From positions 16-64,015 of the forward strand of contig JAZRXS010000086.1 of assembly GCA_045600325.1 (NCBI GenBank): DNA of 64,000 bases, given 5' to 3'. A program made the translations under genes and the position numbers. Source of the stretch: Prevotella sp. Its GTDB lineage: Bacteria > Bacteroidota > Bacteroidia > Bacteroidales > Bacteroidaceae. Below, one piece after another: positions 1 through 64,000 of the stretch. Each line of letters begins with the position of its first letter. Position 1 is the first letter of the stretch. The notes below the pieces were generated by a model, which saw only the letters and a list, made by a program, of their open reading frames with translations, was not told where the DNA came from and did no database searches.

Positions 1-3000
1 TCATTGGCTGCTGGAACTTCACTTCCTTCCAACCGTTGCCGGCAGAGAACTGTCCTTCAACGACTGTGCCTGCGTAGTTCTTTATGCCATCAGGAATCTG
101 GTTGTTGCGAGTCTTAGCCTTGACGATGTTGAGCTTGTCAATGAGAGGTTTTTCCAATCCTTCGCTTTGTGCTGCGTTTGGTCCTACTATGTCGAGAACA
201 ATGATCTCGTTCTTGCCTTTCTTAAGCCAACATCCAGGACAATAGAGTGTCTGCTGAGGACCAATCTCCCAGATCCTTCCGAGAGCATAGCCGTTGACAT
301 ACACCAAACCCTTGCCGAAAGTCTCGAAGTTGAGGAATGTATCAGCAGGTTTGATGACGTTGAATGAAGCCTTGTAATAGCCCGGAACACGGTCGCCATC
401 ATTAGAAGGAGAAATGCTTTCAAGCGGCTGATAGTTCTGCTGCTTGGCAAACTCGTAAGTGTCAGGAAGGAGATAGTTCTTCCAGTTGCGGAGGGAAGTA
501 GTGAACTTGTTGTTCTCAAGGTCTATTGTGAGGTCAACAGTTCCGTCGATGCCCTTGAAATCCTTGATGGCACGACCGAAGTTTATGCGTCCCATAGCCT
601 CCACGAGAAGGTCGAGCTTAGCCCCTTTCCTGCATGCAGGGAGAGTGATGTCTGTCTCGCCCTTAACGCGGTTGAGCACACCAATGTAACGTCCGTCGAT
701 GAACACCTGAACATAGTCGTGACCATTAGCGATGTGAAGCTTGGCAGGCTTCTGAATCTCAGGCAATGTTGTGCTGTAAAGGATGGAACCCCAACCTTGG
801 TCGAACTCTTCCATTGTCTTAATCTCGTCTGTCTCAATAGGCTGAGGGAGATTCTGGAAGATTGGAGCATATTCCGTGAAAGAGAACTTCGGAACAGTAG
901 TCACAGGAAGTGCTTTCGGAGCTGCTGGCAGAGGTTTGTCGGTATAGTTCTGGAGAAGACTGCGAAGCTCGTCATACTTAGGAGTTGTCTGTCCGTATTC
1001 GTTGATAGGAGCGTCGTAGTCGTAAGAAGTGACGTCAGGAGCAAAGCCTGGAGAGTTAGCGCCTGCCCAATGACCAAAAGACGTGCCGCCGTGAGTCATG
1101 TAGAGAGAGAACGAGATGTTGCGGTCGAGCATGTCCTTTATGCCGCCAACCATATCCTTCGAAGAGCGCGTTTCATGCTTTGCACCCCACTTGTCGAACC
1201 ATCCGCTCCAGAACTCAGAACACATCAGAGGAGCATCAGGACGCACTTCCTTAAGCTTGCGGAACTCGCGGTCGATGTTGGCACCAGTGCCGAAGTTCAT
1301 TGTCCATACAAGGTCGTCGAGACCATTGTTGAGGAAATTGCTTGACCAGTCGCACTGGAACAAGGCTGTTCTTCCGAAACCAACCTCACGAAGGCAGTCG
1401 CGAATCTCGCTGACGTAAGGCTTGTCAACGCCGTAAGAACCGTACTCGTTCTCCACCTGAACCATGATGATAGGTCCGCCGTTCTGTATTGTGAGAGGAG
1501 CAAGCTGCTTGCCAACTTCCTTCTCGAATATCTTAACGCGCTCAAGGAAGTAAGGGTCGCGCTCACGAAGCTTGATATCCTTCTTCTTGAGAAGCCACCA
1601 AGGCAGACCACCCATTTCCCATTCCGCACAAACGTAAGGACCAGGGCGAACTATGACATACATTCCGTTCTTCTGTGCCAAGCGGCAGAACTCAGCAACG
1701 TCGTTGTTGCCTGTCCAATCAAACTGCCCTTCCTTCTGCTCGTGGATATTCCAGAAGATGTAGATGCATATAGTGTTCATACCCAACGCCTTGCACATCT
1801 TAATGCGATGTTCCCAATAGTCGCGAGGAATGCGTGGGTAGTGTATTTCAGCAGCTTTCACGATGAAAGGATTTCCGTTGAGAAGGAATGTTCCCTTGCC
1901 AGCCTCGAAAGTGCCCTTAGCCTTAGGATAATTGATGAAATGAACACCTTCCGTTGCGTTATTAAGTTGTACGCCAGTAGGTTTGCCATTGATGAAACCT
2001 TCGCCGAGACAAGGGCGACGGTCGTAAACTCCCTTTGGATATTTCGTGACGTTCTGCTTCTTGATGTCAACATTGTCGAAGAAGATGTGATGCACCTTTC
2101 CTTCTGTGTCGGCACCGATGAAAGAACCGTTCTCGCTGAGTCCGCTGATGTTCTTGAAAGTGATGTACGAAACCTCTCCGCACTTGCCTTCTGTAGCACC
2201 CTTAGGGAAGCGCCATCCTGCATCCTTGTGGTTGCCTACTGCGCGAGGATAGCTTGTAACATAGATAGGTTCTGCCTTGCCCCACCATACGTCGCTGAAC
2301 AAACGGCATTCTACGTCTATGTTCTTGAAAGTCACGTTGGTAACAGTTCCTTCGTCACGGTTCTGTATGCCAAGACCACGGTTGCTCGCAGTGATCTTGC
2401 AATCCTCGAAAGTGACATTGCAGATGCTGTCCATGTTCTCGCTACCAATCTTGATAGTGCAAGAGCGACCAGTCATCACGCAGTTTCTAACGTGGATGTC
2501 GCGACACTGCTGAGAGAGCATTGTGATGCCCTTTGGATTAAGGTAAGTGAACGCCTGCATGTAGCCAGGACTATACTCACGACGGTTCTTCAAGCAGATG
2601 CAGTCGTCGCCGCTTTCGATGTGACAATTCCATATCTCAACATTGCGAGTGTGGTCGAGGTCAATGCCGTCGCCGTTGCGAATCTTGAGTTGGTTGAGGA
2701 GGTTCATGTCATGGATTCTTGCACCATCGCAACCTACGAGATGCACTGTCCAGTAAGCACCGTTCTGTATTGTAACGCCAGTGATTTCCGTGTTACGACA
2801 ACCGAAGAGTGTGAGAAGGTGTGGACGTGGGTCAAACTTTGGATCCTTGAGTTCCTTAAGCACATAGCTGTCCTCGAGTTCCGGTCCCATGAAGGCAATT
2901 CCATTTCCGTCGATAGAGCCTTCACCACTGATGGTAATGTTCTCTTCGCCGTTAGCCCAAAGCCAAAGCATGCCTTCGCCACGGTTGTCGCCGAAAGCAG

Positions 3001-3292
3001 ACATTGTGTAAGTAGCTTCGTTAGGGTCAGCAAGGAGTTTGCTGCCTTTATTGAACTTGTAGTTGATGTTGCCTTTCAGTTGCAAAGGACCACAGAGGTA
3101 AGTCTTGTTCGCAGCAAATTCCACGATGCCACCGCCCTTGCCGGCACATTCGTAGATACACTGCTGAACGGCACGAGTGTCGTCAGACTTTCCGTCGCCT
3201 TTCGCGCCATACTGTGAAGGAGAAAAAACATTCTGAGCCGTTGCTATCAATGGCATCAGAAAGAAGGATAGAAATAAGGTTATATTTTTCAT
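1..3292 (-). CDS. GH28 (polygalacturonase-like) - GH35 beta-galactosidase fusion, 3' end beyond window
   Basis: ATG at 3292 (MKNITLFLSFFLMPLIATAQ signal peptide), GAKGDGKSDDT, RNGDGIDLD and SGDDCICLK (GH28), continuing in the same frame via YPKAKGTFEAGK into AAEIHYPRIPRDYWEHRIKMCKALGMNT and MVQVENEYG (GH35). Absent from the ORF track because it has no stop inside the window. Confidence 0.88.
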   Translation of the reverse strand, partial: MKNITLFLSFFLMPLIATAQNVFSPSQYGAKGDGKSDDTRAVQQCIYECAGKGGGIVEFAANKTYLCGPLQLKGNINYKFNKGSKLLADPNEATYTMSAFGDNRGEGMLWLWANGEENITISGEGSIDGNGIAFMGPELEDSYVLKELKDPKFDPRPHLLTLFGCRNTEITGVTIQNGAYWTVHLVGCDGARIHDMNLLNQLKIRNGDGIDLDHTRNVEIWNCHIESGDDCICLKNRREYSPGYMQAFTYLNPKGITMLSQQCRDIHVRNCVMTGRSCTIKIGSENMDSICNVTFEDCKITASNRGLGIQNRDEGTVTNVTFKNIDVECRLFSDVWWGKAEPIYVTSYPRAVGNHKDAGWRFPKGATEGKCGEVSYITFKNISGLSENGSFIGADTEGKVHHIFFDNVDIKKQNVTKYPKGVYDRRPCLGEGFINGKPTGVQLNNATEGVHFINYPKAKGTFEAGKGTFLLNGNPFIVKAAEIHYPRIPRDYWEHRIKMCKALGMNTICIYIFWNIHEQKEGQFDWTGNNDVAEFCRLAQKNGMYVIVRPGPYVCAEWEMGGLPWWLLKKKDIKLRERDPYFLERVKIFEKEVGKQLAPLTIQNGGPIIMVQVENEYGSYGVDKPYVSEIRDCLREVGFGRTALFQCDWSSNFLNNGLDDLVWTMNFGTGANIDREFRKLKEVRPDAPLMCSEFWSGWFDKWGAKHETRSSKDMVGGIKDMLDRNISFSLYMTHGGTSFGHWAGANSPGFAPDVTSYDYDAPINEYGQTTPKYDELRSLLQNYTDKPLPAAPKALPVTTVPKFSFTEYAPIFQNLPQPIETDEIKTMEEFDQGWGSILYSTTLPEIQKPAKLHIANGHDYVQVFIDGRYIGVLNRVKGETDITLPACRKGAKLDLLVEAMGRINFGRAIKDFKGIDGTVDLTIDLENNKFTTSLRNWKNYLLPDTYEFAKQQNYQPLESISPSNDGDRVPGYYKASFNVIKPADTFLNFETFGKGLVYVNGYALGRIWEIGPQQTLYCPGCWLKKGKNEIIVLDIVGPNAAQSEGLEKPLIDKLNIVKAKTRNNQIPDGIKNYAGTVVEGQFSAGNGWKEVKFQQPM

Positions 3293-3333
3293 AAGGTTAT
3301 ATTTTAGGGAATTGATAGTGCGAATATCAGCTG

Positions 3334-3341
3334 CAAAATTA
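3334..3341 (-). promoter_or_regulatory. Bacteroidetes -7 promoter element (TAATTTTG)
   Basis: Matches TAnnTTTG, about 40 nt upstream of the GH28-GH35 start. Confidence 0.6.
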
Positions 3342-3419
3342 TACATTATTTATAATATATCAAACATTTTTGGTAATAAAGTGATGATTTTTGCAAATAA
3401 AGCTCATGCTTTAGCAACA

Positions 3420-3525
3420 ATAACTTCAGAGGTTTCAAAAAAGTCTGTATACAAACTCACTTCGGTTTTGTATACAAACTTCACTCGAGTTTGTATACGA
3501 ACTTTTTTGAAACTCTATGAGTTAT
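3420..3525. repeat. GTATAC palindrome array, copy 1 (23-bp period, flanked by AAACTC-N3-GAGTT-like units)
   Basis: GTATAC at 3447, 3470, 3493; similar to 28494-28599. Confidence 0.8.
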
Positions 3526-3591
3526 GGATTGAAAACAATGATGTTTTCTGTGAAAATTGGGCGTTTCTTTTGTCGTTTCAGGCAAATATTG

Positions 3592-3599
3592 TAAATTTG
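3592..3599 (+). promoter_or_regulatory. Bacteroidetes -7 promoter element (TAAATTTG)
   Basis: Consensus match 30 nt upstream of the GH92 ATG. Confidence 0.6.
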
Positions 3600-3628
3600 C
3601 ACCTTGAAAAAACACTCATAAATATTCT

Positions 3629-5920
3629 ATGCGCAACAGATACCTTCTCATATTTATCATTTGTCATTTATCATTTATCATTACACAGGCAGCTGCAAGC
3701 AACGATCTTACCCGCTATGTCGATCCGATGATCGGTTCGGAAGGAGTGGGTAGGGTAGTGATAGGTCCGTCGTGCCCATTCGGTATGGTCAAGCCTTCGC
3801 CTGATTGTACGGTTGCTCCCAATAGCGGTTGGCTACCGATGCCTACGCAGGTGAACGGTTTTTCGCAGACGCATGTCAGTGGAACTGGTGGCGGGCCGAA
3901 GTATGGCAATGTGCTTGTCATGCCTTACAACTCCCCTTCGCAGCACATCGTGGATGGTGAGACTACAGGCGACAATGCCTTTTGGGTTGACTACCGAATG
4001 TGGGAGAAATGCACACTCGGCTATTATGCTACGAAGTTCTCAAAGAGTGGCATAACAACAGAAGTGACAACCTCCGAGCGTGCTTCCATATATCGCTGCA
4101 ATTATCCTAAGTGGGGAGAGCATTGCATGGTTGTTGATGCTGGCTTCTTCCTTGGCGAGAATCCTGTTCCAAAGGCTCGAGAGGCGCAACAGTTTGAGGG
4201 ATCGTCGATGATGCAGATAGCGAACAATGCTGTTGGCGGTTTCACGAGTATCAGTGGCGGTTGGAACAATGGCGGGCAATATACTGTGTTCTTCTATTGC
4301 GAGACCTCGGAAGATTTCCTCTTGGCAAAGAAATGGGGTGAGTTTGATAATGATAAATTATTAATTATAAATGATGATTTAACACAAAACCAGACAAAGA
4401 CAGGTTGCGTTCTACGCTTTGCAAACAATCCAGAGCAGGTTTTGATGAAGGTTGGAATATCATTTGTGAGCATCGAAAAAGCAAAGCAGAATGCGTTGGC
4501 TATCAATGGTTTTGACTTTGATGGCACTCTCGCTTCGCTAAAGGCGAAATGGCAATCGTTGTTTGAGAGAATGACTATCAGCGACTCTGCTACGGATGCC
4601 CAGAAGCGAATGTTCTACACTGGAATCTATCACACGATGATAGAGCCAGTTGACCGCACTGGCGAGAATCCTAAGTGGACTTGCGACGAGCCTTACTACG
4701 ATGATTTCTACGCTCTTTGGGACACTTACCGTACATCTCTTCCGCTCATCACTCTCATCGATCAGCAGAAGGAGGTTGATATTGTCCGCTCTCTCATAGA
4801 CATTTACGAGCACGATGGCTACATGCCTGATGCTCGTAGCGGAAACAGCAACGGCAGAACGCAGGGAGGTTCCAATGGCGAAGTGGTGATAGCCGACGCT
4901 TTCGTGAAGAATCTGAAGGGCATCGACTACGAGAAAGGTCTTCGTGCTATGCTGAAAGATGCTGAGGTGGCACCAGCAGACGATGAAGCGGAAGGTCGCG
5001 GTGGATTGAAAGAATACAACGCTCTTGGCTTTGTTCCATACGGCATTGATAGAGGTGGCAATCGCACTGTGGAATATTCTCTCTGCGACTATTGCATAGC
5101 TGTTGTCGCTGATGGGCTGTACAGGCAAGGCTGTAGGGCGAAGTTTACTGAGCCGCTGAATATCATTGCTGATAAATATTTCAAGAAAGCCCACAACTGG
5201 CAGAACCTTTGGCGTTCTGATTATGAGCACGATGGTGTAAAAGGTTTCATCATGCCTCGCACAGCAGATGGCAAATGGATAGATGACGCTCCTTACGGTG
5301 ATCCTTCAATGGGAATGACTTTCCGTTATACTCCGAACACAAACGAGGCTCCCTGGAACAACAAATGGTGGGGAACTTTCTTCTATGAGGCTACTTCATG
5401 GGAGTATTCTATGAGCATGACTCACGACATCCCGCTGCTTGTTGAGGCTTGTGGTGGAAAGGAAAACTTTGAGAAGCGCCTTGACACGTTCTTCAATAAG
5501 AAATATTATAATGTGGGCAACGAACCTTCGTTCCTCTCTCCTTGCCTTTATCATTGGGCAGGAAAGCCGGACAAGACAAGCGAAACCGTCCACAGGATTA
5601 TCAATGAATGTTACAACGATTCGCCAAACGGACTTCCTGGCAACGATGATTCGGGCGCAATGAGTTCGTGGCTTGTATTCCATACGATAGGTCTCTATCC
5701 TAATGCCGGCACCGATGAATATATCCTCCATGCTCCAATGGTGGAGAGCTGCACGATGACGCTCGTCAATGGCAAGAAGTTCACTATTTCAGCCAAGGGA
5801 TTCTCGCCAAAGCGCACGCGAATAAGTCGCATCACTCTCAATGGAAAACCATATCCACATCGCACCATTAAGCACAGCGACATTATGAACGGTGGCAAGC
5901 TTGTGATGGAGATGAAGTAG
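3629..5920 (+). CDS. GH92 alpha-1,2-mannosidase family protein
   Basis: YVDPMIGS, PFGMVKPSPD, GFSQTHVSGTG, LWDTYR, TQGGSN, VGNEP, GLPGNDDSGAMSSW motifs; signal peptide. Confidence 0.92.
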   Translation: MRNRYLLIFIICHLSFIITQAAASNDLTRYVDPMIGSEGVGRVVIGPSCPFGMVKPSPDCTVAPNSGWLPMPTQVNGFSQTHVSGTGGGPKYGNVLVMPYNSPSQHIVDGETTGDNAFWVDYRMWEKCTLGYYATKFSKSGITTEVTTSERASIYRCNYPKWGEHCMVVDAGFFLGENPVPKAREAQQFEGSSMMQIANNAVGGFTSISGGWNNGGQYTVFFYCETSEDFLLAKKWGEFDNDKLLIINDDLTQNQTKTGCVLRFANNPEQVLMKVGISFVSIEKAKQNALAINGFDFDGTLASLKAKWQSLFERMTISDSATDAQKRMFYTGIYHTMIEPVDRTGENPKWTCDEPYYDDFYALWDTYRTSLPLITLIDQQKEVDIVRSLIDIYEHDGYMPDARSGNSNGRTQGGSNGEVVIADAFVKNLKGIDYEKGLRAMLKDAEVAPADDEAEGRGGLKEYNALGFVPYGIDRGGNRTVEYSLCDYCIAVVADGLYRQGCRAKFTEPLNIIADKYFKKAHNWQNLWRSDYEHDGVKGFIMPRTADGKWIDDAPYGDPSMGMTFRYTPNTNEAPWNNKWWGTFFYEATSWEYSMSMTHDIPLLVEACGGKENFEKRLDTFFNKKYYNVGNEPSFLSPCLYHWAGKPDKTSETVHRIINECYNDSPNGLPGNDDSGAMSSWLVFHTIGLYPNAGTDEYILHAPMVESCTMTLVNGKKFTISAKGFSPKRTRISRITLNGKPYPHRTIKHSDIMNGGKLVMEMK

Positions 5921-6025
5921 GCACAAAGAAATGGTTGCGACAATCATTTCTCAAATAATCTACCAACAATAGTTGTTTTCTGCAAAAAAAGCTATACCTT
6001 TGCAGCCTGAAATTAACAAAAAAAT

Positions 6026-7276
6026 ATGAAAAAGATACTTTTATCTGCGCTCTTTGCGCTTGCCGTAGCACCAATGTGGGCTGATGGCGAAAACACTTCT
6101 TCAGCCCTTTCAGACAAGGTTGAGGAAGGCACCGAGGACTTTGCTTCTGACGAACATCTTGAGGCAGGCTTCATCACAGAACAACTCAACAATGCCATCG
6201 AGAAGGCTATGCCTGCCGCTGCTGACGGCGATGTAGAGTATGGTCGCACAGTTACCGACTATATCTCAGCTCCAAAGTTTGGCGGTTATTTCATTGGCAA
6301 GTATGAATACAGCAGTCAGGACGGCAAGGACAGTGGCGCAGGCTTCTCTCAGCGTCTTGTCCGTGCATACGTTGACGGCAAGATTCTGAATGACTTCACT
6401 TATCGTATTCAGGTTCAGGTGAACAATGCTTCTTTCCACATGAAGGACTTCTTCGTTGAGTGGGGAAAGTACAAGGAGTTCAAGGTGAAGATCGGTCAGT
6501 ACAAGCGTGCCTTTGGTTTTGAGAACCCAATGAACCCATGGGACGTTGGAGATGGCGACTACTCTCAGCTCACAAAGAAGCTCACTGGCCATAGCGACTA
6601 CATCGGCTCTGAGAGCTCAAGCAACGGCGGTCGTGACCAAGGCATTCAGGTTCAGGGCGACCTCTTCCCTATGAAGGATGGTCATCGCCTCGTTCATTAC
6701 CAGCTTATGGTTGCCAACGGACAGGGCATCAACACAGCCGACGCCAACTCGCAGAAAGACGTTATCGGTACACTTCAGCTTCAGCCAGTGAAGGGACTTA
6801 CTGTAGGTTTCTTCGGTTGGACAGGCAATGCCACATACAACGGCATCACTGTTGACCGCAACCGCTACATGGTTTCTGCCAAGTATGACAATGCCGGTTG
6901 GACAGCTCGCGCCGAATATGCTCACTCTACAGGTCATAAGATTTCTGACTATTACACAGCTGCTGACGTAGCAAACTCAATGACTTTCGAGAAGGTTGCA
7001 GGAGCGCTCAAACCAAACGCAAGCAACGGTCGTGCAGACGCTTGGTACGCAACAGTCGGCGTTCCAATGACACCATGGCTCAAGACATACTTCAAGTATG
7101 ATGTCTATCGCGACAATGCAACTTCTGAAACCGCAAAGACCATCTACAGCATCTGTCCTAATATCCAGTTGCACAAGAACCTCATGTTCCAGCTCCAGTA
7201 CAACTATGTTCACGACAAGACTCTCGCAAAGAGCAACTACAGCCAGCTCTGGCTCGAGACATACGTGAGATTCTAA
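6026..7276 (+). CDS. Outer-membrane porin (OprO/OprP-like)
   Basis: Signal peptide, beta-strand pattern, IKIGQYKRAFG and GRDQG motifs, C-terminal F; TACCTTTG promoter at 5995-6002. Confidence 0.75.
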   Translation: MKKILLSALFALAVAPMWADGENTSSALSDKVEEGTEDFASDEHLEAGFITEQLNNAIEKAMPAAADGDVEYGRTVTDYISAPKFGGYFIGKYEYSSQDGKDSGAGFSQRLVRAYVDGKILNDFTYRIQVQVNNASFHMKDFFVEWGKYKEFKVKIGQYKRAFGFENPMNPWDVGDGDYSQLTKKLTGHSDYIGSESSSNGGRDQGIQVQGDLFPMKDGHRLVHYQLMVANGQGINTADANSQKDVIGTLQLQPVKGLTVGFFGWTGNATYNGITVDRNRYMVSAKYDNAGWTARAEYAHSTGHKISDYYTAADVANSMTFEKVAGALKPNASNGRADAWYATVGVPMTPWLKTYFKYDVYRDNATSETAKTIYSICPNIQLHKNLMFQLQYNYVHDKTLAKSNYSQLWLETYVRF

Positions 7277-7336
7277 TGTCATTTGCGATTATATAATTAA
7301 TTTACCAGTTACTTATTCATGTACCTAATAATACAT

Positions 7337-7406
7337 GTAGGGCGAGGATTTCTGAGCCACCATAATGCCATATAAAGGCAAAACGGCTCGAAAATCCTCG
7401 CCCTAC
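7337..7406. repeat. GTAG-type REP-like inverted doublet / terminator
   Basis: GTAGGGCGAGGATTT...AAATCCTCGCCCTAC followed by a T-run. Confidence 0.65.
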
Positions 7407-7576
7407 GTTTTTTCGGGAGAAGGCCTTTAGCCTTTGTCCTTCGCGATCGGAGCTTGCGAAACTCTTACCTTTGCAGGCGATTATAGAAATTGTTCTAAAT
7501 GTAAGATGTTAAAGTCTGTCATTTTGTTGCAATAACGGTTTTGATTTTATAGTTTTGCTAGAGATTATGATGAATC

Positions 7577-8935
7577 TTACATATCCTCCATTGAGAGTCG
7601 TCTTTTAGAGACTTCCTTTCCTCTAAACAAGCGTCGCTTCATCTCTGTTACTTTCTCGTCTAGTCGGGCAGGGGAGTACTTCTGCGGATTCCGCTTCACT
7701 TCGTATGCTTCAATATTTCCTTCAATCGTTTCGGCTACGATGTCAATCTCAAAGTCATCGCTGTTGCCCTTGGAGTTTACACCATTTGGTTGCCACCAAC
7801 CGCCTATCTGCTTGTATCGACAGCTTTCCATCATCTTTTGACGGAACCATCGTTCAAGGGCAATGCCTGAGAATGTTGTGTAATCGTTGGTTATGATATT
7901 CTCCAATGCAGGCATGTTTTGCAGTTCTATGAGTGCAGAATATCTGTGTATGTAGCGAAACCAGAAGCGGAAGAAGTTGTCTTGTATCTCATAGCGTACT
8001 GTCTGGCTGCCTTCCTTGGCACCGATTGGACGCTTTTTCTTGATGATACCGTATTTCTCTTCAAGAATCTTCATCTGCCCCCCAAGGCTCTTCATTCCAA
8101 GAGCACCCTCAATCTCGCTCTGCGTAACATCGCCGTGAGCTATCTGGTCGAGGATGCTGAAATACGTACCGTACTGTTTGCCGAACTCCTGAATAAGGAT
8201 TTTCTTACCTTCATCTACAAAGTAACTGTCACCGCTTGAACAAACGTAATGAATCATCTTCTTTACGTTAGTACAGCCGTTATTCATCAGGAGCTCAATG
8301 TAACGAGCAACACCACCTGTAATTGTCCAAAGTGCCAGCAAGTCTTCTGAGTTGTAATCTGGCTTGTGATCGCCAAGAATCTCTTTTATAGTTTCTGTAC
8401 TGAATGGCTTCAGTTTGATTGTGCAGTCATCCCTACCGAAGAGTGGCTGCTCTTCATCCTTGAAGATCTTTTCCATCATGCGGAAGATAGAGCCGGAAAC
8501 AATCAGACAGACGTTTGTCTGTTTCTTGTATTCGTCCCATAGTTCTTGCATGTCGCTGAAGATACCTGGATTTATGTTGTCAAACTCTTGGAACTCGTCA
8601 ATGAAGAGTGTGAACTTCTTGCGCTTGCCAATCTCCAGTATCATCTGGAAGAGTTCACGGAACGAGGTCATTCCATCTGGAACAAACTCGCCAAGCTTTT
8701 CGCGCACCTCCTGTACAAAGGTTCTGACCAGTACGGTTTCTGTCTTTCTGCCAACAAAGAAATACAGACCAGGAGCTTCTTCTTTCGTCTCGCTCATCAG
8801 CTTATAGACAAGACTTGTCTTGCCCACACGCCTTCTGCCTGTGAGTACAACAAATCGTGAGTAGTCGCTGTAAGCCTGACGCTGCAACTCCTTCATCTGG
8901 GTCATTTCGCGTGTTCTATCGTAGAATTTCTTCAT
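7577..8935 (-). CDS. AAA/archaeal-type ATPase with C-terminal DUF234/nuclease-like domain
   Basis: FYDRTRE, Walker A GRRRVGKT, IDEFQ, DNFFRFWFRY, C-terminal EIDIVA..EVK. Confidence 0.85.
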   Translation of the reverse strand: MKKFYDRTREMTQMKELQRQAYSDYSRFVVLTGRRRVGKTSLVYKLMSETKEEAPGLYFFVGRKTETVLVRTFVQEVREKLGEFVPDGMTSFRELFQMILEIGKRKKFTLFIDEFQEFDNINPGIFSDMQELWDEYKKQTNVCLIVSGSIFRMMEKIFKDEEQPLFGRDDCTIKLKPFSTETIKEILGDHKPDYNSEDLLALWTITGGVARYIELLMNNGCTNVKKMIHYVCSSGDSYFVDEGKKILIQEFGKQYGTYFSILDQIAHGDVTQSEIEGALGMKSLGGQMKILEEKYGIIKKKRPIGAKEGSQTVRYEIQDNFFRFWFRYIHRYSALIELQNMPALENIITNDYTTFSGIALERWFRQKMMESCRYKQIGGWWQPNGVNSKGNSDDFEIDIVAETIEGNIEAYEVKRNPQKYSPARLDEKVTEMKRRLFRGKEVSKRRLSMEDM

Positions 8936-8940
8936 AGAAT

Positions 8941-9025
8941 TTTATGGCCGTAAATTTTATGACTGTAACATTTGGATGCAAAATTACTAAATCAAGTTGA
9001 CATACACAAGATTTATAGTCGGAAA
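8941..9025. promoter_or_regulatory. Three quasi-palindromic 14-mers around the ATPase promoter (putative operators)
   Basis: TTTATGGCCGTAAA (8941), TTTATGACTGTAAC (8956), TTTATAGTCGGAAA (9012); -7 element on the minus strand at 8979-8986. Confidence 0.45.
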
Positions 9026-9159
9026 TCCAATGAAATTAACCTGGTAGCTTGAAAAATTATCATTTATCCATGAAAATTCTCTTTTGCTTACTGCGACTTA
9101 GGGTTATTTTTTTACAGAACAATTGTTATAACCACCCTTTTTATGTTTTTTTTGTGGAA

Positions 9160-9378
9160 ATTCCCCTCAATGGAATTCCCAAATTTATACTGAAAGGAAA
9201 TGTATCTAAAGAAGTGTTCAACAAAAGCCAAGACTCGTATAATGTCATCAATATGATGTCTGACTACGCGGATATATTTTCACCAACGCCATACATTGCT
9301 GGTCGGAAAATAGGACGTAACGATCCATGCCCGTGCGGTAGTGGTAAGAAATACAAGAAGTGCTGTGGTCAGGATTAA
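9160..9378 (+). pseudogene. Remnant of a SEC-C motif protein (C-terminal fragment; 5' boundary approximate)
   Basis: [21 protein letters not shown]; upstream part AT-rich with no convincing start. Confidence 0.55.
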
Positions 9379-9474
9379 TAATTGAGTAAGCACTGTGAAC
9401 CAAGATAATAAAGGTGAATTGAAGAATCTGGAAAAGAAACTGTGACAAATACGGAGTGGTGTAGAGTTGTAAAC

Positions 9475-9517
9475 AAAAAAGCGGTAGGGAACATGATGTT
9501 GTTCCCTGCCGCTTTTT
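9475..9517. terminator. Bidirectional intrinsic terminator after atpG
   Basis: AAAAAAGCGGTAGGGAACA...TGTTCCCTGCCGCTTTTT. Confidence 0.75.
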
Positions 9518-9563
9518 ATTATTGTGCGAATGATGTTTAGTTGTTGATAGAACCGCCCGACGT

Positions 9564-10535
9564 TTAGTTGTTGATAGAACCGCCGACGATGTCAAGAAGT
9601 TCGCTAGTGATAGCTTGCTGACGAGACTTGTTGTACTGCAGGTTGAGCTGGCGGAGCAGTTCGTCTGCGTTATCTGTAGCCGTCTGCATAGCCACCATTC
9701 TGGCAGCGTGCTCGGAAGCGTTGCTGTCAAGAAGGGCAACATAAACCTGAAGATTGATAACCTTCGGAATGAGGGTGCTCAAAATGGTTTCGCGGTCAGG
9801 CTCGATGAGGTAATAGTCGTTCACCTCAAATGCCTTTACCTTCTCGTGCTTCTCCTCGCCACCACCATTCTCGCGCAGATAATCCTGGGCATCCTTCGTG
9901 GTAACAGTGGAAGTAAGGTCGCGATAGATGTTCTTGTTGAGTTCCTTCTTGAGGTCGATAGGGAGGAGTGTGTCGCGTGTAAGAATCTGCGAACCAGCAC
10001 TCTTGAAGTGGTGGAAGATGAGTTCCACGCGGTCTATCTCGTGGTTGCGGTACATGTCAGCCACCTCGCGTGCTATCTCGGCACACTGCTGTGCGTTAGG
10101 CTTGTCGGCAAGCTGAACGAAATTGCCTGCTGGCTTGTAGCCTAACTTTGTGACCTTCTCCGCAATCTTTCTGCCAACAGGATAGATCAGAATGTTCTCC
10201 TTGCCAAGATGTGCATATTCCTCTGCAACCTGCATAGTGAGCTTGATTACATTGTTGTTGTAACCGCCACACATGCTCGAATTGCTTGAGAATGCGATGA
10301 TGGCAATGCGCTTGATCTCCTGACGCTCATGAACAAGGTCGCTCTCCACATCAACTTCTGCCTGGAGGAATGTCTTGAGCATACCCTTAAGCAAGTTGGC
10401 GTATGGGTACATATTCTCAATCATTCGCTGCGCATGGTGCAGTTTTGATGAGGCAACCATCTTCATGGCACTCGTTATCTTGCGAGTGTTGTTGACAGAA
10501 CCTATTCGAGTTTTTATTTCTTTTAATGAAGCCAT
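9564..10535 (-). CDS. atpG: F0F1 ATP synthase subunit gamma
   Basis: MASLKEIKTRI..KITSAMKMV; SEHAARMVAM; RQQAITSEL. Confidence 0.97.
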   Translation of the reverse strand: MASLKEIKTRIGSVNNTRKITSAMKMVASSKLHHAQRMIENMYPYANLLKGMLKTFLQAEVDVESDLVHERQEIKRIAIIAFSSNSSMCGGYNNNVIKLTMQVAEEYAHLGKENILIYPVGRKIAEKVTKLGYKPAGNFVQLADKPNAQQCAEIAREVADMYRNHEIDRVELIFHHFKSAGSQILTRDTLLPIDLKKELNKNIYRDLTSTVTTKDAQDYLRENGGGEEKHEKVKAFEVNDYYLIEPDRETILSTLIPKVINLQVYVALLDSNASEHAARMVAMQTATDNADELLRQLNLQYNKSRQQAITSELLDIVGGSINN

Positions 10536-10549
10536 ATGAAGCCCCCCTT

Positions 10550-12130
10550 TTAATACTGTCCTGCTACATTAGCCATCACTTCCTCGATAACCTTTGTTTC
10601 TGCGTCGCTAATCTTACCGCTGCCGAGTGTAGCGATAACCTCAGCGTGAGATGTGCGCATAGTCTCAAGGAAAGAGTCTTGACATTCACGAACCTTATCG
10701 ATTGGCACCTTAGCCATCAAGCCGTGAACACCGCAGTAGAGAATGGCAATCTGCTCGCCTACAGGCATTGGAGAATACTGTGACTGAATGAGGAGCTGGT
10801 TGTTCTTACGACCACGGTCGAGAGTCATGGCTGTAACGGCATCCATATCACTTGAGAACTTAGCGAAAGACTCAAGCTCGCGATACTGTGCCTGGTCAAT
10901 CTTCAGAGTACCAGCAACCTTCTTCATAGACTTGATCTGTGCAGAACCACCTACACGAGATACTGAGATACCTACGTTGATGGCTGGACGGAAGCCCTGG
11001 TTGAAGAGGTCTGACTCAAGGAAGATCTGACCGTCAGTGATAGAGATTACGTTTGTAGGGATGTAAGCAGAAACGTCGCCTGCCTGAGTCTCGATGATTG
11101 GGAGAGCTGTGAGCGAACCGCCACCCTTTACATGTCCCTTGAGACATTCTGGGAGGTCGTTCATCTTCTCTGCCACTTCCTGCTGAGCATTGATCTTTGC
11201 AGCACGCTCGAGAAGACGAGAGTGGAGGTAGAATACGTCGCCTGGATAAGCTTCACGACCAGAAGGACGACGAAGAATCAAAGATACCTCACGATAAGCA
11301 ACAGCCTGCTTTGAAAGGTCATCGTAAACTACGAGAGCAGAGAAACCACGGTCGCGGAAATACTCACCGATGGCAGCACCAGCGAAAGGTGCATAATACT
11401 GCATGGCAGCAGGATCAGCAGCTGTAGCAGCAACGATGATAGTATAAGGAAGTGCGCCGTGCTCCTTCAGGTTCTGAACGAGAGCAGCTACTGTAGATGC
11501 CTTCTGACCGATGGCAACATAGATACAGTAAACAGGTTCGCCTGCATCATAGAAGCTCTTCTGGTTGATGATGGTATCGATGGCGATAGCTGTCTTACCT
11601 GTCTGACGGTCACCGATGATAAGCTCACGCTGACCACGTCCGATAGGAATCATTGAATCGACAGCCTTAAGACCAGTCTGCAGAGGTTCCTTTACCGGCT
11701 GACGATAAATCACACCAGGAGCCTTGCGGTCGAGTGGCATTTCGAATGAGTTTGTGAGGTCGATGTCGCCGAGACCGTCAATGGCCTGACCGATAGGGTT
11801 GATAACGCGACCGAGCATGTTGTCGTTCACGCGGATGGAAGCGATACGCTTTGTACGCTTAACAACCTGACCCTCCTTGATGCCGCTTGTAGGACCGAGA
11901 AGGACGCAACCAACGTTGTCTTCCTCAAGGTTCATCACAATCGCCATCGTGCCATTCTCAAACTCAAGAAGTTCGTTAGCCTCTGCATTGCGGAGTCCGT
12001 AGATACGAGCCACACCATCGCTGACAGTAAGCACTGTACCTACCTCATCAAAGTCCTGTCCACCCTCAATGCCGTTGAGCTGCTGGAGAAGAACCTCAGA
12101 GACTTCACTTGGTTTTATTTTGTCTGACAT
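10550..12130 (-). CDS. atpA: F0F1 ATP synthase subunit alpha
   Basis: [32 protein letters not shown]. Confidence 0.98.
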
Positions 12131-12317
12131 AAAAGCCCCACCCCCGACCCCTCCCCCTTATGGGAGGGGAGTGATATGATTTGTTGGGGGTTATGCTATA
12201 TCACAATGTGGTTTTTACTAATAATATTCCTTAAGCCGCCTTTCCCTACAAGAGTAATTATTGCTTTTTCTAATTACTCCCCTCCCATCAGGGGGAGGGG
12301 TAGGGGGTGGGGCTTTT
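12131..12317. repeat. GC-rich REP doublet (REPIN-like) between atpH and atpA
   Basis: AAAAGCCCCACCCCCGACCCCTCCCCCTTATGGGAGGGGAGT ... ACTCCCCTCCCATCAGGGGGAGGGGTAGGGGGTGGGGCTTTT, ~42-bp inverted repeats with an AT-rich spacer. Confidence 0.85.
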
Positions 12318-12849
12318 AACTAAGAGCATTGAGAATGTTTCTCAACTGACTTTTCACACTGGCATCCATACGGTAAGTGTCGTATTCGAGAATGAAACCG
12401 CCGATGATCTCTGGGTTCACTTCCGACTTGAACTCCACTTTGCCGTTTGTCCTGTTCTCCACCATGCCACGCAGCTTAGCTTCCGTTTCTGGAGTTACCG
12501 CAGCGGCAGTGATGAGGCGTCCGCGAATGAGGTTCTGCTGTTGTCTGTAAAGTGTGATGTAAGAGTTTGCCATGAACTGCATGATGGACTCTCTGCCTTC
12601 CTTGAGAACAAGCTTCACGAACTTCTGTGAAAGCTCGGCAGCCCCTTCTCCCAAGGCAGCAAGCAGCAGTTTCTCCTTCTGCTCAACGGTGAGCATAGGA
12701 TTGTCGAGTGTGTGACGCAGCTTTGGAAGTTTCACATACGTGTCCGCAAGCTGCTGCATATCGTTATATACAGCTTCCTGCACCTTCTGCTGCGTAGCAC
12801 TCTTGAGTAGTGCTCTTGCATATCTTACAGATATTACACCTATATCCAT
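12316..12849 (-). CDS. atpH: F0F1 ATP synthase subunit delta
   Basis: RYARAL, PEIIGGFIL..DASV; operon position. Confidence 0.95.
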   Translation of the reverse strand: MDIGVISVRYARALLKSATQQKVQEAVYNDMQQLADTYVKLPKLRHTLDNPMLTVEQKEKLLLAALGEGAAELSQKFVKLVLKEGRESIMQFMANSYITLYRQQQNLIRGRLITAAAVTPETEAKLRGMVENRTNGKVEFKSEVNPEIIGGFILEYDTYRMDASVKSQLRNILNALS

Positions 12850-12890
12850 TTGGTTCTGGGTTTTGTGTTTTCAGTTTTAGGTATCGAAAC

Positions 12891-13391
12891 CTATTTCACC
12901 TCATCCAACATCTTATTGATAAGGTCCATCTGAGCCTTGTCGTCAGAAAGCTTCTGGCGAACAACCTTCTCTGCAATCTCTACTGAGAGCTGTGCTACCT
13001 GCTTGCGGATCTCGCTGATAGCCTGCTGCTTCTGGCTTTCTATCTCAGCCTTAGCTTCCTCAAGTATGCGATTGCTTTCTTGACGGGCCTTCTCCTGCGC
13101 CTGTCCTACAATGGCTTCACGAGTGGCAGTAGCCTCCTTGATGATGGCAGCCTGCTTCTCACGAGCCTCTTGCAGTATGGCTTCGCTCTCCTGCTTGATG
13201 TTCTCAAGTCTATCGGTAGCTTCATGCGCTTTCTTCAGGCTGTCGTCGATATACTTCTTTCGTTCCTCAACCATATTGATGATGGCAGGGAAACCGAACT
13301 TGGCAAGTATGCCGAAGACCACCAAGAACGCGATAAGCATCCAAAAGAGGAGACCTAAGTCGGGCGTTAAGATTGATGGCAAATTTTCCAT
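12891..13391 (-). CDS. atpF: F0F1 ATP synthase subunit b
   Basis: PDLGLLFWM transmembrane helix followed by coiled coil; start taken at MENLPS. Confidence 0.95.
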   Translation of the reverse strand: MENLPSILTPDLGLLFWMLIAFLVVFGILAKFGFPAIINMVEERKKYIDDSLKKAHEATDRLENIKQESEAILQEAREKQAAIIKEATATREAIVGQAQEKARQESNRILEEAKAEIESQKQQAISEIRKQVAQLSVEIAEKVVRQKLSDDKAQMDLINKMLDEVK

Positions 13392-13459
13392 AATATTTCG
13401 TTTGGAGTCTTGATACATGCATCAATGCGATGCAAATTCAAAACGAACGCAAAACTCTT

Positions 13460-13696
13460 TTATTTGATAAGGAATGCACAAGCTACAACAGCGAAGAGAG
13501 CAACACCTTCAACGAATGCTGAAGTAAGAATCATGTTGGTCTGAATCTTGCCTGCTGCTTCTGGCTGACGAGCGATAGCGTCCATAGCCTGACCGCCAAT
13601 CTTACCAATACCAAGACCTGCACCAATTGTTGCAATACCTGCGCCGAGACCACAACCCATAGCTGCGAGTCCGTCCAAAAGAATAGAAGTTAACAT
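13460..13696 (-). CDS. atpE: F0F1 ATP synthase subunit c
   Basis: GAGLGIG, ARQPE, VEGVALF. Confidence 0.97.
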   Translation of the reverse strand: MLTSILLDGLAAMGCGLGAGIATIGAGLGIGKIGGQAMDAIARQPEAAGKIQTNMILTSAFVEGVALFAVVACAFLIK

Positions 13697-13798
13697 AGTT
13701 TTTTAAGGTTTTAAGCCTCTCCTTAATAAAAGGCAGAAGCGATAGTTATTATTTTCTTATTTATTTTTCTTGAAATGATTTTTCTGAATTTCAGAGGA

Positions 13799-14875
13799 TT
13801 ACTCATGATGATGCTCTGGGTGAGCAAGACCAATGAACACTGCTGAGAGGAGCGTGAACACGTAAGCCTGAACGAAGGCTACAAGAAGCTCCACGCAGTT
13901 CATGAACAGAAGCATGACGCCACTGAAGATGTTGAGTCCGAGACCCATGCCTGTGCCGAGTGTCCAACCGAGGAAGATCACGCAAGTGAATGAAAGGATG
14001 ATAGCGTGTCCTGCCATCATGTTGGCAAAGAGACGGACCATGAGTGCGAAAGGCTTTGTGAAGATACCTACAACCTCAATCACTGGGATGAGTGGTGCAG
14101 GGTAAGCCTTCAGGAAGAGTGGCACCTCTGGCCAGAAGATTTCCTTCCAATACTCTTTGTTGCCGAAGATGTTGACGAGCAACATTGTGCAGATGGCAAG
14201 GAATAATGTCACGTTGATGTTACCTGTCACATTGGCTCCACCAGGGAATACAGGGAGAAGTCCGAGGAGGTTAGTCACCAATATGAAGAAGAACACTGTG
14301 AGAAGATAAGGAGCAAACTTCTTTGCATGCTTTTCTCCAACACAAGCTATGATAACGCTTTCATAGATGTACATTACCAACATCTCGATACAACCGACAA
14401 ATCCCTTAGGAGCGTCGCTCTTCTCGTCGTGCTTCTTGTACCATTTTGCGCAACTGAGGAAGACTGTAAGGAGAACGATTACAACGATCCATATCTGGAC
14501 AACAGACTTCGTAAGGCTGAGGTCGAGAGGACGAACTGATTCTCCATTGGACAGCTTCTCATAGATCTTGCCGTGATGCTCTTCATCGAAGAAGTAGCGA
14601 CCACTGTTAACGGAACCTTCCTCGATGGCATGTTCCGTGCAGAAAGTCCACTCTCCGGTTTCCGAACTTCTCAGGATGATAGGAAGCGGAATGCTCAGGT
14701 GCTTGCCTTCGTATGTGGCGATGTGCCATTCATACGAGTCTGACAAGTGCTCGAGCACGATTTCTGGTATGTCTATACCTTCCTCTTTCTGCTCGCCTTC
14801 AGCACCGTTTGCAAAAGTCTGCAACGGCAGGAGAGCGAGTATCAGTAGGAAGAATATGTTTTTAATATTTTTCAT
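13799..14875 (-). CDS. atpB: F0F1 ATP synthase subunit a
   Basis: KPFALMVRLFANMMAGH, ELLVAFVQAYVF. Confidence 0.97.
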   Translation of the reverse strand: MKNIKNIFFLLILALLPLQTFANGAEGEQKEEGIDIPEIVLEHLSDSYEWHIATYEGKHLSIPLPIILRSSETGEWTFCTEHAIEEGSVNSGRYFFDEEHHGKIYEKLSNGESVRPLDLSLTKSVVQIWIVVIVLLTVFLSCAKWYKKHDEKSDAPKGFVGCIEMLVMYIYESVIIACVGEKHAKKFAPYLLTVFFFILVTNLLGLLPVFPGGANVTGNINVTLFLAICTMLLVNIFGNKEYWKEIFWPEVPLFLKAYPAPLIPVIEVVGIFTKPFALMVRLFANMMAGHAIILSFTCVIFLGWTLGTGMGLGLNIFSGVMLLFMNCVELLVAFVQAYVFTLLSAVFIGLAHPEHHHE

Positions 14876-14878
14876 CAG

Positions 14879-15265
14879 TTACTTATTGTTTGCGAAGAAC
14901 AGAGTGTGATGTCCAAGCAGTGCGAGATAATAGACGGCGAATACCGCGAGATATGTCCAGAAACTTTTTTCGTCCACGATAGCATAGATTATTACAATCA
15001 AGGCTATCGACGCGAACATCCTTACGGCTTGGAAGGCGAGGAAGAACTGAGGCAGGAAGTCCGGCTTGTCAGTTGCTATCTTGCGCCATGCAAAGGCATC
15101 TGCTATCTCCAGGAAGAAGGAGTAGATCACCATCACCAGTAGTGCGTTTATCAATGACGGCTGTGGAGCTATCTGCTGGAATATGATTCCTGCTATCGTT
15201 AGCGGAATGAAAACCAATGCACTCTGGCTGGTGTACTTCTTTGCCCGAGAGTTTATTTCGTTCAT
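14879..15265 (-). CDS. AtpI-like membrane protein
   Basis: Four hydrophobic segments; lies between atpC and atpB; ATGA overlap with atpC. Confidence 0.75.
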   Translation of the reverse strand: MNEINSRAKKYTSQSALVFIPLTIAGIIFQQIAPQPSLINALLVMVIYSFFLEIADAFAWRKIATDKPDFLPQFFLAFQAVRMFASIALIVIIYAIVDEKSFWTYLAVFAVYYLALLGHHTLFFANNK

Positions 15266-15507
15266 TCTATTTCGATGCAAAGGCTGACAATATTGTCATG
15301 AAGTTCCACAAATCCGCCGCCGATATTCACAGTCTGAACTCCCTGTCCAGGCACGGTGTATTCCACCACACCTTTTTCCAAAGAGGAGATGATAGGAGCG
15401 TGGTTCTCGAGAATCTCGAAGAGACCGGCAGTGCCAGGCACCTTTACGAGTTCCACTTCGCCATCAAAAGATGTGCCTTTAGGAGATATGATTTTCAGTG
15501 TTAGCAT
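15262..15507 (-). CDS. atpC: F0F1 ATP synthase subunit epsilon (short Bacteroidetes form)
   Basis: LKIISP, PGTAGLFEILENHAP, GGFVE. Confidence 0.93.
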   Translation of the reverse strand: MLTLKIISPKGTSFDGEVELVKVPGTAGLFEILENHAPIISSLEKGVVEYTVPGQGVQTVNIGGGFVELHDNIVSLCIEIE

Positions 15508-15560
15508 AAATCTAATTTACAATTTACATTCTTTGACCAATTGTCCTATTGTCAATAGAT

Positions 15561-17072
<1,512 letters not shown>

Positions 17073-17176
17073 CTATATATTATTAATGTGTTAGCTGGTT
17101 TGTATTAGCGCGTGTTTCCTTAGGAATTTGGTTAGTTTCTTTGGAATTTCCGTGCTTATCTGTGTATTAGTGTGGG

Positions 17177-17184
17177 CAAAATTA
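17177..17184 (-). promoter_or_regulatory. -7 promoter element of the atp operon
   Basis: TAATTTTG on the minus strand. Confidence 0.6.
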
Positions 17185-17298
17185 AAAAAATCTTTGATTT
17201 TACGCAAACTTTTTGCAAGAAAATTTCATAAAAAAATCAATATTGGGCTATTTGTAAGCAAAATGTAACAAGTTTGAGAGTCAATGACCCACCAGATT

Positions 17299-17530
17299 TG
17301 ACAAAATAGTGTCAGTATCCTCGTGCAAATTTATAGGCAATAGAGATGTTTTTGTAATGTATTGAAAACGAGAAGGTTAGGAAAGTGCAAAAAAACTACC
17401 ACGTTTTTGGGTCAAAAACGTGGGGGTTTTGGGTCAAAAGGCTATGAGTTTTTGGGCAAAAGTGCCGAAGTTTTTATCAGCAACTCATAGAGTTACGGAA
17501 AAAGCTGCCTAAACTGACAAAATAGTATCA
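17299..17530 (+). repeat. ~231-bp DR-bounded element with five 22-bp-period units, copy A
   Basis: TGACAAAATAGTRTCA at 17299 and 17515; units at 17392, 17414, 17436, 17458, 17480. Confidence 0.88.
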
Positions 17531-17558
17531 ATGAAAAGGACGCTCAGTCATGGATGTG

Positions 17559-18506
17559 TTATTTCTTGTAATAGCCTTTGGCTTCCGGCATGAACTGCTT
17601 GATGTTGTTTATGCGATTCGTGTTGGACGGGTGGGTTGAAAACCAGTCGCGAGAAGTCGATGATGAGCTTTGTGCCCCCATGCGCTGCCAGAAGCCTATG
17701 GCAGCCTCGGGATCATAGCCTGCCATGGCAGCGATGATAAGTCCGAGGCGGTCGGCTTCCGTTTCGTTAAGTCGCGAGAACTTGAGGTTGGCAAGGGTCA
17801 CTCCCGATGCAGCAAGTATTGCAGCCATGCTTTTTTGCGAGTTGCTCATGTCGTCGTTTGTCAGGATGGCATACAAGGCAGCCACTCCAACGGTAGTCAT
17901 CAGGTTCTTTGTCAACTGCTCTGAGCTGTGCTTTGCTATGGCATGGGCTATCTCGTGCCCGATAACACAAGCAAGCGATGCGTCGTCCTTTGCTGTTGGA
18001 AGTATGCCGGTGTAAACCACAATCTTACCGCCAGGCATGCAGAAAGCGTTCACATCATTGCTTTGCACAACTTTGACAGTCCAATTGAAAGATTTCAGTT
18101 CATCACTCATGCCGTTGTCGCGCATTATCTTTTCAGTAGCCCTTATCAGTCGTTTTGCCACACGATCCACCTGAGCTGTCTGCTGCGCGTTTGTGCAGGC
18201 GCGAGTACTCTTGATGTACGACTGATACTGTTGGTCGCTGTATGGTATAAGGTATTTGTCGGGCACAAGATTATAGAAACTGCGCTTGGTAATAGGCACA
18301 GTGTATTCGTAAGCCTTCACCATGTCGGATTCTGTTATGGTGGACACGGTTTCCTTTGTCTTATTCCACAGTTCCTTTCTCGTGTCAGAGTTCCATGCGC
18401 TCTCTGCCTTGCGCTTCAACCTGCTCCATGTGCTCTGCGAGTAGGCACTCTGCATGGTGAAGCATAGCAAGAAAGTCAGAAGTATAGATGAGTAAGTGCG
18501 TTTCAT
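17559..18506 (-). CDS. M48 family metallopeptidase
   Basis: NAFCMPGGKIVVYTG, GHEIAH, ETEAD, STHP; signal peptide. Confidence 0.92.
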   Translation of the reverse strand: MKRTYSSILLTFLLCFTMQSAYSQSTWSRLKRKAESAWNSDTRKELWNKTKETVSTITESDMVKAYEYTVPITKRSFYNLVPDKYLIPYSDQQYQSYIKSTRACTNAQQTAQVDRVAKRLIRATEKIMRDNGMSDELKSFNWTVKVVQSNDVNAFCMPGGKIVVYTGILPTAKDDASLACVIGHEIAHAIAKHSSEQLTKNLMTTVGVAALYAILTNDDMSNSQKSMAAILAASGVTLANLKFSRLNETEADRLGLIIAAMAGYDPEAAIGFWQRMGAQSSSSTSRDWFSTHPSNTNRINNIKQFMPEAKGYYKK

Positions 18507-18531
18507 TGATTTTGAACGAAAATGTTGAGAG

Positions 18532-19218
18532 TTACTTTAATATAGGTGCCTTGCAGCGTGGGCAGGTGTCGGCATCAAGGCTCACTGTGCTTTGGCAGAA
18601 AACGCAGCAGGTATGTGTGTCGTTAGGTTCTTTCTTCTTCTCGAAAGGTGCGGGGAACTGCGGTAGGAAGCGTATCTCGTCACCAATCTTCAGATAGCGA
18701 TATATTCCTTCATACCCAGTACTCTTATGTGTATGCTTCTTGCCGTTTGTGTCACGGGTTACAATGTAATATTTAGTTCTATCGGGAGCATCATCCTCAT
18801 CATATAATATCAGCTTGTCACGCTTTTCTATCACAGTTCCGATATACGGCTTCTGCAACTTCTGCTTAATGGTAGGATATATTCCAAAACAGAACATTAT
18901 CAAGGAAACTATAGGGCCGTACGTGAATGCCTCTGCAATGGTTATGTCGCTCGAACAAAGCGCATAGATGAGGAATCCCACAATTGGGGCTATTACCACA
19001 AGACATAGAAAGAGGTTTCTCCATCGTCTCTGCATAGCCAGATACGCTTTCATCTCGTCAGAGTCCACTCTTTGGGAATAGCCACCAAAGTTGCGTGAAG
19101 GTGTCGCAACCGCGTGTGAATGTTCCGATTGGCCGACATTCCTTCTTACGGCAGTGCCACATTTGTCGCAAAATGAATCACCGTCATTCAGTTTTGCTCC
19201 ACAGTTTCTACAATACAT
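18532..19218 (-). CDS. Zinc-ribbon domain membrane protein
   Basis: N-terminal CRNCG..FCDKCG, two transmembrane helices, C-terminal CVFC..CPRC. Confidence 0.75.
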   Translation of the reverse strand: MYCRNCGAKLNDGDSFCDKCGTAVRRNVGQSEHSHAVATPSRNFGGYSQRVDSDEMKAYLAMQRRWRNLFLCLVVIAPIVGFLIYALCSSDITIAEAFTYGPIVSLIMFCFGIYPTIKQKLQKPYIGTVIEKRDKLILYDEDDAPDRTKYYIVTRDTNGKKHTHKSTGYEGIYRYLKIGDEIRFLPQFPAPFEKKKEPNDTHTCCVFCQSTVSLDADTCPRCKAPILK

Positions 19219-19274
19219 GAGTCTTTATAAGTTTTTTATTGTTTGACAAGTATCGCCATCATTGAGATGCCTAT

Positions 19275-20006
19275 TTATTCTTCTATCAATTCAAAATGCT
19301 GATAGTCCTTTCGTGTGGTCCAATCACCTCCCCATTCAAAGCCGTTTTCTGTAAACAACTTATAGCACAGGTCGCCCTTTTCTATCTTGTATGGGAATGA
19401 TTTACTGCGGTCAAGGTATGGGGCACCTGTCGCTGGTTCAATGAGTTCTGTTCCATCTTCAAGTATCTTATGATAAGGATTGTAGAGTGTGTTGATGTCT
19501 ATCGCTACACCCTTACCATGTTTCGACACGGTTGTTGTATGGGATATGAAGCGGAAATTGAAACTTGACGAATTGTTGTCACGCATGGTCCTCTCGTCAT
19601 CAGCATCCCAATAGTCAACCAATCGCATCCTTTCTATAGGGTACTTTGCCTTGTACAGTTGGTGCAGAATATTGAGAACAGTAGATGAGATTTTCTTGTT
19701 CACTACCATTTCACCGACAAACGCACGTCCGTTAATATCACGATGCAGACACAAGAGATAGCGTAGATCGCCGCGTGGAATAGTGCAATCTTCCTTGAAA
19801 GATTTGCCCTGCATCAGCGCAAATATCGTGTCTGGAATATCTATGTCCTTGAAGAATGACATTTCCCCTTGGGTTGCTATTGCCGCTTCCGGAACTATTT
19901 GCCCTGGATAAAACACCTGCTTGGGAGTTTCTGGCTCATAGTCGCGACATGACCCAACAATAAATATCAAAAGTAATAACAGTACATAATTTGTTAACTT
20001 CTTCAT
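19275..20006 (-). CDS. M15 family metallopeptidase, lipoprotein
   Basis: NNSSSFNFR, SKHGKGVAIDIN, WGGDW..KDYQHFE; lipobox VGSC; start at MKKLTN. Confidence 0.88.
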   Translation of the reverse strand: MKKLTNYVLLLLLIFIVGSCRDYEPETPKQVFYPGQIVPEAAIATQGEMSFFKDIDIPDTIFALMQGKSFKEDCTIPRGDLRYLLCLHRDINGRAFVGEMVVNKKISSTVLNILHQLYKAKYPIERMRLVDYWDADDERTMRDNNSSSFNFRFISHTTTVSKHGKGVAIDINTLYNPYHKILEDGTELIEPATGAPYLDRSKSFPYKIEKGDLCYKLFTENGFEWGGDWTTRKDYQHFELIEE

Positions 20007-20053
20007 TTGTATTTCTTTGTTTACGAGACTGTTAGCAGTCTCTATGTTAATAA

Positions 20054-20158
20054 TCTCCCCAATAGCTCCTGTCCAAACTGCGGTAGAGAACGGCTTCCTG
20101 GATGTGGCGCTTTTCAACGAGTTCGGAGTTGTCGAGATCTGCTATTGTGCGTGCTACT
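20054..20158 (-). repeat. Displaced duplicate of the comM 3' end (att-like direct repeat)
   Basis: 105 bp, 7 mismatches to 21184-21288, all synonymous. Confidence 0.92.
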
Positions 20159-21107
20159 GTAACACCTTGTTTCGTCTCTGCAAAGCCACAAGGATGCTGC
20201 GCTCTGCCATTGGATTGAGACCGCGGAAGGTGATGTATTGTTTTAGTTTTTTCAATGGAATGTCCAGCAATAGTTTGGCTATACATTCGTCTGCAAAGGA
20301 GTTGGAAACGACATTGACTCCTGTGAAATCCAAGGCTATACGTGTGTCCTCTGAGAACATTGGGCGGAGCTGTTCGCGGATTCTTGCTCCCATTTCACGC
20401 GTGCCGAAGTCTGTGGCAATGTCGCAGAAACGGAATTCACTGGTAGAATTGCCATTTAACCAAAGCGTTTCCAATTCGTCTGTCTCTATGAAGGATTCGT
20501 TATATTGCTCTTCTGCATTAGTGCGATGGTCAACTACATCATTGGGATTTATCTCCTTTGATGTTGTTATCTCCATATACACGATAGTGCCTTGCCAATA
20601 ACCATTCTCAATAACGTCTGTGCTATTATCTTTATGTATCAGCTTGTGATTACCGGAGTGGATTATAAACTGCAAGCCTACATCTTTCATAAGTCGGGAT
20701 GTGGCATAGAGTCCGAAGCCCATTCCTTTGCCATCGGTTACGGAATCCTCAATACACATGCGAATGGCATCGGCCTCAGTGATGTAACGGAATTTTTCAT
20801 TCTCCGCTAACGATTGGCGTATGCCCATGCCGTCGTCTGCCACAAGGACACGAAGCACATCCTTGTCGGCGTCAAAATGAGTTATTGCCGTTCCAAGTGG
20901 TTTGCCTGAATGTATGTGGACATTATCAAGAATTTCATAAAAACAATAGCTGAGAGCTTGCAATACACTCACTTCTATCTCGAAATGATTGGTGAGAGCT
21001 GCAAGAACCTGCTGATACACATCGTTCAGTGTATGGGCATCAAAGACGTCTATTGTTGTGTCTTCAACGCCTTGAAAGTATTGTTTCAATAAAAAAGATA
21101 CGTTCAT
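20154..21107 (-). CDS. HATPase-like + STAS-like (DUF4325-type) protein
   Basis: [10 protein letters not shown] (N-box), [16 protein letters not shown]-terminal [16 protein letters not shown]. Confidence 0.75.
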
Positions 21108-21288
21108 GGCTTCTACATTTTATAATGCTTCTTGTCCAGAAGACAAAATTGAAAATCCGTAAATTGCAAATCCCCTTTACCATTCTCCCCAATAGCTTCT
21201 GTCCAAACTGCGGTAGAGGACGGCTTCTTGGATGTGGCGTTTTTCAACAAGTTCGGAGTTGTCGAGGTCAGCTATTGTGCGTGCTACT
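20159..21288 (-). mobile_element. 1.13-kb cassette integrated into the comM 3' end (no recombinase)
   Basis: Bounded by the duplicated comM 3' end at an offset of exactly 1130 bp. Confidence 0.65.
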
Positions 21289-22733
21289 TTAAGGATGCGA
21301 GAGTAGGCGCGGGCGGAGAGATTGAACTTCTCCATTGCAGTCTTTAGGACATTCATTGCGTCTGGAGTCGGCTCGGCGTATTTGTGGATGAGCTTCTCCG
21401 TCATCTGGGCGTTGCAATAGACACCGGCGTCGTTGGCGAAACGCTTTGTTTGTATTTCACGAGCTGCTACTACACGTGTACGGATATCGCGCGAAGGTTC
21501 GCCGGGTTGCATCTTGGCAAGGTCGTTGAACTTCACGTTCGAACACTCTATCTGGAGGTCGATGCGGTCGAGAAGTGGTCCACTAATCTTTCCGAGATAG
21601 CGCTTTATCTGTCCTGGAGTGCAGTTGCAATCGTGCGTTGGATCGTTGTAATAGCCGCAAGGACAAGGATTCATGGCGGCAACGAACATGAAATTGCAAG
21701 GATAGTCAATGTTATAAGTGGCGCGAGAGATGGAAACCTTATGGTCTTCAAGCGGTTGGCGCATCACCTCAAGCGTCTTTTTATTGAATTCTGGCAACTC
21801 GTCAGCAAACAAAATTCCGTTATGAGCAAGCGAAATTTCTCCCGGACGAGCCACAATGCCGCCTCCACAGAGGGCAACTTGCGAGATTGTGTGATGTGGT
21901 GAGCGGAACGGACGGCGAGTCATCAGCGGCGAACCGCCGGTAGTTGATGCAGGCAACATTCCGGCAATGGAATATATTTGTGTGGTTTCAAGACTTTCGG
22001 CGAGTGTAAGTGGAGGCAAGATTGTAGGCAATCGCTTAGCCATCATGGACTTTCCACTGCCCGGAGGACCAACCATTATCATGTTATGGCCACCCGCTGC
22101 GGCAACTTCCATGGCACGTTTCACGACCTCCTGGCCTTTGACATCCTCAAAATCCACATCAAACTTGATCTCCTCCTCACAGAATTCCTTGCGAGTGTCA
22201 ACGAATGCCGGCTGAAGACCGCGTGGATTGCCGTCGAGAAAATCAATGACTTCCGTGATGTGGCTTACTCCATAAATGGGCAGATTATTGACAACAGCAG
22301 CCTCCCTTTCGTTTTCCTTGGGCACAATCATGCCTGCAAAACTCCTTTTTCGTGCCTCAATGGCTATTGGTAGTACTCCTTTTATTGGCTGTATACTACC
22401 ATCAAGACTCAACTCTCCCAAAAAGAGATAGTTTTTTATGACATCCTTCTCAACCTGACCGTTAAGCGAGAGCAAAGCCATTGCTACAGGAAGGTCGAAC
22501 GCACTGCCTTCTTTCTTCAGGTCGGCAGGAGCGAGATTGATAGTGTATTCTGCTGTCTTCGGAGCTTTTCCTATGGACGTAAGAGCCGCATAGATACGGT
22601 CATGACTCTCTTTAACGGCTGTGTCGCCGAGTCCGGTAAGGTGATAATAAGAGCCAGTCGTACTGAAAGCCTCTACAGTAACTATGGAAACTTCAAGTCC
22701 GTTGAGTGCAGCACTGGATGTTTTTACAATCAT
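21177..22733 (-). CDS. comM: YifB/ComM family Mg-chelatase-like AAA ATPase
   Basis: [51 protein letters not shown]; -7 element at 22809-22816. Confidence 0.95.
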   Translation of the reverse strand: MIVKTSSAALNGLEVSIVTVEAFSTTGSYYHLTGLGDTAVKESHDRIYAALTSIGKAPKTAEYTINLAPADLKKEGSAFDLPVAMALLSLNGQVEKDVIKNYLFLGELSLDGSIQPIKGVLPIAIEARKRSFAGMIVPKENEREAAVVNNLPIYGVSHITEVIDFLDGNPRGLQPAFVDTRKEFCEEEIKFDVDFEDVKGQEVVKRAMEVAAAGGHNMIMVGPPGSGKSMMAKRLPTILPPLTLAESLETTQIYSIAGMLPASTTGGSPLMTRRPFRSPHHTISQVALCGGGIVARPGEISLAHNGILFADELPEFNKKTLEVMRQPLEDHKVSISRATYNIDYPCNFMFVAAMNPCPCGYYNDPTHDCNCTPGQIKRYLGKISGPLLDRIDLQIECSNVKFNDLAKMQPGEPSRDIRTRVVAAREIQTKRFANDAGVYCNAQMTEKLIHKYAEPTPDAMNVLKTAMEKFNLSARAYSRILKVARTIADLDNSELVEKRHIQEAVLYRSLDRSYWGEW

Positions 22734-23003
22734 GGGTTAGTCGTTAGGGAGATTATTCGTTTGGAAGTTTGGAAATTAGTCGATCGTGGAGAATGTAATT
22801 CAACGCTGCAAAATTACATATTTTAAGTGAAAAGGAAAAGATTTGAACAGAAAAAGTACAAAAAGTTTTTGCAATTACTTGCATAATAGCAACTTTAAAC
22901 ACAGAAAAAGACAAACATCGCCAATAAATTTGTCTAAAGCAGAAAAAAAAGCTAAATTTGCACGCGAAAAAAGATATAACCCTCTTAATCACAGAGATTC
23001 AAT

Positions 23004-24128
23004 ATGCAAAAAATACTTCTCTTCATACTTGCCGCGATCTGTGTAAGTAGTTGTTTTAAGGAAGAAGCTATGGAGTCAGAGTGCGATATTCTTCGTGCCA
23101 GCGTGAAGCTTTCCAATCCAGAGGCTGTGTTTTACAGCGCAGCTGATACGGTGGCAATGATAACACCTGACTATGCTTCGAACATCATTGAGTTCCGGAA
23201 TGTGCAGATGAATGCCGACATCACAGCCATGGCACCTCAATTCAGCATTACAAAGAACGCAACGATAGAGCCAAAGAGTGGCACTGTGCTCGACTTCTCG
23301 CAGGGTGGTCAGTACTATACAGTTACTTCGGAAGACAAGCAATGGAGCCGCCGCTATCTCGTGCGCTTTGCGAAACCACAGAGCTTCTATGAGTACAACT
23401 TCGAGAACTATTTCCTGAGCGAGAATGGGAAATATTATGTTTGGAGCGACAATGCTGAAGGCGAAACTCCAAACTGGTGTACTGCCAATGCAGGATTCAG
23501 CGTTGCACGCTCGTCAGCAAAGCCTATGGAATATCCTTCAATACCTGATGAAAACGGATACGAAGGAGCATGCGTGAAACTTCAGACGGTAAGCACTGGC
23601 TCTTGGGGCGTGATGACAAACAAGAGGTTGGCTGCCGGAAACCTTTTCCTTGGCTCGTTCGATTTGTCAAAAGCACTGACGCAGACACTTCAGAGTACTC
23701 ACTTCGGTCTTCCTACTACAAAGAAGCCTCTGCGTTTCACTGGATATTACAAATATAAGCCGGGAGAACAGATGCAAGATGCAAAGGGAAACCTGATAGA
23801 GGGTACTGACGAAGGCGCTATCTATGCAGTGGTTTACAAGAACCACGATGCAGAAGGCAAGTCGGTATATCTCACTGGCGAAGACATCATGACGAATCCG
23901 CTGCGTGTGGCTATGGCAAAACTGTATGACGTGCATCGAAGCGACGACTGGACAAGTTTCGATGTGTCTTTCGATTATTGGGAAGATATTGACATCCAAT
24001 TGCTCCAGAACATGGGATACAGCCTTGCCATTCTTTGCTCTTCAAGCAAGAACGGCGATTTGTATGAAGGTGCATTGGGCAGCACATTATGGGTTGATAA
24101 TTTGCGAATAATAACAGAGGAGGAGTAA
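23004..24128 (+). CDS. PCMD-domain lipoprotein
   Basis: Lipobox VSSC, W.TANAGF, LAAGNLFLGSF, GYYKYKPG, GSTLWVD; TAAATTTG at 22953. Confidence 0.8.
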   Translation: MQKILLFILAAICVSSCFKEEAMESECDILRASVKLSNPEAVFYSAADTVAMITPDYASNIIEFRNVQMNADITAMAPQFSITKNATIEPKSGTVLDFSQGGQYYTVTSEDKQWSRRYLVRFAKPQSFYEYNFENYFLSENGKYYVWSDNAEGETPNWCTANAGFSVARSSAKPMEYPSIPDENGYEGACVKLQTVSTGSWGVMTNKRLAAGNLFLGSFDLSKALTQTLQSTHFGLPTTKKPLRFTGYYKYKPGEQMQDAKGNLIEGTDEGAIYAVVYKNHDAEGKSVYLTGEDIMTNPLRVAMAKLYDVHRSDDWTSFDVSFDYWEDIDIQLLQNMGYSLAILCSSSKNGDLYEGALGSTLWVDNLRIITEEE

Positions 24129-24132
24129 AATC

Positions 24133-24879
24133 ATGAAGAAGATATTATTACTGGCGCTATTGATCTTACAGGTGTCACTTGTTAAGGCACAGTTTCTCGA
24201 GGACGTAAGCGTAGAAGCTCAAATAGGTTACAACATAGGTGGAACAATGCCTCTCGGAATGCCTGCAAGTATTCGTGGGCTAAACTCATATACTCCACAG
24301 CTGAATCCACAGGTAGGAGTAAAGGCGGAAAAGCCTCTCACCGACCAATGGGGAGTAGAAACCGGCGTGAGATTGGACAGAAAAGCAATGAGTACTGATG
24401 CTCAGGTAAAAGGTTACCACATGACAATGAGTAGAGGTGGCGAAGCGATAGAAGGTTACTTCACTGGAAATGTGGTGACGGAAGTTGGCACATGGACATT
24501 GAGCATTCCTGTGGAAATGACTTTCAAGCCAACTGATAAACTGAAGATATATGCCGGTCCATACGTCGGATGGAATATTTCAAGGAATTTCGATGGCTAT
24601 GCCTACGATGGATACATCAGAAAAGACACTCCTACAGGTGAACGCATTGAGTTGGGAAACACTGCTGAAGAGCGAGGTGAATACAACTTCAATGACGACA
24701 TGCGCAAGGCTCAATGGGGAATAAACGCTGGAGTGTCATACAAGCTGACACACGGTCTCGGCATTTATGCCAACCTTGCATGGGGAATGAGCAATGCCTT
24801 CAACAAAGACTTCCGTACAATAGAACAAAAGATGTATCCAATATATGGTACAGTAGGATTAAACTATAAACTTAAATAA
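24133..24879 (+). CDS. Outer-membrane beta-barrel (porin family) protein
   Basis: Signal peptide, GYNIGGTMP, YAGPY, terminal YKLK. Confidence 0.78.
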   Translation: MKKILLLALLILQVSLVKAQFLEDVSVEAQIGYNIGGTMPLGMPASIRGLNSYTPQLNPQVGVKAEKPLTDQWGVETGVRLDRKAMSTDAQVKGYHMTMSRGGEAIEGYFTGNVVTEVGTWTLSIPVEMTFKPTDKLKIYAGPYVGWNISRNFDGYAYDGYIRKDTPTGERIELGNTAEERGEYNFNDDMRKAQWGINAGVSYKLTHGLGIYANLAWGMSNAFNKDFRTIEQKMYPIYGTVGLNYKLK

Positions 24880-24880
24880 T

Positions 24881-25534
24881 ATGAAGAAGATTTTTACTCT
24901 TGTAGCGCTGCTGTCGTTTGCGCTTGTAATGAATGCACAGGATAAGGTACGTACTTATACTGACAATATGGTGGTTATCGTCAACGATGAGTCAACGGAT
25001 CCTATGCCAACAACGATCTCAATAACGGAACAGGCAGATGGTAAGTACACTCTGGCGCTTAACAACTTCATTCTGGTATCGAAGGATGAAGAGAGTGGGG
25101 AAGATGATCCAATGCCTGTAGGTACAATAAGCATCAGCGACCTTGAGCCTGCTGTTGCTGGCGACGGAACATTGTCGTTCAGTGCGGAAAGGGACATCAT
25201 ACTTCAGCCAGGCGATATGGAAGGCGTGGATTTTTGGTTGGGTCCAATACTCTCAGAAGAGTTGGGTGGTATTCCAATCACATTGAAAGCAGACTTGTCG
25301 GCTGACAAAGAGCAACTGTTGGCTGATATAGACATTGACCTCTCAACAGTACTTGGCCAGAAGATTAAAGTTCTCTTCGGACAGGCATTGATTGATAAGG
25401 CTTTGAAGATCAGCGAGGTTAAGTCAGAGAACAATTCCCGTCAGAAGGGTGTCTATAACCTTCAGGGCCAGAAGGTTGGTGCTGATTTCAATGGTATCAT
25501 CGTAGTAAACGGAAAGAAGATTATCAAGAAATAA
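24881..25534 (+). CDS. Calycin-like secreted protein with T9SS-type C-terminal tail
   Basis: Signal peptide; YTLALNNF; C-terminal VYNLQGQKV...IVVNGKKIIK. Confidence 0.65.
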   Translation: MKKIFTLVALLSFALVMNAQDKVRTYTDNMVVIVNDESTDPMPTTISITEQADGKYTLALNNFILVSKDEESGEDDPMPVGTISISDLEPAVAGDGTLSFSAERDIILQPGDMEGVDFWLGPILSEELGGIPITLKADLSADKEQLLADIDIDLSTVLGQKIKVLFGQALIDKALKISEVKSENNSRQKGVYNLQGQKVGADFNGIIVVNGKKIIKK

Positions 25535-25597
25535 TGTGGTTCAACTTTCGCAAGCTCAAGTTGAGGCTAATGGCTAATGACTAATGGCTAATGGCAC

Positions 25598-25636
25598 AAA
25601 AAAGGTAACTATCAGCGATGATAGTTACCTTTTTTT
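25598..25636. terminator. Bidirectional intrinsic terminator
   Basis: AAAAAAGGTAACTATCA-GCGA-TGATAGTTACCTTTTTTT between convergent genes. Confidence 0.8.
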
Positions 25637-25675
25637 ATTATTTTTCGCGTTATCCCAAATGGGCTTTTGGGGTTA

Positions 25676-26512
25676 TTAATCCTCTGTAGGAGTTTCTTCA
25701 ACCTTCTTCTTGCGAGTAGCACGTGTCTTGCGAGTAGTCTTCTTTTCCTCTACAGGCTTGATCTTAACGCCTGCGAGCTCTGGGTCAACGAGGATACGGC
25801 CGCAATATTCACAAACGATGATCTTCTTGTGCATCTTGATGTCAAGCTGGCGCTGTGGTGGAATCTTTGCAAAGCAACCGCCACAAGCATCACGCTGGAT
25901 GTAAACTACACCGAGTCCATTGCGAGCATTCTTGCGAATGCGGAGGAAGCTTGAGAGAAGGCGACTCTCGATCTTTGCTTCAAGATCCTTTGCCTTGATC
26001 TTGAGTTTGTCCTCATCAGCACGAGTTTCGTCGATGATTTCCTCAAGTTCGTTTTTCTTTTCTTCAAGGATAGCGTCCTTGTCTTCAATGTCCTTGCGAG
26101 TCTGCTGGAGATCTTCAACGCGCTCTTCAACCTTCTTCTTTGCCTCACGGATGAGCTTCTGGCAGTGCTCTATCTGGAGTCCCTGGAACTCTATCTCCTT
26201 TGTGAGTGAGTCGTACTGACGGTTGTTCTGCACTTCGTCGAGCTGTGCTGTGTAACGAGCGATGAGGTTCTTAGCCTCTTCAATTTCGCTTTCACGGATC
26301 TCGATAGCCTTCTTGTAGTCCTGAATCTCAGTAGCGTACTTCTCCTGGCGTGTCTTGAGGCCAGCGAGTTCGTCTTCGATGTCCTTTACTTCAAGAGGAA
26401 GCTCACCGCGGAGGGCACGCTTCTCGTCGATGCTTGAAAGAGTAGCCTGAAGAGAGTAGAGGTTCTTGAGCTTCTCTTCTACTGTGTAGTCTTCTGGATT
26501 TTTCTTTGCCAT
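25676..26512 (-). CDS. C4-type zinc ribbon coiled-coil protein (DUF164-type)
   Basis: RGELPLEV, ACGGCF..CEYCGRIL; follows the Nif3-like gene. Confidence 0.88.
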   Translation of the reverse strand: MAKKNPEDYTVEEKLKNLYSLQATLSSIDEKRALRGELPLEVKDIEDELAGLKTRQEKYATEIQDYKKAIEIRESEIEEAKNLIARYTAQLDEVQNNRQYDSLTKEIEFQGLQIEHCQKLIREAKKKVEERVEDLQQTRKDIEDKDAILEEKKNELEEIIDETRADEDKLKIKAKDLEAKIESRLLSSFLRIRKNARNGLGVVYIQRDACGGCFAKIPPQRQLDIKMHKKIIVCEYCGRILVDPELAGVKIKPVEEKKTTRKTRATRKKKVEETPTED

Positions 26513-26549
26513 AACTGCATTTATGATTTTATGATGTATGATTTAGTAT

Positions 26550-27416
26550 TTATTTCACGCAGATTGGGTTCGTGCTTCCGAAGAGTCGGGTAGGGAGGTC
26601 TGGACAATCCTTTGCGAGAATCTGTTGAAGAAGTTCGCAAGTGAACTGCTCTGTTTCATAATGTCCGAGCACGATGATCTGTATGTCGCCAAGTGCCTCA
26701 AAATACTCGTGGTAGTGCATCTCGCCTGTTATGAAGATGTCTGCACCTTGTGCCTTTGCCTCGTCAAGAAGGAAAGAACCCGCACCACCGCAGAGGGCAA
26801 CCTTGATGACCCCCTCCGACTCCCCCACAAGGGGGAGAGAAAGCTCATGCGGATTGGTTCTCTGCGATGTGTGAGTTCCTCCCCTTGTGGGGAGGTTAGG
26901 AGGGGTCGAACACAGCGCGCAAGGGGCTTTGAAGATAGCCTTTACGTATTCCACGAAAGGTACTCCCGGTGCAGCTGCGCTAATTTCTCCAATCACGCCA
27001 GAGCCGCCTTCGTATCCACCGCGATTCATAGGCTGGAGGAAACGGACGTTCTCAAGACCGAGCTTCTCTGCCATCTTGTGGTTAACACCTCCCGGAGCAT
27101 TGTCCAGATTGGTGTGCATAGAGATTATCGCAATGTTGTTCCGTATGGCTTTCATCACGATTCGTTCCACACTCGTTCCATCTTGTGTGATGCGTTTCAG
27201 TCCACGGAAAAGCAGCGGATGGTGAGACACGATAAGGTTGAAGCCACTCTTGATGGCCTCGTCCACAACGTCCATGGTGACGTCTAAACACAACAATGCC
27301 CCTGTAACGTCTTGCTCTCCTGTCAATCCAATCTGCAAGCCAGCATTATCGTAGCTTTCCTGCAGCGGCAGAGGAGCAAAAGTTTCAAGGGCAGCAAGCA
27401 CTTGTAATATGTTCAT
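26550..27416 (-). CDS. Nif3-like dinuclear metal centre protein with in-frame REP insert
   Basis: YDNAGLQIG, SHHPLLF, HTNLD, VALCGGAGS, GHYETEQF. Confidence 0.92.
   Translation of the reverse strand: MNILQVLAALETFAPLPLQESYDNAGLQIGLTGEQDVTGALLCLDVTMDVVDEAIKSGFNLIVSHHPLLFRGLKRITQDGTSVERIVMKAIRNNIAIISMHTNLDNAPGGVNHKMAEKLGLENVRFLQPMNRGGYEGGSGVIGEISAAAPGVPFVEYVKAIFKAPCALCSTPPNLPTRGGTHTSQRTNPHELSLPLVGESEGVIKVALCGGAGSFLLDEAKAQGADIFITGEMHYHEYFEALGDIQIIVLGHYETEQFTCELLQQILAKDCPDLPTRLFGSTNPICVK
26808..26907. repeat. GC-rich REP doublet inside the Nif3-like CDS
   Basis: GACCCCCTCCGACTCCCCCACAAGGGGGAG ... CTCCCCTTGTGGGGAGGTTAGGAGGGGTC. Confidence 0.88.
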
Positions 27417-27558
27417 AATTTGCGTGCAAAGTTAGTAATAATTAGTAATATACGATAATCAAATACGGAATATTTTCGTTTTGTGCGTATTTTTTTGCGT
27501 TATATACATTATTTTAAAACAAATAGCATAACTTTGCACGCAATAGAAGAGCAATTGG

Positions 27559-27638
27559 TAACTCAATAATTCAATAACTTGATAACTCAATAATTTAATA
27601 ACTCAATAACTATACATTTCAATAATCCAACAATTCAA
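27559..27638 (+). repeat. Degenerate octamer tandem repeat (TAACTCAA)x10 in a 5' UTR
   Basis: Direct reading. Confidence 0.8.
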
Positions 27639-27642
27639 CATT

Positions 27643-28467
27643 ATGAAAAAGCTACTTTTGATGCTTAGTTTCGTAGCCTTGACGGCTACTGCACAGACAA
27701 ATGTGCCTTTCTGTGAGATTGGCGACAACGAGTCAAACAACTGGAGAGAATACCTTCAGTATGCCGTTCCATGTACAAAGGACGAGTGCTGCGTGTGCGG
27801 CATGAACATCAGTATAACATTTGAAAAGAGCAAACCTGCTACAGGTCAGTGGGTAAGCGATGTCGTAGCCGATTGGTGCAATCTTTATATCGGCAACCTT
27901 GAAGGGTATGTTACTGACGATAAGCCTATTGGTAAGGTTGATGTCGTTACATACAAGGCGGGCATGACTGCAAGTGCTTTGGAGGCGGCTTACGGAAATA
28001 GTTTCAAGAATCTTCTGACCGTTGCAATGAAGAGTCGTCCTTGCGAGAAAGCGCCTTATGGTCCATACGCGGAAAGCATCAAGATAGAGCCTATATGGAA
28101 AGATGCCAATCGTGTGACTTATTCCATCAAGACCGCTTTTGATTACAGTGGTAGCAATGGATATACACGCGGAACCAGACTTGTTACACTCAACAATAAA
28201 GGCAAGGAACTGCGCACTCTCGCTGCCCTTGGCGTGAATATGCCGGACTTCAAGCAGAAAGTGTTCCGCAAACTCAAGGCTTTGAAGGCGGAGTATGGAA
28301 TGGACTTGGATCCAAAGACGACTGCTAACAAGTTCTTTACAGAGATGAAGATTAATCCAGAAGACTATGTTGCCCTTGTTGGCAAGCAGCTCATAGTCAC
28401 TTTCCCTGCATATTCTGTTGGCATTGGTGCCGAGGGTGAGTATGTGGTGAAGTTGCCTTTGAGATAA
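27643..28467 (+). CDS. Secreted protein, RsiV/DUF3298-like C-terminus
   Basis: Signal peptide; LIVTFPAYSVGIGAEG..VKLP. Confidence 0.6.
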   Translation: MKKLLLMLSFVALTATAQTNVPFCEIGDNESNNWREYLQYAVPCTKDECCVCGMNISITFEKSKPATGQWVSDVVADWCNLYIGNLEGYVTDDKPIGKVDVVTYKAGMTASALEAAYGNSFKNLLTVAMKSRPCEKAPYGPYAESIKIEPIWKDANRVTYSIKTAFDYSGSNGYTRGTRLVTLNNKGKELRTLAALGVNMPDFKQKVFRKLKALKAEYGMDLDPKTTANKFFTEMKINPEDYVALVGKQLIVTFPAYSVGIGAEGEYVVKLPLR

Positions 28468-28493
28468 TATCAAAACTTTCGGGCGTAGAGGTC

Positions 28494-28599
28494 AAAACTC
28501 TTATGGTTTGAAAAAAGTTCGTATACAAACTCACAACGAGTTTGTATACAAAACTGCTTCGGGTTTGTATACGAACTTTTTTGTAACTCATGGAGATAT
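28494..28599. repeat. GTATAC palindrome array, copy 2
   Basis: GTATAC at 28521, 28544, 28567; outer AAAACTC and GTAACTC units. Confidence 0.8.
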
Positions 28600-28606
28600 G
28601 GGTAAG

Positions 28607-28643
28607 AAAACGCAGACTTTTCATCAGAAAAGTCTGCGTTTTT
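28607..28643. terminator. Bidirectional intrinsic terminator
   Basis: AAAACGCAGACTTTTC-ATCA-GAAAAGTCTGCGTTTTT. Confidence 0.75.
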
Positions 28644-28685
28644 ATTGTCTAACCGCCACATTTCTATTGTCTAACAGCCTGCGTT

Positions 28686-29582
28686 TTATGACCTAACCGC
28701 CTTCATCATTCGTTGTTTGCCAAACTGGTCTTCACGAATTTCAATGTCTGTGAAGCCTTTCTCCGTGAGCATTTCCTGCATTTCATTCACGCAGAGAGGG
28801 TTTATCTCATAGAAGAGCAGACCGCCTGGGGTGAGATTAAGAAGGGCAAAGTCGGCAATGGCGCGGTAGAAGAGGAGTGGGTCGTTGTCAGGAACGAAAA
28901 GGGCAAGGCTTGGCTCATGGTCAAGGACGTGGGCAGACATCTCCGAACGCTCCTTGTCCATTATGTACGGAGGGTTGGAGACGATGAGACCCCACCCTTC
29001 CTCCCCACAGGGGAGGGGCGTAGAGAGTATGTCTTGCTGGATGAAATTTACGCAGACCTTGTTGCGTTCGGCATTGCGCTTGGCGTATGCAAGGGCTTTA
29101 TCGGAAATATCAATGGCAGAAACTTGGGCTGACGGTAATTCGGCTGCAAGGGTTATGGCGATTGCACCGGAGCCAGTACCGATGTCGAGGATAGTAGGAA
29201 TGCAGAATGCAGAATGCAGAATGCAGAATTGGCTTGCGATATCCTCGTTTTGAGCATCTGGGATTCTGTATTCTGCATTCTGCATTCTGCATTCATCAAT
29301 AATCCACTGGCAGAGTTCCTCTGTTTCTGGACGTGGAATGAGTACGCCCTCGCCAACTTCAAACTCACGACCGAAGAAGGTTTCTGTGCCAAGAATGTAT
29401 TGTATTGGTCTGCCTTGCTTTAGACTGTTGAGGGTTTCATCTGAGATGTTGAGGTCGCAGCCGCAGAGAATATCAGCAAAACTGAGGTGGAAAAGCTTGT
29501 CGGCAAGGAGTCTGGCAATGGCTTGTGCCTCGCCTGCGTCATAGTTTTCCTTGAGTATTGTTATGAGTTGCTGATACGTCAT
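28686..29582 (-). CDS. prmC: Release factor glutamine methyltransferase with two in-frame repeat inserts
   Basis: PIQYILG, VLIPRPETEEL, LDIGTGSGAIA, SNPPY, HEPSLALF. Confidence 0.95.
   Translation of the reverse strand: MTYQQLITILKENYDAGEAQAIARLLADKLFHLSFADILCGCDLNISDETLNSLKQGRPIQYILGTETFFGREFEVGEGVLIPRPETEELCQWIIDECRMQNAEYRIPDAQNEDIASQFCILHSAFCIPTILDIGTGSGAIAITLAAELPSAQVSAIDISDKALAYAKRNAERNKVCVNFIQQDILSTPLPCGEEGWGLIVSNPPYIMDKERSEMSAHVLDHEPSLALFVPDNDPLLFYRAIADFALLNLTPGGLLFYEINPLCVNEMQEMLTEKGFTDIEIREDQFGKQRMMKAVRS
29198..29294. repeat. Inverted heptamer arrays (GAATGCA)n...(ATTCTGC)n inside prmC
   Basis: Direct reading; encodes ECRMQNAEYRIP...FCILHSAFCIP. Confidence 0.85.
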
Positions 29583-30527
29583 TTATCTCAAATGCCCTTT
29601 TTTGTAAATGAAATTGAAGATGAAATAGAATGATATGCCGACAGCTAATCCTACTATGGCATCAATAGCATAGTGCGCTTGGATGTAAACTGTTGCCAAA
29701 CAAAGCAAGATATACAGCGGAAGGATAACAAGGGAAATCTTCCAATGCTTTGAGAACAAGGCAAGTAGGAATATTACTGTGGCACATCCCACATGGCTAC
29801 TTGGGAATGCTGCTGTAGGTCGTTCGCCAGCAGCCTTGGCACTTTCCACGAGTCCATAGAAGAAACCGTCAGAGTTTCCTGGTGATGGCCAGCAGGCTTG
29901 TGATGTCATGAAATGGTTTCCTACATCAGGGAAAATGCCTTCCTCTATGCCCGAACGACCAACAAACTCATAATAGAACGTTGGACCGGCAACTGGAATC
30001 AAGTCGAATATCACGTAGAATGCAAAGAATGCCGTGAGCATGACGAATGTTGCACGCAGAAAGTCGGTGCGTTGCCAGAAGAAATAATATACTACAACAC
30101 CCGCAATCATCAGGTAGTAAGACCAATAGCCAAGGTAGAATGCTTCAGACATCCACTTCGGAAGTGCCTCGTGAAAGACCAAAGCAGGCTGGAAACCGAA
30201 CAAGTCTTGGTCGATTGCTGCGAAGGTTGGATCAAGGTTCGGTAGAACTTTGTTAAGCTCGTATGTGTCTGGATACCACCAAGAGAGCAATGCTGTCTGA
30301 AGTGCAACGCGCAAGACGACAGTGAATTGGCATGGAAACCAATAGTGTATGAGCCAGAGCGCACCCATCATGGCGAGCACTTGTACGCGTCCGCCTATGA
30401 GAGCCATTGGGTCTTCGTGCTTGGTGTAAGTGAAAAGTATCAGGACTACCGTAAAGATGAGGTAGGCAAGTGCTACCCATTCTACGGCAAGGAGTCCTTT
30501 TGGGGAAGATTTGTCGAGTTTGAACAT
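29583..30527 (-). CDS. PAP2 family phosphatase / IPC-synthase-like membrane protein
   Basis: PVAGP, AAFPSSH, HYAIDAI; multiple transmembrane helices. Confidence 0.85.
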   Translation of the reverse strand: MFKLDKSSPKGLLAVEWVALAYLIFTVVLILFTYTKHEDPMALIGGRVQVLAMMGALWLIHYWFPCQFTVVLRVALQTALLSWWYPDTYELNKVLPNLDPTFAAIDQDLFGFQPALVFHEALPKWMSEAFYLGYWSYYLMIAGVVVYYFFWQRTDFLRATFVMLTAFFAFYVIFDLIPVAGPTFYYEFVGRSGIEEGIFPDVGNHFMTSQACWPSPGNSDGFFYGLVESAKAAGERPTAAFPSSHVGCATVIFLLALFSKHWKISLVILPLYILLCLATVYIQAHYAIDAIVGLAVGISFYFIFNFIYKKGHLR

Positions 30528-30565
30528 AGAGGTTAAACCCGAAACTGACGTCTCGGGAACAGTGA

Positions 30566-31231
30566 CTATTCTATTGTTTCTGGTTCAATATTTTCAATGA
30601 GTTCAGTGTTTTCCTGCTCTGCCTTCTGTATCTGCATCTGCTGGTTAGCCTTGTTGTACTTGCGCTTGAAGATGGCAAGCTGCACGCTGATGAGTATTTC
30701 AAGGAAGGCGAATGCGATGAATCCCCAGCCGCAGAGTATCATGAAGAATGACAATGTCTCAGAGATGAAACTTGGCTTCAAAGTGATAAGCAGTCCGACA
30801 AGGAATATGATCGACGTGAAAATCCAGTAAAGCACAGGCACTTGCGCATACTGGCGTGTCTTCATAAGGTTGAGGAACTGGTTGAAAGCACCGAGCATGA
30901 TCATCGCTCCGAAGATGATGTTCAATACTTCCATGAGGGTACTTGGTACGATGATTAGGATAAGACCAAGAATAACGCTACCCGTGCCAGCAATAGGGAA
31001 GAATGGAGACGATGGCTTGAGCTTGTTACCTTGCTCATCATAGAGGTCAACCTTGCCTTCATTCTTTTTCTGATAAAGGTAACTTGCCCATGAAATGGCG
31101 CCAGATGCAAAGAACAAGGCACCAATGGCTTGGATGAAACCATGCTGCATCTCATCAGGATATTGTATGAGCATGTAGCCGATAGCGATGGCGCAAAGTG
31201 CGCGGAAAACTGTACTTTTAAGTATTCTCAT
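30566..31231 (-). CDS. DUF308/HdeD-like membrane protein
   Basis: Repeated hydrophobic hairpins; probable leaderless start. Confidence 0.75.
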   Translation of the reverse strand: MRILKSTVFRALCAIAIGYMLIQYPDEMQHGFIQAIGALFFASGAISWASYLYQKKNEGKVDLYDEQGNKLKPSSPFFPIAGTGSVILGLILIIVPSTLMEVLNIIFGAMIMLGAFNQFLNLMKTRQYAQVPVLYWIFTSIIFLVGLLITLKPSFISETLSFFMILCGWGFIAFAFLEILISVQLAIFKRKYNKANQQMQIQKAEQENTELIENIEPETIE

Positions 31232-31255
31232 GCTGCAAAATTAATGTTTTTTTGG

Positions 31256-32803
31256 TTAATAGACAAACTTTTCAGGAAGAAATGGCTTAATAAATAGGAA
31301 GATAAGTATGTAACATAGAATAACCTGCGGTATATTTATGTGGATTTCCTGTATGGAAGAGTAGGGAAGGGCTGCCATGAAATGGGTATAGTCGTTCATT
31401 GTGGAAGCAGTGAAAACGAGTATTCTTTGGCAAAATGTGAATGCAACAGGAATGAAAGAAACTGCGAGAGTGAGGATGCCGAGGGTGAGCATAGTGGTGA
31501 CAAAGACGCCCATGAATAAGTTTGTAAAAAGGAAATAGACGGGGAATCTGCCGTAGTGGTAGAGGATGAGTGGCAATGTGCCGAGCTGTGCAGCGAAAGA
31601 GATGAGGAATATATTGAAGACATAAATCCCTATACGATATTTATGGAATGCTTTTGAGTCTATCCTTGACCAGAAAGATTTTGAGAAAACAAGTATGAAA
31701 AATACTGCCGTGAACGATAGTTGGAAACTGACATCAAACAGACTTTGTGGTGAGAACAATAGAATAAGGAAGGCTGCAACAAAGATTGTGTTGAGGGAAT
31801 AGGAGAAACCGCTTAAGGCACGAGCCAATATCATGAGTGTGAACATTATAGCTACACGGAGAATGGATATTGGCATGCCTACGAGAAAAGCGAATGCCCA
31901 TACGAAGATTAATTGGATTATTGTGGTGGTTCTGATGCTGAACCTTGACAGAAGAAAGCTGAGTATGCTGAGCAATATGCTAATATGCAGGCCGGAAAGG
32001 GCAAGGACATGCGAGACTCCGGCGGCTGAGTAGTTGTCTTTTGTTTGTTGTGATAGCTGGGATTTGTCGCCAAGAAGCATGGCGGCAATTATGGCTGACG
32101 TTTGGTCTTCTTGGGATAAGGAGCGAGAGGGGAGGAGTGTTGTGAGGAGCTTGTCGCGGAGAAGAAGAGGATATAGGGAGAGAGGGACAGAAGCGGTTGC
32201 TTCGGGAACGATGGCGGACTTGACCGATGCGGTTGCTTCGGGAACGGTGGTTGTTGCGCCGAAAAGAGAATCTTCGGGGAAGGTGGTGGGGAGAGTGATG
32301 AAGGTTGTGGCTGCGTAGCCGTGACGCTTCAGGAAAAGCGCATAGTTGAAGTTGGGAGAAAGTGTGAAGTTTTTTGGCTCGTTCCAACGGGAAGTGCATG
32401 AAATGCGGTCGCCAATGTGGAGCGTGGCGTCAGTTTTTATGTAGGCATTTAGTTTGTAAGTGCTTTCAAATAAGGTTGTTGTGAGGTCGCAAGTGTATTT
32501 GTCGTTCCTGAAAACTGGTGGGGAAGTGATGATTGCTTCGTATGAAATCTTTTCTTCGGGAAGGGTTACGCGCTTGCCTTGCCAATCAAGTGCCATGACA
32601 AATGCACCGAGAAGAATGGAGGAGGTTAGGAGCGATAGAGAGGAGAGCGTTTCGTTCTTGCGGAGAAGGAAGAAGGCAAGAAGGGATATGAGAAGTGCAA
32701 TCCCGCAATAAACAGGCATTGCCTCGTACTGACGGAGTTGGTCAGCCAAGGCAATGCCGAGAGAGAAGAATAGGAGTATTCTTGGGATTGGGAATTGAGT
32801 CAT
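31256..32803 (-). CDS. comEC: ComEC/Rec2 competence protein
   Basis: AMLLGDK, AGVSHVLALSGLH, SILRVAIM, SFQLSF; start taken at MTQFP after the GH106 stop. Confidence 0.88.
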   Translation of the reverse strand: MTQFPIPRILLFFSLGIALADQLRQYEAMPVYCGIALLISLLAFFLLRKNETLSSLSLLTSSILLGAFVMALDWQGKRVTLPEEKISYEAIITSPPVFRNDKYTCDLTTTLFESTYKLNAYIKTDATLHIGDRISCTSRWNEPKNFTLSPNFNYALFLKRHGYAATTFITLPTTFPEDSLFGATTTVPEATASVKSAIVPEATASVPLSLYPLLLRDKLLTTLLPSRSLSQEDQTSAIIAAMLLGDKSQLSQQTKDNYSAAGVSHVLALSGLHISILLSILSFLLSRFSIRTTTIIQLIFVWAFAFLVGMPISILRVAIMFTLMILARALSGFSYSLNTIFVAAFLILLFSPQSLFDVSFQLSFTAVFFILVFSKSFWSRIDSKAFHKYRIGIYVFNIFLISFAAQLGTLPLILYHYGRFPVYFLFTNLFMGVFVTTMLTLGILTLAVSFIPVAFTFCQRILVFTASTMNDYTHFMAALPYSSIQEIHINIPQVILCYILIFLFIKPFLPEKFVY

Positions 32804-32807
32804 GAGG

Positions 32808-35420
32808 CTATTGGAAGATTTCGATGCAAGGAACGGAGTTGAGTCCTGATTCCATAAGCTGCCAGTGAGCGTAGCCTGTCTTCTTGTAGTTGAGATCCAC
32901 GAGGTTGATTTCCTTATACTTGCGCCATGGGATGCCCTTGCGATCAAGTGCTGCAATGCGGTTGGCAGGGAGGTTTGTTACTTCCACTTCCAGGGTATTG
33001 CAACCCGGCTTGATGAAGTCTGTGATGTCAATCTCGAAAGGAACCGCCCAAAGTGTGCCGACATTCTTGCCGTTGATTGTAACTCGAGCGCTTTCGCGAA
33101 CATCGCCAAGATTGAGGATGAAGCGAGGCTTTGATGAACCTGAAGCGGACGCTTCGGGAACAGTGGCACTTCCTGATTTGAGCATTTCTGGCTCAATGTC
33201 AACATTTACTGTGTAGATACCGCTGCCAGCAAGTGAGTCAAGCTGTGCATCGCCAAGTTCTGTCCATGAGCATGGGCGATTGATGAGAGTGTCTTTCTCA
33301 AGAGTTGGGAAAGAGAGAGTCCAGTCCTTATCGAGGATAATCTTCTTGCCTGTAGGGGTGAGGAGCTTGTCAGTCGGGAGGTTCTTAGGTGCTGCAGAAG
33401 CAGTGTTATATGTCTGGAGAATGCAGGATTCGCCCGAAGCAAGGTGGATATAAACCTGAGTCTTGCCGTCCTGCTTGCGAGTCATGGCTTTCTTTACCTC
33501 GCCGTTCATTGGGTTGAACCATGCAACTTCCTCAGCATCAACGCCAAGAGTAATCCATTCGCTTACGCCTTTGTCCTGAAGAGAAGAGATGAAGTAGTGG
33601 TAGCCAGTATCGTTCTTGCGACGAATTGCAGAGAGACCGTACTGTGTTTTCATTTCCTCTGGCACAGCACTGAGAGCGGAAAGCGAAGAAGCGCAGTACT
33701 TAGGCAATTGCTTTGCTATCTTCTTGAAAGCCTTGCGGCGTGCCTTTAGGTCGCCATAACCAGGGACATCGTCAGGGAATTGGTCAAGGAAAACTATTGT
33801 TGCGCCTTGCTTTGCGAGGTCGAGAAGCTTTGCGAGAACATCGTGAGGCATGAGTTTTGCGCCAGGAACAACGAGTCCTTTGTACTCCGTGCCACCTTCA
33901 GTGCAAAGCATTTCGTTTTGGAAAGTGAGCGTACGGATGAAGTTGTCCGAGATATAGTCGCAGTCGTAGCCTTGCTTTACGATGGAGTTGATGGAAGCAA
34001 TGAACTTTGGAGCGAGCTGATCCATCTTGTGAATGTCGAACATAAGGAGTCCGCCGCCGTTCTCTTGCCACATATCATATATAGGTACGTACACGAGGAA
34101 GTCGTTGTCCGGCTGTCCCATTTGCATGAAAGATTGGCAGCGAGTGATGTATTTGCACATTTCTGGCACGTCTTTCCAAATGGAGTTTGTAGGCGACATG
34201 TCAACAGATGCATAGAACTTCCAACCTGGCCATGGATCATCCTTTGGGGAGTAGCATGTGCCATGGAAGTACATGTGGTTGATGCCGGCAGTCATGAATA
34301 GGTCAATCTCTGGCTTGCACTGTGAGAGAGAGGTGCGGAAATGCTCTGTAAGCCAAGTGAATGACTCGGAAGACGTGAGGTTTTTGCCGGAGATATGCGC
34401 TGCTGACGAAGCGTATTTCAGCATGGAGAGGTCAGAATAGTTCTTGCGAACAAGTGAGTCCTGACGGAGATTCTTGATGCCAAACTGCGAAAGACCGAAA
34501 CCTTCACACTCCGGAATATCAACGGCAGCATAGATGTCGATGAGGTTGCCCGGGCTTCCGTGAGCTTGGTTACGGGTAACTGTGCCGTGCTCGTGAGCCC
34601 AAGAAGTCCAGGTTGTTGTGAAGTTCTCAAGGAGAAGTTCGCCGAGAGTCTGGCGATAATCCGAGATTATACGGCGGCTTTCGTCTGAATTTTCGTCCAC
34701 GGCGAGTGCCTTTACTGCCTCGTTCTTGCTGTCGAACACCTTGCGCAGCAGGTCGTTATACTTGGAAAGATCATAGCCGCGACGCTTCTTGAACTCGTCA
34801 AACAATGCTGGTGTCCATGAAGCTTGATAGACTTCGTAAGAGTCGTTGAAGAAGTTGTGAGGATAACGCGCACCAGAAGAAGCGAAAGCCTGTGTGAAGC
34901 GGTCGAGATAACGCTCGACAGCTTGCTTGTTGAAGTGGTCAAGGACATAACCTTCGCCACCAGGAGCTGCACGCTTTACCTTCTGCTTTGTCTTGCCGAC
35001 AACGAAGTTTCCGTCCTTGTCGAAGCTTGCTTGGCTTGCGGCATCGTCAAGACTGACCGTAGGACCGCCGAAAGGCCAGCCTGTGCCGGTGTTCATGTCT
35101 ATCTTCAAGCCAACCTTGTCGCCCTTGTTGTTGAGGAAATTGAGCATCTGCATCCATTTCGGAGAGAGGAAAGGGATGTCGTTTGCGTCGTTGCCTTGCA
35201 CGCCGTAGATAGGGGTTATTTCAAGTCCGCCGAGACCAGCCTTGGCATATTCGTCAAGGAGGTAGTCGAGATTCTGCTCGTCAACGGCGCTTCCGAGCCA
35301 CCACCAGCGCGAGAAAGGCTTGGCTTCAGGGGCTGCCGTTGGCCATAATGACTGCTGTGCGGAGGCTGTAATGCTCAGGAATGCTGTGAGCGAAAGGAGA
35401 GTAGCTTTAAGGTTTTTCAT
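32808..35420 (-). CDS. GH106 alpha-L-rhamnosidase family protein
   Basis: KPFSRWWWLGSAV, GLEITPIYG, GTGWPFGGP, FFNDSYE, RNQAHGSP, SESFTWL. Confidence 0.85.
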   Translation of the reverse strand: MKNLKATLLSLTAFLSITASAQQSLWPTAAPEAKPFSRWWWLGSAVDEQNLDYLLDEYAKAGLGGLEITPIYGVQGNDANDIPFLSPKWMQMLNFLNNKGDKVGLKIDMNTGTGWPFGGPTVSLDDAASQASFDKDGNFVVGKTKQKVKRAAPGGEGYVLDHFNKQAVERYLDRFTQAFASSGARYPHNFFNDSYEVYQASWTPALFDEFKKRRGYDLSKYNDLLRKVFDSKNEAVKALAVDENSDESRRIISDYRQTLGELLLENFTTTWTSWAHEHGTVTRNQAHGSPGNLIDIYAAVDIPECEGFGLSQFGIKNLRQDSLVRKNYSDLSMLKYASSAAHISGKNLTSSESFTWLTEHFRTSLSQCKPEIDLFMTAGINHMYFHGTCYSPKDDPWPGWKFYASVDMSPTNSIWKDVPEMCKYITRCQSFMQMGQPDNDFLVYVPIYDMWQENGGGLLMFDIHKMDQLAPKFIASINSIVKQGYDCDYISDNFIRTLTFQNEMLCTEGGTEYKGLVVPGAKLMPHDVLAKLLDLAKQGATIVFLDQFPDDVPGYGDLKARRKAFKKIAKQLPKYCASSLSALSAVPEEMKTQYGLSAIRRKNDTGYHYFISSLQDKGVSEWITLGVDAEEVAWFNPMNGEVKKAMTRKQDGKTQVYIHLASGESCILQTYNTASAAPKNLPTDKLLTPTGKKIILDKDWTLSFPTLEKDTLINRPCSWTELGDAQLDSLAGSGIYTVNVDIEPEMLKSGSATVPEASASGSSKPRFILNLGDVRESARVTINGKNVGTLWAVPFEIDITDFIKPGCNTLEVEVTNLPANRIAALDRKGIPWRKYKEINLVDLNYKKTGYAHWQLMESGLNSVPCIEIFQ

Positions 35421-35497
35421 ATAGGGGAAGGGTTAGTTTTGAAAGAGGGGGGGAGGGAACCCTCGCAAGAATGCGAGGGGAGTGCAGAAGCGCAGGG

Positions 35498-36025
35498 TTA
35501 ATCCTTTGTGAGGGCGAGGATTTTGTTGACGGAATCCTGGATTTTGTCGAAGGTGTCCATGAGGGTAATGTCAACAACGTGCTTTGCCTTGTTGTAGAAT
35601 TGCTCGCGATACTGGAGCTGTTCTGCGATGAAAGTCTTCACTTCCTCTGGCGTCTTGTCCTTGAGGAGCGGACGTTCAGTCTTGCCCATCTTGAGATGTT
35701 CGAAAAGAACCTCAGGCGAGCATTTGAGATAAATGGTCTCGCCTTGGGCGTTGAGATAGTCCATATTGTCGAAGAAACAAGGAGTGCCGCCGCCACATGA
35801 GATGATAACGTCCTCGAACTCCGCTACTTCGTGTAGCATTGCTTTCTCTATCTGGCGGAAACCTTCCTCGCCTTTCGTGGCGAAAATCTCGGAAACAGTG
35901 GTGCGGTGGCGAGACTCTATGTACCAGTCAAGGTCGTAGAACATCATGCCAGTCTTCTTTGAGAGCTGGTGACCGATGGTTGTCTTGCCAGCGCCCATGT
36001 AGCCGATTAAGATTATTCTTTTCAT
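35498..36025 (-). CDS. aroK: Shikimate kinase
   Basis: GYMGAGKTT, GEEGFR, CGGGTP, RPLL. Confidence 0.95.
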   Translation of the reverse strand: MKRIILIGYMGAGKTTIGHQLSKKTGMMFYDLDWYIESRHRTTVSEIFATKGEEGFRQIEKAMLHEVAEFEDVIISCGGGTPCFFDNMDYLNAQGETIYLKCSPEVLFEHLKMGKTERPLLKDKTPEEVKTFIAEQLQYREQFYNKAKHVVDITLMDTFDKIQDSVNKILALTKD

Positions 36026-36085
36026 GTATTGGGGAAAATGCCCTCGCAAAAATGCGAGGGTAGTGTATAAGCTTTTGGGAAAGAT

Positions 36086-38380
36086 CTATTTCTTTACAAT
36101 TTCCATGCACTCTTCGTAAGTAAGCTCTTCGGCTTTCTGCTGCAGAGCCTTTGTCATGCGGTAGTTCTTGCCGTTGTAGGCAATGTATATTCCGTAGCGT
36201 CCAGTGCGAATCTCGAGTTTAGCATCTTCGGCGAAAGCCTTGACAACCTTCTTTTCCTCAGTCTTCTGTTTCTCTTCAATGAGTGCGATAGCTTCCTCAA
36301 GAGTAAGAGACATAGGGTCAACGCCCTTTGGAATAGACGTATATTTCTTGTTATGAAGCACGTAAGGACCGAAGCGACCAGTGCCGATGCTTACTGTCTT
36401 GCCTTCGTGTTTTCCGAGATCCTTTGGAAGTTCAAACAGCTTGAGAGCTTCTTCGAGAGTCATGTCGGTCATTGCCTTGCCGGCTGGAAGTTGTGCAAAC
36501 AAAGGCTTGATGTCTTCGCCAGCAGCACCAAGTTGTACGACAGGACCGTAGCGACCAATCTTCACGAATACCGGTCTGCCACTCTTTGGGTCGATACCCA
36601 ATTCGCGTTCTCCCACCTTATGCTCGCTGTGTATGCCCATTGCCGTGTCAACATCCTTCTCGAAGTCCTTGTCGAACTCCTGGATAGACTTCAACCAGTC
36701 GGCTTTTCCTTCTGCAATAGAGTCAAAATCCTGTTCCACCTTCGCTGTGAAGTTGTAGTCAAGGATATTTGGGAACTGGTCAATGAGGAAGTCGTTTACG
36801 ATGGTTCCGATGTCAGTAGGCATGAGCTTACCCTTCTCTGAACCAGCCTTTTCCTTCTTTGTTGTAGATGAAATCTTGTCGTTCTTGAGAGTGATGACAG
36901 AGAACTCGCGCTCATATCCAGGCTTGTCGCCCTTCTGCACGTATTCACGCTGCTGGATAGTGGAAATTGTTGGCGCGTATGTTGATGGACGACCGATGCC
37001 AAGTTCCTCAAGCTTATGAACGAGAGAAGCCTCAGTGAAGCGTGTAGGCCCCTGTGAGAAACACTGTGTTGAAACGATTTCCTTGCGAGAAAGCGTGTCG
37101 CCGGCAATCATTTGTGGCAGCATGTTTGACTCAGATTCCTGCTTGTTGTTGTCGTCATCGTCAGTGCTTTCGCGATAAACCTTGAGGAAACCGTCGAAAA
37201 CAATAACCTCACCGTTGGCAACGAAACAAGCGTCAGTGCCACTGATGGAGATTGTTGCGGTGGTCTTTTCCAGCTCAGCATCAGCCATTTGCGATGCAAT
37301 GGTGCGCTTGCGGATAAGCTCATAGAGACGCTTTTCAGCGGAATTGCCCTCGATTTCAGTCTTGTCTATATATGTAGGACGTATAGCCTCGTGAGCTTCC
37401 TGAGCACCCTTTGCATTGGTATGATACTGACGAACCTTGCTGTATTCCTCGCCATACTGCTCGGTAATCTCCTTCTTGCTTGCGTTTATGCAGAGTCCTG
37501 AGAGGTTTACGGAGTCGGTACGCATGTAGGTGATCTCACCATGCTCGTAGAGATGCTGTGCGATGAGCATTGTCTGTGATACGGTGAAACCCAGTTTGCG
37601 AGCTGCTTCCTGCTGTAGAGTAGAAGTCGTGAAAGGAGGTGCAGGAGTGCGCTTTGTAGGCTTTTTCTGCACATCAGCCACCGTAAACTCCGCATTCTTG
37701 CAAAGAGCAAGGAATGCTTCCGCCTCTTCCTTCGTAGAGAAACGGCGGTCAAGATTAGCCTTTACGGTTGTCTTCTTGTCGTTGTCGAGGGTAAAGAGGG
37801 CAGTTACGCGGAAGTAAGGTTCGCTCTTGAAGGCTTCCACCTCACGTTCGCGCTCAACGATAAGGCGAACAGCGACACTCTGGACACGACCGGCAGAGAG
37901 TGCTGGCTTCACCTTACGCCAGAGAACCGGTGAGAGCTTGAAACCGACAAGACGGTCAAGCACGCGGCGAGCCTGCTGTGCATTGACGAGGTTCATGTCG
38001 AGAGTTCGAGGCGATTCTATGGCCTGGAGTATGGCGTTCTTGGTGATTTCGTGGAAAACGATACGCTTTGTCTTTTCCTTATCGAGCTTGAGGACTTCGC
38101 AAAGGTGCCATGAGATGGCTTCTCCTTCGCGGTCTTCATCGGATGCGAGCCAAACCTGTTCGGCTTTCTTCGCATTAGCGCGCAAATCTGAAACAACCTT
38201 CTTCTTGTCGTCTGGGATTTCGTAAGCAGGCATCAGTGTTTTGTCATCGAGTGAGATGCCCTTCTTCTTCAAGTCGCGGATGTGTCCGTAGCTTGACATC
38301 ACCTTGTAGTCGCTGCCGAGGAAACGCTCAATGGTCTTGGCTTTCGCAGGGCTCTCTACAATTACTAAGTTCTTTTGCAT
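36086..38380 (-). CDS. topA: DNA topoisomerase I
   Basis: LVIVESPAKAK, SDEDREGE, SAGRVQS, ITYMRTDS, GIGRPSTY. Confidence 0.98.
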   Translation of the reverse strand: MQKNLVIVESPAKAKTIERFLGSDYKVMSSYGHIRDLKKKGISLDDKTLMPAYEIPDDKKKVVSDLRANAKKAEQVWLASDEDREGEAISWHLCEVLKLDKEKTKRIVFHEITKNAILQAIESPRTLDMNLVNAQQARRVLDRLVGFKLSPVLWRKVKPALSAGRVQSVAVRLIVEREREVEAFKSEPYFRVTALFTLDNDKKTTVKANLDRRFSTKEEAEAFLALCKNAEFTVADVQKKPTKRTPAPPFTTSTLQQEAARKLGFTVSQTMLIAQHLYEHGEITYMRTDSVNLSGLCINASKKEITEQYGEEYSKVRQYHTNAKGAQEAHEAIRPTYIDKTEIEGNSAEKRLYELIRKRTIASQMADAELEKTTATISISGTDACFVANGEVIVFDGFLKVYRESTDDDDNNKQESESNMLPQMIAGDTLSRKEIVSTQCFSQGPTRFTEASLVHKLEELGIGRPSTYAPTISTIQQREYVQKGDKPGYEREFSVITLKNDKISSTTKKEKAGSEKGKLMPTDIGTIVNDFLIDQFPNILDYNFTAKVEQDFDSIAEGKADWLKSIQEFDKDFEKDVDTAMGIHSEHKVGERELGIDPKSGRPVFVKIGRYGPVVQLGAAGEDIKPLFAQLPAGKAMTDMTLEEALKLFELPKDLGKHEGKTVSIGTGRFGPYVLHNKKYTSIPKGVDPMSLTLEEAIALIEEKQKTEEKKVVKAFAEDAKLEIRTGRYGIYIAYNGKNYRMTKALQQKAEELTYEECMEIVKK

Positions 38381-38606
38381 ATTATTCTAAGGTGGGCTAA
38401 ATGTGCTCCCACTGCTTGGTTACTGAATGGATTTTCTGTTTTCGGGCTGCAAAAGTATTACATTTTTTTCTCTTACACATTATTATATATAGGAAAAAGC
38501 ATTTTGAATCGGGAAAAAGTGATTTATGTGGTTTTATTTGTGGTATAAAGCAATAATCTTAAAACATAAAACCGAAAACTCAAAACTTATTTGTAATTTT
38601 GTACCC

Positions 38607-39434
38607 ATGAAACATTTCTTGCTGACATTAACCCTTGTTTTCTTCTCGATTTCCGCTTTCTCGCAGAGACATTCCGGCTCCATAAAACTGGATTTGTGGG
38701 CTCATGGAGCCCCTGTGGAGAGTGTTGATCCACAGGATTCCGCCCAGGTGTATATATATTTCCCTGCCCAGGAACGCAACACCGGGCGTGCCGTCGTGAT
38801 ATGTCCCGGTGGCGGCTACTCCCATCTCTCCATGGAAAACGAAGGCCATCGTTGGGCAGACTTCTTCCAGGGACTTGGCGTTACTGCCGTTGTGCTGAAG
38901 TATCGTATGCCTCATGGCAACCCGCAAGTGCCGATCTGTGATGCGGAAGGTGCGATGAAGATGGTGCGCGCGAATGCGGAAGAGTGGGGTATAAAGGACG
39001 GTCACATAGGTATTATGGGCTTTTCTGCTGGCGGACATCTGGCTTCCATCGTCGCTACGCAGAGCCATGACCAAGCCAAGGCAGACTTCCAGATACTGTT
39101 CTATCCAGTGGTTTCCATGATGGAAGGCATTACGCATCAAGGCTCGCTTGAGAATCTGCTTGGACAGCATTCGCAGAAGCGACAGCAACGCCAGTACAGC
39201 AGTGATATTCACGTGTCAAGATGGACGCCAAGAGCTTTCATCTGCCTCGCCGATGACGACGAGAAGGTTCTGCCGATAAATGGCATAAACTATTATATGC
39301 AATTGTATAAGCACGATGTTCCAGTGTCTTTGCATGTCTATCCAAAGGGCGGACACGGCTTCGGATTCCGCGGATCCTTCCCATTTCATGCCGAGATGAT
39401 ACAGGAACTCAAGGCTTGGCTACAGAGCTTTTAG
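38607..39434 (+). CDS. Alpha/beta hydrolase (esterase)
   Basis: CPGGGY, GFSAGG, GGHGFG; signal peptide; start at MKHFLL. Confidence 0.88.
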   Translation: MKHFLLTLTLVFFSISAFSQRHSGSIKLDLWAHGAPVESVDPQDSAQVYIYFPAQERNTGRAVVICPGGGYSHLSMENEGHRWADFFQGLGVTAVVLKYRMPHGNPQVPICDAEGAMKMVRANAEEWGIKDGHIGIMGFSAGGHLASIVATQSHDQAKADFQILFYPVVSMMEGITHQGSLENLLGQHSQKRQQRQYSSDIHVSRWTPRAFICLADDDEKVLPINGINYYMQLYKHDVPVSLHVYPKGGHGFGFRGSFPFHAEMIQELKAWLQSF

Positions 39435-39448
39435 CATACTAAAACCAC

Positions 39449-39678
39449 TGATACTATTTTGTCAGAATAGCCGTCCGAAATGTAACTCATAGAGTTTTGA
39501 CTAAAAACTCATAGGAAAACGACCAAAAACTCCCAGGGTTTTGACCCAAAACCGTGGGAGTTTTTAGTCAAAAGTCATAGAGTTTTTGATGGGATTTCTA
39601 TTTGTCTGGAAATCAAATAGTTATAAAGACGGGAAATTCGGGGTGGATAAGATAATCGTGACTGATACTATTTTGTCA
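39449..39678 (-). repeat. ~231-bp DR-bounded element, copy B (inverted)
   Basis: TGATACTATTTTGTCA at 39449 and 39663; units at 39482, 39504, 39526, 39548, 39570. Confidence 0.88.
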
Positions 39679-39745
39679 GGTTTCTCCTTGGAAACAATCC
39701 GATATACAAAACAAAAAGCGAGCCGAAATCGACTCGCTTAGTGTG

Positions 39746-39816
39746 TTGGGCTACCCGGATTCGAACCAGGAAAGGCAGGACCAGAATCTGCAGTGTTACC
39801 ATTACACCATAGCCCA
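39746..39816 (-). tRNA. tRNA-Gln(CTG)
   Basis: TGGGCTA...TAGCCCA acceptor stem, GCAGA-TTCTGGT-CCTGC anticodon arm, GTTCGAATC T-loop; TACCTTTG promoter at 39836-39843. Confidence 0.95.
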
Positions 39817-40076
39817 ATTGTTTTGTTTGCGGGTGCAAAGGTACATAGTTTTTGGAAACTGACAAAGAAAATCTCAAGTTTTTTCATAAAAAAACGTAAA
39901 TTTTTTGATTTTTGGGCTATAATATGGCGAAAAATAGTAATTTTGTACCGATATTTGAGTGCTTTGGCGCGCTTTTTGCAACGTATGAAGCGACGAATGT
40001 CAGTACGACAAAATCATAAGATGCATGTCGTGAAGAATGAATTATTAACAAAAAAGACTAAAAACATTAAACAATA

Positions 40077-40433
40077 ATGCAGAAAAACGATTTAGTAGAA
40101 GCTATAGTAGAAGGAATTGAAGAAAAGAAGGGTGAAGACATTGTTGTCGTTGACCTGAATGGTGTGGAAAGCGCTATTTGCAAGTATTTCGTCATTTGTA
40201 GTGGCAACTCTACCATGCAGGTTGATGCCATCTGCGACTCTATTGAGGAGTTTGCCCGCAAGAAGGCTGGCGAAAAGCCGGTAAGAATAGCCGGAAGGGA
40301 AAACTCGCAGTGGGTGGCAATGGACTATGTGGATGTCATCGTACACATCTTCCTTCCTGAAGTTCGCGATTATTATAGAATAGAAGACCTCTGGCAGGAC
40401 GCTGAGATCTTCGAGGAAGGCGAAGGAGAATAA
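40077..40433 (+). CDS. rsfS: Ribosome silencing factor
   Basis: KKGEDI, YFVICSGNS, WVAMDY..VHIF..R.YY.IEDLW. Confidence 0.95.
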   Translation: MQKNDLVEAIVEGIEEKKGEDIVVVDLNGVESAICKYFVICSGNSTMQVDAICDSIEEFARKKAGEKPVRIAGRENSQWVAMDYVDVIVHIFLPEVRDYYRIEDLWQDAEIFEEGEGE

Positions 40434-40438
40434 CAATA

Positions 40439-42487
40439 ATGGCAAATAAACAAAATAACCCTACAAACTCCAACAACCCGAAGAAACCGAAGTTCAGCAT
40501 GAACTGGTTCTACTTCATCGTCATGGCGGTGTTGTTGGGCGCATACATGTTCGGCGGCGAGAAGACTACAGATTCAAGTATCTCGAAAGACGCCTCTTAC
40601 ACGGAGTTCCAGGCTTACGTGAAGAAAGGCTATGTGCAAAACATTATAATAAATAATGTGGAGCACGAGATAGAACTGGAGATAAAGCCGGAACATATAC
40701 GCGAGATTTTCAAGCAGCCAGCAAAGCAAACGGGAAAGACTCCCCATCTTGTAGTGCAATATGGCAGCGCTGAGAAAGTGGAAAGCTTCATTGACGAGCA
40801 GCGTGCGGCAAAGACTTACATGGGACCTGTCAGCTATGACAATAAGCAGCATAGCGGTTGGTGGGACGTACTCATAAGCTTCGGCCCGATTCTTCTGCTC
40901 GTGCTCTTCTGGGTGTTCATGTTCCGTGGCGTAGGCGGCGGTGGCATGGGCGGCGGCATCTTTGGCGTAGGCAAGAGCAAAGCCAAGGTTTACGAGAAGG
41001 GCGAAGGTACTTCCGTGACTTTCAAGGATGTAGCCGGTCAGGAAGGTGCCAAGCAGGAAGTGCAGGAAATCGTGGAATTCCTCAAGAATCCTAACAAGTT
41101 CACGGAGCTTGGCGGTAAGATTCCGAAGGGTGCGCTCCTTGTTGGTCCTCCGGGAACCGGTAAGACTTTGCTTGCAAAGGCTGTTGCCGGCGAGGCAGGT
41201 GTGCCGTTCCTTTCGCTCAGCGGCTCTGATTTTGTAGAAATGTTCGTGGGCGTGGGCGCGTCACGCGTAAGGGATTTGTTCCGTCAGGCTAAGGAAAAGG
41301 CGCCTTGTATCATCTTCATCGACGAGATTGATGCCGTTGGCCGCTCTCGTTCAAAGAATCCAAACATGGGCGGAAACGATGAGCGTGAGAACACTTTGAA
41401 CGCACTCCTCACAGAGATGGACGGCTTCGGAACAAACTCAGGCGTTATCGTTCTTGCCGCTACAAACCGTGCGGACATGCTCGACTCTGCCTTGCTTCGT
41501 GCAGGACGTTTCGACCGTCAGATAAATGTTGACCTCCCTAACCTCAACGAGCGCAAGGCAATCTTTGGTGTTCACCTCAAGCCGCTGAAGCTTGATGAGA
41601 GTGTTGACTCTACATATCTCGCACGCCAGACACCGGGATTCTCTGGTGCTGACATTGCAAATGTATGTAACGAGGCTGCCCTTATCGCTGCTCGCAACAA
41701 TCACGAGAAGGTCATAGCGCAGGACTTCCTTGATGCCGTTGACCGTATCATCGGTGGCTTGGAGAAGAAAACGAAGGTGATGACCAACGCAGAGAAGCGC
41801 ACAATAGCCCTTCATGAGGCTGGTCACGCAACGATTTCTTGGTTCCTTGAGTTCGCAAATCCATTGGTGAAGGTGAGCATCGTGCCTCGTGGTCGTGCTC
41901 TTGGTGCTGCTTGGTATATGCCAGAGGAGCGCCAGATAACCACTAAGGAGGCGATGCTCGACGAGATGTGCTCACTTCTTGGCGGTCGTGCTGCGGAGGA
42001 ACTATTCGTCGGACAGATTTCTTCCGGTGCGATGAACGACCTTGAGCGTTCCACAAAGCAGGCGTACTCGATGATAGCTTACATGGGTATGGGCGACAAA
42101 CTCCCTAACCTCTGCTACTATAATAATTACGAATATCAGTTCTCTAAGCCATATTCCGAAAGCACTGCAAAGCTCATCGATGAGGAAGTTCTCAAGATGG
42201 TCAATGATCAGTATGCTCGTGCAAAGCAGGTGCTTATGGAACATAAGGAAGGTCACAACAAGTTGGCTGACGTTCTTATGGAGCGTGAGGTCATCATGGC
42301 TGAGGATGTTGAGCAGATTTTCGGCCCTCGTCCGTTCGTAAGCCGTTCTCAGGAGATCATGGCTGCTGAGGAAGAGGCTCGCAAGGCAGAGGAGGAAGAA
42401 GAGGCTCGCCGCAAGGAGATAGCCGAAAAGATGGCTGCCGAGCGCTTCCCTGACGTGCAACCTGAAAACGAAGAAGGCAAAGCTTGA
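40439..42487 (+). CDS. ftsH: ATP-dependent zinc metalloprotease FtsH
   Basis: [26 protein letters not shown]. Confidence 0.97.
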
Positions 42488-42488
42488 T

Positions 42489-42560
42489 CCGAACCCTCGA
42501 AAAATCGAAGAGCCGATAATCCGAAATCTCGATAATTCGAAACCTCGAAGAATAGATAAA
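42489..42560 (+). repeat. (YCGA-N4)x9 octamer-period array
   Basis: CCGAACCC TCGAAAAA TCGAAGAG CCGATAAT...; second array at 43497-43536. Confidence 0.75.
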
Positions 42561-42575
42561 TCATAAAATCATCAA

Positions 42576-43493
42576 ATGAACAATTTCATAGTACGCAGCA
42601 TAACAGGCATTCTGTTTGTGGCTGCCGTCGTTTGCAGTTTCCTGGACTCCATTGCCATGGTGGCGTTGTTTATGCTTGTCACGGCACTAACGGTGCATGA
42701 ATTCTGCAAGCTTATAAATGAAAATGTTGAGAAAGTGCATGTGAACACCTTCATCTGTACTATTGCGGGAACTTATTTCTTCCTTGCAATGGCAGGCTAC
42801 TGCAGCAATATGACAAGTTCTGCTGGCGTGTTCATCCCTTATCTCATCACGATAATCTATCTGCTTATCTCGGAACTCTATCTGAAAGCAGAGAACCCGA
42901 TAGCCAACTGGGCATACACAATGATGTCGCAGATGTATGTGGCATTGCCTTTCTCCATGATCAACGTGCTTGCTTTCCAGCAGGTGCAGGGTGGGGGAGA
43001 AGGTGCTGAAGACTTGCTCGGTGTGCCTGTAGGCGTAGGATTCTGTGCTCTTCCGCTTGTCGTTTTCATCTTCCTTTGGGTGAACGATTCGGGTGCTTAT
43101 CTCTCGGGTTCGCTCTTTGGCAAGCATAAGTTGTTCCCAAGAGTAAGCCCTGGCAAGAGTTGGGAAGGCAGCATAGGTGGTGGAATACAAGTGCTTCTCG
43201 TGGCTACACTGATGTGGTATCTGTCTAATCAGACGTTTGATACGGAGGCTTGCAAATTAGCAACCATGTTCGATTATCAGCTTTCCTTGCCGGAATGGCT
43301 CGGCATGGGCTTGGTAGTAGTGCTTTTCGGCACATGGGGCGACCTTGTGGAGAGCCTTCTCAAGCGCACTATCGGCGTGAAGGACAGCGGAAACATCCTT
43401 CCAGGTCACGGCGGTATGCTCGATCGCTTCGACTCATCAATGCTCGCAATGCCAGCGGTAGTGGTGTATCTATTTACGCTGCAGATGATATAA
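42576..43493 (+). CDS. cdsA: Phosphatidate cytidylyltransferase
   Basis: SPGKSWEG, GDLVES.LKR..GVKDSG.ILPGHGG.LDRFD. Confidence 0.95.
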   Translation: MNNFIVRSITGILFVAAVVCSFLDSIAMVALFMLVTALTVHEFCKLINENVEKVHVNTFICTIAGTYFFLAMAGYCSNMTSSAGVFIPYLITIIYLLISELYLKAENPIANWAYTMMSQMYVALPFSMINVLAFQQVQGGGEGAEDLLGVPVGVGFCALPLVVFIFLWVNDSGAYLSGSLFGKHKLFPRVSPGKSWEGSIGGGIQVLLVATLMWYLSNQTFDTEACKLATMFDYQLSLPEWLGMGLVVVLFGTWGDLVESLLKRTIGVKDSGNILPGHGGMLDRFDSSMLAMPAVVVYLFTLQMI

Positions 43494-43549
43494 TTCCCGA
43501 ATTATCGAGACTTCGATTCTTCGAATAGTCGATAGTAAAATAACAAAAA

Positions 43550-44539
43550 ATGAAACGAATATTCTCCCTTTTCTTCTTGGCAACTCTGCTCGTAAACTGC
43601 ACTGCAGATGCTCAGAAAGCTGATAAAGTTACTGTAGAAGGCTATGTCGGCGAGAAGTCAACAATGGTCTATCTCGTCAATGCAGAAACTTTCAATGACC
43701 TTATTGATAGCGTAGCTGTTACAAACGGCAAGTTCAAAACTACGCTTCCAGCAAAAGACAACTGCCTCGTTTTCCTTTCTGCCAACGGCGGCTACCAGCA
43801 GTTCTTTTGTGCTGAAGGCGAGAAGGTTAGCGTAGATGCAGTAAACGATGTCATCGAGGGCACTGGACTTAACGCAAAGTGGGGCAAGTTCAATGCCGAC
43901 ATGAAGACTGAAGGCAATGATGCCAAGAAACTTTTTGTTGACTTCTGTAAGGAAAACAAGGACAACATGCTTCCTGTAGCAGCAATTGTGATCCATCAGG
44001 AGCTGATGCAGTGGGATGCCGTTTGTGAGATTATGGAAGCGTGTGAAGGCAAGGCGTTCGTGAATAATCCTTATGTGGGATCGTTTCTTATGATGGCTCA
44101 GGCGCAACAAGCCCGTGCTGTCGGTACTCCGCTCAAGGATATTGCCATTCCTGATGCCAATGGCAAGCAGCATAAACTCTCTGAATACGTGGGCAAGGGC
44201 AAGTATGTGCTCGTTGACTTTTGGGCTTCATGGTGCGGACCTTGCTGCCGAGAAATGCCGAATGTAGTGGAAGCATACAAGAAATACAAGTCGAAGGGCT
44301 TTGAGATTGTAGGCGTTTCGCTCGACCAGAAGAAGGAACCTTGGCTGGCTGCTGTGGAAAGAATGAACATGACATGGCCACAGCTTTCTGACCTCAAGGG
44401 CTGGAAGTGTGAAGCCGCTGCGCTTTATGGCGTACAAGCTATCCCTTCAAACGTACTTTTCGATAAGGACGGCAAGATTATCGCTACAGATTTGACCGGA
44501 GCAAGGCTACAACAAAAGCTTGCAGAACTATTTAAATAA
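43550..44539 (+). CDS. TlpA/AhpC-TSA thioredoxin-like protein
   Basis: DFWASWCGPC, SLDQ, QLSDLKGW. Confidence 0.9.
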   Translation: MKRIFSLFFLATLLVNCTADAQKADKVTVEGYVGEKSTMVYLVNAETFNDLIDSVAVTNGKFKTTLPAKDNCLVFLSANGGYQQFFCAEGEKVSVDAVNDVIEGTGLNAKWGKFNADMKTEGNDAKKLFVDFCKENKDNMLPVAAIVIHQELMQWDAVCEIMEACEGKAFVNNPYVGSFLMMAQAQQARAVGTPLKDIAIPDANGKQHKLSEYVGKGKYVLVDFWASWCGPCCREMPNVVEAYKKYKSKGFEIVGVSLDQKKEPWLAAVERMNMTWPQLSDLKGWKCEAAALYGVQAIPSNVLFDKDGKIIATDLTGARLQQKLAELFK

Positions 44540-44546
44540 TAAACAG

Positions 44547-44575
44547 AAAAAGCCACCTCAACGGGTGGCTTTTTT
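44547..44575 (+). terminator. Intrinsic terminator
   Basis: AAAAAGCCACC-TCAACG-GGTGGCTTTTTT. Confidence 0.75.
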
Positions 44576-44790
44576 AGTGAAAACTGGGCGTGGTTGGTGT
44601 TGATGAAAATTGACGAAATGTTAAAAATAACGAAGGTAAAGATAGAATATCATTAAAAAAATCGTTAAAAAGATAAATTTTTGTTAATTTTGCCCCCGAA
44701 ATTGTGTCTTTATGCCCTTGCGTGTATGCGTGCGAATGCGTATGTAACAATGGATATTCAGGCAAAATTGAAAAAATAAAACAATCAAAT

Positions 44791-47700
44791 ATGTTCAAAA
44801 AGTTCTTATTTACTGTAATCACAGCCTTGCTGTTCTGCACCGTAGATTCGATGGCGCAGGCGGTGAAAGGTACTGTGGTTGACGAGTCGGGAGAACCTGT
44901 CATTGGTGCTTCCGTGATGATTAAGGGAACTAATCAGGGTATTGCCACTGACATTGACGGTAACTTCTCGCTGAACAATGCTGAGGGCAAGCAGATTGAA
45001 ATCTCTTACATCGGTTATGACAAAGTGACTGTTAAGGCAAAGAATGGAATGAAAGTCCAGTTGAAGCCTAACGCTACTTCACTTGACGAAGTGGTGGTCA
45101 CTGGTATGCAGAAGATGGACAAGCGCCTCTTTACGGGTGCTACCACCAAGGTTGATGCTTCCAAGGCAAAGCTTGATGGTGTGGCCGACATCTCACGTTC
45201 CCTTGAAGGTCGTGCTGCCGGCGTGTCTGTCCAGAACGTGTCTGGTACTTTCGGTACTGCACCAAAGATTCGTGTGCGTGGTGCAACTTCCATCTATGGT
45301 TCTTCAAAGCCTCTCTGGGTTGTTGATGGTGTGATCATGGAAGATGTTACGGAAGTTGATGCTGATGCACTTTCTTCAGGTGACGCTGCAACACTTATCT
45401 CAAGTGCCATCGCAGGTCTCAACGCCGATGACATTGAAAGCTTCCAAATCCTCAAGGATGGTTCTGCCACTTCTATCTACGGTGCTCGTGCCATGTCAGG
45501 TGTGATCGTTGTTACTACAAAGCGTGGTAAGGCTGGTACTACAAAGATCAGCTATACTGGTGAGTACTCAATGCGCTTCAAGCCAAGCTACAAAAACTTC
45601 AACATCATGAACTCTCAGGAGCAGATGTCTGTATATCGCGAGATGTATAAGAACGGCTATTTCTCTTTCATGAGCTCATATCGTGCTTCAAGCAGTGGTG
45701 TGTTCGGTAAGATGTACCACCTCATGAACGATTATGATCCAGAGACTGGCCAGTTCGGACTTCCTAACACTCCAGAGGCTATGACCGAATATCTCCGTGC
45801 TGCTGAGTACAGAAACACTGACTGGTTTGACGAACTCTTCTCAACTGCTGTTTCTCACAACCACTCTGTTTCATTGAGCTCTGGTACAGATAAGGCTCAG
45901 TACTACACTTCTTTCAGCTTCATGGACGATCCAGGATGGACTGAGATGAGTAAGGTGCAGCGTCTCACTGCCAACATCAATGCTATGTACAACATCTCAA
46001 AGAAGGTTTCCTTGAACCTCATCGCCAACACAAGTTACCGTAACCAGAAAGCTCCTGGTACAACAAACCAGACTGTTGACGTGGTGAACGGTTCCGTTAG
46101 CCGTGACTTTGACATCAACCCTTATTCATATGCATTGAACACTTCACGTACTCTCGACCCTAATGAATATTATGTACGCAACTATGCGCCATTCAATATT
46201 CACCATGAGTTGAAGAACAACAACATGAACTTCGATGTCATCGACCTCCGTTTCCAGGGTGAACTCTCATACAAGCCTATCAAGACTCTCGAACTCAAGG
46301 TGCTCGGTGCTTACAAGGTTTCTACTACCACTCAGGCTCACAGCATCACAGAGCACTCTAACCAGGCTCAGGCATTCCGCATGATGGACGATGCTACAAT
46401 GCGCGACAACAACATGTGGCTCTACAAGGATCCGGATAACGCAAACTCTCTTCCAGAGATTGTACTCCCTGAAGGTGGTTTCTACCGCGAGACAAAATAC
46501 AACATGAAGAGCTGGGACTTCCGTGCTACTGCCGGTTACAACGACGCTTTCAACGATACTCACATCGTTAATGTATATGGTGGTGTTGAGGTAAACAATA
46601 CAGATCGTAGCCGTTCTTACTTCAACGGTATCGGTATGATGTTCGACATGGGACTCCTCGGTAGCTATGACTACCACTTCTTCAAGCAGGCTTCTGAAGA
46701 GAACTCTATCTACTACTCTCTCAACAACGGCTACAACCGTGAGGCTTCTTTCTTCGGAACTGCTACATATTCTTATATGGGTCGCTACACTATCAACGGT
46801 ACTATGCGTTATGAAGGTAGCAACCGCCTCGGCAAGAGCCGCAAGGCACGCTGGCTCCCTACATGGAACGTGTCTGGTGCATGGAACATCCACGAGGAAC
46901 CTTGGTTCAAGAACCAGACTGTTCTCTCACATGCAACACTTAATGGTGGTTACTCTCTTACTGGTGACAAGCCTGCTGTTACAAACTCTCAGGTTATCAT
47001 CGAGAGCTACAACCCATGGCGTCCATTCACAAGCGACAAGGAGTCTGGTCTTGCTATCTCACAATTCGCAAACCCTGACCTTACATACGAGAAGAAGCAT
47101 GAGATCACTGTCGGTTTGAACCTCGGCTTCCTCCAGAACCGCATCAACGTGGAACTCGGTTGGTACAAGCGTAACAACTACGACCTTATCGGTCCTAAGC
47201 GTACAACTGGTACTGACGGTGTCATCACAAAGTATCTCAATGTGGCAAGCATGAAGTCTTCAGGTGAGGAAGTAACTATCTCTACTCGCAACATCGTGAA
47301 GCCAACTTTCAGCTGGACAACAGACTTCATCTTCTCTCATAACAAGAGTAAGGTTGTCTCACTTGATGCCCGTAACCGTGTAATCGACCTCGTTGCAGGT
47401 AATGGCTTCACTATGGAGGGCTATCCTTACCGTTCACTCTTCTCTCTCGACTTCCAGGGACTCAACAATCAGGGTCTGCCTACTTTCATTAATGAAGAAG
47501 GCGAGACGGTCGTCAGCAACCTCGACTTCCAGTCATATTGCACTGATTACCTTATCTACGAAGGTCCAACAGATCCAACAATCACAGGTTCTTTGGGTAA
47601 CATCATCAACTACAAGAACTGGCACCTCAATGTGTTCATCACTTATTCTGGTGGTAATGTTGTTCGCCTTGACCCTTCTTTCGCTGTTGGTTACTCTGAC

Positions 47701-48090
47701 CTCACAGCTATGCCACGCGAGTTCATCAACCGTTGGACAGTAGCAGGCGATGAGAACTTCACAACAATTCCTGCCATTGCCGACCAGCGTCAGCGTCAGA
47801 ACAACTCTTATCTCGCTCGTTCATACAATGCTTTCAACATGTCAACAGAGCGTACTGCCAAGGGTGACTTCATCCGTATGAAGGAAATCTCTCTCGCTTA
47901 CGACTTCCCTGGTTCTTGGACAAACGCGCTCCGTATATCTAACGCAAGCATCAAGTTGCAGGTTACAAACCCATTCCTCATCTATTCTGACAAGAAACTC
48001 TGTGGACAGGATCCAGAGTTTACTAACTCAGGTGGTGTAGCCGTGCCAATGGCTAAGCAGATGACTGCAACTTTGAGAATTGGTATTTAA
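44791..48090 (+). CDS. SusC/RagA TonB-dependent transporter
   Basis: GEPVIGASV, LDEVVVTG, PLWVVDG, ILKDGSATSIYGARA; TAATTTTG at 44685. Confidence 0.95.
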   Translation: MFKKFLFTVITALLFCTVDSMAQAVKGTVVDESGEPVIGASVMIKGTNQGIATDIDGNFSLNNAEGKQIEISYIGYDKVTVKAKNGMKVQLKPNATSLDEVVVTGMQKMDKRLFTGATTKVDASKAKLDGVADISRSLEGRAAGVSVQNVSGTFGTAPKIRVRGATSIYGSSKPLWVVDGVIMEDVTEVDADALSSGDAATLISSAIAGLNADDIESFQILKDGSATSIYGARAMSGVIVVTTKRGKAGTTKISYTGEYSMRFKPSYKNFNIMNSQEQMSVYREMYKNGYFSFMSSYRASSSGVFGKMYHLMNDYDPETGQFGLPNTPEAMTEYLRAAEYRNTDWFDELFSTAVSHNHSVSLSSGTDKAQYYTSFSFMDDPGWTEMSKVQRLTANINAMYNISKKVSLNLIANTSYRNQKAPGTTNQTVDVVNGSVSRDFDINPYSYALNTSRTLDPNEYYVRNYAPFNIHHELKNNNMNFDVIDLRFQGELSYKPIKTLELKVLGAYKVSTTTQAHSITEHSNQAQAFRMMDDATMRDNNMWLYKDPDNANSLPEIVLPEGGFYRETKYNMKSWDFRATAGYNDAFNDTHIVNVYGGVEVNNTDRSRSYFNGIGMMFDMGLLGSYDYHFFKQASEENSIYYSLNNGYNREASFFGTATYSYMGRYTINGTMRYEGSNRLGKSRKARWLPTWNVSGAWNIHEEPWFKNQTVLSHATLNGGYSLTGDKPAVTNSQVIIESYNPWRPFTSDKESGLAISQFANPDLTYEKKHEITVGLNLGFLQNRINVELGWYKRNNYDLIGPKRTTGTDGVITKYLNVASMKSSGEEVTISTRNIVKPTFSWTTDFIFSHNKSKVVSLDARNRVIDLVAGNGFTMEGYPYRSLFSLDFQGLNNQGLPTFINEEGETVVSNLDFQSYCTDYLIYEGPTDPTITGSLGNIINYKNWHLNVFITYSGGNVVRLDPSFAVGYSDLTAMPREFINRWTVAGDENFTTIPAIADQRQRQNNSYLARSYNAFNMSTERTAKGDFIRMKEISLAYDFPGSWTNALRISNASIKLQVTNPFLIYSDKKLCGQDPEFTNSGGVAVPMAKQMTATLRIGI

Positions 48091-48114
48091 TTAATGTATA
48101 AAGAAAAAAGAACA

Positions 48115-49683
48115 ATGAAGAAATATCTTTCTATAATAGCTTGCGCAACACTCGCTCTCGCTTCGTGCGATAGCTACCTTGACAAGCTTCCGGATGACCG
48201 TGCGGAAGTGAATACTGAGGAGAAGGTAAAGAGCTTCCTCGTATCCGCTTATCCTACGATTATCAACAATGTTATTATGGAGACAAGTTCTGACAACGTT
48301 TCAGACTATGGTCGCCAATATGACACTTCCGACCTCAAGGACGAGGCTTACCGTTTCAAGGATATCACGGATACGAGTAATGACTCTCCACGTCATTTGT
48401 GGAATGGCTACTATGAGGCTATTGCAACAGCCAACCAGGCAATTGCTTCTATCGAAGAGATGGGCAATCCTAAGAGCCTTGCACCACAGATGGCTGAGGC
48501 AAAGCTTTGCCGTGCATACTCTATGTTCATGCTTTCCAACACATTCTGCATGGCATACGACCCACAGAAGGCTGACCAGTATGCCGGTCTTCCTTATCCA
48601 AAGGAGCCGGGACTTGTTCTTAATGAACGTGGCACATTGGCAGAACTTTATGCAGATATCGACAAGGATATCGAGGATGCACTCCCATACGTGACTGACA
48701 ACTATGCAGTTCCTAAGTATCACTTCAACACAAGAGCTGCATACGCATTTGCCGCTCGCTTCAATCTCTACTATCATCAGTATGAGAAGTGTGTGAAGTA
48801 TGCTTCCACAGCCCTTGGTAGCGTGCCTTCTTCTGTTATGCGTGACTATACCCAGTACCTTCAGTTTGGTGTTGATGATATTGGCAACAAGTATGTTAGT
48901 GCATCGGATGCGTCAAACTTCCTTCTCATTCCTGCCTACTCAATAACTTGGCGTGCGTTGATGGTTGGTGCTTGGCCACGTTACCAGCATAACTACAATA
49001 TGACTAATTACGAGACTTATTGGGTTGAAGGTCCTTGGGGAGTTGGTTCTTCTGCCAATACTCTCTACTACGCTACAATGCTTTACGGTAGCAACCCTGC
49101 TGTACAGTTCCCTAAGATCAATGAGTTCTTTGAATATACTGACAAGGTTGGTGGTACTGGTTATGTGCATACTGTGCAGACTGCGTTCACTGGCGATGAG
49201 ACCCTTCTCTGCCGTGCTGAGGCATACGCACTTCTCAAGCAGTACGACAACTGCGTTGCTGACCTCAATATCTGGATAAACTCTCACTGTGCTGAAGAGA
49301 AGGATGGTACAAAGCGTCCAGTGCTTACTGTTGATAATATCAATAAGTTCATTGAAAGCATTGAATACGCTCCTGTAACTCCAGAAAGCAACCGTGACCG
49401 TACACTCCGTAAGGTGCTCAATCCACAGGGCTTTACTGTAGAAGTAGGCACTCAGGAAAATCTCATTGAAATGCTTCTTCACATGCGTCGCCTTGAGACA
49501 ATGTTCGAAGGTCTTCGTTTCATGGACATCAAGCGTTACGGTATCGAGTATGCACACGTTGTTTCTGGTGAAGACCCAGTAGTCTTTACTGCCGGTGACC
49601 TTCGCGGTGCGCTCCAGATTCCTGGTGATGTTGTCAATGCAGGCCTTGCTGCTAACCCACGTGAGGTAGTGGCTTCGAAATAA
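48115..49683 (+). CDS. SusD/RagB lipoprotein
   Basis: Lipobox LASC, YLDKLPD, RAYSMF, LCRAEA, RRLE..EGLRF.DIKR. Confidence 0.92.
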   Translation: MKKYLSIIACATLALASCDSYLDKLPDDRAEVNTEEKVKSFLVSAYPTIINNVIMETSSDNVSDYGRQYDTSDLKDEAYRFKDITDTSNDSPRHLWNGYYEAIATANQAIASIEEMGNPKSLAPQMAEAKLCRAYSMFMLSNTFCMAYDPQKADQYAGLPYPKEPGLVLNERGTLAELYADIDKDIEDALPYVTDNYAVPKYHFNTRAAYAFAARFNLYYHQYEKCVKYASTALGSVPSSVMRDYTQYLQFGVDDIGNKYVSASDASNFLLIPAYSITWRALMVGAWPRYQHNYNMTNYETYWVEGPWGVGSSANTLYYATMLYGSNPAVQFPKINEFFEYTDKVGGTGYVHTVQTAFTGDETLLCRAEAYALLKQYDNCVADLNIWINSHCAEEKDGTKRPVLTVDNINKFIESIEYAPVTPESNRDRTLRKVLNPQGFTVEVGTQENLIEMLLHMRRLETMFEGLRFMDIKRYGIEYAHVVSGEDPVVFTAGDLRGALQIPGDVVNAGLAANPREVVASK

Positions 49684-49721
49684 GTAACAAGATTCTTAAC
49701 TACAAAAATAGTAAGATATAT

Positions 49722-50657
49722 ATGAAAATCAAGTTTTTAAGTGCAGTAGCTATCGGCCTTGCTTCTCTTGCTTTCACATCATGTAGCGAGGAAACGCTGT
49801 CTGACACAAGTGTTATTCCTGATGGTAGCTTTGGCCAGACTGCCGAGAATGACAGCGAATTCGACAAATGGATAAAGGACAACTATACAACTCCTTACAA
49901 CATTCGTCTTCAGTATCGCTATTTGGATAAGGAAACCGACCTTACATATAATGTTGTACCTGCCAAGATACCACAGGCAAAGGCTTTGGCTAAGCTCGTT
50001 AAGCACATCTGGCTTGGCACATATGAGGAAGCCATCGGTCAGGACTTCATCAAGACCTATACTCCACGAGTAATCCAGCTCATCGGCTCATACGAGTGGA
50101 ACTCAAACGGCTCTCAGGTGATGGGTACAGCCGAGGGAGGTCTTAAGATCATGCTTTATGGAGTAAACTTCCTTGACATCAACAACCCTCGTATCAATTC
50201 AGACAACCCTTACGAGTCAAAGTCAAGCATTCCTCTTGACCTCAACTACTGGTTCTTCCATACAATGCACCACGAGTTCTGTCACATCCTTACACAAACT
50301 AAGGACTATCCTACAGACTTCCGCACTATCTCTGCCGGCAATTATCATGCTACAGACTGGATTAACGTGAAGGATGAGAACGCTCCAAAGGAAGGTTTCG
50401 TTACAGGTTATGCTTCTGGTGAGTACAATGAAGACTTTGCTGAGCTATATGCAAACTACGTAACACTTTCAGAAGCTGGTTGGCAGAAGATTCTTGACAA
50501 GGCAGATGATGAAGGCAAGGCTATCATCAATCAGAAGCTTGCCATTGTCAAGGAGTACTTCTTGAACAGCTGGGGTGTTGACCTTGATACACTTCGCTCT
50601 ATCGTACTTCGTCGTTCGCAGGAAGCTGTCAAGATGGATTTGCACACTTTGGATTAA
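49722..50657 (+). CDS. Putative zinc-binding metallopeptidase lipoprotein
   Basis: Lipobox FTSC, GTAEGG, HTMHHEFCH, EDFAE. Confidence 0.85.
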   Translation: MKIKFLSAVAIGLASLAFTSCSEETLSDTSVIPDGSFGQTAENDSEFDKWIKDNYTTPYNIRLQYRYLDKETDLTYNVVPAKIPQAKALAKLVKHIWLGTYEEAIGQDFIKTYTPRVIQLIGSYEWNSNGSQVMGTAEGGLKIMLYGVNFLDINNPRINSDNPYESKSSIPLDLNYWFFHTMHHEFCHILTQTKDYPTDFRTISAGNYHATDWINVKDENAPKEGFVTGYASGEYNEDFAELYANYVTLSEAGWQKILDKADDEGKAIINQKLAIVKEYFLNSWGVDLDTLRSIVLRRSQEAVKMDLHTLD

Positions 50658-50692
50658 TGTAGGAGTAACAAACAAGAAAAAAGTAAATTGAA

Positions 50693-52042
50693 ATGAAAAA
50701 ATTATATTATATATTCTCACTTCTTCTTGCAATGGCATTCTCTGCTTGTTCTCCAGACATGGATGAAGTGTTCGACAAGGGAGCTTCAGAACGTGCGGAA
50801 GAAGCTATGCGCAACCTCAAGGAAGTGCTCGTCTCTAATCCTAATGGATGGAGAATGGAATACTATGGTGACATCAACTATGGAGGTTACAACGTGTTCT
50901 GTGCCTTCACAAACGACAGTGTTACTGTAGCAAGTGAGAAGGTTGGCAATACTCAGCCAGCAGGTGTTGATGCTAACGGAAAGCTTATTCGTTGCACATC
51001 ACATTACACTATCGATCAGAGTCAGGGCGTTATTCTCTCTTTTGACGAGTATAACGAAATCTTCCACTACTTTGCTGAACCAAAGAATGCCGATTATGGC
51101 GACTCAGGTGAAGGCTTCGGTGGCGACTTTGATTTCCGCGTAGTTTCAGCTTCTGCCGACTCAATCGTGATGACTGGCAAGAAGAATCAGGCTCGTATTC
51201 GCATGTATCCTATGAGCCAGTCATGGGAAGAATATCAGAAGGTGGTTGACGAGACAGAAAATTTCATGTCATCTCGTTCTTATACACTTCAGGTAGAAGG
51301 TTCTTCACGCGAGATCAATGTGACAACAAACTATCGTTGCCTCTTCTTCACATATTATGATGATGAAGGAAACAAGCAGTCAATAGGTGCTCCTTATATC
51401 GTTACAGAAGAAGGTTACAACTTCTATCGTCCAACAAAGGTTGATGGTATCCAGATTACTGGTGTAGAGAAGGGTGCAACAGATGAGTTCTTCTATCTCA
51501 AGGACGACCACAATGCACGTCTTTTAACATACGTACCTACTTACGCAGAGTCGCTTGAGACAGGTATGTGGTTCATCAAGTATGAAGATCTCGGCGCATT
51601 TGCACAGCCTGCTTGGGATGCTATGCGCGAGTCTCTTAAGACTGCTGGCCCTGGCAAGACGCCAAGCCGTTTGTTCTGGTCGCTTATCGGAACATACGGA
51701 AACAAGATTGGTTTCCACATGCAGGCAGGTCAAGACTACTGCTTCTATGGCATAAAGTTTGCTGTTTCAAACGCAGAAGGCGATGAGGTTAAGCTCACTA
51801 ACTACTCTACAACAGCAAACAAGGCGGGTAAGGACTTCTACTCAAAGTATGGCATGAAGGACGCTCTTGCTGTATTTACTAACACGACAAAGGGTCGTAC
51901 TTTCAAGATTACAGCTGACAACCAGCGTAAGCCTTCTTACCTTCTCCTTACTGATAAGGATGAACCTACAAATGTTATCAAGCTTTGGGCAAATGAAGTG
52001 ACATTCGTTTACGGTGAGCTTGACAACTACGACAAGCAGTAA
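50693..52042 (+). CDS. DUF4302-type lipoprotein
   Basis: Lipobox FSAC, LVSNPNGW, LSFDEYN..HYF, GDFDF; typical position after the peptidase. Confidence 0.75.
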   Translation: MKKLYYIFSLLLAMAFSACSPDMDEVFDKGASERAEEAMRNLKEVLVSNPNGWRMEYYGDINYGGYNVFCAFTNDSVTVASEKVGNTQPAGVDANGKLIRCTSHYTIDQSQGVILSFDEYNEIFHYFAEPKNADYGDSGEGFGGDFDFRVVSASADSIVMTGKKNQARIRMYPMSQSWEEYQKVVDETENFMSSRSYTLQVEGSSREINVTTNYRCLFFTYYDDEGNKQSIGAPYIVTEEGYNFYRPTKVDGIQITGVEKGATDEFFYLKDDHNARLLTYVPTYAESLETGMWFIKYEDLGAFAQPAWDAMRESLKTAGPGKTPSRLFWSLIGTYGNKIGFHMQAGQDYCFYGIKFAVSNAEGDEVKLTNYSTTANKAGKDFYSKYGMKDALAVFTNTTKGRTFKITADNQRKPSYLLLTDKDEPTNVIKLWANEVTFVYGELDNYDKQ

Positions 52043-52114
52043 TAGCTTATTGCGACAAGCAGTAATAGCTTATTGCGACAAGCAATGATAGCTTATTACG
52101 ACAAATAGTAATAC
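52030..52114 (+). repeat. 23-bp tandem repeat (~3.6 copies) spanning the stop codon
   Basis: CGACAAGCAGTAATAGCTTATTG at 52030, 52053, 52076, 52099. Confidence 0.9.
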
Positions 52115-52118
52115 TTCG

Positions 52119-52194
52119 GCTATGGAGGTGAGGTGCTTTTGCATCCCTTCTATAAGGAATTAGTGGCATAATGAAGGCACTCCACCTCCATAGC
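52119..52194. repeat. GGAG-type inverted repeat
   Basis: GCTATGGAGGTG...CACCTCCATAGC; related to 53695-53804. Confidence 0.65.
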
Positions 52195-52245
52195 AATAAC
52201 AGAACAAAATATAAACTAAATAAATACTTTTTAAATTAATTGCTT

Positions 52246-53508
52246 ATGAAAAAGTTTTTACTTTTTGCTTGTGCAGCTGTATTCTCACTTGCAGCAAGCG
52301 CACAGATTGCTGTTAACCCTAAAGTACAGGGTAAGGCAAGCCAGTTGAAGCAGACTCAGAAGATGTCTGTAAACCAGGAGAAGATGGAAAGCTCTGAACT
52401 CAGTGCTTCTACAATCCAGTTTGTTAAGAAGTTTGGCAAGAAGAAGGCAGCTGCAGGTGCAGACATGCTCGTTGGCAGCTATGTTGAGATGAGATATTAT
52501 TCATACGATGATGAGCCAGAGAACAGCCACTTCGAGACAGCTGCTGCTAATATCAAGGACACAACTGTTGTAATAGATGGTGAGCCATACGATTGTCTTT
52601 CTCTCCATATCTTTGATGAGTTTGCAGACGTTATTGGTGAGTACGATCCTGAAACAAAGAAGGTTTATATCCCTGCTCAGCTTTGTTATATAGACGAGGA
52701 GTACGGCTACGGCAAGATGGATTTGTATGGTGTAGGTGATGACGGCTATCTTTCTGATGATGCCATCACTTTCTCTTACGACGAGGAGGCAGGTACACTC
52801 ACTTTGGATCAGTACGGTTGGGCTATTTACATGTCAGATTATGCAAAGGCTAATCCACAGGATCAAAATCCATTCTGGGATATGGCACTTGGCCGTGAAG
52901 ACGCTCTTGCACCGGTAAATGGCTTTATGGAGTACACTGCAAAGGCTGTTGAGGATTGTGATATTTATGTAGAAGACCTTGGCGAGGAAGTAAATGTATT
53001 CAACTTCTGGGGAACAGGTTGTGTAAACATTATTGTCAATGAAGACTATTCTGTATCTATGCCAAACTCTCAGGTTGTAGGTCCTATGTATCTTCAGAAT
53101 GAAGCAGACTATGAGACTTATGGCCATTTCTTCCATGCTTATGCTTTGAATTCAGAAGGAAAAGTTTCTACTGACGCTGAGTATGCAGAAGGTTTTCTTG
53201 TAAACGTTGATTTCCAGACAGGCAAGTTGTCTTTGGCAAAGGTAGGCGAGCCAGCAAATGGTATTTATTTTAATTATTTGGCAAAGGCTTCTTTGTTTGA
53301 TGAAGACGGTTCTGGTTATGGTAGCATTATGAGTGGCAACATTATCGTATATCCTTATGGTTTCTCAGCATCAATGCCATCAGCTATCAAGAATGTAACA
53401 AGCAAGAACGCTGCTTCAAACGCTACTTTCAACCTCGCAGGTCAGCGCGTAAGCCAGAACTACAAGGGTGTAGTTGTTAAGGGCGGCAAGAAGATGCTCA
53501 TGAAGTAA
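52246..53508 (+). CDS. Acidic secreted hypothetical protein with T9SS-type C-terminal tail
   Basis: Signal peptide; ends SAIKNV...FNLAGQRV..YKGVVVKGGKKMLMK. Confidence 0.75.
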   Translation: MKKFLLFACAAVFSLAASAQIAVNPKVQGKASQLKQTQKMSVNQEKMESSELSASTIQFVKKFGKKKAAAGADMLVGSYVEMRYYSYDDEPENSHFETAAANIKDTTVVIDGEPYDCLSLHIFDEFADVIGEYDPETKKVYIPAQLCYIDEEYGYGKMDLYGVGDDGYLSDDAITFSYDEEAGTLTLDQYGWAIYMSDYAKANPQDQNPFWDMALGREDALAPVNGFMEYTAKAVEDCDIYVEDLGEEVNVFNFWGTGCVNIIVNEDYSVSMPNSQVVGPMYLQNEADYETYGHFFHAYALNSEGKVSTDAEYAEGFLVNVDFQTGKLSLAKVGEPANGIYFNYLAKASLFDEDGSGYGSIMSGNIIVYPYGFSASMPSAIKNVTSKNAASNATFNLAGQRVSQNYKGVVVKGGKKMLMK

Positions 53509-53623
53509 TTTATGGTTTCGCAAGCAGTGCTTGCGAAGGGTAAAGGCTAAAGGCTTTTGTTCGCTTCGCGAGGCTGAAGGCTAAAAGCTAAAGGCAAAAG
53601 GCTTTTATAGAAATAGAATAATT

Positions 53624-53656
53624 GCAGCGACTATTCATTTAGTCGCTGCTTTTTTT
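53624..53656 (+). terminator. Intrinsic terminator
   Basis: GCAGCGACTA-TTCATT-TAGTCGCTGC-TTTTTTT. Confidence 0.8.
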
Positions 53657-53694
53657 GTTTATTCGGAATAAAGTTTGTAATTTTGCCGCAAGAT

Positions 53695-53804
53695 ATGGAG
53701 GTGCGGTGCCCTCACCGTACCACATACTATTGGAAAACTTGGTATCCAGTGAAGATTAGAAAACTAATATTGCTAATGGTGTCGTGAGGGCACGACACCT
53801 CCAT
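53695..53804. repeat. GGAG-type REP-like doublet in a 5' UTR
   Basis: ATGGAGGTGCGGTGCCCTCAC...GTGAGGGCACGACACCTCCAT. Confidence 0.7.
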
Positions 53805-56289
53805 GATGAATATGATGAAATCAAATCTAACCCTTATCCTTGTATTGCTTGCGTCTTTGCTCGTATCTTCGGTAGCTTCAGCGCAGAAGATTGACCGCGA
53901 GGCACTTGTTGCACGCAACAATCCGCACGTCACAAAGCTTGACACTATGGCATCGCTCAATGTCGGTAATGGCAATTTCTCCTTCACTGCCGATGTCACA
54001 GGCTTGCAGTCATTCCCTGAACTCTACAAAAACGGTGTGCCACTTGGCACGATGAGCAACTGGGGCTGGCACAGTTTCCCTAACACAAAGAACCTCCGCC
54101 CTGAGGAAGACCTTGAAGAATACGACTTCGGTCATGGTCATAAGGAACTCTATGCCACACAGTTCAAGGTCGATAAGAATGCACCTCTTGCCGAGCAACA
54201 GCGAATGCAACGCAAGAACGATGCGGCAAACTATTTCCGCTCTAATCCGCATCGCCTTCATCTTGGCGTTCTTGGATTCGATTTTCCGAACAATCCATGG
54301 CGTTCTCGTGGCATAAAAGCAGTAAAGACCAATGTCGAAGAGATGGTAGGACCTGGTGAAGCTGTGGCTACAGCTGGCAAGGGAAACGACCCTCTCCGTC
54401 TCTCCCACAAGGGAGAGGGAAACCGTCCGGATGGCACTCTCCCCCTTGTGGGGGAGTTGGAGGGGGTCAACCAGACACTCAACATGATGACTGGCGAACT
54501 CAGCAGCAAGTTCCGCTATGCAGGCAAAGACTATGCCGTTAGTACCTATTGCAATCCTAAGGCTGATCAGGTAGTTGCGCATATCGTCAGCAAGGCTAAG
54601 ACACCGCTCTGCCTCCGTTTCCCATATCCTACAGGCGGTCATAGCGATGACGCTTGCGACTGGTCGGCTAACGACAAGCATTCTACCGTGGTTGTTTCGC
54701 AGACTGCAAATTCAGCTGTTTTGCAGCGAACAATTGATGAGACGACATATTTCGTAACTCTCACCTGGGACGGCAAGGCACAGTTTGCCGAGAAGTCCGC
54801 CAACTATTTCACGCTTACCCCAAAGCAGGATGATTGGAAAGTCTCGGTGATGTATAGCCCCACCCCAACCCTCCCCGAGCGGGGAGGGAGAGTTAAATAT
54901 GACTCAACCACTGACAACACCCGATCAAATACAAATTTAAATTCCTCCCCCCGTTCGGGGGGAGTCGGAGGGGGGCTCTTTGATGCTGTCGCAGCAAAGT
55001 CCGCTGACGTCTGGACAAAGTTCTGGCACAACACCGGCGTTGTGGATTTCTCCGACTGCACTGACCCTCGCGCACCAGAACTGGAGCGCCGCGTGATGCT
55101 TTCCGAATGGCTTCTCGCTACACAATGTGCCGGCAACACCCCTCCTCAGGAGACGGGACTTACATATAACTCATGGTTTGGCAAGTTCCACCTTGAGATG
55201 ATCTGGTGGCATCAGTCATGGCTTGCCCTCTATAACCATCCAAAGAAGGCTGCAAACACGCTGAAATGGTACGAGCAGGCAGAACCTATTGCCAAGGAAA
55301 TCGCTGAGCGTCAAGGATTCAAGGGCGTACGCTGGATGAAGATGACAGACCCATCTGCCACGGAAGCACCGTCAAAGGTGGGTAGTTTCCTTATCTGGCA
55401 GCAGCCACATTATATCTATCTTTCGGAACTTATCAAGCGCACGGCAAAAGCAAAAGGCATGACAGCCGACGACTTCAAGAACTATTCTTCGCCAGAAAAG
55501 ATGTCCGACCTTATCCAGAAGACAGCCGAGTTCATGGCAGACTTCGCCACAAAAGAATACATAGGCACAACCCTCCCCCCTATGGGGGAGTCGGAGGGGG
55601 TCCCTTACCGTTATGTCCTAAAAGGCGTCATCGCAGCACAGGAAACTCTCCGTGCTTCCGAAACCGTAAATCCACCGTTTGAGGTTGCCTACTGGAAGTT
55701 CGCTCTTGAACTTGCACAGAAAGACCGTGAGGAACGCGGCTTGCCACGCAACGAGAAGTGGGACGACATCATCAACCATCTCTCGCCACTAAAGGCAATT
55801 ACTGACGACAATGCCGGCGACGGAAGCATGCTCTACCTTGCTTCAGAGAATGCCCTCGACACCTATACTGATGAACGTTTCACCTCCGACCACATGGCTG
55901 TTCTTGGTGCTATCGGCATACTTCCTGACAGTCGCCTTGTGGACAAGGAGATAATGAGAAACACCTTCAACTGGATTTGGGACAACTGGCGTTGGGAGAA
56001 GACCTGGGGCTGGGATCATCCGATGACAGCCATGTGTGCAGCACGCCTCGGTATGCCGGAGAAAGCCGTTGGCGCACTCCTTATGCAGAAGCGCACGAAC
56101 ACATATCTTCCTAACGGTCACAACTACCAAGACCAGCGTCTGCGCTGCTATCTCCCTGGCAATGGCGGTCTGCTTACAGCCGTTGCCCTCATGTGTGCCG
56201 GCTGGGACGGTTGCACGGAAAAGAATCCAGGCTTCCCAAAGGACGGCAAGTGGAACGTGAAGTGGGAGAACATCTATCCGATGCCATAG
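53803..56289 (+). CDS. Six-hairpin glycosidase-like (GH65-like) protein with three in-frame REP inserts
   Basis: IDREALVARNNP, VGNGNFSFTADVTGLQ, PPQETGL..NSWFGKFHLEM, TWGWD, YLPGNGGLL; exact start among several Met codons and family assignment uncertain. Confidence 0.72.
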   Translation: MMNMMKSNLTLILVLLASLLVSSVASAQKIDREALVARNNPHVTKLDTMASLNVGNGNFSFTADVTGLQSFPELYKNGVPLGTMSNWGWHSFPNTKNLRPEEDLEEYDFGHGHKELYATQFKVDKNAPLAEQQRMQRKNDAANYFRSNPHRLHLGVLGFDFPNNPWRSRGIKAVKTNVEEMVGPGEAVATAGKGNDPLRLSHKGEGNRPDGTLPLVGELEGVNQTLNMMTGELSSKFRYAGKDYAVSTYCNPKADQVVAHIVSKAKTPLCLRFPYPTGGHSDDACDWSANDKHSTVVVSQTANSAVLQRTIDETTYFVTLTWDGKAQFAEKSANYFTLTPKQDDWKVSVMYSPTPTLPERGGRVKYDSTTDNTRSNTNLNSSPRSGGVGGGLFDAVAAKSADVWTKFWHNTGVVDFSDCTDPRAPELERRVMLSEWLLATQCAGNTPPQETGLTYNSWFGKFHLEMIWWHQSWLALYNHPKKAANTLKWYEQAEPIAKEIAERQGFKGVRWMKMTDPSATEAPSKVGSFLIWQQPHYIYLSELIKRTAKAKGMTADDFKNYSSPEKMSDLIQKTAEFMADFATKEYIGTTLPPMGESEGVPYRYVLKGVIAAQETLRASETVNPPFEVAYWKFALELAQKDREERGLPRNEKWDDIINHLSPLKAITDDNAGDGSMLYLASENALDTYTDERFTSDHMAVLGAIGILPDSRLVDKEIMRNTFNWIWDNWRWEKTWGWDHPMTAMCAARLGMPEKAVGALLMQKRTNTYLPNGHNYQDQRLRCYLPGNGGLLTAVALMCAGWDGCTEKNPGFPKDGKWNVKWENIYPMP

Positions 56290-56301
56290 ACGAGATAAAA
56301 A

Positions 56302-56532
56302 TGACAAAATAGTATCAGTCCCCTTTTGCTCTTTCATGGGCAAAAGGGGATTTTTGTATCTCGTTGAAAATAAAGACGTTAGGAGTGCCTTCAAAAACTC
56401 TATGAGTTTTGGGTAAAAAACGTGGGAGTTTTGGTGCAAAACCGTGGGAGTTTTTGGTCAAAAGTCATAGAGTTTTGATGCGTAACTCTATGACTTACGG
56501 TTTGGAACCTCGGGAATGACAAAATAGTATCA
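56302..56532 (+). repeat. ~231-bp DR-bounded element, copy C
   Basis: TGACAAAATAGTATCA at 56302 and 56517; units at 56394, 56416, 56438, 56460, 56482. Confidence 0.9.
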
Positions 56533-56789
56533 ATGTTTTCCTGCCAATTTTTGCAAAGTAGATGTGACATTTTTTTAAGTGTATCAATACAATTAATGAT
56601 TTTAATGAAAAGATTTTTTCTTTCTTTTCTAATTGCTTAATTTTGCAGCATGAATATAACTGACCCAGACAGAGTTCGCTTTGCGAGGCTGAAGGCTAAA
56701 GGCTAAAAGCTGAAGGCGAATCAAAAAAGGAAAGGGATGATTTCTCAATGATAGAATATAACCTAATTTTTATAAACTTAAACAAATCT

Positions 56790-59700
56790 ATGAACTTTAA
56801 AAACCAAATCAAAAGAGCGTTTATGCTGATTTGCGTCAGCATGATTGCTTTGGTATCTTACGCCCAGCAGCGCGTGTCGGGTGAAGTAAAGGATGCCAAT
56901 GGTGAGCCGCTTATTGGTGTATCGGTGCTGATCAAGGGTACTTCTCAAGGTGCAGTCACTGACATCGACGGCAAGTATTCAATTCCAAGCGTCAACAAGA
57001 ACGATGTGCTTACATTCTCTTACATCGGCTACACTTCGCAGGAAATCAAGGTTGGCTCTCAGAGCACAATCAACGTATCGCTTACTGACGACAACAAGGC
57101 CCTCGAAGAGGTTGTGGTTGTGGGTTACGGTACAATGAAGAAGAAGGACCTCACCGGTTCTGTGGCTTCTGTCAAGACAGAGGACATCGACAAGGTGGCA
57201 GGTGCAGACGCTCTCCAGGCAATGCAGGCAAAGGTTCCTGGTGTTGACCTCCAGCAGAGTGACGGTCAGGCAGGTGCCGGCGTAAGCATCACTCTCCGTG
57301 GTAACCGCTCTATCCTTGCTTCTAACAACCCTCTCATCCTCGTTGACGGTGTAGAGTACGGTTCAAGACTTGACATCCCTGCTTCAGAAATCGAGTCTAT
57401 GGACATCCTCAAGGACGCAGCTTCTACAGCTATCTACGGTACAAAGGGTGCCAACGGTGTAATCATCATCACTACAAAGCGCGGTCAGGCTGGCAAGACT
57501 CGCGTAGGCTTCAATGCTTACCTCTCTTTCAACAGCCCAACAAACGTTGTTAAGCCAATGTACGGCGACAAGGAAGTTCAGCGCCTCGTTGATGCAGCAA
57601 ACTACAAGACTGCACAGGCTAACGGCTGGGACTTCTCTACAGGCAATGCTACAGCTGAGAGCATTCTCGGTGGTGCTGTTCACTCTTACTCAGGTCTCAA
57701 CCTCTACAACGACATCGTTAAGGATGGTTCTTACACTGACTGGTTTGACCTCATCCTCCAGAACAGCGTTTCTCAGAACTACGAAGTTAACGTAAGCGGT
57801 GGTACTGCTAAGACTAACTTCAACGTAGCCATGTCTATGATGGACGCTAAGGGTATCATGAAGAACGACGTGTTCAAGCGTTATACAGGTCGTGCTAACA
57901 TTGACCACCAGGTAAACAAGATTGTTAAGATTGGTACTTCCCTCTCTTACACATTCCGCGACAACGACCGTCGTAACGGTAGCGTTTACGGTCTTGCCCA
58001 GAAGATGACAACCATCGCTCATCCATACGATGCTGAAGGCAATGTCATCCCTAAGCCAAGCTACTTCTACGATGCTCACGGTAACCCACTCCTCGACGAG
58101 GTAGAGGGTGCATTCCAGCACAACATCCAGACTTCACGCTTCTTCGGTAGCGCATACGTTCAGGTTAACCCTATCAAGGGCTTGAACCTCAAGAGCAACC
58201 TTACTCTCGACCGTACAGCTCAGCGTGATGGTACTTACAACGACATGAACAGCGTAGGTCGTTTCCAGACTCCTACTACTTCATACATCAGCCTCTTCAA
58301 CAACTACACTACAAAGTATGTATGGCAGAACACTGCTAACTACAACTTCAACGTAGGTGATGCTCACGACTTCACAGTTCTCCTCGGTCAGGAAATGACT
58401 CAGACCGTGAAGGAATCTAACGGTATTGAAGGCGACGCTGGTGCAGAACACTACTATCAGGGCGCATTCTATGACGTTTCAAAGATCGGTGCTCCAAAGG
58501 TGACTTCTTCTTACGTCAAGACTTCAATGATGTCTTACTTCGCTCGTCTCAACTACTCTTACCTTGGTCGTTACCTCCTCCAGGCTTCAGTACGTGCCGA
58601 TGGTTCTTCTGTACTTGCTGACGGTCACAAGTGGGGTTACTTCCCATCTGTAAGTGCTGGTTGGCGTATCTCTGAGGAAGAATGGATGGCAAGCACCAAG
58701 TCTTGGCTCGACAACTTGAAGCTCCGTGTATCTTGGGGTCTCTCTGGTAACGCAGCTATTGAGGCTTACCAGACTCTCGCTACAATCTCTGCCATCGTGC
58801 CAAACTCTGTAAACAAGGCTCCTATGACCCTTGCTAACACAAACCTCACATGGGAGAAGACTTCTGCATTCAACCTCGGTCTTGACTTCGGCTTCCTCAA
58901 CGGTCGTATCGGCGGTAGCATCGACTACTACATGACCAACACTTACGACCTTCTTTACTACATGACAGCTCCTGCTTCATCTGTTTACACATCTACAATC
59001 GGCAACGTTGGTGAGACAAAGGGTAACGGTCTTGAAATCGGCCTTAACGGTTCTCCAATCCGCACAAAGGATTTCTCTTGGGACATCAACGCTTCACTCA
59101 CAATGTCTAAGGACGAGGTTTCAAAGCTTCGTGACGGCGTAGATGAGGTGATCAGCGGTAGCGACATCCTCAAGGTAGGCGAGCCTGTAAGCGCTTACTA
59201 TCAGTATGAGGCTCAGAACTGTTGGGGTGTAGGTGAGTTCGACAAGTATGTTCAGGACAACTACACTGCACAGGGCAAGACATTCACTAAGCCTTACGAT
59301 GAGTACGGAAACCCTGGTACACTCCGCGTTGTTGACCAGAACGGTGACGGTGAAATCGATGATGCTGACAAGATCATCTACAACCGCTCTCCAAAGGCTA
59401 TCATCGGTATGACAAACTCATTCTCTTACAAGAACTTCGCTCTCTCTATCCAGATGATGGCTCGTCTTGGCGGTTACATGAACTACGGTGGTTACGGTCT
59501 CTACACTTACGACAACTCTAACTGGGGCGACCTCGACTACTGGACACCAGAGAACACTAACACTATCATCCCATCACCAGGTACTTCTTCTAAGGCAGGT
59601 GGTGAGTATCAGTCTGCTGTTCGTATGGTTGGCGCTGACTACTTCAAGATCAAGGATATCACACTCTCTTACAATTTCGACAAGAAACTCTTGAAGAAGG

Positions 59701-59846
59701 CATATATCCAGAACGCTAAGGTTTACTGCTCATTCAAGAACTTCATTACTACAGGCAAGATTAGCGGTTACGACTCAGAGCGTGGTGGTTCTGTAAACTT
59801 CCCACTCTCAAAGCAGGTTGTTGTTGGTCTTAACGTAACATTCTAA
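56790..59846 (+). CDS. SusC/RagA TonB-dependent transporter
   Basis: LEEVVVVGYG, DLTGSV, LKDAASTAIYG, LTWEKT, C-terminal NVTF. Confidence 0.95.
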   Translation: MNFKNQIKRAFMLICVSMIALVSYAQQRVSGEVKDANGEPLIGVSVLIKGTSQGAVTDIDGKYSIPSVNKNDVLTFSYIGYTSQEIKVGSQSTINVSLTDDNKALEEVVVVGYGTMKKKDLTGSVASVKTEDIDKVAGADALQAMQAKVPGVDLQQSDGQAGAGVSITLRGNRSILASNNPLILVDGVEYGSRLDIPASEIESMDILKDAASTAIYGTKGANGVIIITTKRGQAGKTRVGFNAYLSFNSPTNVVKPMYGDKEVQRLVDAANYKTAQANGWDFSTGNATAESILGGAVHSYSGLNLYNDIVKDGSYTDWFDLILQNSVSQNYEVNVSGGTAKTNFNVAMSMMDAKGIMKNDVFKRYTGRANIDHQVNKIVKIGTSLSYTFRDNDRRNGSVYGLAQKMTTIAHPYDAEGNVIPKPSYFYDAHGNPLLDEVEGAFQHNIQTSRFFGSAYVQVNPIKGLNLKSNLTLDRTAQRDGTYNDMNSVGRFQTPTTSYISLFNNYTTKYVWQNTANYNFNVGDAHDFTVLLGQEMTQTVKESNGIEGDAGAEHYYQGAFYDVSKIGAPKVTSSYVKTSMMSYFARLNYSYLGRYLLQASVRADGSSVLADGHKWGYFPSVSAGWRISEEEWMASTKSWLDNLKLRVSWGLSGNAAIEAYQTLATISAIVPNSVNKAPMTLANTNLTWEKTSAFNLGLDFGFLNGRIGGSIDYYMTNTYDLLYYMTAPASSVYTSTIGNVGETKGNGLEIGLNGSPIRTKDFSWDINASLTMSKDEVSKLRDGVDEVISGSDILKVGEPVSAYYQYEAQNCWGVGEFDKYVQDNYTAQGKTFTKPYDEYGNPGTLRVVDQNGDGEIDDADKIIYNRSPKAIIGMTNSFSYKNFALSIQMMARLGGYMNYGGYGLYTYDNSNWGDLDYWTPENTNTIIPSPGTSSKAGGEYQSAVRMVGADYFKIKDITLSYNFDKKLLKKAYIQNAKVYCSFKNFITTGKISGYDSERGGSVNFPLSKQVVVGLNVTF

Positions 59847-59866
59847 AAATAAGGAGGATGATTAAC

Positions 59867-62026
59867 ATGAAAAAATTATTAAGCATATTCTTCGCCGCTA
59901 CTGCTATGGTGGGTGGCATGACTTCCTGCTCTGACTTCCTCGAAGAGGACAACAAGACAGGTGAAACAGCAGACCTCGCTTACCAGACCGTTGCAGGTAT
60001 CGACGGACTCGTAAACTCTGCTTACGCATACACTCGTGGCTGGTGGGGTAAGGAACCTTCGCTCGGTCTCGCTGAGATGGGTTCTGACCTCTTCTACTAT
60101 GGCTACGACAACAAGCAGAAGTCTCTCTGCTCTTACGACATCTCTGCTGAGTGCTACGGCTTCGGCTCTACGTCTGGTACCAACGCCGTAAACGACAACC
60201 ACTGTCTCGACCAGTACTGGGAGCTCTTCTACGCTGGTATCGATGTATGTAACAACACTATCAAGTACGTTCCTGAATGTACAGCTATTACTAAGGAGAA
60301 GCAGGACGCTTACCTCGGCGATGCTTACTTCCTCCGTGCGCTCTACTACTCACAGATGGTAGCTCTCTGGGGACCTGTCCCTTACAACTCAGAGGCATTC
60401 TCTGCTACTAACAGTTCGCCTGTACGTGTGCCAGAGGCTCAGGTTTACAAGAATATCCTTGACGACCTCAAGATGGCTATGGACAAGTTCAAGGCTGGCA
60501 ATGTTACAAAGGCTGCTCAGGCTACTGGTCTCGGCCGTGCTACATACTATTCTGCTGAAGCTCTCTATGCTCGTGTAGCTCTCTACGCTGCTTCATGGCT
60601 CGGCGCTAACTCAGTGGAAGGTTATGGCAACCTCTATGATGTGGCTAAGACTGCTGCTGCAGACGTTATCGCAAACTCTGGTGCTTCTCTCTACGACCGT
60701 TACACTGACACATGGAACCTCAAGAATGAGGAGGCTAACGTAAACAAGGAGAACCTCTTCGCTACTCACTACGGACAGAACGTAAGCGGTGATACTGAAA
60801 ACTGCGTTCCTTACCGTTTCGCTGATGCTGGCAAGGGCAACTTCAACTCTCTCCTCACTCGTACTGGTTACAGCCGTGGTGGTTCTGCCATGCTCCTCAT
60901 GTTCGTTTCTCTCTGGAACAATGGTGCTGCTGACCTCGGTGGTTCTGGCAACAAGAACACTTGTATCTTCCAGCGTGTCACAACAGCTGCTACAGGTCTC
61001 ATGCCTTCTAAGAAGACTGGTGCAAACATCGATTGCGCTAAGTACTACTCTCCATACGGACGTGGCTTCACTCGCTATGTACCTTCTCTCTACCTCTGGT
61101 CTGAGCTCGACAAGATCAAGAACACTGACCAGCGTTACAACGGTACAATGCTCTGCGAGTACAACTGCCCAGCAGACCTCGCTAACAATGCTGCAAACTA
61201 TCCAAAGATGGGCGAGCAGGTTGAGAAGTCATACGACGAGGCATACAAGGAAGATGGCAACTACTTCAATGGTGGTGTTCACGCTATCGTTTACGCTATG
61301 ATGGACGGTAACTCTCCTGAAGGTCAGGCTCTCCAGGCAGAGGCTAAGGACAAGTATCGTCTCCAGTTCGCTTTCGGTGGTGACATCCCTGTTTACACTA
61401 CTGGCGACATGGCTACTGCTCTTCCTACAGAAGGTGGCAAGGCTACATCTTCAGTATATGGTGACATCCGTTACAGCGATGCTAAGATTGAGGGTCGTCG
61501 TTCATACCCAGGTATCAAGAAGTTCCTTGACGATCAGGTTGACGAGGTTTACTCAAGCCTTACTTACGACATCTCTCCTCGCGACATCATGGTTCTCCGT
61601 CTCGCTGAGATGTACCTCATCAAGGCAGAGGCTGAGATGGCTACAAGCGACAAGAATGCCATGAACACTCTCAACGAGCTCCGTGCTAAGCGTGCTATCG
61701 CTGGTGCAGACAACTCTATCCAGAAGGTTTATGGTGAGACAGAGGTTACTATCGATGCTATCCTCCGTGAGCGTGCTCTCGAACTCTGTGGTGAGTTCCA
61801 GCGTTGGTTCGACCTCAAGCGTACACACAAGCTCATCGAATACGTTACGACTCGTAACGCTCAGGCTTCAAAGAACATCGCCCTCAAGCACTACTATCGT
61901 CCAATCCCTGTTACAGAGTTCGAGTCTGTACAGAACCGCGGTGACGAACCTGTTCAGCAGGATGCAAACGGTGTGATGTTGTACAACCAGGCAGCCACTA
62001 CATTCTGGCAGAACCCTGGATATTAA
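59867..62026 (+). CDS. SusD/RagB lipoprotein
   Basis: Lipobox MTSC, DAYFLRA, RLAEMYLIKAEA, ERALELCGE..RWFDLKR, QNPGY. Confidence 0.93.
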   Translation: MKKLLSIFFAATAMVGGMTSCSDFLEEDNKTGETADLAYQTVAGIDGLVNSAYAYTRGWWGKEPSLGLAEMGSDLFYYGYDNKQKSLCSYDISAECYGFGSTSGTNAVNDNHCLDQYWELFYAGIDVCNNTIKYVPECTAITKEKQDAYLGDAYFLRALYYSQMVALWGPVPYNSEAFSATNSSPVRVPEAQVYKNILDDLKMAMDKFKAGNVTKAAQATGLGRATYYSAEALYARVALYAASWLGANSVEGYGNLYDVAKTAAADVIANSGASLYDRYTDTWNLKNEEANVNKENLFATHYGQNVSGDTENCVPYRFADAGKGNFNSLLTRTGYSRGGSAMLLMFVSLWNNGAADLGGSGNKNTCIFQRVTTAATGLMPSKKTGANIDCAKYYSPYGRGFTRYVPSLYLWSELDKIKNTDQRYNGTMLCEYNCPADLANNAANYPKMGEQVEKSYDEAYKEDGNYFNGGVHAIVYAMMDGNSPEGQALQAEAKDKYRLQFAFGGDIPVYTTGDMATALPTEGGKATSSVYGDIRYSDAKIEGRRSYPGIKKFLDDQVDEVYSSLTYDISPRDIMVLRLAEMYLIKAEAEMATSDKNAMNTLNELRAKRAIAGADNSIQKVYGETEVTIDAILRERALELCGEFQRWFDLKRTHKLIEYVTTRNAQASKNIALKHYYRPIPVTEFESVQNRGDEPVQQDANGVMLYNQAATTFWQNPGY

Positions 62027-62067
62027 TCCGCATGAACGAGGGAAAGAATTTCCCGAGTAAGCACAAT

Positions 62068-62119
62068 AAAAAAGGAGCGCAGACATCTGTTTCAAAGGTG
62101 TCTGCGCTCCTTGCTTTTT
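62068..62119. terminator. Bidirectional intrinsic terminator
   Basis: AAGGAGCGCAGACA...TGTCTGCGCTCCTT. Confidence 0.75.
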
Positions 62120-62150
62120 GTTAGAAGTGGAGTAGGGTAGGACTGCTGCC

Positions 62151-63440
62151 CTACAAGAAAGTGTATTTCAGTATGAAGAGTACTGCTAGAATGTATGAGC
62201 CAATGTGTACTTGCTTCCATTTGCCAGAGAGAACATGGAGGAACACGTAGGTGATCATTCCCATCAATATGCCGTCGGAAATGCTGTATGTGAGTGGCAT
62301 GAAGGCTATGCAAACGAAGCAAGGTATCGCTGTAAGATAGTCGTCGAAGTCTATCTGGCGAATATCGCTCATCATCATTACGCCTACAAGCACGAGAACC
62401 GGAGCCGTTGCCTCTGAAGGTATGGAGAGGAACAGAGGGGCAAAGAAGAGGGCAAGGGCAAAGCAAACGGCTGCAGTGAGGGAGGTGATGCCGCTGCGTC
62501 CGCCCACATTCACGCCAGAAGCGCTCTCAACGTATGTGGTAACTGTTGAGGTGCCAAGAACTGCGCCAAGGGTTGTGCCAATGGCATCCGCCATGAAAGC
62601 CTTCTTGAGACCAGGGATGTTTCCGTCTTTGTCAACCATTCCCGCACGGTTGCTCACGCCAATGAGTGTGCCTATGGTGTCGAACATGTCTATGAAGAGG
62701 AATGTCATAACGCAGATAAGCATATCAACGGAAAGAATACTTCCCCACTCAAACTGGCAGAATACAGGGGCAATGCTTGGTGGAATGCTGACAACGGAAG
62801 TGAAGTTCGTCACACCGAGTGGTATGCCAACAACCGTTGTTACGAGAATACCGATGAGCAACGCGCCAGTAACCTTGCGTACAAGCAGTACGGCAGAGAG
62901 TATTATACCCATGCAAGCCAACAGCACGGATGGCGAATGGAGGTCGCCAAGAGTGACGAAAGTGGCATCGCTTGCTGCCACGATGCCAGCATTCTTCAAG
63001 CCGATGAAGGCTATGAAGAGTCCTATGCCCGGCGATATGGAGCGCCTTAGCATGAGTGGCATGGAGTCAACAATCTTCTGTCGCAATCCTGTGAGTGTCA
63101 GCAGGATGAAGATAAGTCCCTCAAGAAATACTGCTGTCAGTGCAAACTGCCAATTGTAGCCCATCGTAAGCACGATGGTGAAGGCGAAGAATGCGTTGAG
63201 TCCCATGCCTGGAGCAAGCACGAAAGGCAACTTTGCATAGACTGCCATCACGAGAGTTCCAACGATAGCAGAGATTACGGTTGCCGTGAACACTGCTCCC
63301 TTGTCCATTCCCGTATTGCCGAGAATGTCTGGGTTTACGGCAAGGATGTAAGCCATCGTGAGGAAGGTAGTCATACCTCCCATGAGTTCCTTCTTGATAG
63401 TCATGGTCTCCTTATTGAAGCCAAAGATTCTTTGTAGCAT
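62151..63440 (-). CDS. NCS2 family (guanine/hypoxanthine-type) permease
   Basis: TTFLTMAYILAVNP, APGMGLNAFF, DMFDTIGT, YVESASG..GGRSG. Confidence 0.93.
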   Translation of the reverse strand: MLQRIFGFNKETMTIKKELMGGMTTFLTMAYILAVNPDILGNTGMDKGAVFTATVISAIVGTLVMAVYAKLPFVLAPGMGLNAFFAFTIVLTMGYNWQFALTAVFLEGLIFILLTLTGLRQKIVDSMPLMLRRSISPGIGLFIAFIGLKNAGIVAASDATFVTLGDLHSPSVLLACMGIILSAVLLVRKVTGALLIGILVTTVVGIPLGVTNFTSVVSIPPSIAPVFCQFEWGSILSVDMLICVMTFLFIDMFDTIGTLIGVSNRAGMVDKDGNIPGLKKAFMADAIGTTLGAVLGTSTVTTYVESASGVNVGGRSGITSLTAAVCFALALFFAPLFLSIPSEATAPVLVLVGVMMMSDIRQIDFDDYLTAIPCFVCIAFMPLTYSISDGILMGMITYVFLHVLSGKWKQVHIGSYILAVLFILKYTFL

Positions 63441-63480
63441 GATATTGTTTATCTCAAGGTAAATTATGTCTGTTTTTTAG

Positions 63481-64000
63481 TTAGTATATCTTCTTCATCT
63501 CCTTGTCGGAAATGTACTTGCTGTAGATGCGGAAGTCGGAAACTTTCGTGTTGCGGAGATAGTTGTCGCCATTGAATGGTGCGCGGCCAATCCAGTTGAA
63601 TGCTGGCGCGGAGGTGAAAATGCTTGCAGGCTCAGGGAAACCTGTCTCTGTGCCTATGAGTTTGCCATCAATGAAAAGCTCACCCTTGCCTTGCTTCTGA
63701 CGGAAAACTACTGTCACCCACTTGCCAAGCTCAGAGATTTCGCTCTTCTGGATGCCAGTTTCCTGACTCCAGCCGCCGATGGAAGTCTCGCAACGCTGCT
63801 CGTTGATGCGGTAAGCGTGGTAAGGTCCGTTCTTTTCCTGGTTGGCTTCAAGTGTTGAGAAGCACCAAAGGAAATAGCCGTAGCCGGTGATCTTCTCGTC
63901 GGCAGAGATGAAATAGCGGGCGCAGACGGTGAAGTCGCGAAGACCTTTCATCACCTCGCCAGCCTTCGGTGTCATATCGAGATAAGCGTCTTTTGCAGAG
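63481..64000 (-). CDS. 3' part of a LamG/concanavalin-like domain protein (starts beyond window)
   Basis: YLDMT..FTVCARY, W.TVV...LFIDGK, WIGRAPF.GDNYL...DFRIY. Confidence 0.7.
   Translation of the reverse strand, partial: SAKDAYLDMTPKAGEVMKGLRDFTVCARYFISADEKITGYGYFLWCFSTLEANQEKNGPYHAYRINEQRCETSIGGWSQETGIQKSEISELGKWVTVVFRQKQGKGELFIDGKLIGTETGFPEPASIFTSAPAFNWIGRAPFNGDNYLRNTKVSDFRIYSKYISDKEMKKIY

Follow-up and report, generated by a model that had tools for sequence, protein, structure and literature searches.

A 231-bp, direct-repeat-clamped and phased DNA element dispersed in the genomes of two sister gut bacteria

P1 parS, lambda attP and the Xer accessory sequences share a layout in which protein-binding arms flank an IHF-type bend at whole-helical-turn spacing only; each is present once and has a known linked protein. 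To our knowledge, sequence-specific chromosome-organising sites are barely known in the Bacteroidales. Among dispersed repeats, REPs are defined as 20–40-nt stem-loop units with a 5′ GTAG-type tetranucleotide (PMC3333891), and E. coli BIME-1 is described as a REP, a linker with an IHF site and an inverted REP (PMC3333891, PMC3184786). In Porphyromonas gingivalis, a member of the Bacteroidales, the MITE-minisatellite BrickBuilt occurs as about 20 intergenic copies with unique flanks, built on arrays of ~22–23-bp units; it has IS5-type terminal inverted repeats and a variable number of units (84–991 nt) (PMC4596501).

The element described here, given the working name direct-repeat-clamped phased DNA docking element, is a 231-bp non-coding sequence dispersed in two sister gut bacteria. 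Each copy consists of a 16-bp repeat, 55 bp, an IHF-consensus site, 37 bp, five near-palindromes at 22-bp steps, 18 bp and the same repeat. The host genome (G000) of the window, i.e., of the whole 64-kb stretch of DNA that was analysed, carries 25 complete copies, in line with the prediction of the first-pass annotation that there would be many per genome, and the sister genome (G200) carries 31 plus one solo repeat. All 50 exact 16-mers of G000 fall into 25 pairs 213–226 bp apart, against 0 for the reversed control. The complete element was not found in the 399 other genomes of the genus that were searched (present in 2 of 401), and both of its known carriers are uncultured and represented by incomplete genomes. 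The left half of the dyad corresponds to an E. coli IHF-type consensus. The three copies of the window are laid out as follows:

17299..17530, + strand: complete element copy 1 (232 bp), flanked by the 5′ region of atpD and, at 28 bp, by the stop codon of an M48 peptidase gene
17299..17314, + strand: copy 1 left direct repeat, TGTCA variant
17355..17379, + strand: copy 1 dyad, left half matching the IHF consensus with one mismatch
17392..17496, + strand: copy 1 array, five 17-bp near-palindromes, 22-bp period
17515..17530, + strand: copy 1 right direct repeat
39449..39678, − strand: complete element copy 2 (230 bp), lying between an esterase gene stop (14 bp away) and a tRNA gene's 3′ end
39663..39678, − strand: copy 2 left direct repeat
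39599..39623, − strand: copy 2 dyad, left half a perfect match to the IHF consensus
39482..39586, − strand: copy 2 array, five units, 22-bp period
39449..39464, − strand: copy 2 right direct repeat
56302..56532, + strand: complete element copy 3 (231 bp), 12 bp past the stop codon that ends an 828-aa gene and 215 bp short of a SusC-like gene
56302..56317, + strand: copy 3 left direct repeat
56318..56351, + strand: copy 3 terminator-like hairpin of the left linker (14-bp stem including G-U pairs, then a T run), found in a subset of copies only
56357..56381, + strand: copy 3 dyad, left half matching the IHF consensus with two mismatches
56394..56498, + strand: copy 3 array, five units, 22-bp period
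56517..56532, + strand: copy 3 right direct repeat

The first-pass annotation had located these copies correctly, together with their repeat-to-repeat distances of 216, 214 and 215 bp and the five 17-mers at a 22-bp period (offsets 93, 92 and 92, given as 92–93); the dyad, placed at offset 54–55, starts at 56, 55 and 55 (0-based). The 17-mers of the window agree with the consensus proposed at that stage at 8–14 of its 14 fixed positions. Measured on a gap-penalised alignment of all 56 copies from G000 and G200, the distance from repeat to dyad is 54–57 bp in 51 copies and 65–66 bp in the other 5, that from dyad to first unit is 36–38 bp throughout (56/56), and that from fifth unit to repeat is 17–18 bp in 55 copies and 39 bp in one. 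The unit-to-unit step is 22 bp in 219 of 224 cases, so that the claim of an exact period holds except in five copies of G200, each with one 21-bp step. Taken without alignment, the repeat-to-repeat spacing is 213–217 bp (50 copies), 224–226 bp (5) or 238 bp (1), with none in between; in all six longer copies the gain amounts to about one or two helical turns, and on a tree these variants represent about four independent events, all near whole turns.

The interiors drift while the spacing stays fixed, as had been suspected from three copies: interior identity is 55–61%, the within-genome mean is 56–61%, and the closest within-genome pair reaches 89%. At three apparently inherited sites shared by the two genomes, the 16-bp repeats differ at 1 of 96 bases, compared with 45% at neutral sites, and the linkers show a variable-column identity of 0.40–0.48, at the 85th–95th percentile of between-genome pairs (four-fold sites, 0.55). 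This repeat conservation could stem from gene conversion instead of selection. The copies were originally gathered via their repeats; a repeat-independent scan of G000 for dyad plus array returned 35 matches, of which 23 have both repeats intact and 12 are at random level, the repeats being all-or-none. The terminal repeats are in direct orientation in every complete copy (56/56), and the unit cores run in both orientations (22 vs 18).

The copies are dispersed, extragenic and numerous, and lie beside ordinary core and metabolic genes. With gene ends taken from crude in-house ORF calls, a stop codon lies no more than 45 bp away in 37 of the 56 (expected, 42%) and a start codon in 7 (expected, 45%); the window copies, noted from the outset to sit just past gene ends, are 28, 14 and 12 bp from the nearest stop codon. 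This 3′-end bias may merely mark places where insertion is tolerated. An idea that the element marks rearrangement hotspots was set aside because the numbers are too small: synteny is interrupted in 5 of 8 and 1 of 3 element gaps and, among the remaining large gaps, in 23 of 66 and 20 of 52.

Comparison with G200, which covered 2.13 of its ~3.2 Mb plus all element loci, shows that copies turn over slowly by gain, loss and replacement. Gene ends beside G200 elements bear an element or array in G000 at 12 of 23 sites (for large gaps elsewhere the figure is 13 of 305; p = 2e-9), and are bare there at the other 11; reciprocally, of the 15 gene ends next to a G000 element, 11 are bare in the part of G200 that was covered. 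Empty orthologous sites occur in G200 at C35 (307 vs 54 bp) and C53 (256 vs 107 bp), with flanks too diverged for the junctions to be read. Two of six shared sites hold unrelated interiors, one of them inverted; at the G200 site orthologous to window copy 2, the complete element has the opposite orientation. An earlier reading that most shared sites have replaced interiors was dropped upon calibration by neutral divergence: three of the six fit inheritance, two do not and one is unexpectedly close. Elements group by genome (6 label changes vs 18.7 in shuffles); such clustering, together with the replaced and inverted interiors, is compatible with mobility as well.

How does the element compare with the described systems? 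Like BIME-1, it is dispersed and extragenic, occurs as single copies in which an IHF-consensus linker lies between two conserved end units, and varies among relatives, and for BIME-1 too a DNA-structuring role has been proposed (PMC3333891, PMC3184786). The predicted IHF site, at no more than one mismatch to the E. coli consensus, is found in 45 of 56 copies versus 3.4 in shuffles. Unlike the REPs of BIME-1, its ends are direct 16-bp repeats lacking a GTAG foot, a stem-loop and a consensus fold. The first-pass statement that terminal inverted repeats are lacking needs correction: 10 of the 16 positions of the repeat agree with its reverse complement, which makes the ends imperfect inverted repeats. 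Further differences from BIME-1 are the five-unit 22-bp array, the phase-locked length and the lack of a flanked Y1 gene: Y1 (RAYT) genes exist, and none of the four G000 loci inspected is flanked by the element; in G200, 2.4 kb and a single gene separate one Y1 gene from a copy. BrickBuilt shares with it the order, the approximate copy number, the intergenic location and an internal array of similar unit size (PMC4596501), but differs in unit sequence, variable unit number and inverted ends; the present element always has five near-palindromic units, a fixed length and direct terminal repeats. It is not a member of the REP/BIME or BrickBuilt families and probably not of the MITEs. With 25–31 copies per chromosome and no linked gene, it also differs from parS, attP and Xer sites. 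Also similar are the repeat-less 22-bp arrays of Prevotella-like genomes, which have the same A4-N9-T4-N5 frame and period and sometimes the same dyad nearby; they have no direct repeats at their ends, and neither their length nor a count of five units is fixed. G000 itself has 64 such loci; no other repeat pair longer than 12 bp surrounds those listed, and at other loci of the genus none lies outside the arrays. Single 16-mers occur at 72 loci of viral contigs and in 56 matches on metagenome contigs (0 paired), with the element in none.

The best-supported explanation, to which we give a probability of about 0.45 on sequence evidence, is a BIME-like nucleoprotein loop of double-stranded DNA that the host maintains. 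The dyad would be where an IHF/HU-type protein bends the element, the five phased units would be covered by protein dimers, and a sequence-specific protein, predicted to bind the 16-bp repeat at either end, would close the loop of ~215 bp. The bent nucleoprotein platform put forward at first pass, taken as double-stranded, is supported by the helical-turn length variants, the IHF-like site and the units in both orientations. The host would probably keep the loop at the 3′ ends of genes, where it would structure the chromosome or insulate supercoils, and the element may spread by occasional whole-element copying and local unit conversion, as E. coli BIMEs do. Since the complete form is present in only 2 of 401 genomes, any host role would be lineage-specific or replaceable.

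The main competitor, a possible but less probable one, is a non-autonomous mobile element, in which the quasi-palindromic 16-bp repeats (TG...CA) would be end sites for a recombinase or transposase acting in trans, and the IHF site and phased array would build a transpososome or intasome joining the ends; only intact copies would move, hence the fixed geometry. The empty sites, the oppositely oriented G200 element at the copy 2 site, the genome-specific subfamilies and a G200 solo repeat with a right-end-like flank all speak for it. So do repeats overlapping the adjoining stop codon in several copies, metagenome contigs that match from the first base of the repeat with unrelated flanks (X1, 4; X2, 10; X5, 7 contigs) and, as a weak lead, 11 bases common to the repeat and a Tn7 end printed in PMC1475584. 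Against this, target duplication is lacking (abutting 3–10-bp duplications in 1 of 56 copies; mean shared word 3.45 vs 3.34 ± 0.12 shuffled), the ends fade instead of stopping sharply, near-identical copies that would betray a burst are missing within genomes, the repeats are still intact at old inherited sites, and plasmids and phages searched gave no match. No rve or IS110 transposase was found in G000 or G200, nor any recombinase common to both except one XerC/D-sized gene; the enzyme may be missing from view because these genomes are 76% and 86% complete. The mobility suggested at first pass therefore keeps its empty sites and one inverted copy but lacks duplication, burst and cognate enzyme. 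More doubtful is the idea of a hitherto undescribed type of minimal mobile DNA, 231 bp long and with direct-repeat ends, which would contain every part of its synaptic complex in cis (the IHF bend, the five phased accessory sites and both recombinase ends) and would excise as a ~215-bp minicircle or move whole, in either orientation and with host proteins only, homing to gene stop codons without target duplication. No repeat-to-repeat joint appears among the matches listed in related-organism contigs of five of seven runs, contigs being blind to rare excision. An attP-like site, in which the ends would hold the arm sites and strands would cross over in the dyad, is another first-pass suggestion and very improbable: the size and accessory-site layout resemble lambda attP, and the sole half-element (C61) breaks mid-dyad, but it runs into another repeat family rather than an integrated element, attL/attR half pairs are absent, and every exact repeat in G000 belongs to a complete pair at ~215 bp. 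The dyad moreover fits the IHF consensus and occurs without the repeats in many genomes of the genus, and no integrase was found among the 61 proteins scanned (NCBIfam) that neighbour G200 elements, or among the window neighbours.

A strong gyrase (topoisomerase) site seems unlikely, though less so than attP; here the ~11-bp-phased A/T tracts would form a bendable ~110-bp arm downstream of genes, positioned by the repeats and the IHF site. A/T-tract periodicity in the array is maximal at 11–11.75 bp, and PMC6379681 reports a 10.75-bp periodicity in the arms of the E. coli gyrase motif and cleavage enriched downstream of genes and at BIME-2. The A4-N9-T4-N5 frame recurs with different cores in 19 of 300 other genomes of the genus, but a reversed control pattern does so in 9 of 300, and shape readout leaves the near-invariant 16-bp pair unexplained. 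Least probable of all is a structured RNA or terminator module on the upstream transcript. Individual copies are more stably folded than their shuffled versions (z −2.8 to −5.0), and the left linker reaches −9 kcal/mol or lower in 21 of 56 copies, in many of them as a terminator-like hairpin that includes G-U pairs; on the other hand, the three window folds differ, neither strand has a consensus structure, the stop codon is faced by either end (20 vs 22), hairpins are not linked to sense orientation (12/25 vs 9/31, p = 0.17) and an Rfam gathering scan of the window returned only a tRNA. A segregation site was also raised at first pass; in a polar form it is not supported, there being no replichore bias (10 of 25 and 12 of 20 copies on the positive-skew side, a weak test on short contigs), and KOPS- or Chi-type polarity is at odds with both orientations inside the 64-kb window.

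If the element does move, it would be a mobile element without target duplication or known enzyme. As a presumed protein-binding loop, it supplies a precise 16-bp bait and 56 natural variants showing which distances matter, and it offers a possible handle on the widespread repeat-less 22-bp arrays of the genus, as well as on why the HU family has expanded in Bacteroidetes. HU-HIG proteins, with 10 matches in G000 and 8 in G200, were rejected as the binder, as they also have 3 and 9 matches in two genomes without the complete element; they have been argued to be unlikely to be sequence-specific (PMC5499826). An array lies just upstream of one of the 10 HU-HIG matches in G000.

The three copies of the element in the window lie, on re-inspection, where the first-pass annotation had placed them:

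17299..17530, + strand, copy 1 of the complete element
39449..39678, - strand, copy 2 of the complete element
56302..56532, + strand, copy 3 of the complete element

The window carries SusC/SusD-type genes, which fit Bacteroidales (a Prevotella-like host is probable), and belongs to an assembly (G000) of 3.05 Mb in 215 contigs that is 76% complete. A search of the whole assembly returned the exact terminal 16-mer 50 times, always in direct pairs, 23 of them spaced 213–217 bp and two spaced 225 and 226 bp; the 25 pairs bear out the prediction of many copies per genome. One extra 16-mer with a single mismatch, on contig C61, heads a truncated left half of the element that passes in mid-dyad into another repeat family. 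This second family, which interrupts the element at the dyad (C61:25990-26271), is non-coding, dispersed, ~240–280 bp long and 89–95% identical; further copies occur on C192, C113, C37 and C104, and its inner ~95-bp part is more widespread.

Complete elements are confined to two of the 401 genus genomes searched. None of 36 genus genomes had the exact 16-mer, which occurred once in a single genome among 24 others from the order; of 300 genus genomes, a unit-specific pattern matched two, G200 and G287. The sister genome G200 holds 58 exact, five one-mismatch and four two-mismatch 16-mers, corresponding to 31 complete elements and one solo repeat. BLAST with a full copy gave full-length matches in one of 400 other genus genomes (G200), and the short matches found in many others coincide with the dyad or the units. 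A scan of the genome collection for paired repeats yielded 30 loci in one assembly, not counted as a further carrier. In three of four runs, gut metagenome contigs began to match at the first repeat base and had unrelated flanks; relatives therefore carry the element at other loci.

Fifty-six copies, aligned with gap penalties, share one anatomy: 54–57 bp from left repeat to dyad (65–66 in 5/56), 36–38 bp from dyad to first unit, five units of 17 bp, for which 219 of 224 steps measure 22 bp, and 17–18 bp from last unit to right repeat (39 in one copy). The conserved spacing predicted from the window holds: measured without alignment, repeat spacing is 213–217, 224–226 or 238 bp, with no intermediate values. 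The six long copies represent about four independent events on the tree, each lengthened by roughly one or two helical turns. The score for period 22 is 53.5, and those for periods 20, 21, 23 and 24 are 32–38. Interiors are only 56% identical within G000, 61% within G200 and 55% between them; in the repeats, 8 of 1,792 bases deviate. As copies had been collected by their repeats, a repeat-independent scan served as a check: intact ends accompanied 23 of 35 matches in G000, the other 12 being at random level; in G200 tiles, 9 of 10 matches had intact ends and the remaining one was the 238-bp copy. In 45 of 56 copies (3.4 in shuffles), the dyad's left half departs from the E. coli IHF consensus at no more than one position; its right half fits less well. 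Unit cores occur in both orientations and are identical within an element more often than expected (44 versus 28 ± 5; 3/1000 shuffles); local conversion or template switching may be responsible.

By the ORF calls made here, a stop codon is no more than 45 bp away from 37 of the 56 copies (42% expected, p = 3e-4), and a start is equally near to seven (45% expected). Either end may face the stop, which the repeat supplies or overlaps in several copies; in the G200 element at the site of window copy 2, the TGA of the repeat stands exactly at the position of the native TAG in G000. The neighbors are ordinary genes. A weak test gave no replichore strand bias (10/25 and 12/20 copies).

Between the two genomes, median protein identity is 89% and four-fold sites are 55% identical; 6 of the 31 G200 elements occupy common sites. 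Three look inherited, with variable-column identity of 0.40–0.48 and one difference in 96 repeat bases. In two others the interiors are unrelated, and one of these, window copy 2, is inverted. The last pair (G000 C130:6969-7200 and G200 locus L139) is 93.5% identical, exceeding its flanks (79–88%) and neutral sites (55%), which suggests recent transfer between the species, or conversion. Elements or arrays occur in G000 at 12 of 23 gene ends flanking G200 elements versus 13 of 305 other large gaps, and loci thus persist. The remaining 11 of 23 are empty, as are 11 of 15 when gene ends beside G000 elements are compared with the part of G200 covered; clear empty sites concern the complete element on C35 and repeat-less arrays. 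Elements group by genome, and no within-genome pair exceeds 89%. At L268, the empty G200 counterpart of G000 C53:37203-37433, a 9-bp tandem repeat is present.

The preferred reading, with a probability of about 0.45, is that the host maintains the element as a loop at gene 3′ ends and that it spreads slowly, in the manner of BIMEs. Length varies by whole turns, an IHF-type site and two-turn phasing are present, units are strand-indifferent and repeats stay intact at old sites; the element would accordingly be double-stranded DNA wrapped into a complex that requires its two repeats to lie opposite each other. The same geometry would also suit a synaptic complex through which the element moves, a less probable though serious reading in favor of which stand the inverted copy at a shared site, the solo repeat in G200 and the empty orthologous sites; the target duplication expected of a mobile element was not found in the copy flanks compared, and conservation outside both repeats tapers over 2–3 bases with no sharp edge. 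The solo repeat lies in L122 (G200:C42:10600-14800), where a 1.8-kb insert relative to G000 (1466-3307) holds a 201-aa unknown gene whose stop is the repeat's TGA and, behind it, an extra gene for a sigma-70 factor; the matching place in G000 (C95:6485-6600) carries a dyad-plus-array.

A gyrase site is improbable, and an attP site, as the first-pass annotation had ventured, decidedly more so. The co-occurring recombinase or DNA-binding protein that it proposed to look for did not emerge among the candidates: tyrosine recombinases number three in G000 and five in G200, with one XerC/D-sized gene (name inferred) in common; serine recombinases occur in G000 and not in G200; no rve or IS110 enzyme was found in either incomplete genome; Y1 genes are present, with no element beside them at four G000 loci inspected; and HU-HIG genes occur in carriers and non-carriers alike. 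An RNA module is the least likely reading. Single copies fold well, each differently, and on neither strand does their alignment yield a shared structure. The left linker reaches a folding energy of -9 kcal/mol or better in 21 of 56 copies, in many of them by forming a terminator-like hairpin; this folding has no significant link to orientation.

P1 parS, lambda attP and Xer accessory sites served as comparison systems. In proposed working, E. coli BIME-1 would be most alike, but the element does not pass the tests for REP units, inverted orientation or RAYT (PMC3184786, PMC3333891). With BrickBuilt it has host group and unit size in common, but not the IS5-type ends or the variable unit number described for that family (PMC4596501); four other papers were also consulted (PMC5771137, PMC5499826, PMC6379681, PMC1475584). 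No description was found in the literature searched, subscription papers not included, and the repeat family is real, undescribed and tightly constrained.

Arrays devoid of terminal repeats are more numerous. A profile of the 25 G000 copies also found 70 such loci (E ≤ 0.01), and a joint profile 64 in G000 (E ≤ 0.001). A generic A4-N9-T4-N5 triple, with lineage-specific cores, was present in 19 of the 300 genus genomes scanned (reversed control, 9/300) and in 3 of 200 across the order. Terminal repeats are absent from all non-carrier loci inspected, four of which have the dyad nearby. The dyad alone (query bases 53–81) matches ~15 other genus genomes, which suggests a widespread stand-alone IHF-type motif. 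In G000, a second module of two or three GTATAC-centered palindromes at a 22-bp period is joined to repeat-less arrays (C6, C40, C61, C97, C135, C140, C144, C163, C189, C205 and C209), and several of these loci correspond to complete elements in G200. One repeat-less array (C144:825-941) lies directly 5′ of an HU-HIG gene (C144:986-1388), one of ten HU-type matches, and is a possible autoregulatory site. In G287 (L083, contig C54), an array with an identical unit core, lacking repeats and dyad, lies 5′ of an ORF that we take to resemble a phage-type replication protein. The window stretch 56660-56720, a short repeat of 7-bp units 5′ of the SusC-like gene, draws very many metagenome contigs and is another common repeat.
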